Source of the DNA: a virus
Reading direction: 5' to 3' (one strand)
IMG/VR virus record: IMGVR_UViG_3300043446_004967
Location: 32,001-96,000 of that record
Length of the DNA: 64,000 nucleotides
The translations under genes and the position numbers were made by a program. Positions 1 to 64,000 of this stretch are shown here, piece after piece. Below the pieces are notes generated by a model, which saw only the letters and a list, made by a program, of their open reading frames with translations, did no database searches and was not told where the DNA came from. Positions within the stretch are counted from its first letter, which is position 1, and each line of letters begins with the position of its first letter.

Positions 1-664
1 CCTTCTGAAGGCGCTGCCGAAAGTTATCGCAGCACAAGAGAGGGCTATACGGAGGATTATAGAAAGCCACGCCGCCCTTCAGTGTTCCTCGTTTAGCTGG
101 CCGGACGCGCTCCGCCGCCAAGGGTTTACGCAAGACAAGCTTACCGCTCCTCTCGAATATGGCGCGGTCCCTACTCTAGGCCCCTTGGCGCACTTGGCAA
201 AGCGCGTTAAGGGTAACAGGGCCTTACAAGAGGTTCTACAGAACGGGATCGTCTCCGAGGAGGACGAGGCCCAGCTATTTCTGCTGTATAAGGAGGGGGA
301 AGACGGGCGGCAACGCTCCCTAGACGCGGAACTCGCTATGACTCTACACCATCTGTCAGCAATAGTCCGGCAGGAGCTCTCCCCGCATAGTCAGGTCCGG
401 TTGCTGGCGCTGAAAAAGCTCTTGAGCTCGGACAACTCCGAGCTTTGTCAATTGAAAAGAGGGATCGTTGGTATCCGTAACGACTGGTTGCGGCGGATAA
501 GCGCAGGCGTGTTGCGGAAAGCGGAGGCCATCAGCCTTTACGCCGGAATACCCGACGGCATCTGCTGGGGCAGTGGTCCCGTCGCCCAGCTTTACGACAC
601 GAGCCTCCCTTACGTGGATTTCACAGGGTTCACCCTGCCGGGGGATGAACATGAGGGGGACTAA
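1..664 (+). CDS. Hypothetical protein, 5' end outside window
   Basis: The frame of ORF 185..664 is open from position 2. Confidence 0.6.
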   Translation, partial: LLKALPKVIAAQERAIRRIIESHAALQCSSFSWPDALRRQGFTQDKLTAPLEYGAVPTLGPLAHLAKRVKGNRALQEVLQNGIVSEEDEAQLFLLYKEGEDGRQRSLDAELAMTLHHLSAIVRQELSPHSQVRLLALKKLLSSDNSELCQLKRGIVGIRNDWLRRISAGVLRKAEAISLYAGIPDGICWGSGPVAQLYDTSLPYVDFTGFTLPGDEHEGD

Positions 665-1091
665 CTGTCTTGCGCGCATAGAATTTTTGGTAACAACAGG
701 AAAGATTACCGTTCTTGTGCGCGTGTCCAACGAAACTATCAGGCGACGGGCAACTGCCGCGCGTGCCGCTTTTAACGCGCGTAGGCCCCCTAGAGAATAC
801 ACGTCTTGGCGCGCGGCACAGTGGGGCGCACAATGGGATAAAGCGTTGCTCAGGGAATACCCGTTGACAAGGTTCATCCGGCGAACGTACCCTAACGATA
901 CGCTTCATTGGGCAGCGTCTAATGATCCTACTCGCGGCCGGCGGGCCTCCTCCTATTTTTACACAAAAGAAGAATTTATTTGGTGGCGTCATTATGAAAC
1001 TTCTGTGTTACAGCTCGGGGAACCCCGGACCGCTTCAGGTAACGGAACGCCTACGGGAAAATCTTCCGTCGCTGGCGGAACTGGCCGATAA
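651..1091 (+). CDS. Hypothetical basic protein
   Basis: ATG at 651 overlaps the end of the previous gene; no recognisable motif. Confidence 0.4.
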   Translation: MRGTNCLARIEFLVTTGKITVLVRVSNETIRRRATAARAAFNARRPPREYTSWRAAQWGAQWDKALLREYPLTRFIRRTYPNDTLHWAASNDPTRGRRASSYFYTKEEFIWWRHYETSVLQLGEPRTASGNGTPTGKSSVAGGTGR

Positions 1092-1941
1092 GGAAAGTCC
1101 GTATAAAAGCGCCGCACGAGCGGCGTTAAGGGAGGTGATCCCTATCGCCGCCGCCCACAACCACGCGGAAACGCTGTATAACCAGTGGATCGACACGCGG
1201 GAATACGGTCCCGACGACGTGCGACGCGGCGTCGTCCGCGCTATTCGGGAAACAGCCCTCCCGTTAAGCCGTATCTATAGAAAGAAAGCGCGCGCAAAAT
1301 CGCTGGCGGTTCTCCGGAAGTTTACCTTTCTGGAGGACAGGGACGAGTGCGCGGAGGCTGCGGAGGAATTGGGCTACCGCCTTAACAGCTGGCGGGGAGA
1401 TGTAAGCGCCTACGGGGATCTTTTGATAGAAGCTTGGTTTTTATCCCGCCTGTTCGCGCCGGACCTTCGTTCTTACGAACGGGCGACGCTGGAGATGATC
1501 GCGCCCAGATTACCGAATTTTCAGGTACGAGAAGACCTTCGACGGCGTTATGCCAACGCGGATCCCGGCCCAGTCCCTTACGTCGTGTACGACGCGTTGT
1601 TTTCGCAGGCGAGGCTAAAGCTGCCGGAGCTGAAAGACAATGAAGAACTAGCACAATACCTCCTTTATTTGGCTGGGCTCGCCGGGAGCCGCCTGCGGAG
1701 GTGGGATCCTCTTAGGGCGGACGGAAAAGAGGAGTCCGGCGCGGAGGATAATCAAGCCTACAGCTTAAGGGCTACGGTCTGGCTGGAGCTTAACTGCGGA
1801 GTGCGGTATGCTGTACGTCGGCACGCGACAGCGATGGACAAGTTGTACGCACTTCTCAAACTCTGGTGGATGGCAATAGCTCTACGCCGAAGCGCCGCAG
1901 CCGGCGAATACCCCCCCCTCCTCTCTCCGGACTTCCCGTAG
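994..1941 (+). CDS. Hypothetical helical protein
   Basis: Long ORF; likely start MKLLCY at 994. Confidence 0.65.
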   Translation: MKLLCYSSGNPGPLQVTERLRENLPSLAELADKESPYKSAARAALREVIPIAAAHNHAETLYNQWIDTREYGPDDVRRGVVRAIRETALPLSRIYRKKARAKSLAVLRKFTFLEDRDECAEAAEELGYRLNSWRGDVSAYGDLLIEAWFLSRLFAPDLRSYERATLEMIAPRLPNFQVREDLRRRYANADPGPVPYVVYDALFSQARLKLPELKDNEELAQYLLYLAGLAGSRLRRWDPLRADGKEESGAEDNQAYSLRATVWLELNCGVRYAVRRHATAMDKLYALLKLWWMAIALRRSAAAGEYPPLLSPDFP

Positions 1942-2003
1942 GGTAGGACAACCAACCTCAACCGACCGACAAAATTAACAGAACTAGCAACGGAGGCCCC
2001 CTA

Positions 2004-2447
2004 ATGTCCATAGATCATGAAGCCGCCGTGAACACCATGCTTCAAGACGCCCGAGAATTGTTTAAAGACGAGAGATATGACGAAACCCTCGCCGTTTTGG
2101 CCGCGGCTCTTGTGTATGCGGAGAAGCGTCTGCCTACACCAGACACAGTAAGCGCCTACCGGACCCTTATTTACCGCTACTTGGCGGAGGCCGCCTACGC
2201 GCTAGGTAGGGTTAAAGACGCCGTAATCCTGTATAAGATGGCGTTAAACGGGATCGCTAGGTACACCCCCCAACTACGGACTTTTATTGTCACCACGCTT
2301 AGGATGCTCTTAAGTAGTTCCACGGCAGCGGAAGATTGGGATACCGCGGAGGAAGCGCTTGCGAAGCTCCGTCACTTACCGCCGGAGGTTGCCTGCGAGG
2401 GGGCTGACGTGAGCGAGGTAACCCTTCCGGGATCCCGGCTACATTAA
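2004..2447 (+). CDS. TPR-like helical repeat protein
   Basis: GGAGG RBS; 'YRYLAEAAYALGRVKDAVILYKMAL' TPR-like pattern. Confidence 0.6.
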   Translation: MSIDHEAAVNTMLQDARELFKDERYDETLAVLAAALVYAEKRLPTPDTVSAYRTLIYRYLAEAAYALGRVKDAVILYKMALNGIARYTPQLRTFIVTTLRMLLSSSTAAEDWDTAEEALAKLRHLPPEVACEGADVSEVTLPGSRLH

Positions 2448-2544
2448 TGCGGCGGAAGCGAAAACTCCCTTGCTCCCGCCTCGTTTTCTGTGTTACCCTG
2501 TGGTTTGAACTCAGTTCAGGGGTAGTCGCATGACTGCCGGAGGA

Positions 2545-2573
2545 AAGGCCGTCCAATGTGGGCGGCCTTTTTT
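2545..2573 (+). terminator. Intrinsic terminator
   Basis: aaggccgtcc-aatgt-gggcggcctt followed by a T-run. Confidence 0.7.
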
Positions 2574-2587
2574 CTTTTCCTTGTTGC

Positions 2588-2616
2588 TTGACGCACGACA
2601 AGCCTTAGTGTACGGT
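2588..2616 (+). promoter_or_regulatory. Sigma70-like promoter
   Basis: TTGACG-17nt-TACGGT upstream of the 2676 operon. Confidence 0.55.
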
Positions 2617-2675
2617 TAGAGGAGCCGCAGTCTAGGCGGCGTGGAAAAAACAAAAAATCAAGGAATAGAAAGAAA

Positions 2676-3020
2676 ATGTCTAATACGCTCTTTTCAGCGG
2701 ATATTAATTACGACCCGTCTCGGGAAGCGGCGGAGATGGCGCTCCACATGGCGCACCTCGCTTATTTCTCTGACCGTCTTACGGAGGCAAGTCAGCATTT
2801 GATGACGGCGCTGGTCTACAGACTTATGCTATACGGAGGGGCCGCGCAGAAGACGAAAGAGGTTGTCGCGGTTCTCGAAAAATGGTACGAGGAGTACGCG
2901 ACCCCGGGTTCCCAAGTAGCAGAAATGCTGGAGAATGTAAGAAATTATGTAAACAGCGTGCCCGAAAAACCCAAAAAGTTCTATCGCCCCGGCGAGGAGC
3001 AATTATGCAGCGGCTCATAG
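2676..3020 (+). CDS. Hypothetical helical protein
   Basis: ORF with purine-rich RBS. Confidence 0.6.
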   Translation: MSNTLFSADINYDPSREAAEMALHMAHLAYFSDRLTEASQHLMTALVYRLMLYGGAAQKTKEVVAVLEKWYEEYATPGSQVAEMLENVRNYVNSVPEKPKKFYRPGEEQLCSGS

Positions 3021-3211
3021 GCTCTTGGGCTGACTCCTGCCGTGCAATAACGGTGGGGGACATGTTAATTCTTCTGGGCGTACTCGTGGCTACACTGGCA
3101 GCCTTACGCTACGGGATGCGCTGGAGCAAAAATGAGGTTTTCCGTGAGGCGTTACCCTCAATTCTTTTTGTATGGCTCTGCATTGGAGCGTCGTGTGTAG
3201 TGGTGTTCTAG
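3005..3211 (+). CDS. Small membrane protein
   Basis: Two hydrophobic segments. Confidence 0.5.
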   Translation: MQRLIGSWADSCRAITVGDMLILLGVLVATLAALRYGMRWSKNEVFREALPSILFVWLCIGASCVVVF

Positions 3212-3241
3212 TGCAATTGGAAAACATAAGGAGGGAGAAGC

Positions 3242-3685
3242 ATGTTGTTTATTTTTGATCTCGACGGAACATTGGCGGACATACGGCACCGGCGGCATTA
3301 CGTCGAAAGTCCCCCGAAAAGGTGGGCGCAATTCTTTGCAGAATGTACGGAAGACACCCCTAAAAAAGACGTGATCGCCGTGTTGGAGTCGTTGAGACGC
3401 GCGGGAGCTGAAATCCGTATATGGTCCGCGCGCCCCGAAAGCACTGCGGAGGCCACGAAAGCGTGGCTGGCCCGACATATTAAAGGGGGCGACGAACTTC
3501 CTTTACGTCTCCGACAGAAAGGGGACTTCCGCCCTGACGCGGAGATCAAGCAAGAGTGGCTTAGGGAACTTACGCCGGAGGAGCGTGAAAGGCTGCGAGG
3601 GATCTTTGATGACAGAGACATTGTTGTTCAGATGTGGCGCTCGAACGGCGTCACCTGCTTTCAAGTAGATAACTACGAGAACTAG
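3242..3685 (+). CDS. HAD-family phosphatase (PNK 3'-phosphatase-like)
   Basis: FDLDGT motif I, WSAR, FDDR motifs; strong RBS. Confidence 0.85.
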   Translation: MLFIFDLDGTLADIRHRRHYVESPPKRWAQFFAECTEDTPKKDVIAVLESLRRAGAEIRIWSARPESTAEATKAWLARHIKGGDELPLRLRQKGDFRPDAEIKQEWLRELTPEERERLRGIFDDRDIVVQMWRSNGVTCFQVDNYEN

Positions 3686-3698
3686 ATAAGGAGGCCCC

Positions 3699-4511
3699 AT
3701 GCCGGTATATTTAAACGGCACGTTAATTGAAAAGCGGTATTATCCGTGCGGGGAGATCTCAGTGAGACTGGACGACCCCGCCCTTGCCTCACAGGGGAAT
3801 ACCCTGCGGGTCGACTATAAGGACTCTGATGACATCATTCAGATGCTGCTAGTCGCGGACGCAGTACGTAGAGTAGCCCCCGACAGGGCACTCTCTCTTG
3901 TCCTTCCGTACATCCCTTACGGCAGGCAGGATAGAGTCTGCCACCCTGGGGAACCTTTTTCGCTTAAAGTTTTGGCGGATATTATTAACGTCCAGAACTT
4001 TACCGCAGTGTACACGGTAGAACCGCATTCTGTGGCGTCGGCTAACTACATTCACCGCCTTTGCTCAGTAAGCGCGGCGACGTTAATCACCTACGAGGAT
4101 GGGAAAGGCGTGCGCGACCTGATACGGGAGGAAACCCCCGTGCTGCTCTCTCCCGATAAAGGCGGGAGGCAGCGGGTACTTGAGGTGGCGACCGCACTGG
4201 CCCAACACAATATCGTCTGTGCCGCCGCATACGCCGACAAGCGTAGGGAGGACGGGCAGGTAACGTTTACCCACGTGCCGGAAATTTGCGCCGGGAGAAA
4301 TATCTTGGTCATAGACGACATTTGCGACGGCGGGGCAACGTTCCTAAAGTTGGCGGACGCCTTACAAGAGCGCGGAGCGAGGGATCTTTACTTGTATGTG
4401 ACTCACGGATTTTTTACAAAAGGAACCGAGGAGTTACTTAAAAAATACAAAAAGATCTTTTATTACAAAGACTACCAACACATTGCCATATTGGAGCAAA
4501 AAAATGCGTAA
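3699..4511 (+). CDS. PRPS-like protein (likely NARP1 Adps, ADPR-PP synthetase)
   Basis: PYIPYGRQDR, SPDKGG, VIDDICDGGATF, YVTHG motifs; adjacent to NAMPT-like gene. Confidence 0.88.
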   Translation: MPVYLNGTLIEKRYYPCGEISVRLDDPALASQGNTLRVDYKDSDDIIQMLLVADAVRRVAPDRALSLVLPYIPYGRQDRVCHPGEPFSLKVLADIINVQNFTAVYTVEPHSVASANYIHRLCSVSAATLITYEDGKGVRDLIREETPVLLSPDKGGRQRVLEVATALAQHNIVCAAAYADKRREDGQVTFTHVPEICAGRNILVIDDICDGGATFLKLADALQERGARDLYLYVTHGFFTKGTEELLKKYKKIFYYKDYQHIAILEQKNA

Positions 4512-6039
4512 CCCTATGTTTATTACCGACTTTTATAAGATCTCCCACCGAAACATGTACCCGCAAGGTACAGAGGAAGTGTACTCGAACTTGACCCCAA
4601 GGAGCGGTAAGCTCGCTAAGGGCGTTGCAGGCGGTCTGCCGTTCACCGACGGAGTATTTGTCTTCGGGACAGAAAACTTTATACGGGACTACCTTTTAGG
4701 AGAATGGGAGACGGGTTTTTTCCGGCGGCCTTTAGAGGAGGTTTTGGAGGAGTACGTCAGTCTGCTATCTGACACACTCAACGGACCTGTGGAGAGTTCG
4801 CACGTTGCGGAATTGCACGGCCTCGGCTATCTGCCGTTAGAAATTAAAGCGCTCCCCGAGGGCGCGTTCGTGCCGGTACAAGTTCCGATGGTGACGGTAC
4901 GCAACACGTTGCCAAAATTCTACTGGCTGACGAACTACATAGAAACGGCCATGTCCGTTTACTTGTGGAAACCTTCCACAATTGCCACCATCGCCGCAAA
5001 TTACCGCGCGGTTTTGCTCATGTACGGGGAACGCACGACCGCCGACACAAGCTACGTGGACTACCAAGCCCACGATTTTTCATTTCGGGGACTGACGTCT
5101 CTGCGCGACGCGGAGCTGACCGGCGCGGGGCACCTCACAGCGTTTAAGGGGTCTGACTGCGTACCCGCGTTCCAGTTCCTGCACCGGCTCTATGCCGCCC
5201 CCTACGGTGAACTGGGGGGTTCAGTTCCCGCCAGTGAGCACTCCGTTATGTGCGCGGGGGAAGAAGAAGGAGAGTTTGAAACCATCCGCCGGTTGGTTAC
5301 GGAAGTGCATCCGACAGGGACCGTCTCCATTGTCGCGGATACGTGGAATCTGTGGCGTGTGCTTACGGACTATTTGCCGCGTCTGAAAGACGTAATCTTA
5401 GCCAGAGAAGGTAAAGTAGTCATTCGTCCCGACAGCGGAGATCCTGTAAAAATCGTAACGGGAGACCCCGAGGCCGGAGGTGACGGGCCTTACGCGGACG
5501 CGGAGCGTAAAGGAGTGGTACGCGCTCTGTACGATATCTTCGGGGGAACCGTAAACCCGAAAGGCTACAAAGAGCTGGACCCGCATATCGGGGCCATTTA
5601 TGGCGATTCCATCACCGTTTCCCGGGCGCAGGAGATACTGAGCCGTTTAGAAAAAAACGGCTTTGCCGCAAACAATATATATTTTGGGGTCGGGTCGTAC
5701 TCTTACGGGCACATGACCCGAGACACGTTCGGTTTTGCGGTAAAAGCGACCTCCGTTACGATCAACGGAGAGCGGCGTGCCATCCAGAAAGATCCTGTCA
5801 CGGGGGACCGCGAAAAAAAATCCGCTCGGGGTTATCTTGTCGTGGCGTATGACACTCTCGCAGGAAGGTACGTGTTGAGTGACGGCAGACCGTCCCCGGA
5901 AGGCGGGTTTCTGGAGACCATTTTCCTCAACGGGAAGCGCGTCGGGCCCGAGGCCACGTCATCTACGTTCGCCACGATCAGAGCGCGGGTACAGGGTAAG
6001 GCGGCGGAATGGGCAACCCGGTATACGCAGGGGATGTAA
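4504..6039 (+). CDS. NAMPT/NadV-like phosphoribosyltransferase (likely NARP1 Namat)
   Basis: TDFYKISH, HDFSFRG, PASEHSVM, IRPDSGDP, YGDSIT, TRDTFGFAVKAT, KKSARG. Confidence 0.92.
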   Translation: MRNPMFITDFYKISHRNMYPQGTEEVYSNLTPRSGKLAKGVAGGLPFTDGVFVFGTENFIRDYLLGEWETGFFRRPLEEVLEEYVSLLSDTLNGPVESSHVAELHGLGYLPLEIKALPEGAFVPVQVPMVTVRNTLPKFYWLTNYIETAMSVYLWKPSTIATIAANYRAVLLMYGERTTADTSYVDYQAHDFSFRGLTSLRDAELTGAGHLTAFKGSDCVPAFQFLHRLYAAPYGELGGSVPASEHSVMCAGEEEGEFETIRRLVTEVHPTGTVSIVADTWNLWRVLTDYLPRLKDVILAREGKVVIRPDSGDPVKIVTGDPEAGGDGPYADAERKGVVRALYDIFGGTVNPKGYKELDPHIGAIYGDSITVSRAQEILSRLEKNGFAANNIYFGVGSYSYGHMTRDTFGFAVKATSVTINGERRAIQKDPVTGDREKKSARGYLVVAYDTLAGRYVLSDGRPSPEGGFLETIFLNGKRVGPEATSSTFATIRARVQGKAAEWATRYTQGM

Positions 6040-6040
6040 A

Positions 6041-6523
6041 ATGGAATACCTGTATCAAGATATTACTCAAGTTAAGGGACCGTGCGCTATCGCGCACGGC
6101 GTTAACTGCTTAGGGAATATGAACTCCGGCGTAGCACGCGCTCTTTTTGAGCGATGGCCGGAAGTCAAAACGGAATATTTAAAAGTTCACCGGGAAGAAG
6201 GCTGGACGTTGGGGAAAGTACGCCCCGTTAACGTCGGGGACGGGATAACCGTACTCAACTGCGCGACGCAGTTACGCCATAGGCAAGCGGGAGACCCGCC
6301 AAATTACGTGTACGCCGATTGGCGGGCAATCCGTAGCTGTTTAACGGAGGCCGCAAGTTTTTGCAAAAACCAAAGCATTGACACGCTGTATGCCCCGAAG
6401 ATAGGGTGCGGTCTTGGCGGACTCGACTGGCGCAACGTCGAACCCGTTTTTAACCAAGTAGCCGGACGGGCAAAATTGCGTATGGTCGTTTGCCTTACAG
6501 ACACAGGAAGCTCCTCTCGCTAA
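6041..6523 (+). CDS. Macrodomain protein (ADP-ribose binding/hydrolase)
   Basis: IAHGVNCLGNMNSGVA and PKIGCGLGGLDW motifs. Confidence 0.88.
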   Translation: MEYLYQDITQVKGPCAIAHGVNCLGNMNSGVARALFERWPEVKTEYLKVHREEGWTLGKVRPVNVGDGITVLNCATQLRHRQAGDPPNYVYADWRAIRSCLTEAASFCKNQSIDTLYAPKIGCGLGGLDWRNVEPVFNQVAGRAKLRMVVCLTDTGSSSR

Positions 6524-6758
6524 TCTGGCCGCATGGAGGAAAGGGAATGCCCGACGAGATAATCGTAAGCCTGCATTACAAAGATATGGGGGAAAGAGCT
6601 TTTCGGTCTTTTGGACCATAGAGGAAGCCGGCGAACCGAAAGCCGGCGAACCGAAAGCCGCGTGGCCCGGAGACAATAGTGTGGAAATCGCGCTTGACGA
6701 GCGTCACATAAACCGGCTTAGTCAAAAAGCAGATAACCCCGAACAATAGGAAGAAAAA

Positions 6759-7136
6759 ATGTCCGAATCTGCGAATAACGACGCGCTTGTAGTAGCCCTG
6801 AAGGGGTCGCGTACCATGGGTTTTACGCAGGCGTTTGAGTCCGTGACTATCGAAATGCACGAGGAAGGCGCCTTTCGTGTCTGCCTGCCCGTATTTCTGC
6901 TCGCGGATCCCGTCGTTTACGGAAATTTAGAACTTCTTGTGGAGCAGGATTCGGCGCTCTCCGCCGAACTAAGCGAGGCTTTCATAGCAAGAGACGCGAA
7001 TAGGCTTACCGAAGCCCTTCGCCAATGTGCGCTGAGCGGGCCTATGAGAACCTTTCTAGCTTCGGCTATGCAGATCACGAAAAACCACGCTGACCCTTGG
7101 AAAGACACGCGCACTCTTACCCTACAGCCGGTGTAA
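6759..7136 (+). CDS. Hypothetical protein
   Basis: ORF with RBS inside the operon. Confidence 0.55.
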   Translation: MSESANNDALVVALKGSRTMGFTQAFESVTIEMHEEGAFRVCLPVFLLADPVVYGNLELLVEQDSALSAELSEAFIARDANRLTEALRQCALSGPMRTFLASAMQITKNHADPWKDTRTLTLQPV

Positions 7137-7168
7137 GATAAGAGTACCCTATCAGTCTAGGAAACCCC

Positions 7169-7939
7169 ATGAAACTTATCTTAGAGAACATCGGGCCTGT
7201 AAAAAAGGCCGAAATACACCTAAAGGATCTCACGGTCGTGGTGAGCGAAAACCCTTTATGCTCTGCGTTACTGCCTAAGGTCATTGACGCAGTGGCCCGT
7301 ATGGTAGGGCGCACCCCCACGGACTTCTGGGGAGACTCGTTAAAAGAGGTGCTAAAGGGCCTACAAAAAGAATTTTTGTGGGCCACCAAACCGTGGGAAG
7401 ACGGGAGCAGAGAGGGGAGGATAAGGGTTCATAGCGAAGGAAGTCTTGTGCTGGAACTTTCGGTGACTTGTACGACAGTCCTAAACGTAAGGCCGCCGGC
7501 AGAAACAACGGTAGACGACATTCAGGTGGGGGTGCGAGTTGAGGAGGCTATCACACACTCAACGCTTTCTTGTTCTTGTGGTGTCGCACACCCTTACAAC
7601 TTCTTACACTGGGCCAACCACCGTTATCCGGGCAGCCGAATGACGGTCGCAGGCGCTTTAATAGAGAGCGGAGTCCATCCTGTAGACCAACTTGCGCTAG
7701 CTAAGAATGTAGTGGAAACGGCGAGAAACTTTGTATTCGTGTGTGTTACTTCCCACAGCCCCTACATGGTGGAAGCTTTAAAAAGGTATTCCGACCGCGA
7801 AGGAGTGTCCGCTCGTTTCGGGCTGGTGGGGGAAGACGGAATCCTCCGATACGATTGTTTGAGCGACATTTTTGCCGGGTTCGCTCAACCTTTCGATGAA
7901 TTTAGGCGGATGGACGCGGAAGATATGCGTGATGAGTAG
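7169..7939 (+). CDS. Degenerate AAA_15/AAA_21-type ABC ATPase derivative
   Basis: N-term LENIGPVKKAEIHLKDLTVV; C-term ESGVHP and TSHSPYMVEAL; Walker A absent. Confidence 0.7.
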   Translation: MKLILENIGPVKKAEIHLKDLTVVVSENPLCSALLPKVIDAVARMVGRTPTDFWGDSLKEVLKGLQKEFLWATKPWEDGSREGRIRVHSEGSLVLELSVTCTTVLNVRPPAETTVDDIQVGVRVEEAITHSTLSCSCGVAHPYNFLHWANHRYPGSRMTVAGALIESGVHPVDQLALAKNVVETARNFVFVCVTSHSPYMVEALKRYSDREGVSARFGLVGEDGILRYDCLSDIFAGFAQPFDEFRRMDAEDMRDE

Positions 7940-7987
7940 GAGAGGCTCAATACATCAATAACCACTTTACCTCACAGAGTTTTTTAT

Positions 7988-8440
7988 ATGGAAACACAAG
8001 AACGAAGCTATATCACCATTAGTCTGACGTCGAAAGTCTCCGGCGGCAAGAAATTGACGGAGGTGGAAGTCGAGTTCACGACCGTCTTTTACAGCAGACA
8101 CCATGAGTCAGATGACTGGAACAGGGAGTCCCGCGAGAGCTTTACACAGACTATTGACCCTCTCCCTTTTGGCAGAGAGTGGTATCAGATTATTTCCGGC
8201 GCGAAAGAACGAGACACCGAACAAATCATGGACGCCTTACGTAGTTATCTGCATAAAGCGCCGGGAAGGGTAACACATCCGGAGAAGTACATACAGCTGA
8301 CCCAGGTTTGTCGCAGACTAGACTATGACGCTAAGGCTAGCACAGAAAGCCAGTTGCGGCTAGTGTTCTCCGTGCCGCTGACCGCGCAGGAGCAGGAATC
8401 ATGGGATTGCGTCCCAGAAGAAAAAACAGCTAGCGTATAG
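7988..8440 (+). CDS. Hypothetical protein
   Basis: ORF inside the operon. Confidence 0.6.
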   Translation: METQERSYITISLTSKVSGGKKLTEVEVEFTTVFYSRHHESDDWNRESRESFTQTIDPLPFGREWYQIISGAKERDTEQIMDALRSYLHKAPGRVTHPEKYIQLTQVCRRLDYDAKASTESQLRLVFSVPLTAQEQESWDCVPEEKTASV

Positions 8441-8470
8441 CCGTAGTGAGTTTTATGTGAGGGATGTACC

Positions 8471-8830
8471 ATGACTACGCATTGGCTTGAGGCTTACAAA
8501 ACACAAGCGAAGGCTGCCGCCGAACATTATGCGCGCGCAAGTCGCGAGGAAAAAAGAAAGTGCGTTATCGCAGAGATCAAAAAGCTAGCGGAAGGTGAAG
8601 CTAAGAAGCTGTATCCGGGCCGGCGCGTCGCCTGTGCATTTAAAGGAAAAAGCAAATTCTTCCCGTCCGAAGGGCAGTGGATCATCTATCAAGCGGAAGG
8701 TGGGCGGTTCAATATTCATGTTGTCCCGTTGGGGATTGGGCCTGACTATGTAGGCCCTCCCCCGAATCCGTGGGAGGTTTGGGAGGAGGGTGAAATAAAC
8801 AAACTGGAGGAGGTAATATGGACGGAGTAA
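8471..8830 (+). CDS. Hypothetical protein
   Basis: GAGG RBS. Confidence 0.6.
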   Translation: MTTHWLEAYKTQAKAAAEHYARASREEKRKCVIAEIKKLAEGEAKKLYPGRRVACAFKGKSKFFPSEGQWIIYQAEGGRFNIHVVPLGIGPDYVGPPPNPWEVWEEGEINKLEEVIWTE

Positions 8831-8905
8831 TGGGCGCGATGATATGGCGAACCTAAGTTCCACGTCTCCGGTAAGCTCTCAACCTAAAAAGTGTGGATAA
8901 CTCGT

Positions 8906-9370
8906 ATGTCTGTATTTAGACTAAAGGCGACGTTCATTTATTACAAGCCTGTTAGAAGCTTTGATATTGAGGAATATCAGCCGATTATAAAAGATAACCC
9001 CGGAGTTTTTGCTACATGTACCTTTGGTCTAAGGAGGGAATGGCAAAAAATAGCAGATTTTGACGAAAATATAAGGGGGCGGAAGTTTAAGTATAACAAC
9101 ACAGAGTGCATAGCGTTGCGAGCATATTCCCCTTGGTATTGTTGGGGGGGGCGTCATCTGCTTCTTTTTGCGTTTAGCGACCCTAAAGACGGAGCGATAA
9201 AAACAAAAACAAATATTACCAGACCCACCGAAAGAGAGTGCGTTGATTATTTTAATCGGCGACGCGATTTCCTTCTTGGGCAATCTACAGGAATGCTTGA
9301 TTGGCTTGACGCCGATTACGTCAAGAGAATACCCCCGCTTTTAGCAACGCATTCTATAACGTTAGTGTAG
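8906..9370 (+). CDS. Hypothetical protein (lower GC)
   Basis: ORF; start uncertain (8891 or 8906). Confidence 0.55.
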   Translation: MSVFRLKATFIYYKPVRSFDIEEYQPIIKDNPGVFATCTFGLRREWQKIADFDENIRGRKFKYNNTECIALRAYSPWYCWGGRHLLLFAFSDPKDGAIKTKTNITRPTERECVDYFNRRRDFLLGQSTGMLDWLDADYVKRIPPLLATHSITLV

Positions 9371-9389
9371 TCGTAAAAGGAGAGGGCGG

Positions 9390-9480
9390 CGGGGACGGTA
9401 GGATTTGAACCTTCGACGCGGCTGCAACGCCGCGTAACGGTTTAGCAACCCGCCGCCTTAAGCCGCTCGGCCAATTCTCC
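9390..9480 (-). tRNA. tRNA-Ser(GCT), degenerate or chimeric
   Basis: Minus strand: TGGCCGAGCGGCTTAAGGC D-arm, TT-GCT-AA loop, long variable arm, GGTTCAAATCC; 3 acceptor-stem mismatches; no CCA. Confidence 0.7.
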
Positions 9481-9683
9481 CTCTGATAATCCCGCCCTTT
9501 TTTAAGGGGCGGGACCGATCTACCGGATCGAGGGTAATGCTAACAATAGGCGACGACGTCGTCAAGCCTAAAAAACGGGGAGTACGCCATTCCCCCTTAC
9601 AGTGCGCCCTTTCTTCGCGCCTCTAAATAAGGCAAGACTAACCCCCCGTGCCGACGGCTACCGCCGCAACGCTCAGAGCCATG

Positions 9684-10265
9684 TTACTCTCCTTTACTGT
9701 AGATTACGCTTGCCGGCGGATACGGGTAGTCGGCGCTCACGATCTGACGGTCCTTGATGTCCTTAATAATAAAGGCGGGAAAGTCCTCCAGTGTATCGCT
9801 TGGACGGTAGGCGTACCGCAAATACTGTTCCGCCATTTCCTCATGGTTTTGCGCCAGATAAAAAGCGTGCAGCTCCAGCGCCGCCGCCCGAAGGGCGAAC
9901 CACTTGACATCCCTCCTTAGCGCTACGGAAAATCGTTTGCACACTACCATACCGGCTAGACGCGCTTTCGCGGCGTTTTCACAGTCCCGCAAACTTGCGT
10001 ATACATGCGCGTATAGATTATTGGCGCATAATAAAATCTCGGGGTAGTATAACGCCGCTGTTTGGTTGAGGCGTGCGGACATAGCCGCCATCAGCGAAAA
10101 AGCTTTGTTTACGTCAGTCTCCTCCGCCAAGTCCCCGCTTATCATTAAAACGTCTTGGTACGCCTCGTAGCCGGCGTCGCCTGCGGAAAAACGGTCGCGG
10201 CTTAGAACCGCGTGTCGCATTATGTCGCGGGCGAGGCCGGATACCTCTTTTTGATACTCGTACAT
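9684..10265 (-). CDS. Hypothetical helical protein
   Basis: AGGAGA RBS; divergent promoters at ~10320-10380. Confidence 0.65.
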   Translation of the reverse strand: MYEYQKEVSGLARDIMRHAVLSRDRFSAGDAGYEAYQDVLMISGDLAEETDVNKAFSLMAAMSARLNQTAALYYPEILLCANNLYAHVYASLRDCENAAKARLAGMVVCKRFSVALRRDVKWFALRAAALELHAFYLAQNHEEMAEQYLRYAYRPSDTLEDFPAFIIKDIKDRQIVSADYPYPPASVIYSKGE

Positions 10266-10409
10266 GGCTTCTCCTGTTTATGTCGGCAGGGTCGTCTTTT
10301 AATTAACGCTAGCCGCCCCCGACGGCAAAGTCAAGTGTCCCCTCCCGGTTGACAAGAGGGCTGCCGGCAAGGTAATCTGCGGAAGGCCCGTAAAAAAAGA
10401 GAGAAATCA

Positions 10410-10688
10410 ATGATAATAGTGTTCCCGCTGCCGGAGGCTAAGGACAGGCTGCGCGAGCCGGACGCCGAGATTAAAGAAATTACGGCGGACATGAGCGCAA
10501 CCCTAGAAAAACTATCGACTCTTGTGAAACTCGACCGCTGCAAGCATGGCGATTACCTTGTATTCAGTAGGCGAATCCGGCTACTGAGCGAGTTATTAGT
10601 CGAACTGGTAAACGAAATAGGCGTACAGGAACAGCGCATATGTATAATGCAAGAGGTTCCTCGGGACTCCGCCGAGAAGATCTCGTAA
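10410..10688 (+). CDS. Hypothetical protein
   Basis: Follows a TTGACA promoter at ~10349. Confidence 0.55.
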   Translation: MIIVFPLPEAKDRLREPDAEIKEITADMSATLEKLSTLVKLDRCKHGDYLVFSRRIRLLSELLVELVNEIGVQEQRICIMQEVPRDSAEKIS

Positions 10689-10711
10689 CCTTAAAATAAG
10701 GCACATTCATT

Positions 10712-11452
10712 ATGTTTACTCTGTTTACCCCAACCCCGATTGACGCGGCGCCCGCCGAGTATCCGCGACTGTTTGTTGTAGGCCCGGGCTTGGAAAATTT
10801 CCGTCAGTATGAGTCTAACCACCCGGAAATCCAGTGGTTTTACCGGCCGGTTATGCAGGCGCAACACGAAGGAATGCTCCTCGCCATCGGCGCCTGTTTC
10901 GGAGAGTACGGATTGCCCCTCTCTGAGGTTGTCGTGGACGAGGCTACCGAGTACGGACGACATATCGCAGAGAAGCTCCGCGAACAGAATAACTTACGCG
11001 CAAAGAAGACGCGCATTAGTCTTCCGGGTACGCCTTTCAAGTGGGAGCCGCCGAAATACCCGCTCAAAGAGCGAAAACTCTCCTTTTCTGAGCCGACGCC
11101 GTGCTACGTCGATGTGGCGGAACGTAATCACCCCTATTACGCCGAATGGATAAAAGCAGAGATACGCGACTATTCCCTCGGCGGCCTCGCGGAGACGCTG
11201 ACCGTCGCCGTTATTATGGCGGAGGAGGACTTACCGCTGGGAGTGTGGGGAAGGGATCTTGAACGCTTCGTCGAGCGAAACGACGATAAGGTTCTACGGC
11301 TCGCCGCCGCGTGGAAATTCTTTTCCGAAGAAAGGACGCCCTATTACGACGACTATGTTAAAGCGCGGCGCGCCGCTTTTCAGGAACTGTACGACAAGCT
11401 AAAAGAAGCCCTCACGGCGTCTATAAATAAGGAACAAAAGGAGAAGGCGTAA
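10712..11452 (+). CDS. Hypothetical protein
   Basis: Long ORF, TAATG-coupled to the next gene. Confidence 0.65.
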   Translation: MFTLFTPTPIDAAPAEYPRLFVVGPGLENFRQYESNHPEIQWFYRPVMQAQHEGMLLAIGACFGEYGLPLSEVVVDEATEYGRHIAEKLREQNNLRAKKTRISLPGTPFKWEPPKYPLKERKLSFSEPTPCYVDVAERNHPYYAEWIKAEIRDYSLGGLAETLTVAVIMAEEDLPLGVWGRDLERFVERNDDKVLRLAAAWKFFSEERTPYYDDYVKARRAAFQELYDKLKEALTASINKEQKEKA

Positions 11453-12099
11453 TGGAAGACTCATTAAAGGCGGGGTACATTATAGGCGACGTCATCGCGG
11501 TCGCGGCGGACTGGGAACACCCCCGAGATTGGCAAACCAAAAAGATGCTTCCCCTGTGTCGCCAGCGACTAACCCCAGAAGTACGCAAAGAGATTGAGGA
11601 GGAGCAGAAACAGTGGGACGCCGGGCTTGAACTATGGCTTGCGGGGAGACACCCGGATCAATTAAGCGGCGAGTACGGGCATACAAGGCATATCCTATAC
11701 GAGCATATCCATGACACCCGCCCCACTTTTTCCGACTACCTTCCGGATTGGGGAGAGCATGAGCTAACGCACATCGTGTTCTTCTGTCGAGGCACAGATG
11801 TAACCGCAAGTCCACTTTTTTCGTCAGTAGAAAAGGCGGCGCAATGGGCAGTACGGTACTGGCAGGCGCAGCGACGTACAGAAGTCCGGTACGCTGATGA
11901 AAAGGAAGTCAGCTATGCCGATGCGCTGGCGTTTGTCGTTCGCTGCGTCCTGCGACACGAGGGCGCGCGGTTCCTCGAAAAAATAAGCGAAAACATCAAC
12001 GCTTGGCCGGAGTTCGACTGCCGGGAGGGCGAAGTTTGGAGCGCGAGCGAGATGAATCGGCGAATCATCCTTCCGTATTTAGAGTCAAGGAGGAAGTAA
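11452..12099 (+). CDS. Phage protein, 'VAADWEHP' family (paralog 1)
   Basis: Shares motifs with 13366 and 15148 ORFs. Confidence 0.65.
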   Translation: MEDSLKAGYIIGDVIAVAADWEHPRDWQTKKMLPLCRQRLTPEVRKEIEEEQKQWDAGLELWLAGRHPDQLSGEYGHTRHILYEHIHDTRPTFSDYLPDWGEHELTHIVFFCRGTDVTASPLFSSVEKAAQWAVRYWQAQRRTEVRYADEKEVSYADALAFVVRCVLRHEGARFLEKISENINAWPEFDCREGEVWSASEMNRRIILPYLESRRK

Positions 12100-12428
12100 T
12101 GAGAGCCTTATCCGGCGGTAACGCCCTCGTTAGGTTTATAAAATACCTTAAAAACGAGTATTATCTGAAAAAAAGCGTGAAGGAGCTTAGGAGAGTGCTT
12201 GACACTTTCAATCACGCGACAAGGAACTTAGGGGCAGTCGGCGAGGTACGGCGCAACCTCTGTGAAGATAACTTTAAATCTATAGTCCTCTGCCTGAACG
12301 ACCTCCGTGACATGAACGCCTTGTCTATGTTACGGGAACTGACCGAGCCGGAAAAACTGAAAGTACAGAGACTGAATAACACTTTCTGGGAGCTTCTTGC
12401 GGATATACGCAGAAATATGTATCTTTAG
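12099..12428 (+). CDS. Hypothetical protein
   Basis: AGGAGG RBS; TAATG overlap. Confidence 0.6.
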   Translation: MRALSGGNALVRFIKYLKNEYYLKKSVKELRRVLDTFNHATRNLGAVGEVRRNLCEDNFKSIVLCLNDLRDMNALSMLRELTEPEKLKVQRLNNTFWELLADIRRNMYL

Positions 12429-12473
12429 TAGCCCGTCTGTCCGAGGCGGAAAAATAATCGAAAGAGGTAACAA

Positions 12474-13379
12474 ATGCTAATTAAAAACAGGACGGATATC
12501 CCGGTTCCCGAGGAGTTTCTTAGGGGATTTGAGGTGCCGGATGGGCTTTGCGGGCAAGATTTGGCCGAGGAAATAAATAAAAAGGTTGACCTAGACTGGA
12601 GGTTTCTGGACCTGACCGACGCGAATTTGAGCGGCGCGAATTTGAGCGGCGTGGATTTGACCCGCGCGAAACTGATCTACGCGGATTTGACCGACGCGGT
12701 TTTGAGCGGCGCGAATTTGACCGACGCGAAAATGATCTACGCGAAACTGAACGACGCGGATTTGACCCGCGCGGACCTGACCGGCGCGAAACTGATCGAC
12801 GCGGTTTTGACCGACGCGAATTTGACCGACGCGGATTTGACCGGCGCGATACTGATCGACGCGAAAATGACCGGCGCGAAACTGATCGGCGCGGACCTGA
12901 CCGACGCGGTTTTGACCGGCACGGATTTGACCGGCGTGGATTTGAGCGACGCGGATTTGACCGGCGCGGTTTTGACCGGCGCGAACCTGAACCGCGCGAA
13001 CCTGACCGGCGTGGATTTGACCTATGCGGATTTGAGCTACGCGGACCTGATCGGCGTGGATTTGAGCGGCACGGATTTGAGCGGCGCGAAATATCTTGCG
13101 ACCGCAAAACACGATCGGATCATTAAAATCGATTTCCCAAATGCAAATAATTGGGCCGTCGGTGTTTTTGTCTCGTACTGCGGTAAAAAAGATATCTTAG
13201 CAATAGGGTGCAAAAGCTTTTTATTGAGTAAATGGGAGGAAATGGCGGAACATGAAATAGATGAACTCCATGATGATGCGTCAATGTTTTGGAAGAAAAA
13301 CAAAGAAGCAATTTTGGCGGAAGCCAAGAAAGCAATTAATGAATTTAGAGAAAAGGAGACAAAAAATGACCGTCCGTAG
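12474..13379 (+). CDS. Pentapeptide-repeat protein
   Basis: >30 A(D/N)LxX repeats with 15-bp DNA periodicity at 12610-13090. Confidence 0.92.
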   Translation: MLIKNRTDIPVPEEFLRGFEVPDGLCGQDLAEEINKKVDLDWRFLDLTDANLSGANLSGVDLTRAKLIYADLTDAVLSGANLTDAKMIYAKLNDADLTRADLTGAKLIDAVLTDANLTDADLTGAILIDAKMTGAKLIGADLTDAVLTGTDLTGVDLSDADLTGAVLTGANLNRANLTGVDLTYADLSYADLIGVDLSGTDLSGAKYLATAKHDRIIKIDFPNANNWAVGVFVSYCGKKDILAIGCKSFLLSKWEEMAEHEIDELHDDASMFWKKNKEAILAEAKKAINEFREKETKNDRP

Positions 13380-13983
13380 AGTAGCGGCCGATTGGAAACA
13401 TCCGGTGATCCGTAACGGCTCCATGTTCCCGACGTCGGGAATATGGGTAGAACAGACCAACCCGGGTTACCTCCCCTTGCTGCCCAGAAGATGTATGGGG
13501 ACGGAATCCGAGTTCCGCGCCCGGCAAAAAGCGTGGGACGATAATCTAACGCGATGGACGGAGGGAACCCACCCCTTGCAAACGCGAAAAGACGCGCCGA
13601 ACCAACCCGTATACACAAAATACGACGTATACCCACACGTCGTAGGGGAAAGACCTTGCAGGACAAGGTATATGCCCGCGTGGCCCGAGGAAGATCTTAC
13701 CCACCTAATGCTCTACAGCGGCAGATACGACGAACCCCTTACGGGGAACGCCTTCCGCACGATAGAAGAACTGGCGGAAGAGCTCCTACGGATGGCCCGC
13801 GAACGCCCCGCAAAAGGGAGATTCTACGGAGCGTCCGATTACGCCGAAGCGATCAGCATCGTAATCGACGGAATCAAAGACGATCTCCTGCCGGAACCCG
13901 GCGAAAGCGAGGAAACCTTCAAACAAAGGCAACAAGAAACGGTAGAACGGTATAGAAGACCTCAGGAAGCCGTCACCGGCTGA
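13366..13983 (+). CDS. Phage protein, 'VAADWKHP' family (paralog 2)
   Basis: AGGAG RBS; VAADWKHP...YMPAWPEEDLTH. Confidence 0.7.
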   Translation: MTVRRVAADWKHPVIRNGSMFPTSGIWVEQTNPGYLPLLPRRCMGTESEFRARQKAWDDNLTRWTEGTHPLQTRKDAPNQPVYTKYDVYPHVVGERPCRTRYMPAWPEEDLTHLMLYSGRYDEPLTGNAFRTIEELAEELLRMARERPAKGRFYGASDYAEAISIVIDGIKDDLLPEPGESEETFKQRQQETVERYRRPQEAVTG

Positions 13984-14089
13984 ACGGACGGACCCGATTA
14001 GACTTGCGTTACCCGCTCATCGCCGGTAATGTCGCTTTACGGGCGACAACCCGACAAAAAACAAGGGAACTCAGAAAGGAGATATAGAC

Positions 14090-14708
14090 ATGGACACATG
14101 GGAACCCGTGCACACGGATACGACTAAGAGAAAAACCGCAGAAAAATGCCCGGAAAAACAGTTCGACGACGCGCTGATAACGCTCTATGACTGCTTAGCT
14201 CCCCTGCTTAAAGAAGGCGCCACTCGTACCCTGCCTATCCCCGAGTACGAGAGACTCTTCAGAACGTGTGGGCTCGTAGTTGAACTGTTAAAAGCTCGAG
14301 ACCTTTTAGAGTACCGGGACGCCCCGCCGAAACCGGAAGAAGGCACGCGACCGGAAACCGGCGTAATCTTACAGACGACAATCAACCCGGAACATAAGGA
14401 CGCCTCCGTATGGAGACCTATCCCCGAGCTTAGTCCCGTGCAAAAGACCGGAAACCGACGGACAGGATGACGAAACCCTGCTGTTCGTCGAAACCCGGAC
14501 GCTGATCGACGAGATCAGAAACGAAGTCTTCTTCAACCGCGCGTCGGACGAAAAATTGCAGGACTTGTGGACCTCGCTGCAAGAACTCGACGAACTTAAA
14601 GGAACGGATGAAAAAACAGAACGGCTAAAAAAAGAAAAAACCGCCGTAGCGCGTAGACTCACTGAGTATATGGCGGAACGCGGGGTAGAGCGGCCCGGAC
14701 GACAATAA
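14090..14708 (+). pseudogene. Frameshifted gene; distal part paralogous to 15516..15902
   Basis: ORF 14090..14470 overlaps a start-less frame ending at 14708 (LIDEIRNEVFFNRAS...LKKEKTAV). Confidence 0.6.
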
Positions 14709-14730
14709 ATAAAACAAAAGGATAAAGACA

Positions 14731-15120
14731 ATGGGACATGACATTTTTCACGACAGCACCGACTTGATCGTTATCGGCACTACAAACCGAGGAAGAAAGT
14801 TCATTTATGCCGGAGCCAGAGAACTAGAGCCCTATGACGGGGACGAAAAAACCTTTACCCACGAAGAAGTAGAAGCCTTCGGGCTGAGGGAATACGACCT
14901 CTCTTTCTCGGACCTTGGAAAAGACGTAGCCGATCTGATGGAACGGCAGACGGAAAATGAGGACGAGGAGGGGGAAGAGGAAGTAATCGTAACCGTTACA
15001 TTGTACCAGCTTAGACAAGTAAGGAATGAAGAGGAATACGAAGATGACGAAGATGACGAAGATGTGAGGTATAGAGTGTCCAAGATGCTGGTGTATTACA
15101 GCCCGTTCATTGTAGACTAA
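14731..15120 (+). CDS. Highly acidic hypothetical protein
   Basis: RBS; D/E tracts. Confidence 0.65.
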   Translation: MGHDIFHDSTDLIVIGTTNRGRKFIYAGARELEPYDGDEKTFTHEEVEAFGLREYDLSFSDLGKDVADLMERQTENEDEEGEEEVIVTVTLYQLRQVRNEEEYEDDEDDEDVRYRVSKMLVYYSPFIVD

Positions 15121-15147
15121 AAAATCAGACCCCGAGGAGAAGTAAAA

Positions 15148-15489
15148 ATGGCCGATCATTGGGTTCGTGCCGTTCCGTCACCGGAACTCTGGAGACACCC
15201 GGCGGACGACCGAGGAAAGCCGATCCCGATCAGGAGCTTCCCAAGCGCAGACCGGTTCGCTTTGACACATTACGCGGTCTACGAGTCGGCTAGAGATGAA
15301 GGGGAGATCGGGGACGAGGAGATCCCCTGCTCCCCGGTGTTCGGCACCTACCGAGACGCGATCTTCTGGTACTTAAGGGAAATCTACGTCACAAACGATA
15401 AGACAGCCCACGAGCTGTTCGACCGCTACAGGTACTTCGGGGGCTTAGTGACGGGAAGTCCGTCAGACTTCGACGACGACAATAACTAA
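15148..15489 (+). CDS. Phage protein, shortened 'WRHP' family member (paralog 3)
   Basis: VRAVP..WRHP..LTHYAVYE..SPVF. Confidence 0.6.
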   Translation: MADHWVRAVPSPELWRHPADDRGKPIPIRSFPSADRFALTHYAVYESARDEGEIGDEEIPCSPVFGTYRDAIFWYLREIYVTNDKTAHELFDRYRYFGGLVTGSPSDFDDDNN

Positions 15490-15515
15490 CAAACTAATAC
15501 AAAAGGATAACTACG

Positions 15516-15902
15516 ATGGATGATGAACTGTTTATGCAGAAAGTAACGGAGGATAGCCGGTCGCTGTCGCAACTCGGGTTCCCGCTCGAAGGCGCCGTGG
15601 TGTATAGGCAGGGGCGGAGAGCGGAAGCCCTCGAAAAACTGATCGACGAAGTCAAAGACGAGGTGTTCTTTATCCGCGCATCAGGTAAAAAATTACAAGA
15701 ATTTTATACCGCACTGAAAAAGCTCGGCGAGCCGGAAGGGACCGACCCCCGAACGCAACGGCTAAAAGAAGAAAAAACCGCCGTAATCGCCGCGCTAACC
15801 GAGCATATGAGGAAATGCGGGGTGCGGCGGCCGGAAGACGAAGATGCATTCCCCTACAATCCGGAAACTGACCCGGACGATACGGAAAGCTACCTCAGAT
15901 GA
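15516..15902 (+). CDS. Hypothetical protein (paralog of 14463-14708)
   Basis: LIDEVKDEVFFIRAS...LKEEKTAV. Confidence 0.65.
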   Translation: MDDELFMQKVTEDSRSLSQLGFPLEGAVVYRQGRRAEALEKLIDEVKDEVFFIRASGKKLQEFYTALKKLGEPEGTDPRTQRLKEEKTAVIAALTEHMRKCGVRRPEDEDAFPYNPETDPDDTESYLR

Positions 15903-15999
15903 AGGGAAACAGAGTAACCCAATAACTAGCGCAAGTTTAGTGTAGTATTGTCCGGCCGTACTTTACGAGGCGGTCGGACAGATAAAAGGAGGACATAGT

Positions 16000-16359
16000 G
16001 TGACCGACGAGCCAAGACTAATACGCACGTACACTTACGATAAAGTCACGTTTACCTTACACGATACGTCAGGGCTTTTCGTGGAAATCACAGGTAAATC
16101 TAAAGTGGAGGTGTACATCACACATAAGCTCCAATTTCGAAAAGACACGGGAATGTATAGAGTCCTTGACTCCGCTTGGGCCCTGCGGGAACAAGACGAC
16201 GACGGGTTCAGCTCCGAGCACCCTCCCATCCTGCTGTGGAGCTACGTGCCGGGACAGGCAACCGAACCCGTGAAGGAGTTCCTAAAGAGCGGGCTTCGCC
16301 TCACCAGCGCAAATTCCGGAAAACGTTCCAGAACTATGGAATACACGAAGCCATCTTAA
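16000..16359 (+). CDS. Hypothetical protein
   Basis: AGGAGG RBS, GTG start. Confidence 0.65.
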   Translation: MTDEPRLIRTYTYDKVTFTLHDTSGLFVEITGKSKVEVYITHKLQFRKDTGMYRVLDSAWALREQDDDGFSSEHPPILLWSYVPGQATEPVKEFLKSGLRLTSANSGKRSRTMEYTKPS

Positions 16360-16414
16360 GGCTCCCTCCCGGGGGTAAACCCCTAAGAAACCGACAGGGA
16401 CGGTAGTGATACCG

Positions 16415-16618
16415 CTACCGCGCGCTGTCCCCGCAGAAATGGGCGCGCACCGCCGCGTCCTTAGCCTCCAAAAGCTTCCGTAACGCGACCGAACGCTCTT
16501 CGCAATCATGTACGTTGGCCGCGACCCAGTGCGCGACCTCGCAAAATTGAGCAGAAATGCGCTGCGCGGGCGTCTCCAAGTGTTTATAGACGAAAAAACG
16601 AAGGATCTCGGTGGACAT
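16415..16618 (-). CDS. Small helical-hairpin phage protein
   Basis: ILRFFVYKHL...ERSVALRKLLEAKDAAVRA, a motif I recognise from conserved small phage proteins. Confidence 0.7.
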   Translation of the reverse strand: MSTEILRFFVYKHLETPAQRISAQFCEVAHWVAANVHDCEERSVALRKLLEAKDAAVRAHFCGDSAR

Positions 16619-16670
16619 TTTGTAGCCATTTTTAGGTGAAAAATCCCGTGCGGGCGGCCTAATTATAGAC

Positions 16671-16810
16671 CAAAAATCGCCAAAAATCGCCAAAAATCGC
16701 CAAAAATCGCCAAAAATCGCCAAAAATCGCCAAAAATCGCCAAAAATCACCAAAAATCACCAAAAATCGCCAAAAATCGCCAAAAATCACCAAAAATCGC
16801 CAAAAATCGC
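16671..16810. repeat. Tandem array, 14 x CAAAAATCRC
   Basis: Counted directly: 11 units with G, 3 with A. Confidence 0.97.
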
Positions 16811-17012
16811 CAAAAAAAACCCGTTTTCAAAAATTTTACCCAAAATTTTTAGAGGGTTAGCAGCGTAGGGGCCCCTCTCGGCCTTCCCGGTTTTTTGGGA
16901 GGAGGGGAGGGGATAGATTTGTAATTATAAAAACGTATCTGCTACTTGATAGCCATAATTCCATAGATTTAATTGTATTGGGCACAAAAAAAGGCGCCGA
17001 AGCGCCGATTTT

Positions 17013-17426
17013 TTATGATTTTTTCCGGGCGTAGGCCACCCTGCTGGTGAAGCCCGGCGGCAACACCACGGAAACGCGGGCGCCTTCCACGCCTTCCGCG
17101 TACTCCGCAAGGCGTGCCATAGCGTCAAGCACGGCGTTAGCGCTTTTATGCGCGTCGCCGGTATCTGCCGGAGCAAAACCCTTCGCGTCTAACACCGGTG
17201 TTTCTTTTGGTCCTTTGACAAGTTTTAATAAAGGCTTATCGCCTATGACTTCGCCCGGCCGCGCAATGCGAATTGCCGGAGCGAAGCGATTTTGTAACGC
17301 TTCCTTAGCGTTTTGTTTCGCTGTTTCCTTAATCTTTTCTTTTGAATTTGTCACAATGTCAAACACATGTACCGCCATAGCGGCAACTCCGCACGCTAGG
17401 GCGGTGATTATCACTTCGCTTATCAT
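17013..17426 (-). CDS. Hypothetical protein with N-terminal TM segment
   Basis: AAGGT RBS; hydrophobic N-terminus; terminator at ~16985-17010. Confidence 0.6.
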   Translation of the reverse strand: MISEVIITALACGVAAMAVHVFDIVTNSKEKIKETAKQNAKEALQNRFAPAIRIARPGEVIGDKPLLKLVKGPKETPVLDAKGFAPADTGDAHKSANAVLDAMARLAEYAEGVEGARVSVVLPPGFTSRVAYARKKS

Positions 17427-17455
17427 TTTATTTACCTTTTTTTAGTTGTTTGAGA

Positions 17456-17471
17456 TGTTTCACGTGAAACA
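17456..17471. promoter_or_regulatory. parS: parS site (TGTTTCACGTGAAACA)
   Basis: Exact 16-bp consensus inside a perfect 24-bp palindrome at 17452-17475. Confidence 0.75.
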
Positions 17472-17483
17472 TCTCTTTTTTTG

Positions 17484-18080
17484 TTAAACGGTTGCGGGCG
17501 CCCTCTTAGCGGCGGGCGCGCGCGGTCGGATGGGCTTTTTTGCTGCAACCGGCGCGGCCGGCTTAGGCGGTTGATATATTTTTAGTTCGTTTTGTGGGGA
17601 TTGCTCCCACGTTTTTACATCTTCGTTAAGCTCAAATGTTAACGCATGTTGCGTCAACATAAATCGTGCGCCCGGGTTTATCGCTTCGGACGGCGTGGCT
17701 TTTTCCGGCGTAATAAATTTATGATGTATTAAATAATTTAGCACGCCTGCATCTAGGCCGAACGCGCGCTCAACAATTTTACCATTTTTTAGCGTTACTT
17801 TAACTTCTCCGAAGCGCGGAAAGTACGCTTCGCCGAAGGCGTTCCGAAGAACGCTCAGCGCCGCTTGGTTGCGCGGCGTAAGCGTGGCGCCCGCGTGTTC
17901 CGCCGTGGCGTACTTTACCGGCGTTACGGTTCTGTTATTTTTCGAGGCGTGGGGGTTTGGCTTTGAAACTACCCCGGAATCGCCGGCGTAGCACGTCGGT
18001 ATGCACGGAAGGGCGTTCCCGTTCATTTTCGCTACGCAGGCGGCGCGCGTTAAGACTTCGCGCATATTGCTTCTTTTCAT
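17484..18080 (-). CDS. Hypothetical basic protein
   Basis: Directly downstream of a repeated early promoter. Confidence 0.65.
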   Translation of the reverse strand: MKRSNMREVLTRAACVAKMNGNALPCIPTCYAGDSGVVSKPNPHASKNNRTVTPVKYATAEHAGATLTPRNQAALSVLRNAFGEAYFPRFGEVKVTLKNGKIVERAFGLDAGVLNYLIHHKFITPEKATPSEAINPGARFMLTQHALTFELNEDVKTWEQSPQNELKIYQPPKPAAPVAAKKPIRPRAPAAKRAPATV

Positions 18081-18118
18081 TTTCTTAGCTCTTTGGTTTG
18101 TGCTTTTCTGGTAACCCG

Positions 18119-18247
18119 AATATATTCCCCTCTTCGTCTCTTGTCAAGAGACAAAATGCGCTAGCGTGTCGTATTATATTGTATTGTATTGTGTCGCCCG
18201 CGCCCTGCATTTTGTCTCTTGACAAGAGACGCGCCGGCGTGTATTGT
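18119..18247. promoter_or_regulatory. Divergent pair of sigma70 promoters
   Basis: Minus TTGACA-17-TATATT; plus TTGACA-17-TATTGT; 25-bp inverted repeat. Confidence 0.8.
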
Positions 18248-18284
18248 AGGGGAGTCAAACGAAACAAACAAAGGAGAATTTAAA

Positions 18285-18458
18285 ATGATGATAAACCAAG
18301 AGATTATTAACTCACTCGCCGCATGCGTGCAAGAATTGCACGCGGCAGGCGCCCGCGCGGCATATGATAGTATGCTAAAAATATATGAAGAAGCGTGTCG
18401 CCGGTACGCGGCGGGCGAGCCGGCCAGTGCCGACATGCTGGCGATTTTGGAAGCATAA
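18285..18458 (+). CDS. Small helical protein
   Basis: AAGGAG RBS after the plus-strand promoter. Confidence 0.6.
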   Translation: MMINQEIINSLAACVQELHAAGARAAYDSMLKIYEEACRRYAAGEPASADMLAILEA

Positions 18459-18897
18459 AACAAATCTTTTTTGCAAGAAATTGCAGAAAAGGGCTTGACC
18501 ACCGTTCCCGTCTCCGGTATAACTTAGATATCAGAGACGGGAAACGGAGAGAAAAAACAAAAACCGAAAAAAAACAGGCTGACACCCGGGAAGGGCGGGG
18601 GGTAAAATAAAAATACCAAAAAAGGCGGAAGCTCGGGCTTCTCGGACAGGCTCGACGATAATCACAAACTTATGGGAAAATGGGGACGGTCGGCTCGCCC
18701 TTAGTCCGGACCTGCCAAGGGGGTACTCCGCCCGGCGCAGCAGGGGTGGGGGCTACTATACTACTAGCCGAAGCGCCGTCTACTATTTACTATTTACTAT
18801 CTACTACTAGAAAAAGTCCCGTTTACTATCCGAAACCACAATTTACTATACTATTAGGGGAATTAATAAAAGAAAAGGCCCGTTATGGGCCTACTCC

Positions 18898-19434
18898 TTA
18901 ATCCGTTTGCGTTACAATGTCCAGAATCTTTAACACTTGGGCTTGCGTTAATTTCCGCAATTCTAATGCACATCCAGTGTCCGGCGTGCCGGCGTATCCT
19001 TTAATAGTAATCTCCCTATCCTTACCCCCACGGGCGATAAATTCCCTCCCGACGGCCTCTAGGCCATACCGTGAGGCAATATCTGCCGCTATTGTGCGGA
19101 GGTATTCCGCCCTCTTTTGCTCTTCCTCATTTTTCTTTTTGGCGGCAATAAATGCCTCCGTGTATCCGTCTAATAGACGGCGTTTTAACTCCCGGGCAAT
19201 TTGTGCCGAGGGTTTTGTTGAAGATATATTTATACTCTTATTATCTCTTAGTATATGTGAAATCGTAGACTCAAATATTATATGTCGCCCTCTGTCGCAC
19301 GCTTCAACAATCGCGCCCTCCGCGTTCTTTATATAAAAAAGATACGCGCTCTTTGTATTTTTTTCATCTATCTCCCATCCGTCGGGAGACAATCGGTTTA
19401 AGTCTTCACATACTGATCGCAACAAAGCTCTCAT
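18898..19434 (-). CDS. Early phage protein (paralog of 20599..21264)
   Basis: KSINISSTKPSAQIARELKRRLL; own promoter cassette. Confidence 0.7.
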   Translation of the reverse strand: MRALLRSVCEDLNRLSPDGWEIDEKNTKSAYLFYIKNAEGAIVEACDRGRHIIFESTISHILRDNKSINISSTKPSAQIARELKRRLLDGYTEAFIAAKKKNEEEQKRAEYLRTIAADIASRYGLEAVGREFIARGGKDREITIKGYAGTPDTGCALELRKLTQAQVLKILDIVTQTD

Positions 19435-19535
19435 TGTCTTATCCCCTTTTTTTTCTGATACCTCGAATATATTCCCTTTTTCGTCTCTTGTCAAGAGACA
19501 AAAATGGGGAATCTTGCAAAAAATTGCAGGAGTAA
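19432..19535 (-). promoter_or_regulatory. Repeated promoter+RBS cassette
   Basis: ~100 bp near-identical to 20177-20280; core also at ~21295-21330, ~22355-22420, ~22975-23015. Confidence 0.85.
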
Positions 19536-19621
19536 ACTACTACAATAGGCTATAATAGGGCACAAATTACTATACTATCCATACACATGCTAAAAGAAAA
19601 GGCGCGTTAAGCGCCTTTCCC

Positions 19622-20179
19622 TTAATCCCGGAAAATCATCTCGTATCCGGGCGTTGGCTCGTTAGCTTCCTCTACCAAGCTAAACCCGTTATCAAACACG
19701 GCCCGAAACACTGGTTTATAAGCTATTCCCGGGTAATAACTGACGTACCCTGTATGTTCTACCCGAATGACGTGCAGAAAAGTGTTACCTTTTTTGTCAA
19801 AGATTTTATCCCCCACGCGAAAGCGTGGTTGCATCCGCTCAAGTAATAACATACTCCGGGCTAACGCGTGAAATTTTGTCCCTGTTTGTACAATACGTGC
19901 GTCTCGCTCGCTGCATTTAAGTACATGTTGCTGTATCTCGTAAACAGCGCGTTGACACTCTCCCACAGTAGCGGAAGCTACTTTAGCCATTTTCCCTATG
20001 ACAGGCTCGAAGGCGATAGCGATAAACCTATCAACGCGCCACCAAAGGCGCTTTGCTTCTTCGTATTCTTCCGCATGGGTATCTTCCGTGCGAAAAAGAT
20101 GCTCCATCATTAATAATCCTTCCAAAAAAGGAGAAAGTGTCTGAAGCTCTCGTTTTATTTTTTCTCTATTGTTAGTCAT
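19622..20179 (-). CDS. Early phage protein
   Basis: Promoter cassette upstream, terminator hairpin at ~19598-19619. Confidence 0.7.
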   Translation of the reverse strand: MTNNREKIKRELQTLSPFLEGLLMMEHLFRTEDTHAEEYEEAKRLWWRVDRFIAIAFEPVIGKMAKVASATVGECQRAVYEIQQHVLKCSERDARIVQTGTKFHALARSMLLLERMQPRFRVGDKIFDKKGNTFLHVIRVEHTGYVSYYPGIAYKPVFRAVFDNGFSLVEEANEPTPGYEMIFRD

Positions 20180-20598
20180 TGTCTTATCTCCTTTTTCTTT
20201 CGATACCCCGAATATATTCCCTATTTCGTCTCTTGTCAAGGGACAAAATAGGGAATCTTGCAAAAAATTGCAGGAGTAAATTACTACAAAGCACTACACT
20301 ATACCGCCCGCCAACCACGTTAAATTTACTATACTATTCGTCACTTACGTTACTAGCCGACACTATGGCTATGTATAATTTACTATACTATCCTGCCGAT
20401 TACTATACAAAAATCTACTATAAAGTAACTCAATAAACCGCCTACTATTTACTATCTACTATTCCCGTTTACTATTTACTATCTACTATTTGCTAGCTAA
20501 ACCTACTATACTATTAGCCAAGCCGAAAAGAGCCAAGGAAGGCCAAGGAGCGCGTCCCCTAGCCTTCCGCTACCCGTGTAGCCTGTAGCCCCTGCGGG

Positions 20599-21264
20599 CT
20601 ACGCTACGAGCCTAATATTGGCCTTAGCGGCGGCTTCCAACCTGCCCGCTCGTAAAAATTGTAACACTGCCGTCGATTCCTCAACAGTTAAGTCTGTTAG
20701 GGTTAAACTCACCTCCGCAGGGGAATCCTTATCCGCGTTAACCTCAATAGTTGCAGGTACTCCCGGGATAAAAGCCCTGCGTTCCGGGGAAGGCTTGTAC
20801 CGGCAGTCCACCGCATAAGTATGAATCTTTTTCGTATAGCTATTTACGGGGTTCCCCGTTAGCGCGGTAAACTTGGCGTAAGCCTCGTTCACAACTTGCT
20901 CCCGCCGCGCGTTAGCGTCGCAGCTGGCTTTAGCTTGTTTAAACCAAGCTAAATATTCCGGTAATAACCGGCGGGAAATTTCCGACGCTACCGCCTTAGC
21001 GTCGCGATCATACCCCACGTTAATGCTTTTCGTAGGGTTGCCACCCAAATAATCTTTTGGGACACATCCGGATATCCGCCAAGGCTTCCCGAAGCGGTAT
21101 GAAATAAATAGTTCCGCCCCTTCGGGACTAATCAACGTCCCCCGTAAAAGCCAGTCCACAAACGGCGTTTCACCCGGCCTCCAGCCGGACCCCAAAGCGT
21201 TGCAAACATTCTGTAATTTTGTTTTAAACTCGCAAAACGTCTCTGCGTCGAAAGAGTCTTTCAT
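20599..21264 (-). CDS. Early phage protein (paralog of 18898..19434)
   Basis: KSINVGYDRDAKAVASEISRRLL; AAGGAG RBS. Confidence 0.7.
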   Translation of the reverse strand: MKDSFDAETFCEFKTKLQNVCNALGSGWRPGETPFVDWLLRGTLISPEGAELFISYRFGKPWRISGCVPKDYLGGNPTKSINVGYDRDAKAVASEISRRLLPEYLAWFKQAKASCDANARREQVVNEAYAKFTALTGNPVNSYTKKIHTYAVDCRYKPSPERRAFIPGVPATIEVNADKDSPAEVSLTLTDLTVEESTAVLQFLRAGRLEAAAKANIRLVA

Positions 21265-21338
21265 GCCGGTCTCTCCTTTGTTTGTCTGGTAATCCGAATA
21301 TATCCCTTTTAGTGTCTCTTGTCAAGGGACACTTTGCC

Positions 21339-21818
21339 CTATTTATACCAATAATACCCGCAGTCTACGTCCGCGTCCACGACATCAGGTGCTCCCTCCG
21401 CTCCGGCGGCTTTTGCCGTCAATAGCTCATTCGCAAGGCGCACCAATTCAGCGCGGTGACTCGCCGCCTCTGCGTGTGCCCCCCACCATAGACCTAACTT
21501 CTCCAGTTCTGCGGGCAGAACGGCCACGTAAGGGCGGATAAGCTGGAAGAACATCCAACTAAGGGTGCCACGCGCATCGCCTACGGCGCGGCTAAATGCT
21601 ACTTCAAAAGCCCACGAGATTGTCGGCATCCCAAAGCTTTTTACGTAAAAACGGTCTAAGACCCCCTCAAGCAGGGGCAGGCACGCCTTAACCATTTGGG
21701 CTATGCCGTACTCTTTCTTTACGGCAGGCGGTAAGATTCGCATTGCCAATATGCAGTGCGCGTGCAGAATAGCGCAATTCCGCGCCATATCATGGAAATT
21801 GTCCCGAAAATCCGTCAT
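21339..21818 (-). CDS. Hypothetical protein
   Basis: ORF with TGTGACAATACT upstream. Confidence 0.55.
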   Translation of the reverse strand: MTDFRDNFHDMARNCAILHAHCILAMRILPPAVKKEYGIAQMVKACLPLLEGVLDRFYVKSFGMPTISWAFEVAFSRAVGDARGTLSWMFFQLIRPYVAVLPAELEKLGLWWGAHAEAASHRAELVRLANELLTAKAAGAEGAPDVVDADVDCGYYWYK

Positions 21819-21904
21819 AAAATAACTTACCCTTTTATTAGTATTGTCACAAAGGTTCCCCCCGGAAAAATAATTTTCGAGGGAATCAAGTTAGTTTCCC
21901 GCAA

Positions 21905-22357
21905 TTATTTGCAGTAAGCGGGGAGCCGCCCGTTAATCGGGCGATACGCGTGAATTAGTTGATAAAAGAAGTCATCTTCCGCGAGGTCGAAAACCCCCCG
22001 CAGATGAGACGGGGTTTGCGCCGGATAAGGCGCGTCGTTAATTAACCGCGCCGAACGATACGGCCTAACCTTTCTACGCCCCGCCACCGGCACGAGGCCG
22101 ATACGTACAGCTTCGCCGGTGAGGCTGACGCCATACCCGGCCGCCCGAATAACCTCCGCCTCCCTGCGGAAAATTTCCCGCACGATACGCGCGGGCCTTA
22201 GGGCAGGAGAACGCCCCGTTAACTCAAGATAGATACTTCCCCATACGGGGAGGCGAGCCTCCACCGCCGAAAGTCTAAAGGTGCGCTGCCGATTCAAGCA
22301 GCGCAGATATTCCCAATAGGATTTCTCCTTCTTTTCATTATCAGATGATAAAGACAT
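21905..22357 (-). CDS. Early phage protein
   Basis: GGGAG RBS within a promoter cassette. Confidence 0.6.
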   Translation of the reverse strand: MSLSSDNEKKEKSYWEYLRCLNRQRTFRLSAVEARLPVWGSIYLELTGRSPALRPARIVREIFRREAEVIRAAGYGVSLTGEAVRIGLVPVAGRRKVRPYRSARLINDAPYPAQTPSHLRGVFDLAEDDFFYQLIHAYRPINGRLPAYCK

Positions 22358-22543
22358 TTTATCTCCCTTTTTTCTGATAACCCGAATATATTCCCTTTTT
22401 CGTCTCTTGTCAAGAGACAATTAGCCTACCGGAACCAGTAGGCGAGACTACCCTCTTTCTTACGTAAGGTTGTTACAGACGTCCCCCCCCCCGGAAAAAT
22501 AATTTTCGAGGGAATAAGGTGCGCGCTGCAATTATTGCAGAGC

Positions 22544-22939
22544 TTACCCAATATACTCCCACCCCAGCCAAAAATGGGCGCAGTCATCCGCTAGCGGACT
22601 CTCGGAATAATTCAACTTGATTCCGCACGCCTTAAACAGCGCCCGACGTCGGGCGTGCAAGGTGTAGTGTGACTCCGGGTATATGATCACAATGTCATGA
22701 TATGCCGGGGCGCAGTCGTCACGGTGGCACTGCGCCACCTTTGCCGTTAAGTGAAAAATAGTTACAGGGGCCTCCTGTAACGAGTCCGTGAAGTCAAATT
22801 TGACTTCAATCCTAGGGACCAGCGAACCCGCTTGGCCCACGCTGCCGAAAGAGAGCGTGGCCGCACGCCCCCCAAAAACGGGAGTTAGGCGAAGATGCTC
22901 CTCGCCAAAAATAAACCGCCCTGCGTCGATCCCCGGCAT
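22544..22939 (-). CDS. Early phage protein
   Basis: AGGT RBS after a promoter cassette. Confidence 0.55.
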   Translation of the reverse strand: MPGIDAGRFIFGEEHLRLTPVFGGRAATLSFGSVGQAGSLVPRIEVKFDFTDSLQEAPVTIFHLTAKVAQCHRDDCAPAYHDIVIIYPESHYTLHARRRALFKACGIKLNYSESPLADDCAHFWLGWEYIG

Positions 22940-23019
22940 ATTGTACCTACCTGCTAATGTTTGTTTGTCTGGTAACCCGAATCTACCTTTTATCGTGTCT
23001 CCCGTCAAGAGACAAAATA

Positions 23020-24560
23020 AAAAACCCTCAAAAAAAATGCGGGCGAAGAAACGCGAAGGGTATACTCATAGTAAGTCAGTGATAGTTGGACCCCGGAAAA
23101 ATAATTTCCGCCGAAACGGCCGCCCCCGGATAAATAATTTCTACTATACTATCGTACAATACCACGTAATAAAATACCCGCCGACCCGCCGCAAGTTCTT
23201 GCAATATAACCTGCTATAAGACACCTTCGCATCCCGCAATGTAATTTACTATACTACCCCATAATGGGCGACAACCGCCCCTAACCCGATTTACTATCTA
23301 CTATCCGTAAAACCAATTTACTATCTACTATTTGAAAATCCCGTCTACTATTTGGAAATAAAATACCGTCTACTATCACGCAATCCAATTTACTATCTAC
23401 TATTTGGGGCCGCAAATTCTTGCAGAAAATAGGGAAAAAGGGCTGCAATAACTTGCAAAAAATGCTTAGATAAAGGCCCGGCTAAGGTAAGATTGGCCTT
23501 TCTGCAAGAAATTGCAGGCACAAAAAAGGGCAAAAAAAGGGGCAAAACAGAGCTGCAATAACTTGCAAAAAATAGGAAAAGCGGGCAAGATGAGGCTCTG
23601 CAAATTCTTGCAGGACCGCAAAACAAGGCAAAAAGGGCCGCAATTTCTTGCAGAAAAGGGCCGCAATAACTTGCAAAAAATACCCAAAACAGCCCTTTTG
23701 ATGACCTTCTCCCCGATAGGAGAATCCGCTAAACCCCCTTTTGATGACCTCCGCTCCGATAGGCGAAAACGCCCCGGTACCCCCAAAACAGGCGAAAACA
23801 GGCCCAAAAGTGCCAAAACTAGGGCAGATTGAGCGAATCTGCTATGGTTTTGGGTCGGATTTGGGTCGAATTTACCCCCGATTTACCCCGAATATTCCGT
23901 CTAAAGATAACTTCTCTCTTAGTAGGTATCTTGGGTATCTTGGTTGTAGTTGGACCCCGGAAAAATAATTTTCGTTTTGTTGGCCCGGAAAAATTGCCGT
24001 TTATTGCCGTTTATTGCCGTTTATTGCATGTTATTGCAAGAACGCGCAGGGGATCCAAAAGGGATTGAGAAGGTATTGAGGGAGAGGGGTATAGGTAACG
24101 TAGGGTATCTAGGGGAAGTGTGGCCCCGGAAAAATAATTTCGTAAAAGAACCCCGCAATAATATGCAGTAGTAGGTAATAACGTGAAGTACGGGAGGAGG
24201 TAACGGACGGGTATAGGTAGGGGAAGTGTGGCCCCGGAAAAATTAAACGCAAAATATTGCGGATACAAAAAAGCCCCGACACCGATCGACGATACCGAGG
24301 CTTTCAAAATAACGGGAACCCGGCCCCCCTACCTCCCCTTAGGAAACGGAGGAAATTGCAAATCATGCAGACGCGACACTTTCGCGTCAACCCGCCTTAT
24401 CGCCCAAAAAAGCATTAACCAATTTAGAAAATTTAATAAATCGGCGTAATGGGTAAAGAACGCCGCTACGTCTTTTAATAAATCAGCCATGCTTTACAAG
24501 CCCTCAAAGTAAAAATGTAAAATATACACAGTAATGCTAATCAGCATTACCAAAATAACC
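23020..24560. repeat. Non-coding, repeat-rich region
   Basis: Repeats of CCGGAAAAATAATTT, TTTACTATCTACTAT, GCAATAACTTGCAAAAA x3 and TTGCCGTTTA; no credible ORF. Confidence 0.7.
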
Positions 24561-24585
24561 CCTGCCTCCGGAGTCATTAAAAACA

Positions 24586-24870
24586 TTATAACAGCATCCC
24601 CCAAAAAAAGTCAAAGGCCACATGCCTTCGGTACATCGGACCCTTCTTTACCTCCGCCGTACCCTTGAAAAACGTGAGAAGCGGCGCCGCTTTGGTATCC
24701 TCCCCTAAATAAACCCGAGTCTCCGAGGACTCATCCATAATCGCCGCGACCCGTGTAAAATAGGGCACCGCCTCAGACACAAATGAGCCGCGCCTAAACA
24801 CAACGCCCGTATCATGAGCCTGTCCGTTACGGTCGTAGGTGCGCCACAGGTAAGAAATATACTCTCTCAT
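24586..24870 (-). CDS. Hypothetical protein
   Basis: ORF with RBS. Confidence 0.5.
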   Translation of the reverse strand: MREYISYLWRTYDRNGQAHDTGVVFRRGSFVSEAVPYFTRVAAIMDESSETRVYLGEDTKAAPLLTFFKGTAEVKKGPMYRRHVAFDFFWGMLL

Positions 24871-25327
24871 ATACCCGCCTTAGTCCCCAGAAGACGTTAT
24901 CACTAACGCGCCTAATACCAAAAACGGCACAAAAACAATCAAAATCTTTACCGTTTCCATAAAAAGCTACCCCTTCCATAAAATTTTAATAAACACACAT
25001 AGGAAACCTAAGAAAGGCAGCATTCTAACCTCTTTTATTGTTAAAAGATTAATTAAAAGACTAGGCAACCTCAGAGCACGTACCACACTGGCATAGGCCC
25101 TGCCCGTCAAAACGGAACTGGGCGAAACGCCCGCCTCTACACGGGCGCCCGCTGAGGTATACAGCACGGCAGCCTCTTTTTCGTCGGCTAATACCCCAAA
25201 ACTACACCTTTTAGTGTCGCTTGTCGAGGGACAAAACAACGCACCCCTAAAAGAAACTGTGGTCAATCTGCTACGGTTTTTTGCCGCGAGGGGTAGCGGC
25301 CACACACATACCCGCCAAGGTGGCCGC

Positions 25328-25735
25328 TCATTTTCGCGCAATTTCTGAGGACAAGGGGTTAACTGCAACCCCTTGTCGGAGCACTTCGTAGTGAAGATGA
25401 GGCCCCGTGGAATATCCCGTAGACCCTACGTAACCAATTATCGCCCCTCGCGTCACGGACGCCCCCGGCCTAACGCCATCAGCAAAACGGGATAAGTGCG
25501 CGTAACGAGTAGCTAAGCCCGCAGCGTGACGTAGCGTAACCATATTCCCGTAGCCGCCACGCCTTCCCGCAGACTTTACCACGCCGTCCCCCGTCGCATA
25601 TACGGGCGTCCCCAAAGGGGCGGCAAAATCCACGCCCTTATGCATACGAGAGCACTTAGCAATAGGATGACGCCGGCGTCCGAATCGAGAAGTAATCCGG
25701 GCGTGTTTAATAGGCAGCCCCAACGAAGGGCACAC
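25328..25735 (-). CDS. M23 family peptidoglycan endopeptidase domain
   Basis: HKGVDFAAPLGTPV, YAHL, STGPHLHYEV; probably the -1 frame continuation of 25747..26370. Confidence 0.9.
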   Translation of the reverse strand: MCPSLGLPIKHARITSRFGRRRHPIAKCSRMHKGVDFAAPLGTPVYATGDGVVKSAGRRGGYGNMVTLRHAAGLATRYAHLSRFADGVRPGASVTRGAIIGYVGSTGYSTGPHLHYEVLRQGVAVNPLSSEIARK

Positions 25736-25746
25736 GGCGCCCCCGG

Positions 25747-26370
25747 CTACGAGGCAGGCTTTTTTCCGGAAGGCTCTCCCTCTTTAGAAGGAAGGCCGTC
25801 GCCCCCAAAAAACCGATCAAGCAGACCCACGTCTGACTTAGGGGGAAGCTGTTCCCCCTCGTCCCCGGCTGGCGTATCGCCGTTGTACCTTGGGCCCGGC
25901 AAAACTCCGTCGGGGCCTGACCCCGAAGACGGCGCAATGACTTTCGTCTGCCCCTCCCCGTCGTGCTGGTCAACGAAGTCCCCCAAAGAGGACTCCTTCT
26001 CCGGGGCATACGCGACTTCCGCCCGAGCCGTTTGCCCCGAAGCAAGAAAAGACCTGCGAGCCGGGTAATAAGCATACTCGTTACCGCCCTTAACAAAAGC
26101 GACCCTCGCTCCCTTACCGTGAATCTCCGAAGCAAACCCTATTAATGCCCCCGGCCCCCCTTCCAAAATGTGCCGCTGGTAAACGGACTCGCATCCGTCA
26201 ATGATTTTATCCTCAGTGTACGTATAGTCGCATACGTAGCGGGTAGCTCTTTGCGCCTCCGCCAAAGACGCCTCCAACCCTTTCAGCTGCGAGCGGGCGC
26301 TTAGTCTTCCGCTTACCGCTCCAACGACAACCGCAACTACGGCGACCGCCCCAAACAATTTTTTTGTCAT
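25747..26370 (-). CDS. Signal-anchored N-terminal part of the M23 peptidase
   Basis: MTKKLFGAVAVVAVVVG signal; ends at an A_AAA_AAG slippery site. Confidence 0.7.
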   Translation of the reverse strand: MTKKLFGAVAVVAVVVGAVSGRLSARSQLKGLEASLAEAQRATRYVCDYTYTEDKIIDGCESVYQRHILEGGPGALIGFASEIHGKGARVAFVKGGNEYAYYPARRSFLASGQTARAEVAYAPEKESSLGDFVDQHDGEGQTKVIAPSSGSGPDGVLPGPRYNGDTPAGDEGEQLPPKSDVGLLDRFFGGDGLPSKEGEPSGKKPAS

Positions 26371-26416
26371 AATTTTTTAGTCTCCTTATTTTATAAATTG
26401 CCCCCGGACAAGCCGT

Positions 26417-26749
26417 CTAAGGACGCAAAGGAGCAAGCAAAACGCTCGGACGAGATGCCCGCGCGGAGGGGTTCCCCTCATCGTCATCGTCATCGCCATC
26501 TTCATGGCTGTCCCGCTCCGGAGCCGGAAGATACGACACGGGCGCCGCGCGAGGAATAGCCCGAAGATGCGGGCTAAGCGCGTGCTGGAATCCCAGCCCC
26601 AAGGAAAGCAGCGAAACGGCAATTAAGGCCGCCGCCGTTGTAATCCAAACCCCCCCACGCTCAGCGGTCTTCGCCTTGGCCCCGGCGAATAAGGCCGCAA
26701 CACCGGAAATAATAGTAACGCCGAAAGCTAGTAAAATGTAATAGTCCAT
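26417..26749 (-). CDS. Two-TM membrane protein
   Basis: Two hydrophobic helices and an acidic tail. Confidence 0.6.
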   Translation of the reverse strand: MDYYILLAFGVTIISGVAALFAGAKAKTAERGGVWITTAAALIAVSLLSLGLGFQHALSPHLRAIPRAAPVSYLPAPERDSHEDGDDDDDEGNPSARASRPSVLLAPLRP

Positions 26750-26853
26750 ATTATGTAGGCCCCTTCTTCTTTACTGATTTTCATTTTATGGGGGGCCTCA
26801 GAACGACCCCCCTAGGCATAGTACCGCAACGAAATTAAAAATGCACGGAGAAA

Positions 26854-27207
26854 TTACCACTCCTCCTTGGGCGCAGGTTCCTGCGTGCGGACCCATGCTA
26901 GTAGGGAACTGACGGCCCCGAAAAAATGAGCGGCCACAGCGTCCCCTTCGCACTTCTGCTGCATAGACGGTAACAAATCTGCAATAACTTGCGCCGCGCT
27001 TCGCGGGATCGGGCATGTAGGAGAGGTCAACACCTCAACACACTCCGCCCCCACGCCTAACGAAGCGAAAGTATGATAAGTAACGAGTAATTCGTGCAAG
27101 GTACACGCCCCCGCATTGACTACGACGGGTAACGCGTCGTTCTCCTCCTCCAGCCCCGCTAAAGCCACGCGCAGCTGCCCTAGGTTAGTAATCGTGCGCC
27201 CCCTCAT
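26854..27207 (-). CDS. Hypothetical protein
   Basis: Coupled to dut. Confidence 0.55.
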   Translation of the reverse strand: MRGRTITNLGQLRVALAGLEEENDALPVVVNAGACTLHELLVTYHTFASLGVGAECVEVLTSPTCPIPRSAAQVIADLLPSMQQKCEGDAVAAHFFGAVSSLLAWVRTQEPAPKEEW

Positions 27208-27209
27208 AA

Positions 27210-27725
27210 CTAAACGACCCCCTCGTCTTCGTAGCGTAAGCCGGTGTTGCTAAGCGTTAAACTCTTTACCGAGGCGCCTGTCTGCCCGGTGGAACCAAAC
27301 CCCCCCGCACCCCGCTTGGTGTCGCCCAGCTCCTCAGCCCACGCTAAGGCGACCTTTTGCACGCGCGCAATAACCATCTGCGCCACCCGTTGCCCCGGCT
27401 CAATTAAGCACGGCTCGTCAGAAAGGTTAATTAATAAAACGCTAATCTCCCCCCGATAGTCGGAATCTACCGTTCCCGGCGCATTGGCGACAGTTACCCC
27501 GAACTTAAGCGCAAGGCCGGAACGAGGGCGAAGCTGTGCCTCATAGCCTTCCGGCAGTTCCAACGCGATTCCGCACGGAATCAACGCGCGGCGCAACGGT
27601 TGAAGGATCAGCGACTCGGGGATAGCGGCGTGCAGGTCCATACCTGCGCTTCCTTCCGTCGCGTAAGCGGGAAGCAGCGCCCCGCCACGCACGTCTTTAA
27701 CTTTAACCCTGAGCATCAGTACCAT
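27210..27725 (-). CDS. dut: Trimeric dUTPase
   Basis: [35 protein letters not shown]. Confidence 0.95.
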
Positions 27726-28110
27726 CTCCTTGGTTATGCACGCGCATGAGGCTCAAGGTCACGCGTGCTGCGGTAAGTCTTAGTTTAATTACGCCTTCCG
27801 ACGTAACGGATATGCCGTCCGCACGAGGTATGGGATACGTTGCTACACGACCTGTCCGCATTTCCTGTAGACGAAAACTCCTCTTTACCCCCCGATACCT
27901 CCCTAATATGCCGGAAAGTCCGTTATCCGACGGCAGCCCCCAAGGAAGTAGCTCGACCTCCGTAGGGACACAGGGGAACCCGGGCGTACCGCACTTAGAC
28001 GGTACCCTCGGACTAAACGGTTCCGCCTGTAGGGTAAGGCGGCAACGAGGGGCCAACTGCAACCACCTCGTTACCTCCGAGGGGTTTTTTAACGGAACAG
28101 CAGCCCCCAT
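27703..28110 (-). CDS. Hypothetical protein
   Basis: ORF in operon orientation. Confidence 0.45.
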
Positions 28111-28215
28111 AAAAGCGCCCCCAAAATAATAATTATTAGGGCGTAAAAAAGCACCTTAGCCAGTGCCCCTAACGCACAGCTAAGCGCCTCTAAAAATTCC
28201 TGCATACTCCTCCGC

Positions 28216-28434
28216 TTATACCAACGGCGGCTGCAACGTCACGAAGTGTTGCGCCACCTTTAAAATATCTTTTTTAGTTTTGGGGCAGGCGGCCCCGGCC
28301 AGCCGCTGGAACTCGCGTTTTTTGCAAGCCCCGCACACAGGCGCGATCACGGCCCCTATCGCCGCCAACAATTCTTGCAGCGTTACAAGGTCATCCTCAT
28401 ACTGCTCCCACTGAAAAACAGGCTTCGCCGACAC
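28216..28434 (-). CDS. Small hypothetical protein
   Basis: ORF in operon orientation. Confidence 0.4.
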   Translation of the reverse strand: MSAKPVFQWEQYEDDLVTLQELLAAIGAVIAPVCGACKKREFQRLAGAACPKTKKDILKVAQHFVTLQPPLV

Positions 28435-28451
28435 CGCACGCCCCCAAAAAA

Positions 28452-28868
28452 TTAAAGGTTAGCCGGAACGTCTAACAGCTCTGCAAGCGTTTGCAGAACC
28501 TTCTTCTCCTCCTCGTTCGGCTCCTCACCGGCGACAACCCACCCGAAAGCATAAATGTCTTGCGCAATGTCCCCGGTGCCCTTCATCGCCACCACTTGAC
28601 GCCGCAGCTCCAACTGGCCTTGTACATCCCCCACAAGGGACATGGCCTCGTTAAACGCCCCCCTAATCTCCTTCTCTTCAAAATAATTTCCGATTTTTTT
28701 GTGTCTTAGCAGTAACGCCAAGGTTACTTCACGCTCTGCGGGCTCCGCCTTCTTGTCTGCGTAAGCAACTAAGGCACACGCAGCAGCGGCCGCTGACAAC
28801 ACCTTCTGACGCTCAACGCCTTCACCCGTAAACTTAGCGAACGTCTTACCAAAATTAAACAATCCCAT
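28452..28868 (-). CDS. TerB-like protein
   Basis: AACALVAYAD..EPAER ... EEEKKVLQTLAELL pattern. Confidence 0.75.
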   Translation of the reverse strand: MGLFNFGKTFAKFTGEGVERQKVLSAAAAACALVAYADKKAEPAEREVTLALLLRHKKIGNYFEEKEIRGAFNEAMSLVGDVQGQLELRRQVVAMKGTGDIAQDIYAFGWVVAGEEPNEEEKKVLQTLAELLDVPANL

Positions 28869-29267
28869 AGTAAACCCCTTTATAGCTTAAATTTTTTGTT
28901 AGAATTATCCCCCGCCGTAACCTCAGTCGTCCGGACGGCGGAGCTTATCCCACCAGCGAACTATTTTTACCGTACACCAGACTAACAAAACTATGCCGCC
29001 CAGCGCGAGGCCCGCGACAATCTTATTACCAGACACAAATACGTCCATTTTTTCCTCTTTTTATACAAATTCCTTAGACTCTTAGACGGTTCTAGCCCGC
29101 TTACGTGATTAGCGCAAGCGGAATCGCTCAGGGCCGATCGTTCCACAAAAACAACGCCAAAAGTGCAATACCGCAAACTAACACAACGGGGCCGTCCCCC
29201 GCCGCTCTTATCTCGTGAAACAGCGCGCCCGCAAGATGATAGAGGAGAATAAGGCCGCTGACTATAA

Positions 29268-29783
29268 TCATCCCAAGGAGGAAGTACTCGACGGGATCCT
29301 TATTAGTATTATTAACTCCCCTCCCCTCCCCTCCGTCGGAACGGGAAGGGGGTCCGCGTTCGGCCTGCTCCGTTTTTGCGGACCCCGCTCTGCAAAAATA
29401 TCTATAAAACGTTTTCGTACGTCCTCGTTGGAAAGGGAACAACACTCGCGTTCGGCGCGTGTTATTTTGCGTAGGTGCTCCGTAAGGCGGAACTCCGTCT
29501 TGCTGACATGACGAGGATCCAATCCAAGATCTTCCATGACATCTTTAACATTGCTCCCCTCGACAAAGCGGAGCGCCGTCTCCAAGGTGCATTTAACCTC
29601 TCGACAACGCTTTAATAGACTTCCCATACTCATGTCCACGTACCGCTCGTGGCCGAGAGGCCAACGGCACCTCGACACAACGTCGCTATGGAGACGCGCG
29701 ACCTCACGGTCGGCGTGAAGCGTAACTTTGTGGTATTCGGCCACAACCGGAGGAACCCGATCAAACCTGTCCCAGTGCGTCAT
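29268..29783 (-). CDS. Hypothetical protein (paralog of 29799..30176)
   Basis: WPLGHERY and ERE..SLSNE motifs; GGGAGG RBS. Confidence 0.6.
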   Translation of the reverse strand: MTHWDRFDRVPPVVAEYHKVTLHADREVARLHSDVVSRCRWPLGHERYVDMSMGSLLKRCREVKCTLETALRFVEGSNVKDVMEDLGLDPRHVSKTEFRLTEHLRKITRAERECCSLSNEDVRKRFIDIFAERGPQKRSRPNADPLPVPTEGRGGELIILIRIPSSTSSLG

Positions 29784-29798
29784 TAAGGCGCCTCCCTT

Positions 29799-30176
29799 CT
29801 ATTGGAAAATTCTTTTTATTAACTCCCGCGCCCCTTCGTCGGAAAGGGAGGGGAGTTCGCGTTCTGCCTGGGCTACCCGAGATAACCCCCAAGCGGGGCG
29901 TTCCTCCGCTAACTCTATGGTCGAGGAGCCGTAGCAAAAACTAGCCATCGCACCCTCCACGCCGCTCTCTCGCCAGAAATTTGCAGCAGCGACGAAATCT
30001 TCTTTTATCCAGACCAGCCGCTGGGCTATCTTTTCTTTATTCATTTCCCAATATTGTTCGTGGCCCGGCGGCCAGTCATCCATTGAGGAAATATCGCTCA
30101 GGAGATTTTCTATTTCCCCTTCCGCGCTGCGCATAAGTCTGAGAAACTCTTCATAAGTTTCTAAGGGGCTGTTCAT
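29799..30176 (-). CDS. Hypothetical protein (paralog of 29268..29783)
   Basis: WPPGHEQY and ERE..SLSDE motifs. Confidence 0.65.
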   Translation of the reverse strand: MNSPLETYEEFLRLMRSAEGEIENLLSDISSMDDWPPGHEQYWEMNKEKIAQRLVWIKEDFVAAANFWRESGVEGAMASFCYGSSTIELAEERPAWGLSRVAQAERELPSLSDEGARELIKRIFQ

Positions 30177-30195
30177 TTATATCCCCTCTACTTCT

Positions 30196-30336
30196 CTACT
30201 TTAACTCGTTCACTTTTGGCTTTTGTTGTGCCAAAATAACATCTAAGGTGGCATTTAACTTCGTCACGGCAATGAGAAGTTTTAAAACCGCTTCGCATGC
30301 CTCTTTTTCTTTTTTCTTTTTGTCAAATCAAAACAT
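30196..30336 (-). pseudogene. Small gene with TGA at codon 3
   Basis: AAGGAGG RBS, ATG TTT TGA, then 43 open codons. Confidence 0.45.
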
Positions 30337-30355
30337 TAGGAAGCCTCCTTTTTTG

Positions 30356-30718
30356 TTACAAATCGTTTTCTTCTATATCCACTACTTCGTCATAAACCAT
30401 CTCTACCTCTGGATGGCGCTCAAACAAATCGTATAGTTTATCAAAAAACTCATAGTAATCGCCGTTTCCTGCGCATAGTAGATAAGGTTTTCGGTGTAGC
30501 ATTATGATGTACCCCCGCGCATAGAAACTCGACATACTCAATGTTATTTCAACATTAACACGCCGATTGCCTATCATTTCCTCAAAATGTCTGTTGTAGT
30601 CCATAAAGAGAGGTATCATGAGGCGCAAAAGCTTCCCCAAATTCGGATCTTCACTAATAGCGCTCTCAATTTCTTCCTTTTGTTTATATAGGTAGAAATT
30701 TTCTGGGTTCCAGTTCAC
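30356..30718 (-). CDS. Hypothetical protein (AT-rich block)
   Basis: GGAGG RBS, GTG start. Confidence 0.6.
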   Translation of the reverse strand: MNWNPENFYLYKQKEEIESAISEDPNLGKLLRLMIPLFMDYNRHFEEMIGNRRVNVEITLSMSSFYARGYIIMLHRKPYLLCAGNGDYYEFFDKLYDLFERHPEVEMVYDEVVDIEENDL

Positions 30719-31308
30719 TACTTTCCCTCCTCCGCTCTTGACGACGCCACTCGGCTAAGATTTTGCGGTACACCCGTCGGGTTTTTTTCCGTTATTTCCA
30801 AGTCAGAACACGCACTGACTGCTTTAATAAGCTCGGCTATTATATGAAGATTGTCAAACTTATCAAATGAACCCAGTTCATAAGCCCATCCCAAATGGTT
30901 ATGCTGGTACGCTTCTTTTTTTTGCTCCTCTTTATGTGAAAATTTTATGTAGTATCGGTCGTGCGGCCATACAAAATTGTTTTGGTAATTGTTTTTTTTG
31001 CTTCTGGCTTTCGCTTTTTTCCCCCACCTATCCTCCCATCTTTTGTCCCATCGACGCCCGCCCTGTCTCTGAATGCGGACGGTAAATTCGCCTGTTTGGT
31101 AGTCTTCGCCGATTTGGCCAAGGGTGACCCATAACGAGGCAGGCCCCCATTTGCGCCCCCCTTCATCATCCTTGCCTTCTCGCCTTTTTCGGCTGTCTTT
31201 AAACGTTTGTGCCACCAAGTAGGCAAACTTGGCAGCTTCATATAGCCTGCCATGATCCGGAAAGGCGTAAATACCATCTTTTGTGATGGTGCATTTTGCA
31301 ATTGTCAT
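30718..31308 (-). CDS. Hypothetical protein
   Basis: RBS; coupled stop/start. Confidence 0.6.
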   Translation of the reverse strand: MTIAKCTITKDGIYAFPDHGRLYEAAKFAYLVAQTFKDSRKRREGKDDEGGRKWGPASLWVTLGQIGEDYQTGEFTVRIQRQGGRRWDKRWEDRWGKKAKARSKKNNYQNNFVWPHDRYYIKFSHKEEQKKEAYQHNHLGWAYELGSFDKFDNLHIIAELIKAVSACSDLEITEKNPTGVPQNLSRVASSRAEEGK

Positions 31309-31324
31309 TTTTATGCCCCTTCCT

Positions 31325-32176
31325 TTAGATTAATAATAATTTCTGGGTATCGGCCTCTACGTTCCTTTTTGGGAACATTTCTTCCGACGTATTGATGTGA
31401 TATTGAAGCATTCCGTTTTGCTTCGATAAGTTATATGTCGGAGTCTGCGAGTCCCATTCGCAGATCATTAATGTTCTTATTGCATCATTAATACCTATTA
31501 TTAATAAGTAATCCTGCATATTTGTTTCAAATATTTTAAACTGCAATCCCATTTTTTTAATTTCATTAAATACTTCAAATAACGCAATTTTTTTCCTCAC
31601 CCTGTGCGCGAGTATATGGGGAAAGGTTCTCTCTCCGTGACCAGTTTGTGCCTCGTCGCAATAATAATCAACCTCCTCGTAATACTTTTCTTCCGCCAGC
31701 TCAATAAGTGCGGATTTGTATTGATCCTCTTTAATAACATCATTTTTAGAGTATTCGTAAAATACCTCCTTACACTCATCTTCTTGTTGGCTTATTCTTT
31801 CGCCCAAGACTAAAAACGACTCGCTTCTTCCGTAGTCCTTTGCTACATTTTCGTGTGACTTTTTTTCGCTATTGATTATTTTATTCCTCATTATTTCTTT
31901 TTGAATATCTTTATTCCATTCGTAAAAATACTCAAAATGAAGCCCGGCCATTCCCTCATCATACGTCACGTATGTTTTATATCTTTTAGTCTTTCTTGAG
32001 CGAGATTCGTAAGTTATTACGGTTCTCGTATCCAATCTTTTTAAACATATAGTGATTTCATACTTCGTAAAAGGGTAACGTACTTCGGCCTTTATACCGT
32101 TTTTGGTTTTTTCTACTTTTGTTCCTTTTCCTTTTTCTTGGAAAAAGCGCATTAATGTTTTGTCATTAAGTGACAT
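31325..32176 (-). CDS. Hypothetical protein (AT-rich)
   Basis: 283-aa ORF. Confidence 0.65.
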   Translation of the reverse strand: MSLNDKTLMRFFQEKGKGTKVEKTKNGIKAEVRYPFTKYEITICLKRLDTRTVITYESRSRKTKRYKTYVTYDEGMAGLHFEYFYEWNKDIQKEIMRNKIINSEKKSHENVAKDYGRSESFLVLGERISQQEDECKEVFYEYSKNDVIKEDQYKSALIELAEEKYYEEVDYYCDEAQTGHGERTFPHILAHRVRKKIALFEVFNEIKKMGLQFKIFETNMQDYLLIIGINDAIRTLMICEWDSQTPTYNLSKQNGMLQYHINTSEEMFPKRNVEADTQKLLLI

Positions 32177-32211
32177 AAATAACTTTCCCTACTCTCTGTT
32201 ACCAGGTGGAC

Positions 32212-32520
32212 TTAATCCGCTTCTCGCGGCCACATCCCAGAACGTTTAAATTCATTCCATTTTTGGAGCCAACGCAGTTCCACAATGGGACGGGTGACAA
32301 GGTTCAGGCTTTTCCATGCGTCTGAAGCTTTAAGCTTTGCCATAAAGAAATCCGCCTTTTGAGGGCGTATGTATTCATCCCCCGTCATCAATTCGTCCGC
32401 CAGTTTCATGGCGTTTTCGATTTGCATATAATATTTATTATTATTGCAATCATATTGAGCAAAGCGCGGGCGGCCTTTGCTGTCCAAATCGACGGCGGCG
32501 TTGTTGTTGTTATTTTCCAT
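32212..32520 (-). CDS. Poly-Asn N-terminal protein (paralog A)
   Basis: MENNNNNAAVDLDSKGRPR...SLNLVTRPIVEL. Confidence 0.7.
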   Translation of the reverse strand: MENNNNNAAVDLDSKGRPRFAQYDCNNNKYYMQIENAMKLADELMTGDEYIRPQKADFFMAKLKASDAWKSLNLVTRPIVELRWLQKWNEFKRSGMWPREAD

Positions 32521-32582
32521 CTCAATTCTCCACTGATTATTCTTTGTTAATTTTTGTTCGTGTCCGAAATGGCGGCTATTCC

Positions 32583-32843
32583 CTAACAGCAGCTAATCGG
32601 CACACCCGTTCTACGCGCCTCGTCTTCGGTAATTTCAGCGACGTATGGGCAATCGCCGGCTTTTGCGATGCGGACCTCCGATAAGCTAACCGCTGCCTGC
32701 TTGTACGGCCTTTGCTCGGGGTCGTAGGGGTCGCATCGTAAGCACCGTACCCACTCGACCAGCGCGATGCCCTCCTGTTCGTTTACCTCATCCACCCAAA
32801 CATGGGTGGCAACAACGGGGACTCTCCATTTGAGCTGTTCCAT
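32583..32843 (-). CDS. Hypothetical protein
   Basis: RBS. Confidence 0.55.
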   Translation of the reverse strand: MEQLKWRVPVVATHVWVDEVNEQEGIALVEWVRCLRCDPYDPEQRPYKQAAVSLSEVRIAKAGDCPYVAEITEDEARRTGVPISCC

Positions 32844-32910
32844 GCCATTCCCCTATTTAAATTCCCCCGCCATTTTTTAATTAACGGGCGGGGGTTGTAA
32901 GGTTTTTTGA

Positions 32911-33375
32911 CTAGGCAGCGCGCCTGGATTGCCACAGGCGTACCGCCGCTTTTCTGTTAGATATCGAAACCCCGTTTCTTTTTAATACCCGACACCCTTC
33001 AGATATTGCGGTAACTTCGCTTCCATAATAGGCCGCTTCAATCTCGCGCGCCCACTCCTCCAATTTAGCGTTGTACGCAGCGATTAACGCCGGGGCCTCG
33101 GCCTCAGCCTTTTGCTTGGCCCGCGCCTCCGCCTCGGCCTTTTCTTTTCTTTCTTTGTAAAGTTTGGGTACCAAATCCCAGCTTTGGGGGGTTTGGCCCT
33201 CGGTCACACCCTTTATGAACTCTTTAAAACTCCCCTCTTTTCCGTGTTCTATCATGAATGATAAATGAGCAAGGCTCATCTTCATTATCATTTGATTACC
33301 TTTTTCAGACCCCGAAAAAGCTTCCATGTACATGACGGCGAAATGGGCCGTAAGAGCAAAGTCTTGGGTTCCCAT
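32911..33375 (-). CDS. Hypothetical protein
   Basis: Start after the promoter at ~33422-33450. Confidence 0.6.
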   Translation of the reverse strand: MGTQDFALTAHFAVMYMEAFSGSEKGNQMIMKMSLAHLSFMIEHGKEGSFKEFIKGVTEGQTPQSWDLVPKLYKERKEKAEAEARAKQKAEAEAPALIAAYNAKLEEWAREIEAAYYGSEVTAISEGCRVLKRNGVSISNRKAAVRLWQSRRAA

Positions 33376-33403
33376 GATTTTCCCCTTTTTTGCTTCTAAT
33401 TTG

Positions 33404-33571
33404 TTTTTTTCTTCTAAAACCAGCCTACCCTCTTTCTTGTCGCTCGTCAAGAGACAAATTTGGCGAACACATAAAAAAACCGCCCCGTGCCCAGAGCGGT
33501 TCCCTTGTAAAGGTTTCTTATTCCTTCCGGATGAAGCCCAGGATAAGGCCCGGCGCAGCGGAGTCGAACCC
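33404..33571. repeat. 168-bp direct repeat, copy A (Ro60 3' end + terminator + promoter)
   Basis: Near-identical to 35493-35660. Confidence 0.92.
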
Positions 33572-34537
33572 GTGACGCGCAGTACGAGACTTGACGGAAG
33601 TAAATTTTTTGTACCTCACTAAGAATTTAACTAAATTTTTATCTATCTCCTCCTTAGGCGGAAGGTCTATAGGAAGTAGCGCGTCTTTCTCCGCGCTGTG
33701 CCGCATTTCCTTTTTCCTCTCGAAGTCAACACAGACACTTTGGTCCGCCGCCCAAGTCAGGCGGGCGCCCTCACGGGTTTTGCCGCGTCGGCCCAGACGG
33801 CCGATCTTTTGGGCGATTTCCAAACCACCGTCCAGATCGTTCACTGCGAGGATAAGATTCTCGCACGGAAGGTTCACGCCCTGCTGGGCGATGTTGGACG
33901 TAATCAGCGTATTAAGTTTTCCCCTTCTAAATTGCAAAAACTTAGTGAATATGTCGTATTCACTTCGCCGCCGGTCCGCGACGGCAAATTTTTCACCCAT
34001 CTTAGATAAAACGCCCTGCCAGTAATCCACGTCTCGCCATGACGTGCACAAAATTAAGGTCGGCACCTGACCGATCCGCTCGGTCGCCTCAGTCAAGTCG
34101 ATTTGCTCCTTTTGCGCCATCGGCGGGGCCGGCAACTCAACAACTCTATCCTCCTTTGGAATTTCAAACGGAACAGTTGCTGAAAGGCAGGTTACTTTTG
34201 TCTCGCCTTTCCGGCACGCCGCCATCAATGCGCGTAGGTGGACGCGCTGGCCCAAATACTCCCCGTCGACCCAATGCGCCTCGTCGATTATGACGGTTTT
34301 GTATTTTTTTACCGCCGCTAGACTGAGCGCCTGATAGGTGGCAAAAAGATTTCTAGTTCCCTCAATATGAGCCACACCCGTCTTGAGGGCGTCCCCTTCT
34401 CGCCCATAGTCAAGCCACGCCTCCATGGCCAAGAGTCGCGTCGGGGCCAGAAAGGCGAAAGGGGCTTGCGCCTCGCTAATCGCCTTGTAAGTTTTACCAG
34501 ACCCTGTAGGCCCGGTAATCCATGTGATTTTACTCAT
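33518..34537 (-). CDS. Compact SF2 (Suv3-like) helicase
   Basis: GPTGSGKT, APTRLLAME, IIDEAH, SAT, QGVNLP, QKIGRLGR. Confidence 0.85.
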   Translation of the reverse strand: MSKITWITGPTGSGKTYKAISEAQAPFAFLAPTRLLAMEAWLDYGREGDALKTGVAHIEGTRNLFATYQALSLAAVKKYKTVIIDEAHWVDGEYLGQRVHLRALMAACRKGETKVTCLSATVPFEIPKEDRVVELPAPPMAQKEQIDLTEATERIGQVPTLILCTSWRDVDYWQGVLSKMGEKFAVADRRRSEYDIFTKFLQFRRGKLNTLITSNIAQQGVNLPCENLILAVNDLDGGLEIAQKIGRLGRRGKTREGARLTWAADQSVCVDFERKKEMRHSAEKDALLPIDLPPKEEIDKNLVKFLVRYKKFTSVKSRTARHGFDSAAPGLILGFIRKE

Positions 34538-34934
34538 CCTCATCCCCCGCCCTCGTTCGGAAGTCATCCCCGAGCCATTCGACGACTCGGTTAAATTCCA
34601 GCCCCTCCGCCTCCCTAGGCCATTCGACATGATCGGCTCTTCGGAAGAGGTTCCATTTTCGGAGTAAACAAAGCTCCACAATTGGCCTCGTCACTAAATT
34701 GAGCGAGGCCCAGCAAGACGATTTCTTTAGGGTATCAATCAATTCTTGTCCCGATCTAGGGCGAACATGAGGATCGCCGTCCATTATTTCGTCGGCTATA
34801 TTCAATGCTGTATTGATTTGCCTATAATATTCATTATTATCGCAATCATATTTACAAAGGCGCGGGCGGCCTTTGCTGTCCAAATCGACGGCGGCGTTGT
34901 TGTTGTTGTTGTTGTTGTTGTTGTTATTTTCCAT
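34530..34934 (-). CDS. Poly-Asn N-terminal protein (paralog B)
   Basis: Longer AAC tract; same motifs as 32212..32520. Confidence 0.7.
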   Translation of the reverse strand: MENNNNNNNNNNNAAVDLDSKGRPRLCKYDCDNNEYYRQINTALNIADEIMDGDPHVRPRSGQELIDTLKKSSCWASLNLVTRPIVELCLLRKWNLFRRADHVEWPREAEGLEFNRVVEWLGDDFRTRAGDEDE

Positions 34935-34947
34935 TTCGCTTCCCCTT

Positions 34948-35211
34948 TTATGGATTTTTGTCAAATTTGGTGTATTTTTTTGCCGCAGCAGCAAAATCGG
35001 CTGCCTTTTCGGCGTAAAGCGGGTCAAAGTTAGCCGCCTCCGCCATCTTCACCGCCGCTTCCCGGAAGCGGTATTGCGTGAACAAAGCCAGCGCAAAGAG
35101 GGCCTTGGCTTGCGCTGCCCGCTGGACCGCGCGCCGCGCCTCCTCCATTGCCTCCTGCTCTAACTCCAGCATCCCCCCCGCACCTCTCGCGGAACCCTCC
35201 ACAGGCATCAC
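34948..35211 (-). CDS. Small TPR-like protein
   Basis: AKALFALALFTQYRFREAAVKMAEAANFDP. Confidence 0.5.
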   Translation of the reverse strand: MMPVEGSARGAGGMLELEQEAMEEARRAVQRAAQAKALFALALFTQYRFREAAVKMAEAANFDPLYAEKAADFAAAAKKYTKFDKNP

Positions 35212-35223
35212 CTTTCCCCCGCG

Positions 35224-35472
35224 TCAGTTACTTTTTAGTCGTTGATCGTACTCATCAACGAACTTTTGAAAGTATGGCGCGAGTGACCCCGCGTTAGCCA
35301 TACATTGCCGCGCCTTACTCAGATCACCCCGCTGTTCGTGCGTTCGCGCCAGCCAGTATTCGGCAGCGCAGCTCGCGGCCACTGAGCGCTGAAAACATTC
35401 GTCAGCGCTCATCGCCGGCGTAAATGCCAGCTCCGCGTAAGGCCACCTCTTTCTACGGAATAATGAAAACAC
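35224..35472 (-). CDS. Small TPR-like protein
   Basis: AEYWLARTHEQRGDLSKARQCMANA. Confidence 0.5.
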   Translation of the reverse strand: MFSLFRRKRWPYAELAFTPAMSADECFQRSVAASCAAEYWLARTHEQRGDLSKARQCMANAGSLAPYFQKFVDEYDQRLKSN

Positions 35473-35492
35473 TTACCTGTAACCCCTTTTTC

Positions 35493-35660
35493 TTTTTTTC
35501 TTCTAAAACCAGCCTACCCTCTTTCGTGTCGCTCGTCAAGAGACAAATTTGGCGAACACATAAAAAAACCGCCCCGTGCTCAGGGCGGTTCCCTTGTAAA
35601 ACCCCCTTATTCCTTCCGGATGAAGCCCATGATAAGGCCCGGCGCAGCGGAGTCGAACCC
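35493..35660. repeat. 168-bp direct repeat, copy B
   Basis: Near-identical to 33404-33571. Confidence 0.92.
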
Positions 35661-36308
35661 AGATACCCCGAAGGACAACGGGTCTTTCGGGTCCGCTACG
35701 GATCCCCTGTTCGCGGCAGCCGCAAGAACCACCAGCTTGGCCTTCGGGTGGCTCATGCGCAGAAGATCCCGCAAGGTCCACTCGTTGCGATTGTAGTATT
35801 TAAGTGCCTGCCAAACTAACGCCTCGCCGGACTTCTCAGTAAACCAACGGGCGACCGCATCCCGCAAACCGCGACCCCATCCCCGCAACTTGTCCGAAAA
35901 ACTTACAAACATTAGAATGTCGGTGCCCGTGCGGGCGACCGAGGGCAAGGCAGCTAAGGCCAGCCCCTTCGCCTCCGGCGTGGAGCACGACGCGACCAAC
36001 GCTAAGGCAAAGATAACAGTATCCCGCTTCGCCGCCCTGCCGGCCATGCTGATCTCTACGATACGCGCGATAACGCGCACTGCGTCCCGCTCACACAATG
36101 TGAGCAGGATTATCGCGTTCTCTTTAGTCAATGCCTCCGGACGCACGTAATACGTGCCGTTTTGCGATCCCGTTGTTAAAAAACGGTCCAACTGCTCCCA
36201 CGGGTCCACCTCGTAGTAGGCGCCCCCGGCATTATTGGGGACTTGCCCCGGCAGAGGCTTTTTCGTAGAAAGCCCGCTCCCGCGCAAAATATCGCCATAC
36301 TTCGTCAT
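35607..36308 (-). CDS. Ro60/TROVE (Rsr) homolog with a large in-frame internal deletion
   Basis: QVPNNAGGAYY..LDRFLTTGSQNGTYY, ARTGT, GWGRGLR, KY..R.EWTLRDLLRMSHPK joined directly to the C-terminal AKLVV..SVADP.D..GFDSAAP. Confidence 0.9.
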   Translation of the reverse strand: MTKYGDILRGSGLSTKKPLPGQVPNNAGGAYYEVDPWEQLDRFLTTGSQNGTYYVRPEALTKENAIILLTLCERDAVRVIARIVEISMAGRAAKRDTVIFALALVASCSTPEAKGLALAALPSVARTGTDILMFVSFSDKLRGWGRGLRDAVARWFTEKSGEALVWQALKYYNRNEWTLRDLLRMSHPKAKLVVLAAAANRGSVADPKDPLSFGVSGFDSAAPGLIMGFIRKE

Positions 36309-36432
36309 TTTTTACGTCCTCTTTTCTCTTGTGTGCAGGCGTAACCCTGCACTGCCGCACGCTCAGCCGTCAACTACGGGAACCGCGAATAAGGCAAAAT
36401 GAAAAAAACGAGGGGGGTGGAGAAGAAAAGGC

Positions 36433-36533
36433 GCGGGGCACGCTCAGCAGAAAAGCGATTAATAGCAGACGGCAATGCTGCTAATAAAACTGCGACTGTC
36501 ACACAGTGGCTTGCTGCTGGTCTGGTGCCCCGC
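36433..36533 (-). ncRNA. Structured RNA element 4 (long closed hairpin, different class)
   Basis: Terminal stem GCGGGGCAC/GTGCCCCGC with internal hairpins. Confidence 0.5.
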
Positions 36534-36543
36534 ATAAAAGTAA

Positions 36544-36628
36544 CTCTAAACGAATTAGACATGCTTGTCGCACAGGAGCATATGATTACAAGTCATAACC
36601 TATGCGCTACGGCCCAACCCGTTTAGAG
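36544..36628 (-). ncRNA. Y-RNA-like (Yrl-type) element 3
   Basis: Closing stem; GGGCCG...GGUUAU...AUGUC; UAUGA-CUUGUAA-UCAUA hairpin. Confidence 0.7.
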
Positions 36629-36636
36629 ATACGGTA

Positions 36637-36717
36637 TAAACAAACTGGACATTAGTTGCCCACAGGAGGGTATGTATTTCAAGGACATAACCTGCGAGCA
36701 TCGGCCCAGTTTGTTTA
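36637..36717 (-). ncRNA. Y-RNA-like (Yrl-type) element 2
   Basis: 12-bp closing stem; GGGCCGAUG...GGUUAU...AUGUCC. Confidence 0.7.
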
Positions 36718-36719
36718 AG

Positions 36720-36802
36720 TATCGGGCATAAATCACCAGCCGGAGAGGGCGCAAGGCCCCATTTAGTATCTTGAATGATAACCAGCCGGTAGCGGCTCGA
36801 TA
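36720..36802 (-). ncRNA. Y-RNA-like (Yrl-type) element 1
   Basis: Closing stem; GAGCCG...GGUUAUC...AUGCCC. Confidence 0.65.
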
Positions 36803-36808
36803 AAAAGA

Positions 36809-36837
36809 ACTCTATCGCAAAGCCCCGAACGACGCAA
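36809..36837 (-). promoter_or_regulatory. Promoter of the Y-RNA/Ro60 operon
   Basis: TTGCGT-17-TAGAGT immediately upstream of element 1. Confidence 0.6.
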
Positions 36838-37055
36838 GCTTTTTTTGAAAAAAATCAGCCGAACGCCAGTGCAATTTTTACTATACTATAGTCTAATAGG
36901 TATGTATCTAATTGAGGTTACTCTCGCCTAAGCGAGAGTAACCTACGTGGCGTGGCCTTACGGTCGAGAAATATACCACAATTACGGCGCCGCCCGAGGC
37001 GACGCGCTTAAATTCCCATTTACTATCTACTATTTGCCGGAAGGGAGACGGCCCG

Positions 37056-37538
37056 TTAACGGATAAGCCCCGTTCGCACGTATAAATGCAAATCCTCCGG
37101 AAGCTCCTGTACCTCCCGGCTCTCCATAAAATAACGGTAAGCCGCCTTTCCCGCCGCTTCAACCTTCTCTCTCTTATCCCAGGAAAAATCCTCTGGGCTA
37201 TGCCATGAGGACCAGCCAATGGAGACAATGTAAACTGGCCGTGCCTTGCACGTAAACGAAGAAAACTCCGAACTCGCCCCGTTCTCCTTCAAAAATGGCA
37301 GACAGTAACGTTTAGCCTCGTCGCGTAGTAGCAGCGCGGGAGATACAAAAGCGTCAATGTAGTGCCCGTGGCCCGGAAACTCCGTCGTCAAAGACACTAA
37401 AGCCGTCTGAGCCGCGTTATATACGGCTGAGTATGCCTTATTAAAATCGGACTCCCCTTTCTCGGAGAGGAAGCGGCAAGAGAACCTGTCTAACCGTAAT
37501 AATCCGTCGACCTTATCGGAGGAAATGAACACCGGCAT
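37056..37538 (-). CDS. Hypothetical protein
   Basis: ORF with RBS. Confidence 0.55.
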   Translation of the reverse strand: MPVFISSDKVDGLLRLDRFSCRFLSEKGESDFNKAYSAVYNAAQTALVSLTTEFPGHGHYIDAFVSPALLLRDEAKRYCLPFLKENGASSEFSSFTCKARPVYIVSIGWSSWHSPEDFSWDKREKVEAAGKAAYRYFMESREVQELPEDLHLYVRTGLIR

Positions 37539-37568
37539 ATGCCTATTACCCTTTTTTGAAACTAAAAA

Positions 37569-38633
37569 CTAAGTTAAAAACATACGTAGCACATTTAACG
37601 CTACGTAATACGCTAGATTGCAGGGCACTGCGTTACCTATTAATCGAAACGCAGCGGAATTACCGCAGTCTATGGCAAAGTCGTGCGGAAAGGTCTGTAG
37701 GGCCAAGGCTTCGTCCACCGTTAACCTACGCAAGTCCGGAGGAATCTGCGACGCCGCATAGGGCGCCCCGCCCCGCACTAAGTGCGAATGGTAGGAGGAG
37801 ACCCAGTCCTCGGCGTCGGGGTCGGCTAGCCTCCGCCCGTCGATGATCGGTGTCTTGTTGCCACCCAACGACGCGCATAACGTCGGAGCGTAGCCTTCAA
37901 GATTGATAGGGCGGCCGGCCCCGTTAAACAGCATTCCCGCATAAGGAGACCGGCGAATAATCGGGTTGCGCGCGGGCGTAATCACCGCGTTGCACGTCCG
38001 CAAATTATTACCCTCCCCCGCAGGGGCTAAGTGTGCCAACGCCTGCCTGACCGTAGGCCCTTCCTCACGTAAGGGCCAAAAAAGCCCGGAAGATGCATAA
38101 GGGGCACGCAGCCTTCCGCCGCATCCTTCGGCTATATCAGAGCTGACCCCCACTAAAAAACAACGAGCCCTAGTCTGAGGCACGCCAAAATGAGACGCGC
38201 ATAATACGTCCCAATGTACGTAATACCCTAGAGCGTTAAAAGCACGGCTCAGGAGTTCCCGCAACGAACGCCACTTACGTAAGTGGTAGAGCGCCGCGAC
38301 GTTCTCCATGACGAACGCCCTAGGGCGAACGGTGCGTACCGCCGCTACAAACGCCCACACAAGTGCGCTCCTGACGTCCTCCGGGTCCATTTTACCCGCT
38401 ACGGAAAACCCCTGACAAGGAGGCCCCCCAAAAACTAAGTCAACCTCCCTATACGCAGCTAACGCGGGCAAAAATGCACGAACATCGCCGCAAGCGATGT
38501 TCCCTAGTCCGTTCTCCTCGTACACTCGACAGGCAACGGGGTCTACGTCATTAGACCACACAACGCCAACGCCCGCCCGCCTGACCCCTAAGTCCATGCC
38601 TCCTGCACCGGAGAAAAGTGACACCGCGTACAT
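37569..38633 (-). CDS. C5-cytosine DNA methyltransferase (orphan)
   Basis: FSGAGG, GGPPCQ, ENV, QTRAR, GNAV motifs. Confidence 0.95.
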   Translation of the reverse strand: MYAVSLFSGAGGMDLGVRRAGVGVVWSNDVDPVACRVYEENGLGNIACGDVRAFLPALAAYREVDLVFGGPPCQGFSVAGKMDPEDVRSALVWAFVAAVRTVRPRAFVMENVAALYHLRKWRSLRELLSRAFNALGYYVHWDVLCASHFGVPQTRARCFLVGVSSDIAEGCGGRLRAPYASSGLFWPLREEGPTVRQALAHLAPAGEGNNLRTCNAVITPARNPIIRRSPYAGMLFNGAGRPINLEGYAPTLCASLGGNKTPIIDGRRLADPDAEDWVSSYHSHLVRGGAPYAASQIPPDLRRLTVDEALALQTFPHDFAIDCGNSAAFRLIGNAVPCNLAYYVALNVLRMFLT

Positions 38634-38862
38634 ATGACATGGCCCCTTACGCCGCATACTGTAGAAAAGAGAACGCCCTAGTAACCGTCCTCCTCATCGT
38701 CCCTCCTCTCGTGCACACAATCACGGCAGTTACAGCACGGCGAAGGCTCTTTACAAACCCACGCCACCGCCCAAATCACCGCCGCACCCAACGCGCAAAA
38801 TGCAGTAAACATACCTATTCCTTCTCTAAGAATTTAATAACCTAACCCTAGCCCCCAGCGAG

Positions 38863-39141
38863 CTACCCCTCCACCAGACGCCCCGCTAACGTAACCAAGT
38901 CCGTTACCGTCCGACACTCCGTGACGGCGTCGAGGATCCCCTCCCCGTTACCTACATCCACCTCGCTCAGCTCCTCAACCCCTATAGTCGTAAACTCTTG
39001 TAAGAAGGCCCGCCCAAACTCAGCCTGCGCCTCCTCATCGTGGCCCCACAAATCACATAGCGAGTCGTCAGAAGCAATCTCGTCTTCGTCAATATCCAAA
39101 ACCTCGCCCAATAGGGCCATCACTCTGTCTTCTATTTCCAT
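38863..39141 (-). CDS. Acyl-carrier-protein-like acidic protein lacking the Ppant serine
   Basis: ACP-like layout; DLWGHDEE where DLGxDSL is expected. Confidence 0.65.
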   Translation of the reverse strand: MEIEDRVMALLGEVLDIDEDEIASDDSLCDLWGHDEEAQAEFGRAFLQEFTTIGVEELSEVDVGNGEGILDAVTECRTVTDLVTLAGRLVEG

Positions 39142-39161
39142 ACCTTTTTACTTATATAGTG

Positions 39162-40487
39162 TTAATAAAATAATTTTATTGTAGTTTTCTGTAGCCATTC
39201 GGGCCATCGCACGAGTCCCCACGGACACCGTATAGATTCGCCCTGCTTAGCGGCAAGGTGGCGCCAAGCGACCCCATAGTAGGCCCCGCAATAGCGGAAG
39301 TCAAGGTGACACTGATCCGCCCCGGGCGCGAGTTCCCCGGCAAAGCGCGACATCAAAGACTTCCCGTGCGCCGTATGGTTGTCATGTGCATACAAGGGAA
39401 TGCGCTTATACGCACCGGAAGGCAACCGATAATCCTCCGCCGTGAGGATGTAGGCTTTACGGCGTTCGGATACGGGCGGCCCGGCCTCAGGGTTTTCGCC
39501 CATCAGCGCGTCCGCGAAAGCGTTGATCTCGTGATAGCCTATGGACTTCACTAATCCATGCCTGCGCTTGATAGCCGCCTGAACAGACTCGACGTAGCGC
39601 GCGTCATAGGAGAAAGCATTTGACCCCGATCCCCCGAAAAAAATCATGCCGAGAAGATCAAACAGCGCAAGAATATGCGCGGCGTGATCGGGAAGGCCCT
39701 TCTTCGGCTGGGACTTCAACAACCCTTTTAGGCCGTACTGTACCTTAACCGCGTCACCCTCTTTAAACCCCTCTAAAAGGGCTTCCTTGAGGCCCGCATA
39801 CGCCGTGGGGGGCAAAACATCCCGCGCCTGACTAACTTTATACGAAAAGTCTTTCGCCAAAGCAGCATAACCCCGCATCTCTGCGCAGAAAATAGCGTAG
39901 CGCTGCGGCTGATCCCACTTTTTAACGCTTCCGCAAAAAAGAAGAACGCACTCGTATAGTAGACGGTAATCCTCCTCCGGAGACCGCACTTTCCCGGAAA
40001 GCTGAACAAGCGAATCCAGTAAAAAACGTAGTAGAGAAACATCCCTAGTCTCCTCGAATAGGACGTTTATCATGTAACGCACGGGCGAGGCAAACCCCCG
40101 AAAGCGCGTAAGTAAAAGCGCCCAAAAATACGCCGCCGCTACATCGCCTCTCCGTAACTCCTTGTGGAAAGCGCTCGCCACCTCCCAATACAAAGGGTAT
40201 CGCGTGCTCAACGCCTTTAGATAGTCCGCCAGCAGCGGAAGCTGGCCGTGACGCTGCGTAATGTCCCATAGCGCCTGCAATTTATGGCTGCAATAGGGCC
40301 GGAGAACACGCTCCCCCTCCGCGCCATTGCCTATAGGGCTGCCCGCCGCGCACGTACAAGTACCCTCCGCTAAGTTAACGCGGAAAGCCGCGCCTCCTGA
40401 ACGAGAACTGCCTTTGACCGTGCAGACCCCCGTAAATAAAGGATTTATAGGCGTAAATATATCTGACATAATTTTCAGGTTTCCCAC
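39162..40487 (-). CDS. SWIM Zn-finger + MgsA/RarA C-terminal-like protein
   Basis: CTC..CSH; SAFHKELRRGDVAAAYFWA; YAHDNHT. Confidence 0.6.
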   Translation of the reverse strand: MGNLKIMSDIFTPINPLFTGVCTVKGSSRSGGAAFRVNLAEGTCTCAAGSPIGNGAEGERVLRPYCSHKLQALWDITQRHGQLPLLADYLKALSTRYPLYWEVASAFHKELRRGDVAAAYFWALLLTRFRGFASPVRYMINVLFEETRDVSLLRFLLDSLVQLSGKVRSPEEDYRLLYECVLLFCGSVKKWDQPQRYAIFCAEMRGYAALAKDFSYKVSQARDVLPPTAYAGLKEALLEGFKEGDAVKVQYGLKGLLKSQPKKGLPDHAAHILALFDLLGMIFFGGSGSNAFSYDARYVESVQAAIKRRHGLVKSIGYHEINAFADALMGENPEAGPPVSERRKAYILTAEDYRLPSGAYKRIPLYAHDNHTAHGKSLMSRFAGELAPGADQCHLDFRYCGAYYGVAWRHLAAKQGESIRCPWGLVRWPEWLQKTTIKLFY

Positions 40488-41017
40488 TGTATATCCGGCG
40501 TTCCTTCTTTTATCCCGCCCGCATAACGACGAGCTAACTGCCGCTTTAGCTGCACCAAAGCAACCTCAGAGCCCGCGTGAATGAACTTTAGCACGTCCTT
40601 ATGGGCCACGCTATGTATAGCGGTCGCTCCCTGCGCGTACAAGTAATTAAACACCGTCACAACGGCACGTACCTGCCCTGCGGCCCACACACGCGAAACC
40701 CTACCGGAGAAAGTTGTCGTGGTGGTGAACGGTTCAGGGAGAATACCTGCCTCCTCCCACCTAACAACAGTCGCTCGTGACACGCCGAAAACACGAGTCA
40801 GCGCGGCGCCGTCAAGGTATGCCACCTTCATGCCGCCAATACGCATCGTCTTGGCATGGGTGGCAACCCTTTGCTCAGGAATCATCAACGCCGTGCCCGC
40901 ATCCGCCTGAGCCTTCCCGCCACGACGGCGCACACCCGCAGCACCAAGAGTAGGGCGGAACCATGAAGGAAGGCCCCGGATAATGGCGTCTTCCTTCGTA
41001 AACCTCCGTAAATCCAT
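40475..41017 (-). CDS. MerR-like HTH DNA-binding protein
   Basis: VFGVSRATVVRWEEAGILPEP. Confidence 0.7.
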   Translation of the reverse strand: MDLRRFTKEDAIIRGLPSWFRPTLGAAGVRRRGGKAQADAGTALMIPEQRVATHAKTMRIGGMKVAYLDGAALTRVFGVSRATVVRWEEAGILPEPFTTTTTFSGRVSRVWAAGQVRAVVTVFNYLYAQGATAIHSVAHKDVLKFIHAGSEVALVQLKRQLARRYAGGIKEGTPDIQWET

Positions 41018-41097
41018 ATACAGCTCTTTATCATGAAAAAGCGCGCCCCCCTATGAGAGAGGCGCGCCGCGCGTTACCCTTGGCAGCTCTTGCTTGC

Positions 41098-42198
41098 CTA
41101 CAGTTGACGGGACTGCCACCACTCCAGCACAATCCGCTGAAACAGCTTGCTGTCCTCCGTCTCTTGATAAAGCTCCTTCGCCTTGTTAAAAATAGTCTTA
41201 ATCTCCTCCCCCTCGGCCTCGTAAAGAGTGTGAGTAAACCGGAACTTTTTAACCGTGCCTAGTTTACCAACCTTCGCGCCTGTAGGCGTCAGCCCGTCCT
41301 TCGAGTATTCTTCAACCAACGCCTGCTCAAATTGGTCAGTCGTCTTGCCTTCCGCCAGAGCAACCAAGTCCTGATAATTTGACGCTGTCACATACTTGGA
41401 CAGGGCCAAAGCTTTCATAATCCCAAGATAATCCAGCACCTTAACATCGAACCCCGGCACACGCGCGCAAGACATGTACACTTCAATATAATAGAGAACC
41501 TTCCGTTCGCCGTAAGGCTTGCCGCCCCCGTACAGACGAGGATCCTCGCAAAACTCTCTAAAGGATTTGTGTGTCGCTTTCCACAGACCCTTATGGAACG
41601 CATGAGCAAACATGCCGCCCATATAGAATAAGCCTCTGTTCTGGGAAAGAGCAAGGTCGGCGATAGACTCTATAATGGTAGCGCCTTTTGCAAGAAGCGC
41701 CCCAAGCTCGCCCACGATTGGAACGGAACCGCTCGGTAGCACAGCAAGCTCAGTACGAGGGCGACCGCGTTTACGCGGGGCATTAACCTCCGAGGAAGGA
41801 CTATATATGGCAATGTCCGTCACCCCCGCGTTAGGGGCGGACGCCGGCGAAAACTCGCCGTCCAGCAACCCTTGCGACACCGTTTCTCCGCCTGCAAGGT
41901 GTACCTCTTTTTGGTCAGCGGGTATGCACGTATAATACAAGTACGGCGTAGGGGGACTGTCGTTCGTCAGCTCCTCAGTTACTTGCGTAACGTATAACAG
42001 CTGCCCCGGCTCAAAGACCTGCTCCTCGCCCCCTAACGGCTCTTGGTAATCTTCAAAGGTCGCATAACCCCCGACCTGTACGGTAGGGATCAGCTTTTTC
42101 TGCTTCTTAACAGGAGCAGCGGACACCTTATTTTTTTGTAATGTTAAGGTTCCTTTAGGCGAGGCTAAAACGCCTTGCCCCTGCGTAAGCTTCTTCAT
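41098..42198 (-). CDS. Putative DNA-binding protein with AT-hook
   Basis: RKRGRPR; HKSFREFC..GERK helix pattern. Confidence 0.6.
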   Translation of the reverse strand: MKKLTQGQGVLASPKGTLTLQKNKVSAAPVKKQKKLIPTVQVGGYATFEDYQEPLGGEEQVFEPGQLLYVTQVTEELTNDSPPTPYLYYTCIPADQKEVHLAGGETVSQGLLDGEFSPASAPNAGVTDIAIYSPSSEVNAPRKRGRPRTELAVLPSGSVPIVGELGALLAKGATIIESIADLALSQNRGLFYMGGMFAHAFHKGLWKATHKSFREFCEDPRLYGGGKPYGERKVLYYIEVYMSCARVPGFDVKVLDYLGIMKALALSKYVTASNYQDLVALAEGKTTDQFEQALVEEYSKDGLTPTGAKVGKLGTVKKFRFTHTLYEAEGEEIKTIFNKAKELYQETEDSKLFQRIVLEWWQSRQL

Positions 42199-42260
42199 GA
42201 TATTTCCTTAGAAAATGTTATAGGTCTAGTGTATTTTGCGCTATACTATAATCCCTTTTA

Positions 42261-42983
42261 TTAATTGTCAATCCGCCCCGAAGCCCGTAGCCGCGCCGAC
42301 CCGTAGGCAAATAACCTTCGCAAGCCTTCGTTGGGTTCCGGAGGACTCTGCATGTCCGCGCACAGAGCATCCCAGCCCTTCTTTGTTAATGTAATCGAAG
42401 GAGCCGACCCAAGCGCATAGGACGGGTCGTCCCCGTCCTTATACTCCTCACAGGCGGAACACACCTGCGCCACACCCGTGAAGGGAGCGGCGGACGCCAA
42501 ATAGCCCTCCCCCAAACAAGTCAAGCAAAACGCGTCCACAATGTCGTCTTGCTTTGCGCGGCTCGCTGAGTATGAGAACCCCCAGCGGGCAATGGCGGCC
42601 TCCCGCATCTCCTCCTTCGAGGCATTACCCTTGCCGGAGATATAACGTTTCAGCGTGGAAATCCCCGCCGTGTATACGGCACACCCCGCCTCCGCCGCGC
42701 ACACTTTCAGGATACCGACAAGCTCCGCACGAGTGAACGCCTTCCCTGTAAACGAGGAAAAAGCATAGTCCTCAAAAAACACATGCTTCTCGTAATCCGC
42801 GAGCCCCAAAAAGATATCGGAAACCCGCGCAAGAATTAACCGCTGACGCTGCAAATCAGTAGACGCCGCCTTCTTTGGCATCGTCAACGCCGTTACTCGG
42901 ACTCCCGCACCGTCAGACAGTCGGACTGCAACCCCCGTCGATACGAGGGAGACATCTAACCCGATCACTGCTATTTTCTTCAC
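42261..42983 (-). CDS. RuvC-like Holliday junction resolvase
   Basis: IGLDVSLVSTGVA, FEDY, LKRYISGKGNASK, DDIVDA. Confidence 0.85.
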   Translation of the reverse strand: MKKIAVIGLDVSLVSTGVAVRLSDGAGVRVTALTMPKKAASTDLQRQRLILARVSDIFLGLADYEKHVFFEDYAFSSFTGKAFTRAELVGILKVCAAEAGCAVYTAGISTLKRYISGKGNASKEEMREAAIARWGFSYSASRAKQDDIVDAFCLTCLGEGYLASAAPFTGVAQVCSACEEYKDGDDPSYALGSAPSITLTKKGWDALCADMQSPPEPNEGLRRLFAYGSARLRASGRIDN

Positions 42984-42993
42984 GGATAACCCC

Positions 42994-43845
42994 CTACACG
43001 GAGAAACAGGAAACCACCCTGTCGCAATTTTTTGCGCGCGAGCATCCGGAACTCTCACAAATGCGCGGCGGAAGCGTGCCCTCGTTCAAATGGCCTACAC
43101 ACTCCCTAGCCTTTAATATGAACGGTTTAACCCGATCCCACCCCGCCACGTCCCGGACAAATTCTTTGTAGACGCGACCCCGGAAAAGTTTCGCAGGGTC
43201 ACGGTCCACGTAGATGTAACGGAGCTTAGGATGGACGCGGTGCCCTAAAGCGCGTCCTAAATAGTAATACATCGACGCTTGTAGGACGTGGTCTCCTAAC
43301 GGGGAGTCCAGCTCGTCGAACACTAAATCCTTACGGCTGATCGACTTTATCTCGTAAAGATGAAGGTAGCCCCCCCACTTCACCAAAAAGTCAGGATGGC
43401 CCGTTACCCCCCACGATTTTACGTGAAAAGTGGCCTCCTCATAAATAGTGAGAGGCTGGCGACAGGCTGAACACCTGCGGCGGGCCGCGCTTGCGCGTGT
43501 CCCTTGAACCTGCAACTTTCCGCAGGCACACCGCCAAACCCCCCACGCCAAATCCGCACGGGAGCTATGATCCAGCCATACACGCCTCACCTGTTCGTGT
43601 ATGGCGTGACCCATACTGAACAGCAGCTCTTGTGCCGGTGTTACAGTACGTGTTATGTTACGGCACGGGTCCGCGTGCGATATCACAAAGTGCCGGGGGC
43701 AGAACATGCGCGACGGCTCACACTTAATCAGGTCCGAAACGTGGATGCGTATCTCCGGTCCCGCGTAATGCCTGTTAAACGCTGACGTGGACTCGTTCAG
43801 CATTCCCACGAATGCGTCTAAAGGGCTAATGGTACTCCCCGTCAT
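42994..43845 (-). CDS. Cas4-like PD-(D/E)XK exonuclease
   Basis: CPRH, GHAIHE, GHPD..EIKS, QASMY, C-terminal Cys cluster. Confidence 0.75.
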   Translation of the reverse strand: MTGSTISPLDAFVGMLNESTSAFNRHYAGPEIRIHVSDLIKCEPSRMFCPRHFVISHADPCRNITRTVTPAQELLFSMGHAIHEQVRRVWLDHSSRADLAWGVWRCACGKLQVQGTRASAARRRCSACRQPLTIYEEATFHVKSWGVTGHPDFLVKWGGYLHLYEIKSISRKDLVFDELDSPLGDHVLQASMYYYLGRALGHRVHPKLRYIYVDRDPAKLFRGRVYKEFVRDVAGWDRVKPFILKARECVGHLNEGTLPPRICESSGCSRAKNCDRVVSCFSV

Positions 43846-44234
43846 GACGCCCCTCTGTCCCTGCACAGGGATAGTAAATGTTCCAGCCACTTTACCGAGA
43901 TCACCGCAACTTCCCGCCCGCAAGTCTCCCCGTCCTCCATAAACTCCACGATAACCGCCGGAACCTCGTCGCACGCCATCGCCGCGTACTCGATTTTATC
44001 CAGCATGTCTTGCGTAATGGAAAACGATTTCTTCTGCGTGGCCTTGCACTCGATCCGCGCAACACCCGGCACTCGCACGTCGCCCTTTACAAAACCGCTG
44101 CCCGACGCCAACGTCCTGTACCCGCCTAGCCTCTGCGCCGTCCTGCGCTCCTGCTTCGGCGCACGATGATAAGCCGGGGACTGCACTTCGGTCTCTCTTC
44201 GCAGACGACGCATATACGCGCTGTCATTTGTCAT
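43842..44234 (-). CDS. Small PD-(D/E)XK endonuclease/resolvase
   Basis: QE..A..ASGSG..KGDV..IECK. Confidence 0.75.
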   Translation of the reverse strand: MTNDSAYMRRLRRETEVQSPAYHRAPKQERRTAQRLGGYRTLASGSGFVKGDVRVPGVARIECKATQKKSFSITQDMLDKIEYAAMACDEVPAVIVEFMEDGETCGREVAVISVKWLEHLLSLCRDRGAS

Positions 44235-45406
44235 TCCAACCTCCACTTACGCCGGAAATACTGCAAAATCCCGTCCGTATACGCCAGCATAACATCAGGG
44301 TTCTCTTGGAAATACTGCCCTATCTCATCATGCGAGCTGAAACGACGATCAATGCCCGTCAGCGTATGATGAGATCCCGCGCCCGTGTACAATCCTGCTT
44401 GGCGGGCATTAGCCAGAATCGTCTTTGTCTGATCGATGTGCCCTACAGGATACCCCGCCGACTCGTCCCGAATCAACTTAAACCTGCCCGTGCCCATGCG
44501 GCCTCCGGTCTTATCTTTCGTAACCTGCACCCCGTGCTCGTTAAACAAGATAAGACCCGCGTCGTCCCCTTTCTCCGCTCGGTGCTCCTTAGACGTTAAC
44601 GCAAGCTGATGACTTGTCGAATACTCAAGAGCGCGGCCCCCGGGAAGGACGCGGTTATCCCCGAACATGACCCCGATGTTTGTCCTGTACTGGTTAATGT
44701 GCAGCAGCGCCCTACGGCTGCCCTGGTTATACGCCTTAATAAGCGTGGAGTTCATCACCCGCACAAACCGGCCGATAAGTCTCGCCTGCTCCGCCACTAG
44801 GCTGTCGCCCAACCCTTTCTCCAACTCCCGCCCCGGAGTAATAGCGGCCAAAGAGTCAACGATCAGCAAACACGTGCAGTCCTCGCTTAGTAAGGCAACG
44901 GCTAACTCTAGGACAGTTTCGCCGATGTTATGCGAAACTACCATTAACCTCTCAAGGTCTACGCCTAACGTCTCCGCCCACTGGGTATCTAACGTGCCCT
45001 CCACGTCAAGATAAACGACGATCTTATCAGGATTCGCGCGCTGCGCGCCCGCCGCCGCCAATAACGCCAACGTAGACTTGCCGCCGGATTTGTTCCCGTA
45101 AAGCATGGAGACCCTGTTGTACAGGAAGCCTCCGGCCAAACAAAGGTCTACCGCCAGCACGCCGGTTCTAAACCGCTCGGGCCGTACCACCTCGGAGGCG
45201 AACCGCAATACGCTGGCCCCTTCCCGCTTTCGTACATCCGAAATAATCCCCCTGAGCGCGTCATTAGGGACGAACCGCTTACCCTCGCCCGAGGACGGCA
45301 CAACCGGTTCTTGCGTTTTTTTACTATCCGCCGCTACAGCCGAAGAAAAAGGCGGGGGATTCCCGCCTTTCGCTACAGGCGTGCGGACTTTCTTTCCGCC
45401 GGCCAT
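44231..45406 (-). CDS. recA: RecA/UvsX-like recombinase
   Basis: GNKSGGKST, DVEG, VDSLAA, INQYR, PGGRAL. Confidence 0.92.
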   Translation of the reverse strand: MAGGKKVRTPVAKGGNPPPFSSAVAADSKKTQEPVVPSSGEGKRFVPNDALRGIISDVRKREGASVLRFASEVVRPERFRTGVLAVDLCLAGGFLYNRVSMLYGNKSGGKSTLALLAAAGAQRANPDKIVVYLDVEGTLDTQWAETLGVDLERLMVVSHNIGETVLELAVALLSEDCTCLLIVDSLAAITPGRELEKGLGDSLVAEQARLIGRFVRVMNSTLIKAYNQGSRRALLHINQYRTNIGVMFGDNRVLPGGRALEYSTSHQLALTSKEHRAEKGDDAGLILFNEHGVQVTKDKTGGRMGTGRFKLIRDESAGYPVGHIDQTKTILANARQAGLYTGAGSHHTLTGIDRRFSSHDEIGQYFQENPDVMLAYTDGILQYFRRKWRLE

Positions 45407-45424
45407 TTCGCTCTCCAAAAAAAC

Positions 45425-46327
45425 TTATGCGTCCTCGTCGTCTCCCGCCTGCTCCGCCAGAATAGCCGATACCAGCGCCGCTTTACGCTGCTTAGGCGTA
45501 TAGGTTTTGGGGACGTGGACACCCTCCTTAGGCAGACACTTTTTTGCTACCACGGGGAGGTCAAATTCTTCTTGAAGAATCTCGGTAAGCTCCTCCACGG
45601 TCTTCCCCTGAAGTTCTGCCTCAGAATAACCGCCGGCCTCCGCTTCCTCAGCGTCGTCTTCCTCTCCGCCTTCGGCTTCTTCCGAAGGCTGCGCCGCCTC
45701 AAGCCAATCAATGACATCGGCGCGTAATTTCTCCGTGTCCTTATTCTTGAGAGGCTTCCCCCGCTCATCCGTCATCCCAAAAGAGGCCACCAACTCCTCT
45801 AACTCCTCGCGTGAAGCCGCCTCCGCCTGCGCAAGCAGATCCTCCACAGACTCCTCGGCCGGTCCGGCGTCCTCATCCTCCTCGACATCCGTACCTTCCT
45901 CAGCATCATCGTCCTCAGCCGACGTACCTTGGGCGTCGATCGGAAAATCCCCCGCCAACTCCTCCATCAGTTCCTTCAGAGCAGCCACAGAAAGATCTTT
46001 TACCTGCCCGTAAACCTCCGCGACCTCTTGCGGCACGCAAGGCACGGTTATAGAAACCCGCCCGTTAACGTTCCCATAAGGAACGGTAGGCCGCTTTTCC
46101 TCTAAGGAAACCGACACCGTCGCAGGCGTTACGCCCTGCGGAAGCACAGCAACACGCAAAGACTTGCGTTCCGTCTCGGAAACGAGCACCACCCCGTCAG
46201 GGTCTACCACGGTCGATTCTACCTCCACATAAGAGACCGACCCGACTTCCTCTTTCTTGGACAACGGCTCGCTGGTCTTAGGCGATCCCTTGGCAGCCAA
46301 TCCTGCGGGTTTTTTTACAATAGCCAT
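45425..46327 (-). CDS. Acidic multi-domain protein
   Basis: Long D/E tracts and short helical repeats. Confidence 0.65.
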   Translation of the reverse strand: MAIVKKPAGLAAKGSPKTSEPLSKKEEVGSVSYVEVESTVVDPDGVVLVSETERKSLRVAVLPQGVTPATVSVSLEEKRPTVPYGNVNGRVSITVPCVPQEVAEVYGQVKDLSVAALKELMEELAGDFPIDAQGTSAEDDDAEEGTDVEEDEDAGPAEESVEDLLAQAEAASREELEELVASFGMTDERGKPLKNKDTEKLRADVIDWLEAAQPSEEAEGGEEDDAEEAEAGGYSEAELQGKTVEELTEILQEEFDLPVVAKKCLPKEGVHVPKTYTPKQRKAALVSAILAEQAGDDEDA

Positions 46328-46357
46328 GAATAGAATCCTTGTTAAATAGATTAGGGC

Positions 46358-46822
46358 CTAGGCCCCTATTTGAGAGCGGACTTTTGTAAGCGCCGCAAGC
46401 ACTGTTGCTTGCGTAGCGGCGTGGTCAGCCCTGTAATAGGCGAAATACTGTAGGTGCTCCCCTATCACGTCCGCGAGGGCGTGAACTTCTTCCACAAGGT
46501 AGACGGAAAAAGTTCTCCCTTCAACCCTAAAAATAGGAGCCGGCACTAACCCACGGGATAACCACCGCTTAAACGTGGTGAGGTCCACCTCCAAGATATA
46601 GGCCACCCGGGACAGCTTCATCCCCTTACAAACCCTCACGCCGGAAGGCAGCGCAATCGGGTAGTCCACTGCCAGCGTGGCAATGCTGTGCTTATTACGG
46701 TTTCCCGCAAAACGCTCAAACGCCACACGCTTTCTATAGCGACGGCGCATCCGGACCTTAATTAACTCCCGATGCGCCGCATCCGTGGCGTACCGTGAGG
46801 GGCGCTTCCCTTCTTCAGCCAT
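46358..46822 (-). CDS. MerR-like HTH DNA-binding protein
   Basis: VAYILEVDLTTFKRWLSRGLVPAP. Confidence 0.65.
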   Translation of the reverse strand: MAEEGKRPSRYATDAAHRELIKVRMRRRYRKRVAFERFAGNRNKHSIATLAVDYPIALPSGVRVCKGMKLSRVAYILEVDLTTFKRWLSRGLVPAPIFRVEGRTFSVYLVEEVHALADVIGEHLQYFAYYRADHAATQATVLAALTKVRSQIGA

Positions 46823-48299
46823 AGCTCGCGGACACCTCCTTTATCGTAGCTCCGGCCTGTACGAAACATTTCCTCCGGGAAGCCGCCCTACGCAACAGGA
46901 AGGCGTACCTCGCCGCATCCGGCGTGCCTTGCGCCAAAACATCCGTGATACTGTACCACTCCGGAACGGGCTTACCCGGGTAAAACCGGACAATCCGTCC
47001 TATCGCCTGCGTTAAATTCGTGCGCGGCGCCGCCTCCACGCCCATGTCTAGGCGAGGCACATCTACGCCCGTATCAAATATCCCGTAGGTAGCCAGTAAA
47101 ATGCTGCAACACTTTGCCATCTCCTTATATTCAGCTTCTTTAACTTTAATCTTTTTATCCAAAAAGTTACCCTGCTCGTCCCTCTGATAAACCTGCCCGA
47201 CGTACAAACCTACCTCCTCAGAAGGAACCCCCTTTGCTACCAGCAAGTCTTTGAGCAGCTGAAGCTGCTTAACATTGTCAGCGAACACCACAGGATTACG
47301 CTTCCGAAGATAACCGCGCGTGTACACGGTCTCCGCAAGCCACGCGTTTCTGCTCCCCCACAAGGCTAACGCAGGAAGCACCTTACTTTCATGGTATACC
47401 TTAAACGGAGGTCTGCCGGAAACCCGGCAAATATACACAATAGGCTTAAGCACCTCTTGGGAAGACGTGACTTTTGGCGTGCCTAAATGTAGATCACAGA
47501 CCCGCCCCAGAACCCCGGCTTTGTTTGTAGCGGTGTAGCCTACGCGAATCCTTGCAGGAAACAGAGAAAGCACCTTCGACATGAGAGGCGCCGCCACCTT
47601 GTGCACTTCGTCAATAGTGATCTTGCCAAAGTAGGAGTAAAAAGCCTCGGGATACCGCCGCATCACAAGTGATTGCAGCATGGCGACTACGAAATATTTT
47701 CCTTCATAGTCGCACACATCCTGCTGGACGAACCCGACATGCTTTCGGACAAACTCATCTCCGAAGAAAAAAGCCATGCCGTTCTTCTCCTGCCTGCTCC
47801 CCGCCCACTGAAGTTTAAGCGTGTTACGGGGAACAATAATCAGGGTAGGAACCCCGATATTAGCTGAGACAAACAGGTCAGTGACGGTCTTCCCTGACCC
47901 TGTCTTGGCGTTCGCCACGATGTCTATCGGTCCTTTTGGCGCGCAAGCCTTTAACACGGCGTCCATGAAGGCTTTTTGCTGAGAGTCACGCGGGGTTATA
48001 GCCCCGCGAAACTCTCTCAACCCACAAGTATCCCCTCTTGCGGTAAGGTCTTTATACCTCACCGCAGGGAATCGCTCAAGCCCGAACGCACGAGGGACAC
48101 CGAAGTAACCTGAGTAGGTGCTGTCGTCATAACAGCAGACTTCCGTATAGGACACCTTGGCGCCGCCCGGCGAATACACCGGCTCCCTTAGCGTCAGTTC
48201 ACTACGCAACGAGGACAGATCGCCAACTGTTCGCACGGGCAAGTAAAGCATCGATGAAAGAAAAGCCGTTCCCTGCGGCACGGGCGCACTTAATCCCAT
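46815..48299 (-). CDS. SF2 DNA helicase
   Basis: TGSGKT, DEVH, TAT, GVDVP, QAIGRIVR. Confidence 0.9.
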   Translation of the reverse strand: MGLSAPVPQGTAFLSSMLYLPVRTVGDLSSLRSELTLREPVYSPGGAKVSYTEVCCYDDSTYSGYFGVPRAFGLERFPAVRYKDLTARGDTCGLREFRGAITPRDSQQKAFMDAVLKACAPKGPIDIVANAKTGSGKTVTDLFVSANIGVPTLIIVPRNTLKLQWAGSRQEKNGMAFFFGDEFVRKHVGFVQQDVCDYEGKYFVVAMLQSLVMRRYPEAFYSYFGKITIDEVHKVAAPLMSKVLSLFPARIRVGYTATNKAGVLGRVCDLHLGTPKVTSSQEVLKPIVYICRVSGRPPFKVYHESKVLPALALWGSRNAWLAETVYTRGYLRKRNPVVFADNVKQLQLLKDLLVAKGVPSEEVGLYVGQVYQRDEQGNFLDKKIKVKEAEYKEMAKCCSILLATYGIFDTGVDVPRLDMGVEAAPRTNLTQAIGRIVRFYPGKPVPEWYSITDVLAQGTPDAARYAFLLRRAASRRKCFVQAGATIKEVSASYG

Positions 48300-49141
48300 T
48301 CCGGAGCCTCGCCCGACGCACCAGAAAATTCTTCGTCCCCGAACGCCGCACCCGCCGCAAATAACGACCGAAGTTCGTCTTCCGAGGGCGTCTTAAACAC
48401 GGAAAAGTAATCCGTCGGCGTAACGTCTTTATACTTAGATAACTGTGCTTCCGTTAGTCGGTTCACAGTTTCTATTTTTTTCGTCACAGGATTTCTGAGC
48501 TTTACCCCGGGGATCATACTGAACGGAGCTTTCGGCATGTCCTTATGCAAGGTGAACGCCATACCTCTCACAGAAGCCCCGGACTTCCACCCAGTTACCC
48601 GCACAAACGCCTCAAGCTGACTAGGTTTAAGCACCAGCAACTTCTTTGAGTAGGGAACGGTCTCACCCGCCTTCGTGACGTAGGGCGTCAAAACAAGGAC
48701 CGTTAAAAACAATCCATTATACGAACGGGCGTCCGGCAGGGCAAGGCACGCCGGGCAAATCCCATGCTCTTGCCGGCAGCCGACCGTGTGCCCCCATCGC
48801 CCGTCAGGCCCTTTGTACGAATGCTCCCAAAACCGGAAAAAACCCTCCCGGCCTTGATCTAAAATAACCACCTCACGGCTTTCTCCGCGCTTAAAATAGA
48901 GACGGTTATTCTGCGCGCGCTTGGCGGCGTACATCTCGCTCCGCTGCTTGTCTTCCCTGATCGCAACGTCGAGCGCCACGAAACGGCCACTTACGGTGCC
49001 CGCCGAAGGCTTAACCCCCCCTAACTTACGGGTGGAGTTTAACGCAGAGCCCCCAGCCTGACGCGCGGGAAGCTGTCGCGTGGGAAGCTGACGCGCGGGA
49101 GAGCTAACCCCCTGTCCGCCACGTCTTGTTAATTTTGTCAT
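48290..49141 (-). CDS. Putative ssDNA-binding protein (gp32-like)
   Basis: WEH..C..CPAC Zn site, acidic C-tail, replication context. Confidence 0.6.
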   Translation of the reverse strand: MTKLTRRGGQGVSSPARQLPTRQLPARQAGGSALNSTRKLGGVKPSAGTVSGRFVALDVAIREDKQRSEMYAAKRAQNNRLYFKRGESREVVILDQGREGFFRFWEHSYKGPDGRWGHTVGCRQEHGICPACLALPDARSYNGLFLTVLVLTPYVTKAGETVPYSKKLLVLKPSQLEAFVRVTGWKSGASVRGMAFTLHKDMPKAPFSMIPGVKLRNPVTKKIETVNRLTEAQLSKYKDVTPTDYFSVFKTPSEDELRSLFAAGAAFGDEEFSGASGEAPEWD

Positions 49142-49161
49142 CTGAATAATCCTTAATTGTA

Positions 49162-50196
49162 CTACCCGAGATAGCACTTAGCCCGTCCAATCATTTGACG
49201 AATCTGGGAAGCCGTGCACTCTCCGGGATCTTTTAAACAGCGCCGCCCGCTTTCCGGGTAAGACGCTACGTACTGCGGGAAACACCCGTCAAACTCCGCC
49301 AACACCCCTCTAGAACGTTTAGCCCCTCCGGGGGCCTCGGCGCCCCATAAAACCTTATCGCCTGCGGCGTCTCGGTCCACCATCCAAATAACCGACGCCC
49401 CGAACCGCCGAAGTTTGTCCTTCTTGGCTTGCGTCAGCTCCGTCCCTAAAATAGCAAAGACGGAACGATCTGCCGTGATAGCGCCCGACCCCAATACCGC
49501 CGCATAGTCGAACAGGCCCTCCACGATAATAATCGTATGAGGCCGTGCAACCCCACAGCGATTTATCAAATGCTCTCCCAAGAAAACCTTAGCCTTCGGA
49601 AGTCCGGAATAGTCGCGTACTCTAGGGCCGGCCTCCGAGTCTCGCACCGTTCTTCCGGAAAACCCCAGAAAAACTCCGCGATAGTCGTATACGGGAAACA
49701 ACACTCTACCGGAAGTTCCGTCCCACCGTAAGCGCATTCGCAGCGCAGTGCGCCAAGAAATTCCCCGCCGTGTAAGGTAGGGGTGAGTTAAAAGGGGAGG
49801 GTAATCCGCCTCCCCCTGCGCGGCGCCTAACGCCTTTTCATAGGAAAAGCGACCCTCCTTCTCCTTAAACCGCCATGACGGACTCCCGGACAGGACAGCG
49901 GACTCCGCAAGTTCTACGCGCCTGACAGTGTCCGACAAGTCTTCATCCCGTAAATAACCGAGAAGCGATACCGCCTGCGCGAAAGTTCCCTTCTGCCCGC
50001 AGGTAAAACACTTGAAGTATGACGGACCTGACCCGCCTACGCGAATACCGAACGAGGGATGGTTATCCGCCCCGCTGCCATGCGTGGCGAACGCAAACGG
50101 ACAACTGCCCGAAAGCCAACCTTCCGTCACACCGTTCCCGCCGCCAAGGCGAATGCCCAGCTCCTCGCAGAAAGCCCGAGCTTCATGCACCTGCAT
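49162..50196 (-). CDS. DNA primase (Zn finger + TOPRIM)
   Basis: CPF..H..CFTC, YLTRRGI, GFSGR, VEGLFD, DRDAAG. Confidence 0.9.
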   Translation of the reverse strand: MQVHEARAFCEELGIRLGGGNGVTEGWLSGSCPFAFATHGSGADNHPSFGIRVGGSGPSYFKCFTCGQKGTFAQAVSLLGYLRDEDLSDTVRRVELAESAVLSGSPSWRFKEKEGRFSYEKALGAAQGEADYPPLLTHPYLTRRGISWRTALRMRLRWDGTSGRVLFPVYDYRGVFLGFSGRTVRDSEAGPRVRDYSGLPKAKVFLGEHLINRCGVARPHTIIIVEGLFDYAAVLGSGAITADRSVFAILGTELTQAKKDKLRRFGASVIWMVDRDAAGDKVLWGAEAPGGAKRSRGVLAEFDGCFPQYVASYPESGRRCLKDPGECTASQIRQMIGRAKCYLG

Positions 50197-50665
50197 CAGA
50201 AAACAGCGCCTCGCCTTGGACGATCACCCCGCCTTTACGTAGGTCCAACTTATGCGAGTAACAGTTTAGACGGCTACGAATGCTCGCCCAAACGCCGTAA
50301 AAATCTACGAAAAGCGTTGCCAAAGCTCCGCTCAACTCCTCCGCCATCGGACGATCCAGCCAATAGGCGAAATCGGCAGGGCCGTGTAACCCGAACCCAA
50401 CGACGGGGGGCTTAAACCCACCGTCGCTATGGCATAGCTGTCGTATCCCCGCTTCTGTCGCAGCATCAGCACGAAGGGCTAAGACCTCTCGGCCAATGTC
50501 CCATATAGACGCAAAGGAAGAAATAAGGCGGGCAAACACCGCACGCTCATCTTCCGTCAATTCCCCCAACGGAATATCCTCGGCCTCCGAAAACGGGGGC
50601 AACCAAGTATCTAGCCCAGACTCCTCCCCGACTCTACATGGAAAATGTATCACTGTTGCGTTCAT
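50183..50665 (-). CDS. Hypothetical protein
   Basis: GGAGG RBS in operon. Confidence 0.55.
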   Translation of the reverse strand: MNATVIHFPCRVGEESGLDTWLPPFSEAEDIPLGELTEDERAVFARLISSFASIWDIGREVLALRADAATEAGIRQLCHSDGGFKPPVVGFGLHGPADFAYWLDRPMAEELSGALATLFVDFYGVWASIRSRLNCYSHKLDLRKGGVIVQGEALFSDAGA

Positions 50666-50682
50666 TGTGGGCCACCTCCCAA

Positions 50683-51231
50683 CTATTTTGAGGGCAACCG
50701 ACGCACGGGACGCTTAGCGGACGCGCGCGCCTTCTCCCCCCGCAATATGACGGCAGAACTTTTTTTTGCCGAGTCCGCAGGGGCCGTAACGATTTCGTGC
50801 CCGGGCGCATCTATCTCCCACTCCGCCGCGTCCGGGGATGCCTCGGCGGGCGCCCATTTAGGGTCCGTCCCTTTCGTAGGCCGAGAAACCTCTAACACAG
50901 AAACCACGTCTTGCCCCGCCGAACTTCGAGCTGCCTCCTTCCCGACGCTCAGCGCCTCTAAGAACTGCGCCTCAGTTAACCGCCCCTCGCGGAACAACCG
51001 CAACCAGCCGGCAGGGTCTATGACCGACGTAGACCCCGGGATATACCCGTATTTTCGCCCCTTATAACGAATGGTAGTCTCGGGCGGGAACCCGCTCGCC
51101 CGAAGGTAAGCCCCAAACGTGTTTTTTAGTAAAGTCGCCTGTTTGTTTTTTTTACTTTCGGCTTCCTTAGCCGCCGTCTCTAACTCAAGGTACGCTAGCG
51201 CGAGCGTCTTAAACTCCGCAAGGGTAGACAT
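50683..51231 (-). CDS. Hypothetical protein
   Basis: AGGAG RBS in operon. Confidence 0.65.
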   Translation of the reverse strand: MSTLAEFKTLALAYLELETAAKEAESKKNKQATLLKNTFGAYLRASGFPPETTIRYKGRKYGYIPGSTSVIDPAGWLRLFREGRLTEAQFLEALSVGKEAARSSAGQDVVSVLEVSRPTKGTDPKWAPAEASPDAAEWEIDAPGHEIVTAPADSAKKSSAVILRGEKARASAKRPVRRLPSK

Positions 51232-51232
51232 G

Positions 51233-53872
51233 CTAGACTCTCCTTAATAATTTCCTCGGTTTTATGTTTCGGCGTAAAACGTGAACTTTACGTCGTGCAC
51301 GTTCTTTACGTACTTCGACGGGCCCGCAGGTAACGTACCGAATGATGTCGTCCGCCGTCTTAACTGCGGTATCCGCAACTAACGCCTCCCACTTAGGGGA
51401 GAGTTCGTGCATCTCGGAAAGGTTATACCCTATTGAAACATCGGCCTCAATAGGAATCGGGAGCTTGAGGCCAAACCACTCCTCAAGAGGGTTCGTCTCC
51501 ATGTAGTGTTTTATGGTTTTGCACGCCCACATGGCGTCTTCTTGCTTAACCAGCGAAATAATGGCGTCGTGTACGAACCCGCAAACACGCACCTTATCCT
51601 TCGGCACTTCCGCGTTAATGCGCGTCATCGCCATCAAGCCCAAGTCGTTAGCGAAAGACTGTACAGGGGAATTTATAGCCTGGCGTTCCGCCTGCTTACG
51701 CACGCCTTCGTCCTCGCTGAACACCGTAGGCAGGTGTCGTACCCTGCCGTTTAGCGATCTCACGTAGCCGTTCTTCTTGACAAACGCAATAACCTGCTCA
51801 TGCCATCTGGATAAGTTAGCATAGGTTTTAAAGAAAAGAACCCGAACCTGCTCGGCCTCTTTATCCGTAAAATCTACGCCATAGTCGGTCTTAGCATACG
51901 TTTTGAATTTCTTCCACCACATCCCGTAGATGAACCCGAAATTTACCGCCTTAGCCTTCGTGCGGGCGTCTTTCCGCACTTCCGTCGTAAGCTCCTGAAA
52001 CGCCTTAAGGCTAAGGCCCATCAACCGCGCCGCCGTGGCGGAGTGGATGTCCCCTCGCTCTTTGTAAATCTTGAGCATAGTGGGGTCATTCGCCATGATA
52101 GCGACGACTCTAAGCTCAATCTGAGACAGGTCGGACTCAACAAACACATAGCCCGGCGGGGCACGAAAGATCTTGCGGTAAGCCTTCGCTAACGCCCCCC
52201 TCTTCGGGAAGTTCTGCCCGTTTGGGTCGCGCGACGCCGTCCGTCCTGTTGAGGTAGCGTGCAGCAGATAAGTAGGAAACACACGCCCGTCATGGATATA
52301 TTTTGTGAATCCGTTAACATACGTATTCAACAACTTGTCCACTTTGTTGTAGTCCATCAACCGCGCGACAAGCGGATGTTCCGCGAAGTAGGATAAATGA
52401 TCCTTAGCCGAGGTGCTGGCAACGGGAGCCTCTTTTGGGCTGGTTTTTGTAAACACCTTCGGCGAAAGACAAAGACCCGCCGGATGGGAGAACAGCCACG
52501 CACGTATAAGGTCCGCTCGGTTAAACTTGATGCCTACCCCCGTGGACGCGAACTCCTCGCGTATATGCCTCGGCAATAACCGGTTAAGTTCTGCCCTATT
52601 CGCGGCCTGCCTTTCCTCAAGGAACGCTTTAAAATTCGCAAACTCCTCTGGGTCAATACATAGCCCCGGACGCTCCGCGTCGCAGAACATCCGCATAGCG
52701 GGCTGCGTAACTCGACGGTAAGAGTTGTAGGCGCGCGCGTCTTTTCTCAGCATCGGGGAAAGCACATGAAACAAACGTAAACAAGCGTCCACGTCACCGG
52801 CGCCGTAAGGGAGCATCTTCTCCGGGCGGAACAAGTCCATCCTCGACTTTCCTTGATGCTCTGGGTCAGTGTTGTAGGCGTCATTGTACCCGGCCATCTC
52901 CGGCACGTACAACCTGACGCACTCATCCAAACTTTTAGAGATCTGGTTCTCGTCCAAGCCGTGCGTCAACAGGATAGTGTCCCCGTAGTAGTTGGCGACG
53001 TTAATCCCTAGCTTTTCTCGTAAAAAATGGACGTCAAATTTAAAATTATGGCCGATGACCTTGACCTTCGGGTTTTCCAACAACAACTTCAACTGGCGCA
53101 CCACTCGCGCACGCGAGTAAGTCGAGTCAGTAGGGGCTAACGCATAGTCAATCGGTATGGCCACGGCCTCCCCCGGCGTTCGGCAAAGCTGAACCGTAAG
53201 AATCTTGGTGTCCGACGCGTACCACTTTAACCCCGTGGTTTCCGTGTCCACGCACAAAAGCTCCGGAGGGTTTCTTAACCACTCTCGCAAGTCCCAACAC
53301 CACCTGTACCGCTTCCCTGCGCCGGAAGCCCCTTCAGCGGAAAGAGCGTACCCCGCCGTTTTTAGCGCGGCTAACCTCCGCATGTCAGTCTCGTAAGTGT
53401 GCTGTAAGTTCGGCACCCGACGAATGTGCGTCAAGCTCAACGTCGGGAGGATCACGACGCCCTCGCGTTTTTCGTCCGGAACGGGAACCCCGCGCGCGAC
53501 CGTAATCTTAACGGCGCGCCCGAAAACCTGCCGCGCCGCGCACTTTCCGGAGGCCACAATCACGCGCGGGGCCAAGCGAGCGACCTCCGCGTCAAACGCC
53601 TCCTTATACGCCTTCAGATGCTCCGCCGTCTGCTTTTCGCTCTTGTACGCCTCCGGGGTTAAGGGAGGCGCGGCGGCCAAGATCAACGCCGTCTCCCCCG
53701 TGTAACCCATCGCTTTCAGGTCCGTAATAATCTTTTCGGTGTCCTTAGCGTTAACCCCAGGATGCCCCGGGATTAAATGAGAAGGCGCCACCGCAGGTTC
53801 TACAACAAACAATATTTCAGGGCGACGCGCACGGCCCACACGAGGCAGCGCCGCCGCAACCGAATTAGTCAT
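51233..53872 (-). CDS. polA: Family A DNA polymerase with N-terminal UDG-like and 3'-5' exonuclease domains
   Basis: DTETTG, HNFKFD, TGR..S..PNGQN, DLSQIELR, AKAVNFG.IYG, VHDA. Confidence 0.95.
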   Translation of the reverse strand: MTNSVAAALPRVGRARRPEILFVVEPAVAPSHLIPGHPGVNAKDTEKIITDLKAMGYTGETALILAAAPPLTPEAYKSEKQTAEHLKAYKEAFDAEVARLAPRVIVASGKCAARQVFGRAVKITVARGVPVPDEKREGVVILPTLSLTHIRRVPNLQHTYETDMRRLAALKTAGYALSAEGASGAGKRYRWCWDLREWLRNPPELLCVDTETTGLKWYASDTKILTVQLCRTPGEAVAIPIDYALAPTDSTYSRARVVRQLKLLLENPKVKVIGHNFKFDVHFLREKLGINVANYYGDTILLTHGLDENQISKSLDECVRLYVPEMAGYNDAYNTDPEHQGKSRMDLFRPEKMLPYGAGDVDACLRLFHVLSPMLRKDARAYNSYRRVTQPAMRMFCDAERPGLCIDPEEFANFKAFLEERQAANRAELNRLLPRHIREEFASTGVGIKFNRADLIRAWLFSHPAGLCLSPKVFTKTSPKEAPVASTSAKDHLSYFAEHPLVARLMDYNKVDKLLNTYVNGFTKYIHDGRVFPTYLLHATSTGRTASRDPNGQNFPKRGALAKAYRKIFRAPPGYVFVESDLSQIELRVVAIMANDPTMLKIYKERGDIHSATAARLMGLSLKAFQELTTEVRKDARTKAKAVNFGFIYGMWWKKFKTYAKTDYGVDFTDKEAEQVRVLFFKTYANLSRWHEQVIAFVKKNGYVRSLNGRVRHLPTVFSEDEGVRKQAERQAINSPVQSFANDLGLMAMTRINAEVPKDKVRVCGFVHDAIISLVKQEDAMWACKTIKHYMETNPLEEWFGLKLPIPIEADVSIGYNLSEMHELSPKWEALVADTAVKTADDIIRYVTCGPVEVRKERARRKVHVLRRNIKPRKLLRRV

Positions 53873-53883
53873 GGCTTACCTCT

Positions 53884-55194
53884 TTAAAAATCTAAGATGA
53901 TCGGGGCGGTGCCAGCAGCCGCAGGCGCGTCCTGTGTTACGACGGAAAAGTTAGGCACAGGGGTAAAGCTATAGTTGAGCAACCATTGCCCTTGCTCACC
54001 CTCACGTCCTTTTAATAGGCCGAGCCATCGCCGATCCGCTTGATGCGGCGGGTCCGCCGCCGCAAGTCCGAACACCAACGAAGAAACCTGCCCGACAACG
54101 TCGGTCTCCGCAATCTTCTCCAAACCGAGATGAGAGAGAGGGTGCACGTCTTCCGCGTTAGCCCCGGTGCGCGCGGGCTGCCTGACGGCCTGCCGGTTAA
54201 ACTGCACGGTCACGAGTACGGGACGGTTAAAATCCTTAGCGAGCGCCCCCAGCTCCTCAATGACATCGGACACGGTCTCCCTCCTGCCGCTCTGGCCGTG
54301 TCTCTTCTTCTCCGGGGTCAAAAGGTACGCCGCGTCCACGCAAATAACATCAGGGAGGCTGTCCATACAGATCGCCCGGACGGTCTCCACCGACTTCTTG
54401 AAGTTGCCCGCAACGAAATTAAACGGAATCCCGGAAGCCGCCATCGTAACCGCCGAGGCTTTCACGTAATCGAACGCGCCCGTCGATAAACCTCGACGAA
54501 ACATGCGGGGGTTAATGCCCGTGTGCATGGCTTGGACGCGACGGATAACCTGTAAGACCGTCATTTCCATCGACACAAACAACACGCTGCGACCGGCGGA
54601 CCATGCCGAGTAGGCGCTGTGCAATAGAACCCATGATTTCCCTTGTCCGGGACGGCCCACAAACGTAATGAGATCCCCTTGCTGCCATCCGTCAGTCACC
54701 GCGTCGATTGCCGCCCAGCCCGTAGCGACCCCCCGTAACCCCGAAATCCACTGCGTCAGCTCCTGGTCGTCAATGGACGACCGCAGCGCGGACTCCAGCG
54801 TAACGACGCCTCCTTCACCGAGCGATAAAGACCGCTCAACGCGTAGAACCTCGCGCGCTACCTCCACAGCCGCCGAAGCGTCCTGGCCTCTCAGCGCCTC
54901 TGAAAACGCCTGCAAATGAGGAAAAACCCCGAGGTATAACGCGCGCTCCCTTGCGCGCGCTACATAGTACGAAACCGGCTCGGGGACACGGACCAGCTCA
55001 ACCCCCGTTTCCCGCAAAAAAGTGCGCGGAGCAGGAAACGCCCTATGGGTATGTACATATTCGCACAGCCAAACAAAAGCTTCGCGTTCTTCGCCTTGTA
55101 AAAAAAAAGCGGCAGGAACTTCCCTCAGCGCAGACGCGGAGCCCTCTCTGCGTAAGGCGGAAAGAAGCTCTATTCCTTCCGATCTAGGCGGCAC
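53884..55194 (-). CDS. dnaB: DnaB-like replicative helicase
   Basis: GRPGQGKS, SMEM, VDAAYL, QFNR, KGREG. Confidence 0.88.
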   Translation of the reverse strand: MPPRSEGIELLSALRREGSASALREVPAAFFLQGEEREAFVWLCEYVHTHRAFPAPRTFLRETGVELVRVPEPVSYYVARARERALYLGVFPHLQAFSEALRGQDASAAVEVAREVLRVERSLSLGEGGVVTLESALRSSIDDQELTQWISGLRGVATGWAAIDAVTDGWQQGDLITFVGRPGQGKSWVLLHSAYSAWSAGRSVLFVSMEMTVLQVIRRVQAMHTGINPRMFRRGLSTGAFDYVKASAVTMAASGIPFNFVAGNFKKSVETVRAICMDSLPDVICVDAAYLLTPEKKRHGQSGRRETVSDVIEELGALAKDFNRPVLVTVQFNRQAVRQPARTGANAEDVHPLSHLGLEKIAETDVVGQVSSLVFGLAAADPPHQADRRWLGLLKGREGEQGQWLLNYSFTPVPNFSVVTQDAPAAAGTAPIILDF

Positions 55195-55825
55195 ACATAA
55201 CCTCCCGGACTTGCTGGTCTATCTCCGCCCGGAGATCGCCGGGCCACCAGTGCATCCCTTGAACGCCGGAGGACGAACTGAGATACAGCCGGGTGCCTTT
55301 TGCTAATTTTTTATGCAAAAAGTCCGCCACATGGCTTAGCTCCGCCGCCGTATATGGACACTCCGTCGTCCCGTCATAAAAAGACGAAATGAATAAGGCC
55401 CCGCAACGCTCAATCAAGGATATGACTTCCGCATCCACCTCGGAAAGACCGGACTTTGTGACAAGCGTCGTCAACCATCGTAGGGAGATAAAATAGGACG
55501 TTGTCTTACCTCCGAACAATTGGTGTTGCGTGTACAACAACTCCTTCGTTAACGCTTTAAACACGGGCAACCGAACGGCGGCTTCTCCGGAAACAAGAAT
55601 CCCTTTCCCCGCAACGCAATCCTCGCGGAAAGACGTTCCGGAGCCTTCCATATCCGTCAAATACCGGCGGAGCATTAACCCCGTGCGGCCGGTGCTCAAC
55701 AAGCTATGCTCGATAAACGACTGCGGCACGTTACAACCTTTGAGGACCGCCGCGCAGATCTCCTTATGGGAAGGGGCCTCCGGCGGCCCGTTTACGTCGT
55801 TAGCTAAGCGGGGGGTCTCAAACAC
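55184..55825 (-). CDS. DnaC/IstB-like loader, Walker A degenerate
   Basis: Lies between initiator and DnaB; KGILVSG followed by a non-canonical P-loop. Confidence 0.5.
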   Translation of the reverse strand: MFETPRLANDVNGPPEAPSHKEICAAVLKGCNVPQSFIEHSLLSTGRTGLMLRRYLTDMEGSGTSFREDCVAGKGILVSGEAAVRLPVFKALTKELLYTQHQLFGGKTTSYFISLRWLTTLVTKSGLSEVDAEVISLIERCGALFISSFYDGTTECPYTAAELSHVADFLHKKLAKGTRLYLSSSSGVQGMHWWPGDLRAEIDQQVREVMCAA

Positions 55826-57624
55826 TACTCGTTCCCCTCCTCGCCCTTAGCCTCACGAGCCTCACGAGCCTCACGCGCGTCTCTCGCAGCCAAAAAGGCG
55901 GCGAGTCCGCCATGAGCAAGCCCTGCCGGCGGGACGCCGCCACGAGTAGCCGCCGCACCGTCGTAGCTTACGGCAGCGCGAGGCCCATGAGCAGCGAAAC
56001 TCGTGCGCAACGTCTGGAGCATTTGCTGGAGTTCGGTAACGCGTGTTTCCAGTTCGGAAATGCGTTGGTCCTTTTCGGCAAGCTGCGCCTGCGCTTGGGA
56101 CAAGCCCGCCTGTGCCGCCGTTACCTCCGTGCGCAAGCGCACGCTGCCCGAACCCTTCGGCGCGAGCGGGTCAACGCAGCGCTTATACGCAGGTAAAAAT
56201 TTGTTAATATGTTTTACCAAGAACAGCAAGTTCGGAGTTCTCGGACAGTTCGCGGCATACTTTACGCCGACACACTCCTCCAAGATTGTGGCCCAGTTAC
56301 GAATAACCGTGGAGAAGAAATCCGCAGGATCTATGTCCTCAGGAAAAGCTTTTTCTACCAGCCGCGCCATTTGCGCTTTTTCCGCAACGGTCCATAGGTG
56401 GGGCGGAAGCGCAGGAAAAGCCTGTTCCACCGCGTTATCCCACGCGATGCGTGCTGCGCGAGCCGCCGAACCTTTTGTCCGCATAGCGCCCCGCTCAGCT
56501 AACCGATTCGTTACCGCTGTTTTGACGTTTTCAGATATGTTAAATAGTATCTCCTTCTGCTCCGCAGAAGAACGGGCAGGAACAGGTTTTTGCCGTGAGG
56601 GTGAGAGATCCTTTTTCGAGGTGGAATCCCGCGAAGAATTGTTATCTGAGTTATTTTTCATTTCTACAACTTTAAACTTATTAATTTTACGTAACAATCT
56701 ACCCCGGCTACAAGTAGCCGGTTCTAGGCTAGCGCTGTCGCAGGTTGGAATCAACTCCTCCGTTGGGTTTCCTGGAAAAACAGACTGAGAGGTTGAAGGA
56801 CACTTTTGCAGTGGGGTATCGACCTGCCCTTCCTTTTTCGGTCCTCGTTTTTTTCCTTTATCTTCCGTCGAGCCGGTTCCGGCGAGACGGATCGGGAGGA
56901 TAACTTCTTCGTTTAACTTCTTCTTCTTTTTACTTCTTATATTAAAGGTTCTGGCAAGTGTGACATCTCCCCCTATCGCACTTTCGCCGTCACCCCCTAT
57001 CGCAAGCGTGGCACCACCCCCATTGCCACTTGGGGCCGTATTTTCGGAGGTAATCGAGGGGCCAGCGGCTCTCGTTTCGGCGCTCTTTTTCGCTTTCTTT
57101 TTGGGCTTTTTCGGGCAGGTTATCGGAGTAGGCTCTTTTCCTGCGGGGACATACAAGTGGAAATCATCCTGAAACGGGCGAATATCTTCCGGTCTCCACG
57201 CGAAGTTTAACCCCATTAGCTTACGGGATTCCATCAAACTTACATTGTAATCCTCCTCCGGTCTCTCTTTTTTTGGGCAACCTCCAGGATGGCCTACTGT
57301 TATTATACCTTTTTCAGTGAGACTTTTTACCGCGCGTAATACTTGTCTTTTGCTTTTTCCTGTACCTTGAGTGACCATTACACGTTTATTGGTCTCAGGA
57401 TCAGTGACAAATACACCATGTGTTAGTTGGCTAGTGCTTATCCGTTCCTGTGTTTTTTTAAATTGTAATGTTCTTAAAGCAATAAACAGCATCACTTTCA
57501 GTTCGGCTCCGTCGAGATGGGGAGCGAAAAGTTCAAGCGCATCCTTCACAGTAGGGAGCACATCTTGCCTCTTTTGATCAAAGTTCTTAAGTCTTAGATT
57601 GACTTTCAGCGCATTAGCGGCCAT
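55825..57624 (-). CDS. Replication initiator, lambda O-like N-terminal wHTH
   Basis: LDGAELKVMLFIALRT..K..RISTSQL..TGKSKRQVLRAVKSLTEKGII. Confidence 0.75.
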   Translation of the reverse strand: MAANALKVNLRLKNFDQKRQDVLPTVKDALELFAPHLDGAELKVMLFIALRTLQFKKTQERISTSQLTHGVFVTDPETNKRVMVTQGTGKSKRQVLRAVKSLTEKGIITVGHPGGCPKKERPEEDYNVSLMESRKLMGLNFAWRPEDIRPFQDDFHLYVPAGKEPTPITCPKKPKKKAKKSAETRAAGPSITSENTAPSGNGGGATLAIGGDGESAIGGDVTLARTFNIRSKKKKKLNEEVILPIRLAGTGSTEDKGKKRGPKKEGQVDTPLQKCPSTSQSVFPGNPTEELIPTCDSASLEPATCSRGRLLRKINKFKVVEMKNNSDNNSSRDSTSKKDLSPSRQKPVPARSSAEQKEILFNISENVKTAVTNRLAERGAMRTKGSAARAARIAWDNAVEQAFPALPPHLWTVAEKAQMARLVEKAFPEDIDPADFFSTVIRNWATILEECVGVKYAANCPRTPNLLFLVKHINKFLPAYKRCVDPLAPKGSGSVRLRTEVTAAQAGLSQAQAQLAEKDQRISELETRVTELQQMLQTLRTSFAAHGPRAAVSYDGAAATRGGVPPAGLAHGGLAAFLAARDAREAREAREAKGEEGNE

Positions 57625-57837
57625 AATCCTCTCCGGGGAATAAGCTCCATGAAAACCCCACAGAAGCCCATGATAGGGAGCCGCTGAGGGGGGCTAAGCG
57701 GTAAGTCTTAGCCGCCGAGCGGCTTCCTGTCAAGGGTGCCCCCCTCTAGCGCGGAGAAAAAAGAACGTGGTGTTTTCTCCTTTTTGCACCGTCGTTGGTT
57801 ACGTTTCTTTTCTCTCCGCGCGTTGAGTAATCCTGCC

Positions 57838-58748
57838 ATGCCCTCCCCTTTTACATTCATTGACCTGTGCGCCGGCATAGGCGGTATGCGCATTCCTTTT
57901 GGCGCACTTGGCGGGGAATGTGTTTTTTCTTCCGAGATAGACCCGCATTGTCAACGGGTGTATGCGGCGAACTTTGGGGAGTCCCCCTTTGGCGACATTA
58001 CCTCCTTGTCGCCTGACGCCGTGCCGGACCATGACCTTTTATTGGCCGGGTTTCCTTGCCAAGCTTTCAGCGTTATTGGACGGCAGTTAGGGTTTTCCGA
58101 TACGCGCGGGACGCTCTTTTTTAGTATTGCGCAGATTCTCCAAGCCAAACGACCACGCGCCTTTCTGTTAGAGAACGTTAAACAGCTCCGGACACACGAT
58201 GAGGGCCGCACTTTTTTGACGATCCTCCGCACGTTGGAAGGCTTAGGTTACGTGGTGTATCACACCGTGCTCAATTCTCTGGATTTCGGGGTTCCCCAGA
58301 AAAGAGAACGCACCTACATTGTGGGGCTTTTGGGCGGCGGCGCCTTTTCCTTTCCGTCGAAAAAAACGGACTACGATCTGTCGTCCGTGCTGGAACCCGA
58401 GAACGGCGTAGGTTCAAAGTATTTCGCCTCTGAGCATATTCGAGTTAGCCGACGTGAGCGGGTAGGTTTCGTGCCTTCCGGCCCCTCCGTCTGGCATGAG
58501 AATAAGAGCGGAAACGTGTCAGCCCTGCCCTGCCCTATTCTTGCGCGCTGCGGGCGTATGCGTCTTATAATTATCTGTTGGTCAACGGGGAGCGCAGGTT
58601 CACCGAAAGGGAGCTGCTTCGCTTACAGGGGTTCCCCGAGCACTTTGAGGCCCCCGTAAGCTATGGTCATGTACGAAGGCAAACCGGCAATGCCGTTACG
58701 GTGACGGTAATTCAGGCGATTGCCGGCCCTCTGGTCGCCGCTCTTTAG
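57838..58748 (+). pseudogene. C5-cytosine MTase frameshifted at (GCCCT)3
   Basis: Motifs I-VIII in one frame; LQGFP and GNAV in another after 58536. Confidence 0.88.
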
Positions 58749-59299
58749 TAGGAAGGTCGGCGCCGAGTGTTGAACTTTCCTCGTGACCGTAAGGAAAGCT
58801 GTTCGCTTTCCCACGGATAGTAAAGATTAATACCCAGACGTATTGCTTTGTTCGGGTACTCGGGGTCTTCTGCCCCCCACAGTTTTCCCAGTTCCATCAA
58901 ATCCTTGATGGTCGGAATCACTTTGTTAACGTGAGTAAGCATCCCTGGCATATACGGAGGCTCTTCGTCGAAAAGCCCGTTCCGCATCCCATTGATAAAC
59001 ATCTGATAGCCGAAATAGTGGGAAACCCTGCCTTTTGCTAAGGTCTCCATATATATGTAGGTCATGATAGCTATTTCGGCGAACGTAGAGCTATGTGTTA
59101 TGATGGGCCATACGGATTCCAGCGGAATACCATGCTCCGGGTCTATGGGGTCAGGTTCCCTTAAGCTCTCGACGGTGGGGAAGCCGAAGTCTCGATAATC
59201 CGTTTTTGGCGGAGGAGGGGGGGTTTCTTTTTTAGGGTGGGGCAGGTACGCCCTTTGTTGAGGAAAGGCTACAAAAATAACGTTCTCTTTTTCTGTCAT
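58745..59299 (-). CDS. Stand-alone O-like wHTH protein
   Basis: AEIAIMTYIYMETL..QMFING resembles the initiator N-terminus. Confidence 0.55.
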   Translation of the reverse strand: MTEKENVIFVAFPQQRAYLPHPKKETPPPPPKTDYRDFGFPTVESLREPDPIDPEHGIPLESVWPIITHSSTFAEIAIMTYIYMETLAKGRVSHYFGYQMFINGMRNGLFDEEPPYMPGMLTHVNKVIPTIKDLMELGKLWGAEDPEYPNKAIRLGINLYYPWESEQLSLRSRGKFNTRRRPSY

Positions 59300-59428
59300 G
59301 ATTTTATTGTTTCTAGGGTTATACCCCTATGTGTATGGCACGGCTCCTCCTTTCTTGCAAGCGTTCTATCTTTGTCGTACTCTACGGGAGTAGCCGGTCT
59401 TAGCTTTGCCCTCTTTACCGGCTACTTC

Positions 59429-60274
59429 TCAGCTTTTCGCGTTTTGGGGAAAATTAAACCCTGAGCTTCGCCAGATTTCGCTGACCGGGCGGTTTCCGTT
59501 ATAATCTTCCATCACCCTCGGCAAGTCGCTTATCTTGCGCACGATAGCAAAGGGTTTTCCTTCGCTGTACTCCCGTCTAAAGAAGACTACTTCCTCCGGT
59601 TCCGCGTAGAACAAAGAGTCAGGTTGGTATATCGTGGCGATCTTCTGCACCTCTCGGTCCGCCTGCACTTCCGCGTGTAACGTTTCCCTTAGACAAATCT
59701 GATCGGCAGGGTAAACCCCTCGTTCGATGTTCTCCGTCATCTGCAAGGCGCCGCCGCTAGGCAACAGGAACCGCAACGCCGCATACGATTCTTCGTCCGT
59801 GTCTCGCAGGCGTGTCGCTAGAGGTACGTCCTTTTCACTTATGCTTAGGGTTTTCGCGCGTGGTTGCGGGCGCTCCGTAGACGAAACGATCTCCGATAGG
59901 GTCTCCTCCACCACAAAAGTTCCCCCCTCCCACACAATCTTTATGAGATAGATGTGTTTCTTCCGTTGAGGGAGGGCAGGATCATACGGGTCGAGCGTTT
60001 CTAGTATCAGAGAAATATGCGTGCTCCGCGCGCGGCGCGTCTCGCCAAATCCTCTTAAGTTGGCGAAGGACACCATGCCGGCTTCGCCTCCTCGTTCTTT
60101 TACAAGCTCTACCGCAGATCGCCCGGAGGCCAAACTTTGTGCAAACTTGATCGCGTCGAGCAAGGTGGACTTGCCTGTGCCCGTGTCCCCGACTAAGAAG
60201 ATCAGCCTAGGAAGGTGCTGCAATGAGGTATTCGCGTGAAGCCTGTAGTTGTACAGGCCGAGGGAAACTATCAT
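59429..60274 (-). CDS. Degenerate, internally shortened AAA_21-type ABC ATPase
   Basis: GDTGTGKSTLLDA; ENIERGVYP in place of EEPENGLHP; H-loop eroded. Confidence 0.7.
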   Translation of the reverse strand: MIVSLGLYNYRLHANTSLQHLPRLIFLVGDTGTGKSTLLDAIKFAQSLASGRSAVELVKERGGEAGMVSFANLRGFGETRRARSTHISLILETLDPYDPALPQRKKHIYLIKIVWEGGTFVVEETLSEIVSSTERPQPRAKTLSISEKDVPLATRLRDTDEESYAALRFLLPSGGALQMTENIERGVYPADQICLRETLHAEVQADREVQKIATIYQPDSLFYAEPEEVVFFRREYSEGKPFAIVRKISDLPRVMEDYNGNRPVSEIWRSSGFNFPQNAKS

Positions 60275-60741
60275 AACCCGTGCTCTACCTCGTTAACGTA
60301 AATGTTTGCTTCTAAAAAAAGTTCTATAGCTTTCTGTTGGCTGTCCGCCCATGTACTTGCCTTGTCCCTCTGTGGGAATGTGACGTAGCGCATGCCCGAG
60401 GCTATAATGACTCCAGCGCAGCGTACACACGGCGGTTTTGTCACATAAAGCACACGCGGACGATGGTTCGACCGTAGGCAGCTGAGAATGGCGGAGATCT
60501 CCGCATGGATCACGATTTGGTTTTTTACCTCCTTGTCGTGCCACCGGTCGTCATCCGCTATTCCGTTTGGAAACCGGTTTACACCATAAAAAGAGTTTCC
60601 CGTCGCCGTCTGCACCACGGCGCCTACTTTATCTCTGGGGTCATGGCTATGGGACTGCGCATAAGAAAAGGCCCCCCGAAGGGGGCCTTCCACGCTGCGA
60701 AAGTGTTCGCTTCCTTTTTTTATAAAGGTGTATCTCTCCAT
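60271..60741 (-). CDS. dCMP deaminase
   Basis: KVGAV, HAE, PCVRC. Confidence 0.9.
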   Translation of the reverse strand: MERYTFIKKGSEHFRSVEGPLRGAFSYAQSHSHDPRDKVGAVVQTATGNSFYGVNRFPNGIADDDRWHDKEVKNQIVIHAEISAILSCLRSNHRPRVLYVTKPPCVRCAGVIIASGMRYVTFPQRDKASTWADSQQKAIELFLEANIYVNEVEHGL

Positions 60742-60745
60742 TAAT

Positions 60746-61060
60746 TTATCTCCACAGTGATATACCTTGTATTTTTTGCTGTTGGATTACAGTGATTTCT
60801 TTATCTACCGCGTCTTCATAGGACATAAAGTACGCGGTTTTTCCGTTTTCAGTGTAGACACCGTTGGGCCATAGAGCCTTCAGCTTATCGTCCTGAAACT
60901 GGATATAGAATTTTTGTGCCTGTTGACAAAAGAGTATTTCGCTTACTCTTTTGACGTTCCTTGTTCCATGCACCGGCGGTTTAAAGAACCCGTCCTTTAA
61001 GAGGTGCTCGCAATCACCTCCGGGAAGGATACGTAAAACCATTCGTTTCACGACGCGCAT
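60746..61060 (-). CDS. Conserved phage protein downstream of DUF2997
   Basis: VKRVSEI..F..YEDAV.KE pattern; context. Confidence 0.6.
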   Translation of the reverse strand: MRVVKRMVLRILPGGDCEHLLKDGFFKPPVHGTRNVKRVSEILFCQQAQKFYIQFQDDKLKALWPNGVYTENGKTAYFMSYEDAVDKEITVIQQQKIQGISLWR

Positions 61061-61260
61061 CCCGCCTTTACGGTTTCCGTGGAGGTCTGGGTCTGGTACA
61101 TCTCCGGTTTTTCCTGCGCGTCTGTTTGTGCCCCTGAAACATATTTTAGCGCGGCTTCCGTCGCAGCCTTGCAGCCTACCCCTTGGAAGTTTTGTGCGTC
61201 CACTTGGACGTGTTGCCCGTTCGGGCTGACTGTGATTACCAATCTCTTTCCTGCGGTCAT
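61048..61260 (-). CDS. DUF2997-like protein
   Basis: ITVSPNG..V.AQNFQG.GC..AT..KPEMY. Confidence 0.75.
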   Translation of the reverse strand: MTAGKRLVITVSPNGQHVQVDAQNFQGVGCKAATEAALKYVSGAQTDAQEKPEMYQTQTSTETVKAGCAS

Positions 61261-61299
61261 TTTATTTTATTACCTTTTTTTATAAGTTAAGCTTTTTTT

Positions 61300-61375
61300 T
61301 GGTTCTCCGGACAGGATTTGAACCTATGACCCGGGCGTTATGAGCGCCTTGCTCTAACCTCTGAGCTACCGGAGA
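61300..61375 (-). tRNA. tRNA with CAT anticodon (likely Ile2), CCA encoded
   Basis: Full cloverleaf; CT-CAT-AA loop; C4-G69 and C5-G68. Confidence 0.88.
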
Positions 61376-61455
61376 GTATAAAGGCGGGGCCGCCGCTAAT
61401 CACACTGTTGGCCCCGACTCTTGCCCTCGTCGTCAGACCTCGGGCATCCCCGACT

Positions 61456-63474
61456 TTAGCGGGTTTTGTCGCCCGCGTCAACCGGCGCGGGCTTCGGCGT
61501 TTCAGTTTTGCCTAGCCCTGCGGCGATGCGCTCCATCTCTAAAAAAGCATGGTAGGCGACGTTATCGCTAAACGGGGCGGTCAGCTCATCAAGCTCGGCG
61601 CTAAGCCTCGCTTTTTCCTCCTCCGAGGCGTCTTTTCCTTGTTTTAGAATCTCATAATATTGTTGGGCCGCTTCCTTCATCGCTTGGCGGCGTTTGCTCA
61701 TTTGCGGCAGTCCCACACCCATCACGTCTTCGAGGATGTCTTCGATGGGTTTATCCCAGTATTCGCCTCCTGTAGGGTACGGGTAGGCGCAGCCTGTCTC
61801 GATGTGGCGCCCCTCGCAGGTACGATTGTCCTCATGATTGACCTCCTCGTCCCACTTTCTTTTAGCAAGGTCCGACTGCCCGCGCAGTTCATGGGCCGCA
61901 TAGACGGCAGCTTGATGGCTAAGCTGGAGCGCGCGCGCCTCCAGCTCCGTGCGCATCTGATGTCGTTCGGCCTCCGACGCAAATCCTCCGTGGTCTAAGC
62001 GGCGGTAGTATTCCTCCGAAACGTCGGCTAGTTTTTGCCGAAGCGCGCTTACTTTCGGCGTCGGTACACCCATAACTTCTTCCGCGATAGCCTCGATAGA
62101 CTCGTCGGCATACACACCGCCGGAAGGTTGAGGGTAGGCAATGCCTTTTCTACAGGAGTAAGGCACGTCCGGATCGTCGTCCTCGTGCTCCCGCTCCTCA
62201 AAATTTTCCTCGGAAGTGGGTTGCGGTTCTTCTTCTCTCGCGTCAGGAATCCCCGCAGCGTATCTTTTCATTTTGAGGAAGGCTATCTCTCCCGGGTAAT
62301 CTTTGAACGAGGCGCACAGCCTATCCAGCTCCGCTCCGACGGCCATTTTTTCCTCCTCCGAGAGGGGTTTAACCTTTTCCGCAAGTGTTAGGTACTGAAG
62401 CGCGGTTGCCCTTAGCTTCACTTGCCGCGCGCTTACTTGCGGCAGCCCTATCCCCATGAAGTCTTCGACGATATCCTCTATGGAATACGCGGAAGGGTCT
62501 TCTTCGCGTCTTTCCAGTCGCGTCACGTCGATTGCTTGGCCCGCCGTAAGGGATTGCAGGATAAACGGCGAGTGCCCCGTCGCAATAAATTGAACAGCGG
62601 GGAAAGCTTCTTGCAGCGCGCTCACAATGGTGCGCTGCTCTAAAGGGTGCAGCGAGGTCTCTAGGTCTTCGATCAGAACTACGCCCGGCGTAATCTCTAC
62701 AGCTCGTGCGCCCGCGTGGGGGTTTAACCACGCCGCGCGACAAGCTAGGTCTAGCGCTATGGTTAAAACGCTCCTTAACCCTCCCCCTAGCCTGCTAAGA
62801 GGGAACCAGCCCGACGCTTTAAGCTTTACGATAATTTCGGGCGTACCCTCTCGGATCTCCATCACGCGAAGGTCTTCGCACTCCGGCACGCATTGCCTGA
62901 CTGCCGTTAATGCGGCGCCCCATGCCGCCGCTATGTCCGGGTAGGCGGAGCTAGGCATTCCCTGTAGGAGGGAGAGTAAAAGGGCCACGGTGGTCTTCTT
63001 TTTATGGAACGGTAAACAGCCGTCGTATGCCTTAGTATAGGGAGGTACCCCCGGCCTTCCCAGTTTTTTTCGCTTGGGCAAAGTGAACGTACCCGGAGCC
63101 GTCCGATAGGTTCCGTACCATGCAATAACAGGCCGGGTTTCCCGCCTGTCGTCCGTCGGCGCGGCTGCGACTAGCGCAGAGGACGGCGCCAAGGATAAAT
63201 CCCAACGAAGACGTTGTCCCTTTACGTAGACGCGCGCCTTCATAGCCGTGTGGGGGTCCGTCGGCACGGTATAGCGGGTCTCCCCCGCGCATCCGCACAG
63301 GTCGGCAAGCAAATAGGATACGGCGTCGAGGACGGAGGTCTTCCCCGCGCCGTTACCCCCGATCAAGTAGTTAAACTGCGGGTGAAATACGATATCCGCT
63401 AAGGCTAATTGCCTAAACGAACGTAGCGATAACCGCTCTATTCTGAACTGATTTTTTGCGTCAGCCGTGCTCAT
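61456..63474 (-). CDS. PtuA/AAA_21-like ABC ATPase with triplicated C-terminal domain
   Basis: GGNGAGKT; GVVLIEDLETSLHP; GHSP; three 'IE.I.E..MG...P..S.R' repeats. Confidence 0.8.
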   Translation of the reverse strand: MSTADAKNQFRIERLSLRSFRQLALADIVFHPQFNYLIGGNGAGKTSVLDAVSYLLADLCGCAGETRYTVPTDPHTAMKARVYVKGQRLRWDLSLAPSSALVAAAPTDDRRETRPVIAWYGTYRTAPGTFTLPKRKKLGRPGVPPYTKAYDGCLPFHKKKTTVALLLSLLQGMPSSAYPDIAAAWGAALTAVRQCVPECEDLRVMEIREGTPEIIVKLKASGWFPLSRLGGGLRSVLTIALDLACRAAWLNPHAGARAVEITPGVVLIEDLETSLHPLEQRTIVSALQEAFPAVQFIATGHSPFILQSLTAGQAIDVTRLERREEDPSAYSIEDIVEDFMGIGLPQVSARQVKLRATALQYLTLAEKVKPLSEEEKMAVGAELDRLCASFKDYPGEIAFLKMKRYAAGIPDAREEEPQPTSEENFEEREHEDDDPDVPYSCRKGIAYPQPSGGVYADESIEAIAEEVMGVPTPKVSALRQKLADVSEEYYRRLDHGGFASEAERHQMRTELEARALQLSHQAAVYAAHELRGQSDLAKRKWDEEVNHEDNRTCEGRHIETGCAYPYPTGGEYWDKPIEDILEDVMGVGLPQMSKRRQAMKEAAQQYYEILKQGKDASEEEKARLSAELDELTAPFSDNVAYHAFLEMERIAAGLGKTETPKPAPVDAGDKTR

Positions 63475-63513
63475 ACACAGTATTCCTTATTCTGAAAAGG
63501 AGTTTTCTTATAG

Positions 63514-63542
63514 AAAAAGGCCGCTTTAGGGGCGGCCTTTTC
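63514..63542. terminator. Bidirectional intrinsic terminator
   Basis: AAAAAGGCCGC-ttagg-GCGGCCTTTT-type hairpin. Confidence 0.65.
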
Positions 63543-63569
63543 GTTAGTATGTCAGGAAAGACGGGCGGG

Positions 63570-64000
63570 CTAATACCCCGTTTCCGCGTCGATGACAAGT
63601 TGGGTTACACCGTACTCGTCTACGAGACGGTCTAGTACGGTGTAGCCTTTTTCCTGTGCGCCCCGTATCGCGGCTTGCACCGTGTACTCCTGCATCAAGG
63701 GGTCCAACGGAGCCAAGCCTTTTGGGGTGCCTAGCGCCTTCTGGATAATACCGTCCCACGTATCTATGACGGGTACGTAGTAATCCAGCCCGTTTTCGTC
63801 CGTTTCCTTGTCCAGTGCAATGTTATATTTGCACCCCTCGATGTCAATTACATAGGGGCATTGCCTAGACTGACTCGCGTAGTAGGCACGATAAGTGCCG
63901 TTTTCCGTCAACGAGAGGGGGGCAGCCCCTTGGCGTTGGCTCAGCTGGGCAAGCGCTGACCGGAGGTCATTAATGTCAGTAATCTTGACACCGGTTACTT
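63570..64000 (-). CDS. DUF1257-like protein, 5' end outside window
   Basis: Frame open to the window edge (VKITDINDLRSA); LMQEY..A..KGY motif. Confidence 0.65.
   Translation of the reverse strand, partial: VTGVKITDINDLRSALAQLSQRQGAAPLSLTENGTYRAYYASQSRQCPYVIDIEGCKYNIALDKETDENGLDYYVPVIDTWDGIIQKALGTPKGLAPLDPLMQEYTVQAAIRGAQEKGYTVLDRLVDEYGVTQLVIDAETGY

Follow-up and report, generated by a model that had tools for sequence, protein, structure and literature searches.

A Walker-less ABC-ATPase shell in a phage genome: a candidate mimic of a defence ATPase-nuclease subunit

The locus and the encoded protein

The DNA considered here, hereafter the window, is a stretch of 64,000 nucleotides corresponding to bases 32001-96000 of an IMG/VR phage record, which extends over 110,897 bp and is bounded by direct terminal repeats. 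The gene of concern, P0001, occupies positions 7169-7939 of the plus strand and reads through as 256 amino acids, so that the frame is intact, as the preliminary description of this DNA had claimed. It is preceded by a Shine-Dalgarno-like TAGGAAA, 4 nt 5' of the ATG, and the start MKLILENIG matches residue 1 of every homologue in the alignment. Upstream lie a Prs-like, a Nampt-like and a macrodomain gene, together constituting a counter-defence cluster of the NAD-reconstitution (NAD-salvage) type. The open reading frames flanking P0001 (6759-7136, 7988-8440, 8471-8830, 8891-9370 and others) match no Pfam or PHROG family. Two more ATPase-like ORFs occur in the same phage, at 59429-60274 and 61456-63474. 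The features of the locus are as follows.

3699-4511: Prs-like gene, upstream of P0001
4483-6039: Nampt-like gene, upstream of P0001
6041-6523: macrodomain gene, upstream of P0001
7158-7164, plus strand: Shine-Dalgarno-like TAGGAAA
7169-7939, plus strand: whole gene of the Walker-less ABC-ATPase 'shell' P0001 (intact ORF)
7169-7243, plus strand: residues 1-25, conserved N-terminal three-strand module, which in ABC ATPases precedes the P-loop (profile, model, pN/pS)
7244-7267, plus strand: residues 26-33, degenerate Walker A position SENPLCSA, GENDNGKS in the parents (alignments)
7412-7492, plus strand: residues 82-108, retained piece of the Insert 1 beta-sheet, EGRIRV..., with G83 invariant (alignment, model)
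7502-7639, plus strand: residues 112-157, hypervariable low-confidence linker replacing the Q-loop, second insert and signature of the parent (pLDDT <50)
7664-7690, plus strand: residues 166-174, Walker B remnant and sequel ESGVHPVDQ, in the parent DEPENHLHPKWQ (alignments)
7748-7765, plus strand: residues 194-199, H-loop strand TSHSPY (short-family alignment)
7766-7936, plus strand: residues 200-256, C-terminal extension MVEALKRYSDREG...LSDIF...PFDEFRRMDAEDMRDE (pN/pS, identity)

The strings by which the protein was first recognised are all found in P0001 (NIGPVKKAEIHLKDLTVV at residues 7-24, SENPLCSA at 26-33, HPVDQ at 170-174 and TSHSPYMVEAL at 194-204), and the three losses reported with them, a missing Walker A, an eroded Walker B and a short middle, are each borne out by alignment with full-length relatives of 430-436 amino acids. 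SENPLCSA lies exactly over the GENDNGKS of the parent ATPases; LI-ESGVHP lies over IFDEPENHLHP, the Asp of Walker B being gone and its Glu, together with HP..Q, being retained; and about 180 residues are absent, so that in the joint alignment the NTASGIK signature, the region of the Q-loop and the helical inserts have no counterpart. What is kept consists of the N-terminal strands, the three-strand piece beginning EGRIRV, HP..Q, SHSPY and the entire C-terminal extension. P0001 accordingly lacks the hhhhDE form of Walker B, the signature and the Q-loop by which an ABC ATPase enzyme is recognised. These properties are shared by a small family of six short proteins, from all of which the Gly-Lys-Ser/Thr of Walker A is absent. 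Across the same six members the linker differs in both length and sequence, and in the H-loop S195, S197, P198 and Y199 are invariant, with His replaced by Asn in two. The C-terminal extension, whose strings in P0001 include ALKRYSDREG, LSDIF and PFDEFRRMDAEDLRDE, is the best-conserved part of the short family and also the part closest to the bacterial ATPases, being 50-52% identical to those at the loci L007, L004 (Acidovorax) and L003.

Profile matches are confined to the two ends of the protein, in keeping with the earlier remark that its termini resemble AAA_15 and AAA_21. Residues 1-28 match positions 1-28 of the PADLOC model PD-T4-4_A (E 1.3e-8), and residues 166-217 match phrog_14430, the final 37 positions of AAA_15 and numerous models of defence ATPases. 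The Pfam AAA_15 score of 11.5 bits falls below the gathering threshold of 32.1, Pfam AAA_21 gives no match to P0001, and a sequence search of the PDB returned chance matches only (alanine dehydrogenase, E 1.3). An AlphaFold2 model computed from the family alignment has a pLDDT of 68 and a pTM of 0.68; it places the N-terminal strands at residues 2-8, 11-17 and 20-26 and those of the Insert 1 sheet at residues 82-89, 92-100 and 104-108, with residues 112-157 disordered. With this model Foldseek ranks GajA (8wy5_A, E 1.4e-4) and SMC/Rad50 heads at the top, with E-values up to 1e-3, and VIA aligns ABC heads over 160-206 residues at Z 10.5-12.2, notably the SMC head 5xei (Z 12.2, 175 residues, rmsd 3.2), PtuA (Z 11.1-11.3, with 9nnk_C at 11.3) and GajA (Z about 11). 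Likewise, an ESM Atlas model of P0001 matches AAA_15/AAA_21 clusters with a TM-score of 0.80 by query. The ABC fold, for which the preliminary description had proposed a check by structure prediction, is present.

As modelled, P0001 is a lobe-I shell of an ABC ATPase without a nucleotide site. Having lost the P-loop, the Asp of Walker B, both inserts and the region of Q-loop and signature, the protein should, to judge from its sequence, neither bind nor hydrolyse ATP and should not form an ATP-sandwich dimer. Nor is it a functional member of the HEC-02A/PD-T4-4 group that it most resembles, because Walker A, Walker B and the signature are lacking, the Pfam score is below threshold and no nuclease gene adjoins it.

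Family, origin and selection

A search of 5.8 billion proteins returned five short relatives of P0001 (219-255 amino acids), which align from end to end and are 33-42% identical, and about 40 relatives that are AAA_15/AAA_21 ATPases of 420-442 amino acids, 50-55% identical across only 36% of P0001; in this database the similarity to the full-length ATPases reaches E 1e-23, far above chance. When a profile of the six short members was run against 1.84 billion representatives, the six had E-values between 1e-76 and 1e-94, with the following match at 1e-34. Four of them (P0003, P0004, P0005 and P0023) are Logan-derived sequences of presumed viral origin. In aligned columns the members are 38-48% identical to P0001, and all are open frames of the same architecture. 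With six sequences the family is very rare: a scan of JGI metagenomes yielded a single extra fragment of 1.7 kb (L054), a pattern-based scan of IMG/VR yielded only the related phage fragment L002, and GenBank phages gave no match either by megablast with 5 kb around the gene or by tblastn with P0001. Full-length relatives were likewise absent from GenBank phages and from a second IMG/VR scan, made with a pattern of the full-length family; both IMG/VR scans being pattern-based, what they do not find is weak evidence.

Two other groups of short proteins were considered as possible relatives of the same kind and set aside. The shortish homologues P0063, P0065, P0085, P0112 and P0137 retain both Walker motifs (GENDTGKST and LDEPEVHLHP) and are therefore small active ATPases. 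Proteins consisting of the C-terminal part only (P0077, P0084, P0147, P0188 and others), which might have been taken for miniature decoys, look like contig-end fragments or chimeric calls and, from the representative search, appear to derive from Walker-containing bacterial genes.

In a tree computed from the 28 N-terminal and 100 C-terminal residues that short and long proteins have in common, the six short proteins form one clade (SH-aLRT 100) with a stem of 0.78 substitutions per site, nested among full-length ATPases of Alcaligenaceae, Comamonadaceae, Burkholderiaceae and Pseudomonas. This topology fits a single capture, by a phage lineage, of an ATPase of the Burkholderiales/Pseudomonas type, which would then have diversified.

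One question then is whether the shell is maintained. The phage fragment L002 is syntenic with the window, its HAD-like and macrodomain proteins being 72% and 68% identical to their counterparts, and the order of its genes is HAD-like, macrodomain, short ATPase-like gene and then more shared genes. Between P0001 and this orthologue (42% identity by BLASTP, 47% across aligned columns) pN/pS is 0.31 for residues 1-30, 0.84 for residues 31-160 and 0.27 for residues 161-256, and for the neighbouring HAD and macrodomain genes of the two phages it is 0.25 and 0.30, all of these values being crude in that they compare two DNA sequences only, at saturated synonymous sites (pS 0.65-0.98). The distribution of conservation within the short and long families points in the same direction. 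Pair identity at the Walker A columns is 0.78-0.83 in the long family versus 0.19-0.37 in the short, at the signature 0.83 versus 0.11 and at Walker B 0.90 versus 0.43; over the C-terminal extension the relation is reversed, with 0.59-0.75 in the short family versus 0.36-0.60 in the long for the same columns, and 59-78% of the short-family residues there are the majority residue of the long family. By these measures, the catalytic motifs are no longer where constraint is concentrated, and the C-terminal extension and N-terminal strands have taken their place.

This shift to the termini excludes neutral decay as the main explanation, an outcome on which the preliminary description had made its proposal depend. 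That P0001 is the decaying remnant of a once-functional ATPase carried by the phage, drifting neutrally after an in-frame deletion, is a reading which might draw on the near-neutral and poorly modelled middle third (pN/pS 0.84) and on a second paralogue in L002 (9575-10240), which is 27% identical, has lost SHSPY and the acidic C-terminal tail and appears further degraded. Against it, all six members keep open frames and a common architecture, the termini remain at a pN/pS of about 0.3, like that of the neighbouring genes, despite saturated dS, and the C-terminal extension is conserved at least as well as in the functional bacterial family. We consider decay very improbable and, as far as family and selection data can tell, largely refuted. 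The tail-less paralogue itself implies either that the tail is not the sole functional element or that this particular copy is decaying.

Selection on the terminal modules does not by itself tie the protein to a nuclease, and the same data could in principle reflect a scaffold exapted for an unrelated job, for example as a regulator or adaptor binding some other host or phage factor, the resemblance to defence ATPases then being only historical. The long stem of the short clade (0.78 substitutions per site) and the fact that the flanking ORFs are all orphans would agree with such a history. However, the parts retained are the most parent-like ones, including the extreme acidic tail RMDAEDLRDE, and a new partner should have remodelled them; also, the position beside counter-defence genes fits an anti-defence role. 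Exaptation of this kind thus seems to us unlikely, though it deserves some weight.

The parent module of ATPase and probable nuclease

What the retained parts may once have contacted can be approached through the bacterial relatives. A scan of species genomes yielded 51 loci. Wherever the available sequence suffices, the ATPase gene is followed by an ORF of 167-218 amino acids (about 175 as a rule), the stop and start mostly overlapping. In this second protein, partner B, the residues D63, E76 and K78 are invariant among 18 sequences, in a context (...SPDAI...YFVEFKNQ...) that constitutes a PD-(D/E)xK motif. Its profile matches, to HEC-02B (0.003), Shedu SduA_C and the L-protein endonuclease of bunyaviruses (L_protein_N), are weak but agree in direction, a PDB sequence search with the profile gave PylC only (E 0.15), and Foldseek with the AlphaFold2 model (pLDDT 83) found no match at E 0.001 or better. 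In an exhaustive structural search the top folds are nearly all PD-(D/E)xK nucleases, among them Upx, BspD6I, NucS, FokI, Can2 and McrC, at Z 5-6.2, which is below the confident value of 8. Partner B is probably a PD-(D/E)xK nuclease.

The full-length ATPases score best on PADLOC HEC-02A (1e-31) and PD-T4-4_A (1e-28), and from these sequence relationships the source system is an OLD-type ABC ATPase paired with a small, probable PD-(D/E)xK nuclease, of the HEC-02/PD-T4-4 kind. HEC-02 consists of an ABC ATPase and a NERD-type PD-(D/E)xK protein and is active against phages, both genes being required (10.1101/2024.01.29.577857), and PD-T4-4, a PD-(D/E)xK nuclease with a P-loop NTPase, forms higher-order complexes (10.1101/2025.07.10.664194). 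By analogy with these systems, the parent family would be a defence-type module. It is sparsely distributed, having been found in four of 401 sampled species genomes of Burkholderiales, and this sparseness weighs against the role proposed below for P0001.

The surroundings of the pair are informative in this context. In Pseudomonas oleovorans DSM 1045 (L003) the pair (8001-9834) lies, together with a DRT UG5-nitrilase gene, between the split halves of the BREX gene pglX and adjoins brxC; at L012 and L013 it likewise lies between two pglX halves and next to brxC; it follows an intact pglX at L006 and an N-terminal pglX piece at L011, and at L007 a short pglX remnant lies upstream. That the parent pair occurs in BREX loci agrees with a published account in which OLD-type pairs of ABC ATPase and nuclease are pervasively associated with such loci (PMC12839542).

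Compared with HEC-02A and the A component of PD-T4-4, P0001 is alike in its N-terminal strands, Insert 1 sheet, HP..Q, SHSPY, C-terminal extension and core fold. It differs in lacking Walker A, the Walker B Asp, the Q-loop and signature and the inserts, in being some 180 amino acids shorter, and in being encoded by a phage, outside a bacterial defence island and with no adjacent nuclease. That a nuclease partner is missing, as had been stated at the outset, holds beyond the immediate vicinity, since the partner B profile finds no match in the complete record of 110,897 bp or in the related phage record, and no neighbour is conserved alongside the gene between the two syntenic phages.

The last observation bears on a further alternative, namely that P0001 is a subunit of a system borne by the phage itself, serving superinfection exclusion or regulating a phage nuclease, with an effector among the phage genes that are not recognised as such. 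ABC-ATPase defence modules are often carried by phages, and both the two further ATPase-like ORFs in the same phage (59429-60274 and 61456-63474) and the presence of two paralogues of the short gene in the related phage would suit this alternative. However, a protein without an ATP-binding site cannot be the sensor or motor of such a system, and the candidates for an effector are wanting, in that a partner B-like nuclease is found in neither phage record and no neighbour is conserved with the gene. We regard this alternative as rather improbable.

A proposed role in counter-defence

Whatever its present function, P0001 is, by homology, a catalysis-dead and virus-encoded relative of a host immune component, and it constitutes a good candidate for a protein that jams an ATPase-nuclease defence. 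Whether it does so specifically as a subunit mimic, titrating the host nuclease or poisoning the assembly of the ATPase, is a matter on which we find ourselves evenly poised, the proposal being drawn from the build of the protein, its genomic surroundings and precedent. In such a scheme P0001 would be made early, together with the products of the counter-defence genes next to it (NAD salvage and macrodomain). Its N-terminal strands and C-terminal extension would provide protein-contact surfaces, and the retained extension could occupy the nuclease-holding site of the host ATPase; alternatively, P0001 could be incorporated as an inactive subunit into oligomers of the host ATPase. By either route the sensing of infection would be uncoupled from the activation of the nuclease.

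The assumption of contact surfaces derives from analogy with PtuA-PtuB, with nuclease-NTPase systems, among which the formation of complexes is general, and with viral homologues of Cas subunits. Like the parent module, PtuA-PtuB (Septu and retron Ec78; PDB 9nnk and 9nnh) combines an ABC ATPase with a separate nuclease, and the P0001 model matches PtuA at Z 11.1-11.3 across about 190 residues, at a sequence identity of only 16-18%. In these systems a PtuA dimer grips PtuB, the nuclease, through its C-terminal extensions, and toxicity depends on the extension (PMC12819146). P0001 likewise keeps a C-terminal extension, which we propose to be a partner-docking module, the equivalence with the nuclease-holding extension of PtuA being by analogy only. 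PtuA belongs to a different subfamily, and PtuB is an HNH nuclease, in contrast to the putative PD-(D/E)xK nuclease of the parent. When the interaction of P0001 with partner B of the nearest system among the species genomes, that of Ca. Aalborgicola, was modelled by complex prediction, the score of 0.10, compared with a mark of 0.32, spoke neither for nor against binding.

There is a precedent for the kind of inhibition envisaged, in that Cas-subunit homologues encoded by viruses form defective complexes and thereby act as anti-CRISPRs (10.1101/2023.06.24.545427). These resemble P0001 in being orphan viral copies of an immune subunit situated among anti-defence genes. They differ in that they concern another immune system and another fold and that their inhibition was tested experimentally, P0001 being a candidate. 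A second comparison is provided by the Gabija inhibitor Gad1 (PDB 8u7i), a phage protein directed, as proposed here for P0001, against a defence complex of ABC ATPase and nuclease. Gad1 is not known to be related to GajA in either sequence or fold and encases the complex without mimicking a subunit.

Modules combining an ABC ATPase with a nuclease are among the commonest anti-phage systems and include Gabija, Septu, PARIS, OLD, HEC-01 to HEC-04, PD-T4-4 and Menshen. In a search of the literature we found no description of a subunit-mimic inhibitor of any defence system of this class. A broader proposal, which we advance tentatively and would sooner doubt than assert, is that phages repeatedly turn captured defence ABC ATPases into ATP-independent shells of which only the partner-docking surfaces are kept, and which poison ATPase-nuclease systems including the backups embedded in BREX loci, the six-member family and the two other ATPase-like ORFs of this phage then being independent instances. 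Should P0001 prove to be a subunit mimic, inhibition by viral homologues of immune genes, so far shown for Cas subunits and antitoxins, would extend to the ABC-ATPase/nuclease class, and in a family of ATPase-nuclease pairs that is as yet uncharacterised the C-terminal extension would stand out as the docking surface critical to function. A simple search rule for new anti-defence genes would then be to look in the early regions of phages for ABC heads that are orphan and Walker-less, and P0001 and its relatives would offer a tool by which the BREX-embedded backup system could be switched off experimentally.

Divergent and joined relatives of the short ATPase-like gene

The syntenic phage fragment L002, which carries an orthologue of the short ATPase-like gene, also contains a second copy.

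L002:9575-10240, plus strand: second ATPase-like paralogue, divergent, product of 221 aa

At 27% identity, the product of this second copy is far more divergent than the first; the N-terminal strands and the EGRI sheet are retained, whereas the acidic tail at the C-terminus and the SHSPY motif are gone. The relatives of this paralogue comprise two fragments only, P0192 (99% identical) and P0193 (69% identical), and the window lacks a counterpart. The representative search also returned joined proteins, among them P0188 and P0077, in which an unrelated N-terminus, in P0188 a DnaX-like P-loop, is fused to the C-terminal ~90 residues of the ATPase family; such proteins probably arose through chimeric assembly or represent remnants of bacterial genes.

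Bacterial and phage settings of ATPase-like genes

In three of the bacterial loci carrying the full-length parent ABC ATPase, the BREX methyltransferase gene pglX is in two pieces.

L003:6045-14691: split BREX pglX region, Pseudomonas oleovorans DSM 1045
L012:5953-11928: split BREX pglX region
L013:5932-15161: split BREX pglX region

In all three loci brxC lies immediately upstream of this arrangement, and the pglX pieces, an N-terminal one of ~600 aa and a C-terminal one of ~590 aa, are separated by the ABC ATPase and its putative PD-(D/E)xK partner, and in L003 also by a DRT UG5-nitrilase reverse transcriptase.

The window itself contains two further ATPase-like genes, with another ORF between them, as follows.

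59429-60274, minus strand: ABC-ATPase-like ORF, 281 aa, partial defence-model match
60271-60741, minus strand: ORF of 156 aa separating the two ATPase-like genes, partial PADLOC dCTPase match
61456-63474, minus strand: ABC-ATPase-like ORF, 672 aa, strong PtuA match (E 1e-86)

The matches of the 281-aa product are confined to the first ~70 positions of the HEC-01A, PtuA and AriA models, and that of the intervening ORF to the PADLOC dCTPase model covers positions 438-485 of 630 (E 4e-9).

Upstream region and the NAD-salvage pair

Directly preceding the ribosome-binding site of the short ATPase-like gene (7169-7939) is an inverted repeat.

7111-7147: inverted repeat with a 16-bp stem, covering the stop codon (7134-7136) of ORF 6759-7136

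In the inverted-repeat scan this element is terminator-like on the minus strand only, no T-run being present at the repeat on the plus strand.

Further upstream, we compared window positions 3242-6523 with L002:4367-5283. In L002 the HAD-like and macrodomain genes adjoin directly, whereas in the window they are separated by a Prs-like and a Nampt-like gene, both of which L002 lacks. This difference suggests that the two NAD-salvage genes form a cassette whose gain or loss took place within this phage lineage.

Follow-up and report, generated by a model that had tools for sequence, protein, structure and literature searches.

Why does one phage genome hold six open reading frames that resemble cellular proteins, each without a catalytic or cofactor element? 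The window considered here, a stretch of 64,000 nucleotides, is the middle of a complete phage genome of 110,897 bp with terminal repeats, obtained by metagenome assembly. An earlier note had read six of its genes, namely three "unrelated" defence-type ABC ATPases, a mini-Ro60, an acyl carrier protein (ACP) without its serine and an ATPase-less RarA-like protein, as host components that were captured, disarmed and turned into decoys; the RarA-like frame, for which it gave no coordinates, is taken here as P0004. As claimed there, all six frames are open at their places (Table 1). However, dead DNA is quickly deleted from phage genomes and an intact frame is the default for any phage gene, so ORF intactness alone is weak evidence. 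The word "unrelated" was loose, as the three ATPases belong to different subfamilies but to one superfamily (AAA_15/AAA_21).

Homology is solid for four of the frames, at the level of the fold for P0002 and weak for the ACP-like P0005. The six genes are real and the named parts are missing, but at least three separate histories lie behind them, and they are sorted into three classes: the pseudo-ATPases P0003 and P0001 (class A), P0004 (class B), and P0006, P0002 and P0005 (class C). This three-class explanation as a whole is given a probability of about 0.5. Of the six, only P0004 occurs in eight more distantly related phage records, of which four are at least 90% complete; P0001, P0002, P0003, P0005 and P0006 are therefore accessory, not housekeeping, genes. 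The homologies, motif states, conservation, absence of PtuB and Ro60 deletion described below were observed in this analysis.

Table 1. Positions of the six genes and of their features in the window
Feature	Positions	Strand	Remarks
P0001, Walker-less ABC-ATPase shell, 256 aa	7169..7939	+	
P0001 SENPLCSA, residues 26-33	7244..7267	+	in place of Walker A GENDTGKS of full-length relatives
P0001 conserved C-terminal module, residues 161-256	7649..7936	+	HP..Q, SHSPYMVEALKRYSDREG, PFDEF..MDAEDM
P0006, mini-Ro60, 233 aa	35607..36308	-	Pfam TROVE and vWA_Ro60; NCBIfam Rsr
P0006 deletion junction, residues A190/K191	35736..35741	-	
P0005, ACP-like acidic protein, 92 aa	38863..39141	-	
P0005 D35-E36-E37, aligned with ACP DSL	39031..39039	-	HMMER alignment, itself marginal
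P0004, core phage protein, 441 aa	39162..40487	-	CxC..CxH zinc-finger-like N-terminus, MgsA_C-type domain, helical C-terminus
P0004 MgsA/RarA C-domain-like region, residues 97-192	39912..40199	-	VIA-align
P0002, shortened AAA_15/21-fold protein, intact Walker A, orphan, 281 aa	59429..60274	-	
P0002 Walker A GDTGTGKST, residues 29-37	60164..60190	-	
tRNA-Met (CAU), directly downstream of P0003	61300..61375	-	usual ptuB place
P0003, PtuA-like orphan ATPase, 672 aa	61456..63474	-	PADLOC PtuA E 1e-86; Pfam AAA_21 and AAA_15; clade alignment
P0003 CTE copy 3, terminal, ancestral, residues 572-662	61489..61761	-	
P0003 CTE copy 2, residues 455-545	61840..62112	-	37% identical to copy 3
P0003 CTE copy 1, residues 326-420	62215..62499	-	49% identical to copy 3
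P0003 Walker B region LIEDLE, residues 267-272	62659..62676	-	LIDE[IL]D in bacterial PtuAs
P0003 Walker A GGNGAGKTS, residues 39-47, intact	63334..63360	-	

The ATPase look-alikes P0003 and P0001

P0003 matches the PADLOC PtuA profile PDLC00278 with 290 bits in four stretches over the ATPase head and the C-terminal extension (CTE); it is not the NCBIfam retron-Ec78 PtuA equivalog, for which it scores 116 bits against a cut-off of 500. The H-loop is intact in the alignment with PtuAs, as is Walker A, and P0003 therefore probably still binds ATP. A canonical Walker B and an LSDG signature are not found: the phage clade carries LIEDLE and LGGG[LI] (or LGGED), whereas 12 bacterial PtuAs carry LIDE[IL]D and LSDGY. 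GGNGAGKT, LIEDLE and TGHSP are common to all seven members of the P0003 clade, and the change of DE to ED in Walker B is constant in these proteins, which are 69-73% identical to P0003. The claim that P0003 has lost catalytic parts thus needs rewording, since Walker B and the signature are altered, not lost. To judge from these motifs, the ED swap and the LGGG signature probably prevent normal hydrolysis, but an ED Walker B might still support it.

The terminal CTE copy is 60% identical to those of bacterial PtuAs while the ATPase domain is only 31% identical, and bacterial PtuA pairs of equal ATPase divergence have a median CTE identity of 35% and a maximum of 39.5%; copy 1 has a median identity of 40% to bacterial CTEs, and P0003 sister proteins carry one to three copies. 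This high conservation could also come from recombination instead of constraint. In solved PtuAB complexes the CTE of PtuA binds PtuB, stand-alone PtuA does not hydrolyze ATP, and PtuB is released when ATP falls (PMC12819146). Of 30 ptuA loci from bacteria or archaea, 29 have an HNH ptuB gene immediately downstream; here a tRNA gene takes that place, no PtuB was found anywhere in this phage genome in a search to E <=1, and there is no nuclease among the ORFs flanking P0003. The binding and anti-defence steps, here and for P0001, are all ones that we infer. The module present here in one to three copies is the one with which PtuA holds its HNH nuclease, PtuB, in the PtuAB complexes of Septu and retrons. 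In the likeliest mechanism, P0003 would capture host PtuB or co-assemble with host PtuA and keep the nuclease in its silent ATP-bound state, as by a phage-made antitoxin.

P0001 has an ABC/SMC-type ATPase head fold (AF2 model, pLDDT 80), with Foldseek matches to the SMC head, GajA, retron Eco8 and PtuA at probabilities of about 1.0 and E values of 7e-5 to 3e-3, and it matches PADLOC PD-T4-4_A with E 1e-8. Walker A GENDTGKS stands at residue 26 in 117 of the 123 relatives longer than 300 aa, but Walker A, the signature motif and DEPE are missing in P0001 and its five closest short relatives, and P0001 and the five sister clusters measure about 219-255 aa. A motif test of P0001 itself gave neither an SGIK-type signature nor DEPE, leaving only HP..Q and SHSP. 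The description of P0001 as an ABC ATPase without catalytic parts therefore stands, with the head fold kept and Walker A, signature and Walker B gone in all of this short group. Its C-terminal module, which is also present in full-length ATPases, is 70% identical in amino acids to that of the homologue in the related locus L001 (dN 0.20, dS 1.5); in the clade, dN/dS is about 0.13 in this module and about 0.56 in the middle, the former site of the ATP motifs, and both termini are under purifying selection. P0001 also occurs in a closer fragment (G001). It lies among Prs-like and Nampt-like (NAD-rescue) genes together with macrodomain and pentapeptide genes, an order found again in L001; an anti-defence-island argument drawn from them is one of guilt by association. 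P0001 still has the beta-hairpin at its N-terminus and the C-terminal module found in HEC-02A/PD-T4-4_A/NsnB-type defence ATPases, and most likely it would poison such a system or titrate its partner.

The constant ED swap in the P0003 clade and the contrast in dN/dS within P0001 uphold the argument that the losses are not random decay. On this comparative evidence, P0003 and P0001 each represent a conserved pseudo-ATPase lineage with a probable role against host defence.

P0004, mini-Ro60 and the orphans P0002 and P0005

P0004 was rightly called an ATPase-less RarA-like protein at the level of the domain, with an MgsA_C-type fold and no P-loop. Residues 97-192 superpose on the five RarA/MgsA structures 3pvs, 2r9g, 3bge, 8g28 and 2qw6 with Z 10.6-12.3 and rmsd 2.1-2.8 Å over 85-94 residues; profile comparison with MgsA_C reaches E 0.002, to RarA fragments only, and Pfam PF12002 (MgsA_C) gives no match at E <=10. 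Neither P0004 nor any of its 97 homologues (420-465 aa, on contigs mostly of 85-105 kb) has a P-loop or AAA Pfam match. P0004 adjoins the replication module; its synteny holds in eight relatives, with P0007 in seven of the eight related loci. Contrary to the earlier reading, it was not captured by this phage: its family, with about 100 members and no ATPase among them, is ancient and belongs to the core genes of a large group of phages, and P0004 is not a decoy. The RarA-type C-domain is probably used to form oligomers or to bind partners during replication and recombination.

The mini-Ro60, P0006, is adjoined by a Y-RNA-like array. It is a truncated Ro60, as claimed, covering only positions 2-175 of 442 in TROVE and 121-165 of 165 in vWA_Ro60, with an NCBIfam Rsr match at positions 21-192 of 531; the TROVE HEAT ring is incomplete in it, and its vWA part is without MIDAS. 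Residues 1-190 of P0006 align colinearly with the full-length protein P0387 (538 aa) at 77% identity, and the P0006 tail aligns with P0387 from residue 494 onwards at about 91% identity; residues 191-493 of P0387 (303 codons, in frame, including the MIDAS motif DVSGS) are missing from P0006. By this alignment one in-frame deletion of 303 codons gave rise to the mini-Ro60, and because a single such event, in which the frame is kept by chance in one case of three, suffices, selection is not needed to account for it. P0006 is probably an inactive remnant, but it could also have a new function beside the Y-RNA-like array.

No relatives were detected for P0002 or P0005; they are orphans and stand in class C together with the mini-Ro60. 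P0002 matches ATPase profiles only within residues 1-70, while its predicted structure (Atlas model) falls to AAA_15/21 clusters with TM 0.82-0.84 over residues 1-279. The reading as a disarmed ATPase is partly borne out: the fold agrees with an ATPase, Walker A is intact, and the supposed erosion at the Walker B and H-loop positions (TENIE and IYQP) comes from an alignment by eye, the profile alignment spanning only residues 20-43. Its start codon overlaps the stop codon of a dCMP-deaminase gene (60271-60741). For P0005, the earlier reading as a Ser-less ACP is weakly borne out: the predicted structure falls to ACP clusters at TM 0.66-0.71, and in a marginal alignment Glu36 takes the place of the phosphopantetheine serine Ser36, but all profile scores lie below the curated cut-offs (NCBIfam ACP, E 0.0012 and 18.7 bits against 106; Pfam PP-binding, 15.1 bits against 20.8) and the matches to PDB ACPs are marginal, with E 0.02-0.1.

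One strategy or several histories

It is very improbable that all six genes are captured host components made into decoys under one genome-wide counter-defence strategy. The six intact frames, each short of a catalytic or cofactor element, agree with this, as do the conservation of the disarmed state across the clade in two genes and the known counter-defence genes in which the genome is rich (a NARP1-like pair, a macrodomain, two C5 methylases and a pentapeptide protein). However, P0004 is a core gene of the whole phage group beside the replication module, the mini-Ro60 goes back to one deletion event while a sister lineage keeps the full-length gene, P0002 and P0005 are without relatives, and RarA, ACP and Ro60 are not defence components. 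The unifying theme of the earlier note is given up on these grounds, and what is left of the decoy idea does not extend to a genome-wide strategy: only P0003 and P0001 may reasonably be hypothesised to act as decoys or sponges, and they are the only two credible decoy candidates against bacterial immunity and, judging from their sequences, two new anti-defence candidates.

Defence genes based on AAA_15/21 are frequent in phages and prophages, and the ATPase look-alikes may be parts of phage-borne defence or superinfection exclusion, active in a non-canonical way with effectors unrecognised or encoded elsewhere. P0003 has the whole architecture of a PtuA with Walker A and H-loop in place, P0002 keeps its Walker A, and genuine stand-alone Septu PtuA is also without ATPase activity (PMC12819146). 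This is nevertheless unlikely, since P0003 has no PtuB or other nuclease beside it or genome-wide where 29 of 30 cellular loci have an adjacent one, P0001 is without any ATP motif, and the genome, bounded by terminal repeats, carries a replication module of its own. Similarly doubtful is the view that the genes are neofunctionalised pseudoenzymes with housekeeping roles, for example as scaffolds for replication, for the handling of RNA or for assembly, and that their likeness to defence ATPases is only a common fold; the accessory nature of all but P0004, the nuclease-binding module as the best-conserved part of P0003 and the place of P0001 among counter-defence genes speak against it, while P0004 fits it, pseudoenzymes are common, and translational coupling of P0002 to dCMP deaminase hints at nucleotide metabolism.

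Comparison with known systems

The three-class explanation can be set against known proteins. P0004 resembles the RarA/MgsA C-domain and the clamp-loader collar, with residues 97-192 superposing at Z of about 12 and the motif SA[FL]HK..R..D in common, but its family of about 100 lacks the AAA+ module and has a zinc-finger-like CxC..CxH N-terminus. P0005 is like an ACP in length, acidity, a helix-1 sequence aligned from residue 1 and a predicted four-helix fold (TM about 0.7), and unlike one in its scores under every curated cut-off, its Glu for the phosphopantetheine serine and its lack of detected relatives. Over its first 190 residues P0006 is 77% identical to a 538-aa phage-type Ro60, and GenBank phage Ro-like proteins measure 525-555 aa; unlike Ro60/Rsr (TROVE and vWA), it is without 303 residues, and with them most of the HEAT ring and the MIDAS motif are gone.

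The full-length relatives of P0001 match the HEC-02A, PD-T4-4_A and NsnB models with E 1e-23 to 1e-35 and share with it the N-terminal hairpin and the C-terminal module; P0001 and its five sister clusters differ from these ATPases in being short and in lacking Walker A, signature and DEPE. Similarly, P0003 is like PtuA of Septu and of retron Ec78/Eco7 PtuAB in its full-length profile match, ABC-type head, Walker A, H-loop and PtuB-clamping CTE, but it is phage-encoded, has no PtuB, is followed by a tRNA gene, carries ED instead of DE and LGGG instead of LSDG, and has the CTE up to three times. The known escapes from Septu are supply or amplification of tRNA-Tyr, and this genome has no tRNA-Tyr. 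Phages are reported to make antitoxin mimics and inhibitors of defence nucleases, such as ICP1 Gp145 against DarT and Gad1 against Gabija (PMC13728456). The logic proposed here, a phage protein that binds and silences a host effector, would by analogy be the same, but P0003 is homologous to the regulatory ATPase of the very system it would silence and does not have an unrelated fold. It is tentatively suggested, as possible although not probable, that the P0003 clade is a new anti-Septu/anti-retron-I-A family, a hydrolysis-impaired PtuA mimic soaking up host PtuB through one to three CTEs, and that the P0001 clade is a second, independent family of ATP-motif-free "ATPase shells" poisoning HEC-02/PD-T4-4/Nsn-type systems; if so, phages make inhibitors out of the regulatory ATPases of two-gene ATPase-nuclease defences.

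The PtuA-like protein P0003

P0003 is matched by the PADLOC PtuA models in four stretches (E 1e-86); an alignment set it beside three near relatives and PtuAs from bacteria (12 sequences), and motifs were checked in seven clade members. No member of the P0003 clade has lost Walker A (GGNGAGKT) or the H-loop (TGHSP); Walker B reads LIEDLE against LIDE[IL]D in cellular PtuAs, and the signature reads LGGG[LI] or LGGED against LSDGY. Since these altered motifs are common to clade members that are 69-73% identical to P0003, they are fixed lineage features rather than decay. The C-terminal extension (CTE), the module that binds PtuB in solved PtuAB complexes, is present three times (residues 326-420, 455-545 and 572-662), and sister proteins fall into a single-copy form of 472-481 aa and a three-copy form of 632-676 aa. 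The terminal CTE is 60% identical to bacterial CTEs while the ATPase domain reaches only 31%; for bacterial PtuA pairs with similar ATPase divergence, CTE identity is 35%, with a maximum of 39.5%. According to PMC12819146, paired CTEs in the solved structures of the Ec78 and Septu complexes hold the helical C-domain of the HNH nuclease PtuB between them; Septu PtuA alone traps ATP without hydrolyzing it and is proposed to release PtuB when ATP drops.

A tblastn search of GenBank phages with P0003 gave only weak partial matches, the IMG/VR scan gave no close relative, and the JGI metagenome scan for the clade returned nothing. The database gene call for this frame, P0060, has 389 aa against 672 aa in the open frame, and that for the RarA-like P0004, P0136, has 372 aa against 441 aa; since homologues align across the longer frames, both annotated starts probably lie too far downstream.

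Of 30 cellular ptuA loci, 29 have an HNH ptuB gene that begins no farther than a few tens of bases from the end of ptuA. Judged by its sequence, the preferred reading of P0003 is a sponge for PtuB or an antitoxin-like mimic, that is, a partner-less, ATP-binding PtuA with predicted impairment of hydrolysis and with extra modules that would bind PtuB; among the decoy ideas of the earlier note, anatomical evidence is strongest for this one. As the chief rival explanation, P0003 would belong to a phage-borne defence whose effector was not recognised. Downstream of P0003 lie a tRNA-Met and then a 104-aa ORF without HNH residues, upstream lie a weak DUF1257-like ORF, an uncharacterised ORF and an AAA+ ATPase of the classic kind whose N-terminal region is long, and a PtuB query of the whole phage genome gave no match. 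A complex prediction for P0003 residues 320-672 with PtuB of the Sphaerotilus natans locus L024 scored 0.00 ("no answer") and is neutral on binding.

P0001 as an ATPase shell

P0001 has no Pfam match and no tblastn match among GenBank phages, and its two ends are matched by PADLOC PD-T4-4_A (E 1e-8) and PHROG 14430 (E 8e-8). Run in full against 1.84 billion representatives, phmmer found 227 relatives. Among these, 123 exceed 300 aa, and 117 of them have G.N..GK[ST] at residue 26 as well as the DEPE Walker B and the SHSP H-loop, and match the HEC-02A, PD-T4-4_A and NsnB models; P0001 and its closest proteins (six with the query, 219-256 aa) have unrelated sequence at the P-loop position, no signature motif and no DEPE. 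These six retain an N-terminal MKL.IENIG.IKKAEI hairpin and a C-terminal SHSPYMVEALKRYSDREG ... PFDEF..MDAEDM module, and in the AF2 model of P0001 (pLDDT 80) the SMC/GajA/PtuA-type head fold is still there.

Compared by the Nei-Gojobori method with its homologue on the related contig L001, P0001 has dN 0.20 and dS 1.5 over residues 161-256, and dN 1.14 and dS 2.0 over residues 28-160, the ratios being rough because synonymous sites are close to saturation. Gene order on L001 is as in the window (macrodomain, P0001 homologue, pentapeptide protein), and the first homologue is followed some 900 bp farther downstream by a second, more degenerate paralogue, which has GPQSGGIR at the Walker A position and has lost the H-loop too. 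P0001 is a conserved pseudo-ATPase within a counter-defence neighbourhood, for which a dominant-negative or partner-titrating role is a plausible candidate.

Genes with other histories

The RarA-like gene of P0004 was located by reading candidate ORFs; the protein has no match in Pfam, PHROGs, PADLOC or NCBIfam, Pfam MgsA_C matches nowhere on the genome, and the RarA-type domain was revealed only by profile-to-PDB and structure searches. There are 97 homologues (33-79% identity, 420-465 aa), mostly on contigs of 85-105 kb, with invariant C44, C46, C66 and H68, a SAFHKELRRGD motif and YAHDNHT..GK. In the PDB, the family profile has no matches other than C-terminal fragments of RarA/MgsA (best E 0.002), and residues 97-192 of the AF2 model (pLDDT 92.8) fit five RarA/MgsA structures with Z 10.6-12.3, clamp-loader collars scoring lower (Z 5-7.6); the resemblance is therefore real. 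The upstream neighbour, P0007, is syntenic in seven of eight related loci, and no ACP-like gene was seen beside the P0004 homologue in any of these eight. With this family size and synteny, P0004 falls outside the decoy theme, as a long-established core protein of phages encoded next to the replication genes rather than something captured and disarmed in recent times.

The unusual architecture of the mini-Ro60, P0006, was confirmed by Pfam. A cluster look-up gave P0387, encoded on a 14,352-bp contig, a Ro60 of 538 aa whose vWA domain is complete and contains DVSGS. Its identity to P0006 is 77% over P0006 residues 1-190, starting at the first Met, and about 91% over the 44 C-terminal residues; from this colinear identity at both ends, P0387 residues 191-493 are missing in P0006, the join lying between ...SH[PA]KA and KLVV.... 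One in-frame deletion accounts for the gene, so selection for a "mini" form is not needed and the decoy theme fails here as well. By what is known of Ro60 structure, P0006 cannot form a Ro-type ring, since it has lost the MIDAS site and the greater part of the HEAT ring. Ro-like proteins of GenBank phages are full length, no other mini-Ro60 with this junction was seen, and the IMG/VR scan gave no close relative. FuzzBuster looked like a mini-Ro60 by tblastn coverage and was rejected, as its annotated gene has 525 aa; the SM23 Ro-like match also looks mini by this coverage, and the evidence for rejection covers the FuzzBuster gene only. The Y-RNA-like tandem array upstream of the mini-Ro60 matched no Rfam family at E up to 1.

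P0002 and P0005 are orphans. Profile matches to P0002 are confined to residues 1-70, the whole of its ESM Atlas model is matched by AAA_15/21 clusters about 400 aa long, and no relatives were found in GenBank phages, IMG/VR, JGI metagenomes or related phage records. The overlap of its start with the stop of the dCMP-deaminase-like gene suggests that the two are translationally coupled. P0005 aligns from its first residue, and in register, with 18 PDB ACPs (E 0.02-0.1), D35-E36-E37 standing opposite the DSL of ACPs; its NCBIfam and Pfam scores are far under the cut-offs, its Atlas model reaches a TM of about 0.7 with ACP clusters, and no relatives were found, including by tblastn of GenBank phages. 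An ACP-like fold is likely from these predictions.

The earlier note's observation that the six genes keep open frames while losing catalytic parts is largely correct, including the RarA resemblance; the ACP match is marginal and Walker A of P0002 is intact. Its argument against random decay holds for the fixed motifs of the P0003 clade and for residues 161-256 of P0001. Captured, disarmed decoys stand as a hypothesis for P0003 and P0001, not as a genome-wide theme: intact but motif-less genes of one phage can have unrelated histories and are not to be pooled as one strategy.

Genome setting and known defence systems

The source, one IMG/VR virus record of 110,897 bp, has direct terminal repeats; the window covers its bases 32001-96000, and megablast gave no nucleotide match in GenBank phages for window 40-60 kb. 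The minus-strand replication module (window 42-57.6 kb) encodes a DnaB-like helicase, a family-A DNA polymerase, a primase, a second helicase, a UvsX/RecA-like recombinase and an exonuclease, headed by a 599-aa ORF for which a search of GenBank phages gave no protein match. The plus-strand block at 3.2-13.4 kb holds HAD/PNKP phosphatase, Prs-like, Nampt-like, macrodomain and pentapeptide-repeat protein genes, the last encoding a possible DNA mimic. A pentapeptide-repeat gene occupies the equivalent relative position in L001. The gathering score of the Rfam tRNA model is reached only by tRNA-Met, and the phage genome has no tRNA-Tyr.

Table. Coordinates of the features discussed (window positions unless a contig is named)
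Feature	Position	Strand	Remark
HAD/PNKP-type phosphatase, Prs-like, Nampt-like, macrodomain (four genes)	3242-6523	+	
P0001	7169-7939	+	256 aa
tRNA-Ser (GCU)	9391-9481	-	91 nt, by ARAGORN; below gathering score of Rfam tRNA model
Pentapeptide-repeat protein	12474-13379	+	301 aa; Pfam E 1e-66
Pentapeptide-repeat gene in L001	L001 6462-6692		
P0006, mini-Ro60	35607-36308	-	233 aa
Y-RNA-like tandem array	36250-37100		
C-5 cytosine DNA methyltransferase	37569-38657	-	
P0005, ACP-like	38863-39141	-	92 aa
P0004, RarA-like	39162-40487	-	441 aa
Head of replication module	55825-57624	-	599 aa; weak PHROG match, O-like replication initiator, E 1e-4
C-5 cytosine DNA methyltransferase	57736-58659	+	
P0002	59429-60274	-	281 aa
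dCMP-deaminase-like gene	60271-60741	-	stop overlaps P0002 start (ATGA)
tRNA-Met	61303-61375		
P0003	61456-63474	-	672 aa
Classic AAA+ ATPase	G000:C1:96729-98654 (L073 1330-3255)	-	641 aa; two genes upstream of P0003, just past window end; Pfam AAA + AAA_lid_3
Second P0001 paralogue	L001 4575-5240	+	

Nine records of related phages, at least 90% complete in four cases, lack P0002, P0003, P0005 and P0006, and P0001 was found among these records only in the closest fragment. Sister homologues are 79% identical for P0004, 69% for P0003 and 48% for P0001, and appear to lie together on one 90,171-bp sister contig; if so, the ATPase look-alikes P0003 and P0001 diverge faster than the core protein P0004, like arms-race genes.

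The four-gene block resembles a NARP1-type NAD-reconstitution operon, but with additional members. Pairs of an AAA_15/21-type ATPase and a nuclease, which include Septu, Gabija, PARIS, retron I-A and many candidate systems, rank with the most frequent defences of bacteria. Signatures for virome searches are the ED swap, CTE repeats and P-loop loss with a conserved C-terminus. In one review, only tRNA-based escape from Septu is described (PMC13728456). If the reading of P0003 as a PtuB sponge or mimic is true, this partner-less PtuA, in which the nuclease-binding module is multiplied, would act directly as a protein inhibitor made from Septu's own scaffold, and the Walker-less shell of P0001 would be the same trick on another family.

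Follow-up and report, generated by a model that had tools for sequence, protein, structure and literature searches.

The stretch of DNA analyzed here (the window, 64,000 nucleotides) spans bases 32001-96000 of an IMG/VR virus record that is 110,897 bp long and has direct terminal repeats. The phage is uncultured, with a genome of 111 kb and few known relatives, and no close relative of this genome was found among isolate phages. It encodes a family-A DNA polymerase, a DnaB-like helicase, a UvsX-like recombinase, a dUTPase, and a tape-measure protein. On the plus strand, positions 4483-6039 of the window hold a full-length gene for nicotinamide phosphoribosyltransferase (an NAD-salvage auxiliary gene; phrog_448, E=1e-176). 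The locus described below lies on the minus strand, flanked on one side by a replication and nucleotide-metabolism block and on the other by a promoter-rich early region. It consists of a gene for a predicted exported protein, ORF-A, and a peptidase domain of the M23 family encoded in the -1 frame relative to it. The M23 domain is the sole wall hydrolase detected in the genome, no lysozyme, SLT, Amidase_2, or M15_4 domain having been found elsewhere in a search over a list of families that is not exhaustive. The features of the locus, all on the minus strand, are as follows.

26417-26749, minus strand: ORF of 110 aa adjoining ORF-A upstream, with two predicted transmembrane (TM) segments and a C-terminal tail that is very acidic.
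26382-26387, minus strand: ribosome-binding site (RBS) of ORF-A, AAGGAG, 11 nt before the ATG; duplex with the anti-Shine-Dalgarno (anti-SD) sequence, -9.3 kcal/mol.
26370-25747, minus strand: ORF-A, 207 aa, of no known family, ending in KKPAS-stop.
25784-25786, minus strand: TAA that closes the -1 frame on its upstream side and so restricts the productive overlap to 11 codons.
25776-25781, minus strand: internal SD-like element AGGGAG, separated from the heptamer by a 10-nt spacer (25775-25766) and followed by no start codon.
25759-25765, minus strand: slippery heptamer A_AAA_AAG in the phase of ORF-A (codons GGA AAA AAG).
25717-25755, minus strand: imperfect, G+C-rich hairpin of 16 bp beginning 3 nt past the heptamer and burying the GGGGG and the GTG at 25735.
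25747-25749, minus strand: TAG, the 0-frame stop, 3 codons past the heptamer.
25733-25744, minus strand: rival start, consisting of GGGGG (25744-25740), a 4-nt spacer, and GTG (25735-25733), which would give a signal-less M23 protein of 135 aa.
25328-25759, minus strand: -1-frame continuation of 143 codons plus a stop, encoding a 14-residue linker and the M23 domain.
25355-25648, minus strand: Peptidase_M23 catalytic domain, MepM/ShyA-like, with the zinc motifs HxxxD (HKGVD) and HxH (HLH) intact.

The N-terminus of ORF-A is Lys-rich and continues into a 15-residue Val-rich hydrophobic core with a possible AxG/R cleavage site, and is predicted to serve as an export signal or anchor. The initial annotation called the protein signal-anchored; with a core of only 15 residues, the segment may instead be a cleavable Sec signal. 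The middle of the protein is a short helical stretch that contains two conserved Cys, and the C-terminal approximately 90 residues form a disordered tail rich in Gly, Pro, Asp, and Glu. No match to ORF-A was found in Pfam, NCBIfam, or PHROG. The AF2 model (pLDDT 46) leaves residues about 120-207 without structure and is too poor to warrant a fold search, and the ESM Atlas contained no usable look-alike. This layout fits an export signal followed by a stalk and a tether, and a disordered stretch of this length is better suited to be a tether than a free C-terminus, which counts in favor of a frameshift joining it to another domain. Two other identities were considered for this region and rejected: that ORF-A is a diverged N-domain of Csd3/MepM (hhalign probability 0.1%), and that an o-spanin lipoprotein is embedded in the gene (the alternative frames have no ORF with a lipobox).

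ORF-A ends with the codons GGA AAA AAG CCT GCC TCG TAG. The -1 frame is open only from position 25783 and comprises 151 codons, 8 before the slip point and 143 after it; the heptamer falls within the 11-codon productive overlap, and its presence in so short a stretch argues for frameshifting. A ribosome slipping back by one base at the heptamer would produce a protein of 347 aa (residues 1-204 of ORF-A plus the 143 codons). As originally claimed, the -1 reading gives KKACLVAGGAVCPSLGLPIK and runs on into Peptidase_M23, with the match to PF01551 covering profile positions 1-96 of 96 (E=1e-35; 122 bits against a gathering cut-off of 28.7). Recoding of the TAG as a sense codon was rejected, as the sequence places readthrough of that stop in the wrong frame.

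The M23 domain shows 60-65% identity to MepM-like proteins of alphaproteobacteria and was apparently captured from the MepM gene of an alphaproteobacterium-like host. Just 5' of the heptamer, the -1 frame contains untranslated codons for GRAFRK (window 25766-25783, minus strand), which resembles the G-K-S-V-R-K motif preceding the M23 domain in cellular MepM-like proteins. The resemblance could be a remnant of the gene captured from the host or could be due to chance, since the HMM alignment stops short of there. Five IMG/VR phage contigs of 80-90 kb (L108, L110, L111, L112, and L181) encode DNA polymerases 40-56% identical to that of this phage, and the M23 domain is absent from all five. These relatives mark the ORF-A/M23 module as a clade-specific accessory, and cannot inform the junction between its two parts. 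The module looks like a host catalytic domain captured, within one clade, behind an exported phage protein.

The junction was initially described as a frameshift cassette of the dnaX type. In Escherichia coli dnaX, an SD-like AGGGAG is located 10 nt upstream of A_AAA_AAG and a stem-loop begins about 6 nt after the heptamer. Every coordinate given in the initial annotation for the AGGGAG (25781-25776), the 10-nt spacer, and the in-frame heptamer (25765-25759) was confirmed on the minus strand. The AGGGAG forms a duplex of -8.5 kcal/mol with the anti-SD, and an SD-like match of equal strength is found 7-12 nt upstream at only 3.3% of in-frame coding positions. The SD spacing that stimulates -1 shifts is 9-14 nt (PMC5009743). 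In E. coli no site is more prone to shifting than A_AAA_AAG, a property that depends on the presence of a single tRNA-Lys, as in about half of bacteria (PMC5009743). The combination of an in-phase heptamer, an AGGGAG 10 nt upstream, and a hairpin downstream counts in favor of frameshifting.

Taken by itself, the A_AAA_AAG heptamer is weak evidence of frameshifting. There are 55 copies of AAAAAAG in the window against 24 expected (a 2.3-fold enrichment), largely because the RBSs of this genome are A-rich, so that naive counts of slippery heptamers are inflated. Many of these RBSs have the form AAAAAAGGG(G/A), for example those at 22420-22440, 33391-33410, and 37538-37560. In-phase copies of AAAAAAG number 9 in about 131 crude ORFs, and the one at 25765-25759 is the only copy to combine a 0-frame stop 3 codons on with a -1 extension as long as 143 codons. 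Elsewhere in the genome, four gene ends likewise carry an in-phase X_XXY_YYZ with an ORF behind it in the -1 frame. Gene ends of this kind, with the heptamers G_GGA_AAG, T_TTA_AAA, and A_AAA_AAC and a long ORF in the -1 frame, lie at window 30718-31308 (minus strand) and at 19933-21453 and 29534-31354 (minus strand) of G000:C1, and are probably ordinary overlapping gene junctions. The abundance of AAAAAAG and the existence of the four similar gene ends count against a frameshift. The structures that stimulate frameshifting are usually found 5-9 nt 3' of the slip site. The 79-nt downstream segment containing the hairpin folds with -26.5 kcal/mol, no better than G+C-rich shuffles (z=-0.04), and this, together with a distance of only 3 nt from the heptamer, also counts against a frameshift. 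Of the dnaX-like signal originally proposed, the three elements and their dnaX-like spacing stand but the hairpin is not statistically distinctive. A search of Rfam returned no frameshift-element match at the locus.

Homologues of ORF-A are rare. With ORF-A as the query, phmmer recovered nothing beyond its own cluster from 1.84 billion cluster representatives, and a word-indexed search added four further 90%-identity clusters, for a total of nine sequences with cluster members included, drawn from Logan, JGI, and ENA assemblies. They represent at least four lineages that are 58-65% identical to the ORF-A described here and, outside one near-identical group, 60-80% identical to each other. All nine end in KKPAS-stop with the position of the stop conserved, and K203-K204 is invariant throughout; the two Lys are preceded in every case by Gly or Val, both of which have codons with A as the last base. 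Of the 40 columns ahead of KKPAS, only 8 are invariant across four lineage representatives, and two of these (K196 and G198) lie over the SD-like element. A constant KKPAS-stop and an invariant K196 and G198 within a variable tail count, at the level of the protein, in favor of a frameshift. In keeping with the frameshift first proposed for this locus, none of the homologues is fused in-frame to M23, and the Lys-Lys and Lys..Gly are kept in the proteins. Indeed, no in-frame fusion of ORF-A and M23 was found among the 1.84 billion cluster representatives, and on contigs of 14,352, 12,808, 9,987, and 4,647 nt (paired by matching nucleotide size) a homologue of ORF-A is accompanied by a separately called M23 ORF.

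Among the lineages, the M23 part shows 72-82% identity and is thus better conserved than ORF-A, with HKGVD and HLH invariant in the alignment, suggesting that it is expressed. The M23 homologues were all called as proteins of 101-106 aa with their start at the Met inside the catalytic xMHxGxDF motif, or, in one lineage (P0131), at a Val (GTG) four residues after that Met. Calls that begin inside this motif are evidently truncated. The split between ORF-A and M23 appears from these comparisons to be ancient, fixed, and under selection. Additional searches added no relatives. Peptide patterns from ORF-A or its alignment detected none in viral, metagenome, or genome collections, tblastn of ORF-A against isolate phages returned nothing, and the closest M23 homologue, when used to scan metagenomes, yielded only cellular-type M23 domains at no more than 65% identity. 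The junction DNA pattern had a single chance match in viral contigs, located in a terminator (L106), and a search for short protein calls spanning the ORF-A/M23 junction found none.

The reading best supported by these sequences, though not established, is a programmed -1 ribosomal frameshift of the dnaX type that would give the 347-aa fusion, to which a probability of roughly 55% is assigned; the frameshift interpretation of the initial annotation is thereby partly supported. According to this model, most ribosomes translating ORF-A would terminate at the TAG (25749-25747) and release the 207-aa exported protein with its long flexible tail. A fraction would be delayed, with AGGGAG bound by the anti-SD and the hairpin positioned at the mRNA entrance; these would move back by one base on A_AAA_AAG and read the 143 codons of the -1 frame. 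The resulting protein would combine the export signal or anchor, the stalk, and a flexible linker with an active M23 peptidoglycan endopeptidase. The frameshift would be the route by which a signal-less M23 domain reaches the periplasm, and the dose of exported enzyme would be capped by the efficiency of slipping. A fixed ratio of non-catalytic to catalytic enzyme, as suggested at the outset, might follow from such an arrangement.

Observations on other phage genes bear on this model. Directly upstream of the tape-measure gene and outside the window, an ORF of 138 aa (G000:C1:6369-6785, minus strand; L187:2370-2786) is a tail-chaperone candidate. An in-phase A_AAA_AAC lies 4 codons ahead of its stop, its -1 extension of 130 codons ends at the start of the tape-measure gene, and the ORF is probably a canonical G/GT tail-chaperone frameshift gene. 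Slippage by -1 on an A-rich heptamer of the same geometry is very probably already in use in this phage-host pair, and a G/GT-type site in the same phage counts in favor of a frameshift at ORF-A. Additionally, membrane-anchored M23 proteins encoded in a single frame are found in other phage contigs (e.g., a 316-aa protein in L005), and the existence of anchored phage M23 proteins counts in the same direction. A broader proposal can be advanced tentatively, as a possibility falling somewhat short of even odds: that in a small clade of uncultured phages dnaX-like recoding acts as an export gate for a captured host endopeptidase. The M23 domain, having neither a start nor a signal of its own, would reach the periplasm only via slipping, in a sub-lethal or timed dose, and the unshifted product, abundant and equipped with an identical signal, stalk, and tail, would compete with the enzyme or regulate it.

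The most serious alternative, although less probable than the frameshift, is that ORF-A and M23 are two ordinary, translationally coupled genes and that re-initiation at GTG 25735 yields a cytoplasmic M23 enzyme of 135 aa. Ribosomes terminating on ORF-A would melt the hairpin that hides the GGGGG and the GTG, and the heptamer and AGGGAG would be a coincidental purine-rich sequence near a gene end. The M23 protein would then be an endolysin in need of a holin, possibly the two-TM ORF at 26749-26417. That ORF, a candidate holin or pinholin, has no match in Pfam or PHROG. The initial annotation stated that the M23 domain has no clear RBS of its own, which was too strong a claim: GTG 25735 is preceded by GGGGG 4 nt upstream, with a duplex of -8.6 kcal/mol, within the range of the genome's real RBSs. 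The distance of 11 nt from the ORF-A stop to the GTG, with a sequestering hairpin, is a textbook layout for coupling of termination and re-initiation, and SDs near gene ends are known to serve coupling (PMC5009743). The 135-aa product would contain the whole domain, as the HMM homology to cellular enzymes begins at PIKHARITS, six residues past the GTG, and small stand-alone M23 proteins are known from phages (136 aa in L021; phrog_7767). The recurrence of in-phase heptamers near gene ends in this genome is also in line with coincidence at this one.

Against coupling, a 4-nt, G+C-rich spacer followed by GTG is atypical for this genome, whose usual RBS is A-rich, with GGAG or GGGG placed 7-10 nt before an ATG; the spacing of its start sites has a mode of 8 nt with A-rich surroundings, and ATG accounts for 71% of inferred starts. 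The gene callers chose an upstream M23 start on none of the contigs, which counts in favor of a frameshift, and on the contig studied here an internal ATG without an RBS was preferred over GTG 25735. In the P0131 lineage the internal GTG was called even though a longer ORF would normally win, which weakly suggests that the upstream GTG lacks conservation. Coupling also leaves unexplained the invariance of KK and K..G in a variable tail, as well as the linker-like tail of 90 residues on an exported orphan protein. Frameshifting and coupled re-initiation are not mutually exclusive.

Transcriptional slippage is an improbable third explanation, in which the A6 run would gain an extra A during transcription by RNA polymerase, such that some mRNAs encode the fusion in one frame. 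The run is located exactly at the junction, one added A would give the same 347-aa product, and transcriptional slippage is documented for dnaX of Thermus (PMC5009743). However, efficient transcriptional slippage in bacteria is described on runs of 9 A or T (PMC5009743), in comparison with which A6 is short, and the mechanism assigns no role to the hairpin or to an SD-like element with spacing specific to -1 shifts. Indels favor homopolymer runs and such an indel-prone run lies at the junction, but an assembly or homopolymer error (a true A7 and a single ORF of 347 aa), a private mutation, or a decaying pseudogene with an unexpressed M23 domain is very improbable and largely refuted by the same stop past KKPAS in nine sequences of at least four lineages from JGI, ENA, and Logan assemblies, by the lack of any in-frame form among the cluster representatives searched, and by the identity of the M23 domains with their catalytic motifs intact.

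If the frameshift is real, it would extend dnaX-type cassettes to a new gene context. The locus shares with the tau/gamma system of dnaX the A_AAA_AAG heptamer, the AGGGAG 10 nt upstream, and a predicted 3' stem-loop. In some bacteria dnaX is "reversed", meaning that the long product requires the shift and a 0-frame stop directly follows the site (PMC5009743); the arrangement at ORF-A is similar in that the 0-frame stop comes almost directly after the heptamer and the extra domain is on the longer product. In contrast to dnaX, the gene is an unrelated phage gene known from its sequence, the hairpin is closer to the heptamer and not distinctive against shuffles, and a candidate re-initiation codon lies inside it. 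In phage lambda, the tail assembly chaperone gpG/gpGT is made via a -1 frameshift (also covered in PMC5009743). Like that gene, ORF-A belongs to a phage, carries its heptamer within a few codons of the 0-frame stop, and has a -1 extension of considerable length, but the gpG/gpGT site is conserved before the tape-measure gene and has a structural role, whereas the extension of ORF-A is an enzyme domain encoded in an early/replication region. An SD stimulator is estimated to occur in 56% of IS elements (PMC5009743). The IS3-family OrfA/OrfAB pair, which often has A_AAA_AAG with an SD and a structure, similarly yields a short upstream product and a fusion with a catalytic domain, but no transposase or IS features are found at this locus.

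The predicted fusion also resembles known M23 enzymes. As in the 316-aa protein of L005 and in MepM/ShyA, an anchor or signal and a spacer would precede a C-terminal M23 domain; these proteins are, however, encoded by single ORFs, and ORF-A has no homology to their N-terminal domains. In SAR endolysins, a weakly hydrophobic N-terminal TM domain is part of the same polypeptide as the lytic domain, and a pinholin acts as partner; at this locus, the Val-rich hydrophobic core of only 15 residues would be joined to M23 only upon a shift, and the candidate pinholin, the adjacent two-TM ORF, lacks a family match. Should coupling alone operate, the locus would be ordinary. If the shift is true, a cell-wall hydrolase would join the short list of bacterial and phage genes with a full three-part dnaX-type signal, and recoding would decide whether an enzyme domain is exported, going beyond the mere addition of a C-terminal extension. 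Every gene caller cut the M23 domain to a fragment that starts within the active-site motif, which suggests that such enzymes are mis-annotated in metagenomes.

What the first reader, a model, noticed from the sequence alone, without database searches (positions are those of the whole stretch)
35607..36308. Mini-Ro60: in-frame deletion ending right after the Y-RNA-binding helix
The protein is 233 aa against roughly 500+ for Ro60/Rsr. The N-terminal HEAT region runs through WTLRDLLRMSH, the motif holding Ro60's Y-RNA-contacting Arg/His. It then fuses at 'PK' (~35742-35747) to the last ~44 aa, removing the rest of the ring and the vWA MIDAS. RBS, frame and promoter are intact, which suggests a minimal RNA-binding/protecting module or a dominant-negative of host Rsr.
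Basis: partly seen in the sequence, partly recalled or inferred. Interest (0 to 1): 0.85.

Follow-up and report, generated by a model that had tools for sequence, protein, structure and literature searches.

The report
Phage Ro60 gene with internal deletion
A freshwater phage carries a Ro60 RNA-binding gene that has lost its middle 300 codons in frame; it keeps the half that docks Y RNAs, but no other sequence found has this deletion, so it is more likely a recent accident than a designed mini-protein.

Summary
ORF 35607-36308 (-) encodes 233 aa. Residues 20-191 align to Xenopus Ro60 13-191 and residues 189-229 to Ro60 493-533. The nearest full-length relatives are 537-538 aa (74-79% identical). 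The missing ~300 codons occur nowhere else in the 110,897-bp phage genome. The retained half holds the invariant basic residues and His187, which the literature ties to Y-RNA binding. The rest of the HEAT ring and the vWA/MIDAS core are gone.

The allele is a singleton. It has no counterpart among 5.8 billion protein clusters, 1.84 billion representatives or 354 GenBank phage records with Ro-like genes. Other broken Ro60 genes do exist, each with its own junction. The junction lies in a short stretch (P-K/Q-A-K) that relatives carry at both breakpoints, which suggests slippage or illegitimate recombination.

A relative-rate test shows no acceleration (19 vs 16 unique changes), so the deletion is either recent or tolerated. 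AlphaFold with an alignment models residues 1-185 well (pLDDT >90) and the tail poorly (56-78).

Best reading: a real, recent, one-off in-frame deletion of an accessory phage Ro60 that cannot do ring-dependent work. Residual binding to the three Y-like RNAs encoded upstream is possible but untested. The scan had already noted this same stretch in another window of this genome.

The parts
35607..36308 (-). Mini-Ro60 ORF, 233 aa plus stop
   Evidence: ORF list. Pfam TROVE + vWA_Ro60. PDB Ro60 matches. phrog_850 RNA-binding protein.
35742..36308 (-). N-terminal part, residues 1-189: two short N-terminal strands plus about ten HEAT-type helices. It includes the conserved R142, R146, R149, K170, R174, R180, R184 and H187.
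   Evidence: Aligns to Ro60 13-191. The model with an alignment has pLDDT >90 over residues 21-185. Foldseek 9nep/1yvp: 183 columns, rmsd 2.5. VIA-align 2nvo: Z 20.0. Invariant columns are listed.
35736..35747 (-). Deletion junction, codons P188-K189-A190-K191 (CCG AAG GCC AAG)
   Evidence: Alignment with P0179, P0173 and P0053. DNA read.
35607..35741 (-). C-terminal tail, residues 190-233 plus stop: the last strand(s) of the vWA domain and the terminal helix of Ro60
   Evidence: Aligns to Ro60 493-533. 87-91% identical to the end of P0179/P0047. pLDDT 56-78.
36317..36322 (-). Ribosome-binding site AGAGGA
   Evidence: Read from the sequence.
35562..35590 (-). Intrinsic terminator (GC-rich hairpin followed by a T run) after the stop codon
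   Evidence: Sequence. Terminator-like match in cmscan alignments. Conserved in both copies of the repeat.
35489..35660 (-). Copy B of a 172-nt direct repeat: the last 17 codons of mini-Ro60, the terminator and a promoter cassette
   Evidence: the repeat finder D1, 94% identity. Alignment. Cassette core at 35527-35547.
33400..33571 (-). Copy A of the same repeat. It gives the DEAD/Suv3-like helicase ORF (33518-34681) the Ro60 tail GFDSAAPGLILGFIRKE.
   Evidence: No helicase homologue carries this tail.
36432..36837 (-). Upstream array of structured RNAs: three ~85-nt units plus a 117-nt hairpin. These are candidate partner RNAs and are a separate finding of the scan.
   Evidence: Fold z-scores -2.3, -5.9, -5.2 and -4.8; whole region z -8.2. 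Shared G(G/A)GCCG...GGTTAT...ATG(T/C)C. No Rfam match.

Best explanation
This is a lineage-specific deletion allele of an accessory phage Ro60 gene. One deletion of about 900 bp joined codon ~189 (just after the His187 helix) to codon ~492 (just before the last vWA strand) of a 537-538-aa ancestor. It probably arose by slippage or illegitimate recombination between two short similar stretches (…H-P-K-A… and …N-P-K/Q-A-K…). It happened to stay in frame. The product cannot form the closed HEAT ring or the vWA/MIDAS domain. The ring-dependent activities of Ro60 are therefore lost: threading RNA 3' ends through the cavity and feeding PNPase. The product keeps the Y-RNA docking helices and may still bind the stem of the Y-like RNAs encoded upstream. 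Nothing shows that this shortened form was selected. Shown: homology, the deletion limits, absence of the middle part from the genome, uniqueness in the collections searched, and the retained residues. Inferred: the mechanism of the deletion, its recency, the loss of function, and any residual RNA binding.
For: Two-segment match to Ro60 with nothing in between. The closest relatives are full length, and one of them (P0179) probably sits on the same 14,352-bp contig as a homologue of the neighbouring helicase. This suggests a related phage with the ancestral state. It is a singleton: only P0001 itself covers the query in one stretch among 1.84 billion representatives, among proteins of 128-408 aa in 5.8 billion clusters and in 354 GenBank phage records. 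No viral-contig relatives were found. Ro60 genes break sporadically elsewhere. P0228 and P0207 carry other in-frame internal deletions. Several frameshifted copies lie on long contigs. Microbacterium phage SM23 has a split gene, while its relative FuzzBuster has an intact one. The ratio of frameshifted to in-frame cases is roughly what random indels would give. The junction residues are shared by both breakpoints in relatives. The adjacent helicase carries a recombination scar made of the Ro60 3' end, so the region has been rearranged more than once. The tail is modelled with low confidence. Mini-Ro60 has non-conservative changes at two near-invariant columns, L46T and G176E.
Against: The ORF is intact and has a good ribosome-binding site and terminator. 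The relative-rate test shows no acceleration against its full-length sister (19 vs 16 unique changes, p 0.61; tail 2 of 44). This also fits continued purifying selection. All invariant basic residues and His187 are retained. The upstream RNA array is intact and strongly structured. The retained pieces may form one coherent sub-structure: in xlRo60-type proteins the N-terminal strands pair with the C-terminal part of the vWA domain (PMC12135203, discussion). The public collections hold few relatives of this phage, so 'unique' is weak evidence.
Confidence: 0.55

Rival explanations
1. Functional minimal Ro60. The half-ring, capped by the retained C-terminal strands and helix, is a stable protein. 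It binds the stem of the three tandem Y-like RNAs through the His187/basic surface. It stabilises, shields or presents them, for example as a ring-less RNP that occupies host PNPase, as phiLo Ro60-Yrl complexes attenuate PNPase.
For: Intact ORF, ribosome-binding site and terminator. Conserved RNA-contact residues. No rate acceleration, and the tail is at least as conserved as the N-terminal part. Confident model of residues 1-185. The tail helix is placed beside the last HEAT helix (VIA-align: model 13-232 versus Ro60 5-228). Structured RNA array directly upstream on the same strand, with a GGGCCG motif that recalls GGUCCGA / GNCGAA (PMC4201824, PMC11277228). The Y-RNA stem docks on alpha8/alpha10 in phage phiLo Ro60, which lie in the N-terminal half (PMC12135203).
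Against: No second example in any collection. Single-sequence folding fails (pLDDT 44). Confidence in the alignment-based model is borrowed from full-length homologues. The tail has pLDDT 56-78. G176E and L46T fall at near-invariant positions. No Rfam Y RNA or YrlA match in the window, although the YrlA model does detect one next to a 54%-identical full-length Ro60.
Confidence: 0.3
2. Dominant-negative or decoy of a host Rsr. The fragment competes for host Y RNAs (or for Rsr partners) without being able to form a working ring, and so disables host RNA quality control.
For: The Y-RNA docking surface is retained without the ring or vWA domain. The phage genome encodes no PNPase or RtcB of its own, so any effect would fall on host factors.
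Against: The host is unknown, and so is whether it has Rsr. The phage brings its own candidate RNAs, which argues against targeting host Y RNAs. A singleton allele. No experimental precedent was found in the papers read.
Confidence: 0.07
3. Assembly artefact, or a minor deletion variant in a population whose main genotype has full-length Ro60.
For: Both runs that hold the sequence come from the one sample that may be the source of the contig. Laying their contigs gave no cover over the junction.
Against: The shared stretch at the junction is at most about 12 nt, far below assembler k-mer sizes. 98-99% of sampled 31-mers of 35300-37100 are present in Logan's own contigs of the runs. The exact protein is recorded on two contigs. 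The flanks are continuous and in frame.
Confidence: 0.05

Closest known systems
Ro60 / Rsr (Xenopus Ro60 1YVP/1YVR, human Ro60 9NEN, Deinococcus radiodurans Rsr 2NVO)
   Same: Clear homology. The N-terminal 170-180 residues are 38-40% identical to vertebrate Ro60 and superpose at rmsd 2.1-2.5 Å. The terminal 41 residues align to Ro60 493-533. K170, R174 and H187 are conserved at the same numbering.
   Different: About 300 residues are missing (Ro60 ~192-492). There is no closed ring, no central cavity and no MIDAS motif. The protein is 233 aa instead of 520-540.
Phage Ro60 homologues (phrog_850; mycobacteriophage, Streptomyces and Microbacterium phage 'Ro-like RNA binding protein'; Thermus phage phiLo Ro60, 9L5Y/9KOP)
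   Same: A phage-borne accessory Ro60 gene with small structured RNAs encoded next to it. It matches phrog_850 (E 1e-20).
   Different: Most of the listed records annotate it as a Ro-like RNA-binding protein; only FuzzBuster's (525 aa) was measured here, and the phrog_850 profile has 476 positions. phiLo Ro60 binds Yrl RNAs with a CGAA motif, whereas the RNAs here carry GCCG(A/U/C) and match no Rfam family.
Other broken Ro60 genes (P0228, P0207; Microbacterium phage SM23)
   Same: The same gene family, damaged internally, with N- and C-terminal parts still recognisable.
   Different: The junctions differ: Ro 205-421 is lost in P0228, ~305-455 in P0207, and SM23 has frame breaks. None shares this junction. 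None was checked for phage origin except SM23.

Membership tests
Ro60/Rsr (TROVE + vWA ring proteins) | Sequence homology to the TROVE (HEAT-repeat) domain | tested here: met
   Pfam PF05731 at 53.5 bits (cut-off 23), but only profile positions 2-175 of 442. phmmer versus 1yvp: E 1e-36.
Ro60/Rsr (TROVE + vWA ring proteins) | Complete set of HEAT repeats forming a closed toroid with a central RNA-binding cavity | tested here: not met
   Ro60 residues ~192-360 have no counterpart in the ORF or anywhere in the phage genome.
Ro60/Rsr (TROVE + vWA ring proteins) | vWA domain with a MIDAS motif (DxSxS...T...D) | tested here: not met
   Only profile positions 121-165 of 165 of PF25045 are present. 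The DVSGSM columns, nearly invariant in the 58-sequence alignment, are gaps in this protein.
Ro60/Rsr (TROVE + vWA ring proteins) | Residues implicated in Y-RNA and RNA binding (H187; K170/R174; the basic surface of helices 8-10) | tested here: met
   H187, R184 and R149 are invariant; K170, R174, R180, R142 and R146 are nearly invariant. All are present. Their roles are taken from PMC11277228 and PMC12135203. Binding itself was not tested.
Ro60/Rsr (TROVE + vWA ring proteins) | A Y RNA gene next to the protein gene on the same strand | tested here: inconclusive
   No Y_RNA or YrlA match at E <= 10. No GNCGAA motif on the coding strand between 36309 and 37055. Three structured ~85-nt units with G(G/A)GCCG lie 120-530 nt upstream on the same strand.

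The most novel reading that the evidence does not exclude
A naturally minimised Ro60. The Y-RNA-docking half of the ring is held together by the N-terminal strands and the retained C-terminal strand and helix. It works without ring or MIDAS as the protein partner of three tandem phage Y-like RNAs, for example to stabilise them or to present them to host PNPase or nucleases. That would separate Y-RNA binding from cavity function in nature.
Probability: 0.25. Interest if true: 0.75.

Novelty: new variant of a known kind. Interest (0 to 1): 0.4.

Why it matters
Suppose the shortened protein folds and binds the neighbouring RNAs. It would then be a natural minimal Y-RNA-binding module. That would show that Y-RNA docking can be used apart from Ro60's ring, and it would give a small handle for studying what phage Y-like RNAs do. 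If it is a fresh deletion, as the evidence slightly favours, the value is smaller but real. It adds to signs that Ro60 is a dispensable accessory gene in phages that breaks repeatedly. It also marks this RNA-metabolism region of the phage as a recombination hot spot built around repeated terminator-promoter cassettes.

Tried and rejected
The DNA of the closest relatives (contigs of P0179/P0328, P0173, P0047) could not be fetched. There is therefore no DNA-level junction analysis, no synteny and no dN/dS.
- The search for related loci in viral contigs found nothing with mini-Ro60, P0173 or the helicase as query.
- The one metagenome scan gave a single 54%-identical locus, L002.
- megablast of 33000-38000 against GenBank phages found no match.
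- Sequencing runs: two DNA runs of one freshwater sample, which may be the source. No RNA holder was listed.
- Read laying placed only contig pieces at the 172-nt repeat and gave no cover over 35666-37100, so it is uninformative about the junction.
- Rfam at gathering and at E <= 10 found no Y RNA or YrlA in the window.
- My first idea was that the ORF's 3' end (GGTTCGACTCC) is a tRNA or Y-RNA T-arm overlapping the gene. I rejected it: ARAGORN and Rfam find nothing there, the stem does not pair, and the peptide is the genuine Ro60 C-terminus.
- Single-sequence AlphaFold gave pLDDT 44, which is uninformative.
- The apparent 98% one-piece coverage in Microbacterium phages FuzzBuster and SM23 is not a shared deletion. 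FuzzBuster's gene is 525 aa and SM23's is split.
- Stein et al. 2005 and Sim et al. 2009 are not held in the library.

Full report
**What is there.** The window is bases 32001-96000 of a 110,897-bp IMG/VR virus record with direct terminal repeats. The record comes from a freshwater metagenome. Genes in this region all run on the minus strand.

ORF 35607-36308 (-) encodes 233 aa. An AGAGGA ribosome-binding site precedes it, and a GC-rich hairpin with a T run follows it.

Pfam finds TROVE on residues 24-191, but only profile positions 2-175 of 442. It also finds the Ro60-specific vWA domain on residues 185-230, but only the last 45 of 165 profile positions. Against solved structures, residues 20-191 align to Xenopus Ro60 13-191 (E 1e-31) and residues 189-229 to Ro60 493-533.

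**Closest relatives and limits of the deletion.** The nearest proteins are full length:
- P0179, 538 aa, 79% identical over the retained columns.
- P0173 and P0053, 537 aa, 74% identical.

Searching the whole phage genome with P0179 returns only residues 1-190 (77%) and 491-537 (87%), both inside this ORF. A permissive tblastn with residues 186-495 finds nothing (best E 0.63). The gene is therefore not split or rearranged; about 300 codons are simply absent.

At the first breakpoint relatives read LSH-P/A-K-A/P. At the second they read N-P-Q/R-A-K-L. The phage reads SH-P-K-A-K-L. The junction thus falls in a short stretch that both sites share. This is what a slippage or illegitimate-recombination deletion would leave. 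That mechanism is an inference from protein sequences, because the relatives' DNA could not be fetched.

**What is kept and what is lost.** The deleted part contains the second half of the HEAT ring. It also contains the vWA core with the nearly invariant DVSGSM MIDAS motif.

Kept are the two short N-terminal strands, about ten helices, the last vWA strand(s) and the terminal helix. Every invariant or near-invariant basic residue of the retained helices is present: R142, R146, R149, K170, R174, R180, R184 and H187.

- H187S abolishes Y-RNA binding by mouse Ro60 (PMC11277228).
- In Thermus phage phiLo Ro60 the Y-like RNA stem docks beside alpha8 and alpha10 through R137, K141, K142 and R178, all in the N-terminal half (PMC12135203).
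- The same paper notes that the terminal helix belongs to the HEAT scaffold. It also notes that xlRo60-type proteins use N-terminal strands together with the C-terminal part of the vWA domain to close the ring.

It is therefore conceivable that the retained N- and C-terminal pieces still pack together.

**Structure prediction.**
- Alone, the sequence gives an uninformative model (pLDDT 44).
- With a 58-sequence alignment of full-length homologues, residues 21-185 reach pLDDT above 90 and the tail reaches 56-78.
- The model superposes on Ro60 over 183 columns at rmsd 2.5 Å.
- VIA-align gives Z 20.0 to D. radiodurans Rsr and 16-17 to vertebrate Ro60. The tail occupies roughly the place of the next HEAT helices (model 13-232 versus chain 5-228).
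- This confidence is borrowed from full-length proteins and does not show that the fragment is stable.

**Is the deletion found elsewhere?** No.
- Among proteins of 128-408 aa in 5.8 billion clusters, only the protein itself combines both Pfam domains at this length. The other short hits are contig-end fragments or frameshifted copies with junk tails.
- In an exhaustive phmmer search of 1.84 billion representatives, only the protein itself covers the query in one stretch. All strong hits are 500+ aa with two stretches, or are N-terminal fragments.
- In GenBank phages, 354 records carry a Ro-like gene and none has this deletion. The two apparent one-piece matches are a 525-aa gene (FuzzBuster) and a split gene (SM23).
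- Viral-contig scans found no relatives.

Two other internally deleted Ro60 proteins do exist. P0228 equals Ro 9-204 plus 422-527. P0207 equals Ro 19-~300 plus ~455-536. Together with the frameshifted copies on long contigs, they indicate that Ro60 genes break sporadically, each in its own way. The in-frame cases are a minority, as chance would predict.

**Is the remnant decaying?**
- A Tajima-type relative-rate test used P0173 as outgroup. It gives 19 changes unique to mini-Ro60 against 16 unique to its full-length sister P0179 (p 0.61).
- The tail has 2 unique changes in 44 residues, against 17 in 189 for the N-terminal part. There is no acceleration.
- This fits either a recent deletion or continued constraint, and it cannot separate the two.
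- Mini-Ro60 does carry two non-conservative changes at columns that are 98% conserved in the family, L46T and G176E, plus L185M. P0179 has milder ones, V84I and P188A.

**Context.** Directly upstream on the same strand (36432-36837) lies a strongly structured region: z -8.2 overall. It contains three ~85-nt hairpin units (z -2.3, -5.9, -5.2) and a 117-nt hairpin (z -4.8).
- The three units share G(G/A)GCCG, then 9 nt, then GGTTAT, and later ATG(T/C)C.
- G(G/A)GCCG at the top of the terminal stem recalls the GGUCCGA of metazoan Y RNAs and the GNCGAA of YrlA (PMC11277228, PMC4201824).
- No Rfam family matches.
- By contrast, the YrlA model does give a sub-threshold hit (E 7.5e-7) upstream of a 54%-identical full-length Ro60 in locus L002.
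- These RNAs are plausible partners but are unproven. They are a separate finding of the scan.

Downstream, a 172-nt direct repeat (35489-35660 and 33400-33571, 94% identical) comprises the last 17 Ro60 codons, the terminator and a promoter cassette. The core of that cassette occurs seven times in the genome.

Copy A gives the DEAD/Suv3-like helicase (33518-34681) the Ro60 tail. Helicase homologues instead have longer, acidic C-termini and never this tail, so it is a recombination scar.

The best helicase homologue, P0328, lies on a contig of 14,352 bp. That is the same length as the contig of full-length P0179. It is probably one related phage fragment with both genes intact. The phage genome has no RtcB and no PNPase.

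**Verdict.** The most economical reading is a single, fairly recent, in-frame deletion in an accessory gene, in a region that has been rearranged at least twice. It removes every ring- and MIDAS-dependent activity and spares the Y-RNA docking surface.

That the product is a selected 'mini-Ro60' remains possible; I put it at about 0.3, plus 0.07 for a decoy role. No second occurrence or direct test supports it.

It is a new variant of a well-known protein kind, of moderate interest. The interest would rise sharply if the same junction turned up in other phages or if the fragment bound the upstream RNAs.

The reports available to me did not include any earlier check of this stretch. The scan had noted the same stretch in another window of this genome.

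Noticed in passing
window 33518-34681 (-) and 33400-33571: A DEAD/Suv3-like helicase ends in the Ro60 C-terminal peptide (GFDSAAPGLILGFIRKE) through the 172-nt repeat. Its homologues (P0328-P0333) have longer acidic C-termini and never this tail, so it looks like a recombination scar that replaced the native end.
   Followed up: partly
window 36432-36837 (-): Three tandem ~85-nt hairpin RNAs and a 117-nt hairpin lie upstream of mini-Ro60. They are strongly structured (z down to -5.9) and share G(G/A)GCCG-N9-GGTTAT...ATG(T/C)C. Units 2 and 3 carry 7-9-nt loops that look like anticodon loops. No Rfam family matches.
   Followed up: partly
window 35527-35547, 33438-33458 and five further sites in the genome (G000:C1 54996, 50135, 50211, 51482, 57215): A promoter-like cassette, TTTGTCTCTTGAC(G/A)AG(C/A)GACA, has its -35 box inside a palindrome. 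It occurs seven times within 3 mismatches, against none for the reversed control pattern.
   Followed up: partly
window 36333-36352 (-): A stable 7-bp hairpin (GTGCAGG-gttacg-CCTGCAC) sits just upstream of the mini-Ro60 ribosome-binding site. Its function is unknown; it could be a processing site or a 5' stabiliser.
   Followed up: no
window 32212-32520 (-) and 34530-35027 (-): Two paralogous small ORFs with an Asn run (poly-AAC/AAT) share 72-80% identical DNA segments (repeats D2, D4, D5). This is another sign of segmental duplication in the region.
   Followed up: no
L013 (Microbacterium phage SM23, PQ655446.1) 2498-4072: The Ro-like gene of this cultured phage is split into a 273-aa piece and a 158-aa 'hypothetical protein'. 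They are 90% and 94% identical to residues 1-263 and 368-525 of the intact 525-aa gene of phage FuzzBuster.
   Followed up: yes
proteins P0228 and P0207 (public metagenomes): Two other Ro60 homologues carry in-frame internal deletions at different positions: Ro 205-421 is lost in P0228 and ~305-455 in P0207. Both also keep the N-terminal half and the C-terminal end.
   Followed up: partly
L002 1364-1426 (+): A sub-threshold YrlA match (41 bits, E 7.5e-7) lies about 200 nt upstream of a 550-aa full-length Ro60 that is 54% identical to mini-Ro60. The Rfam model therefore works on relatives, yet finds nothing in the window.
   Followed up: no
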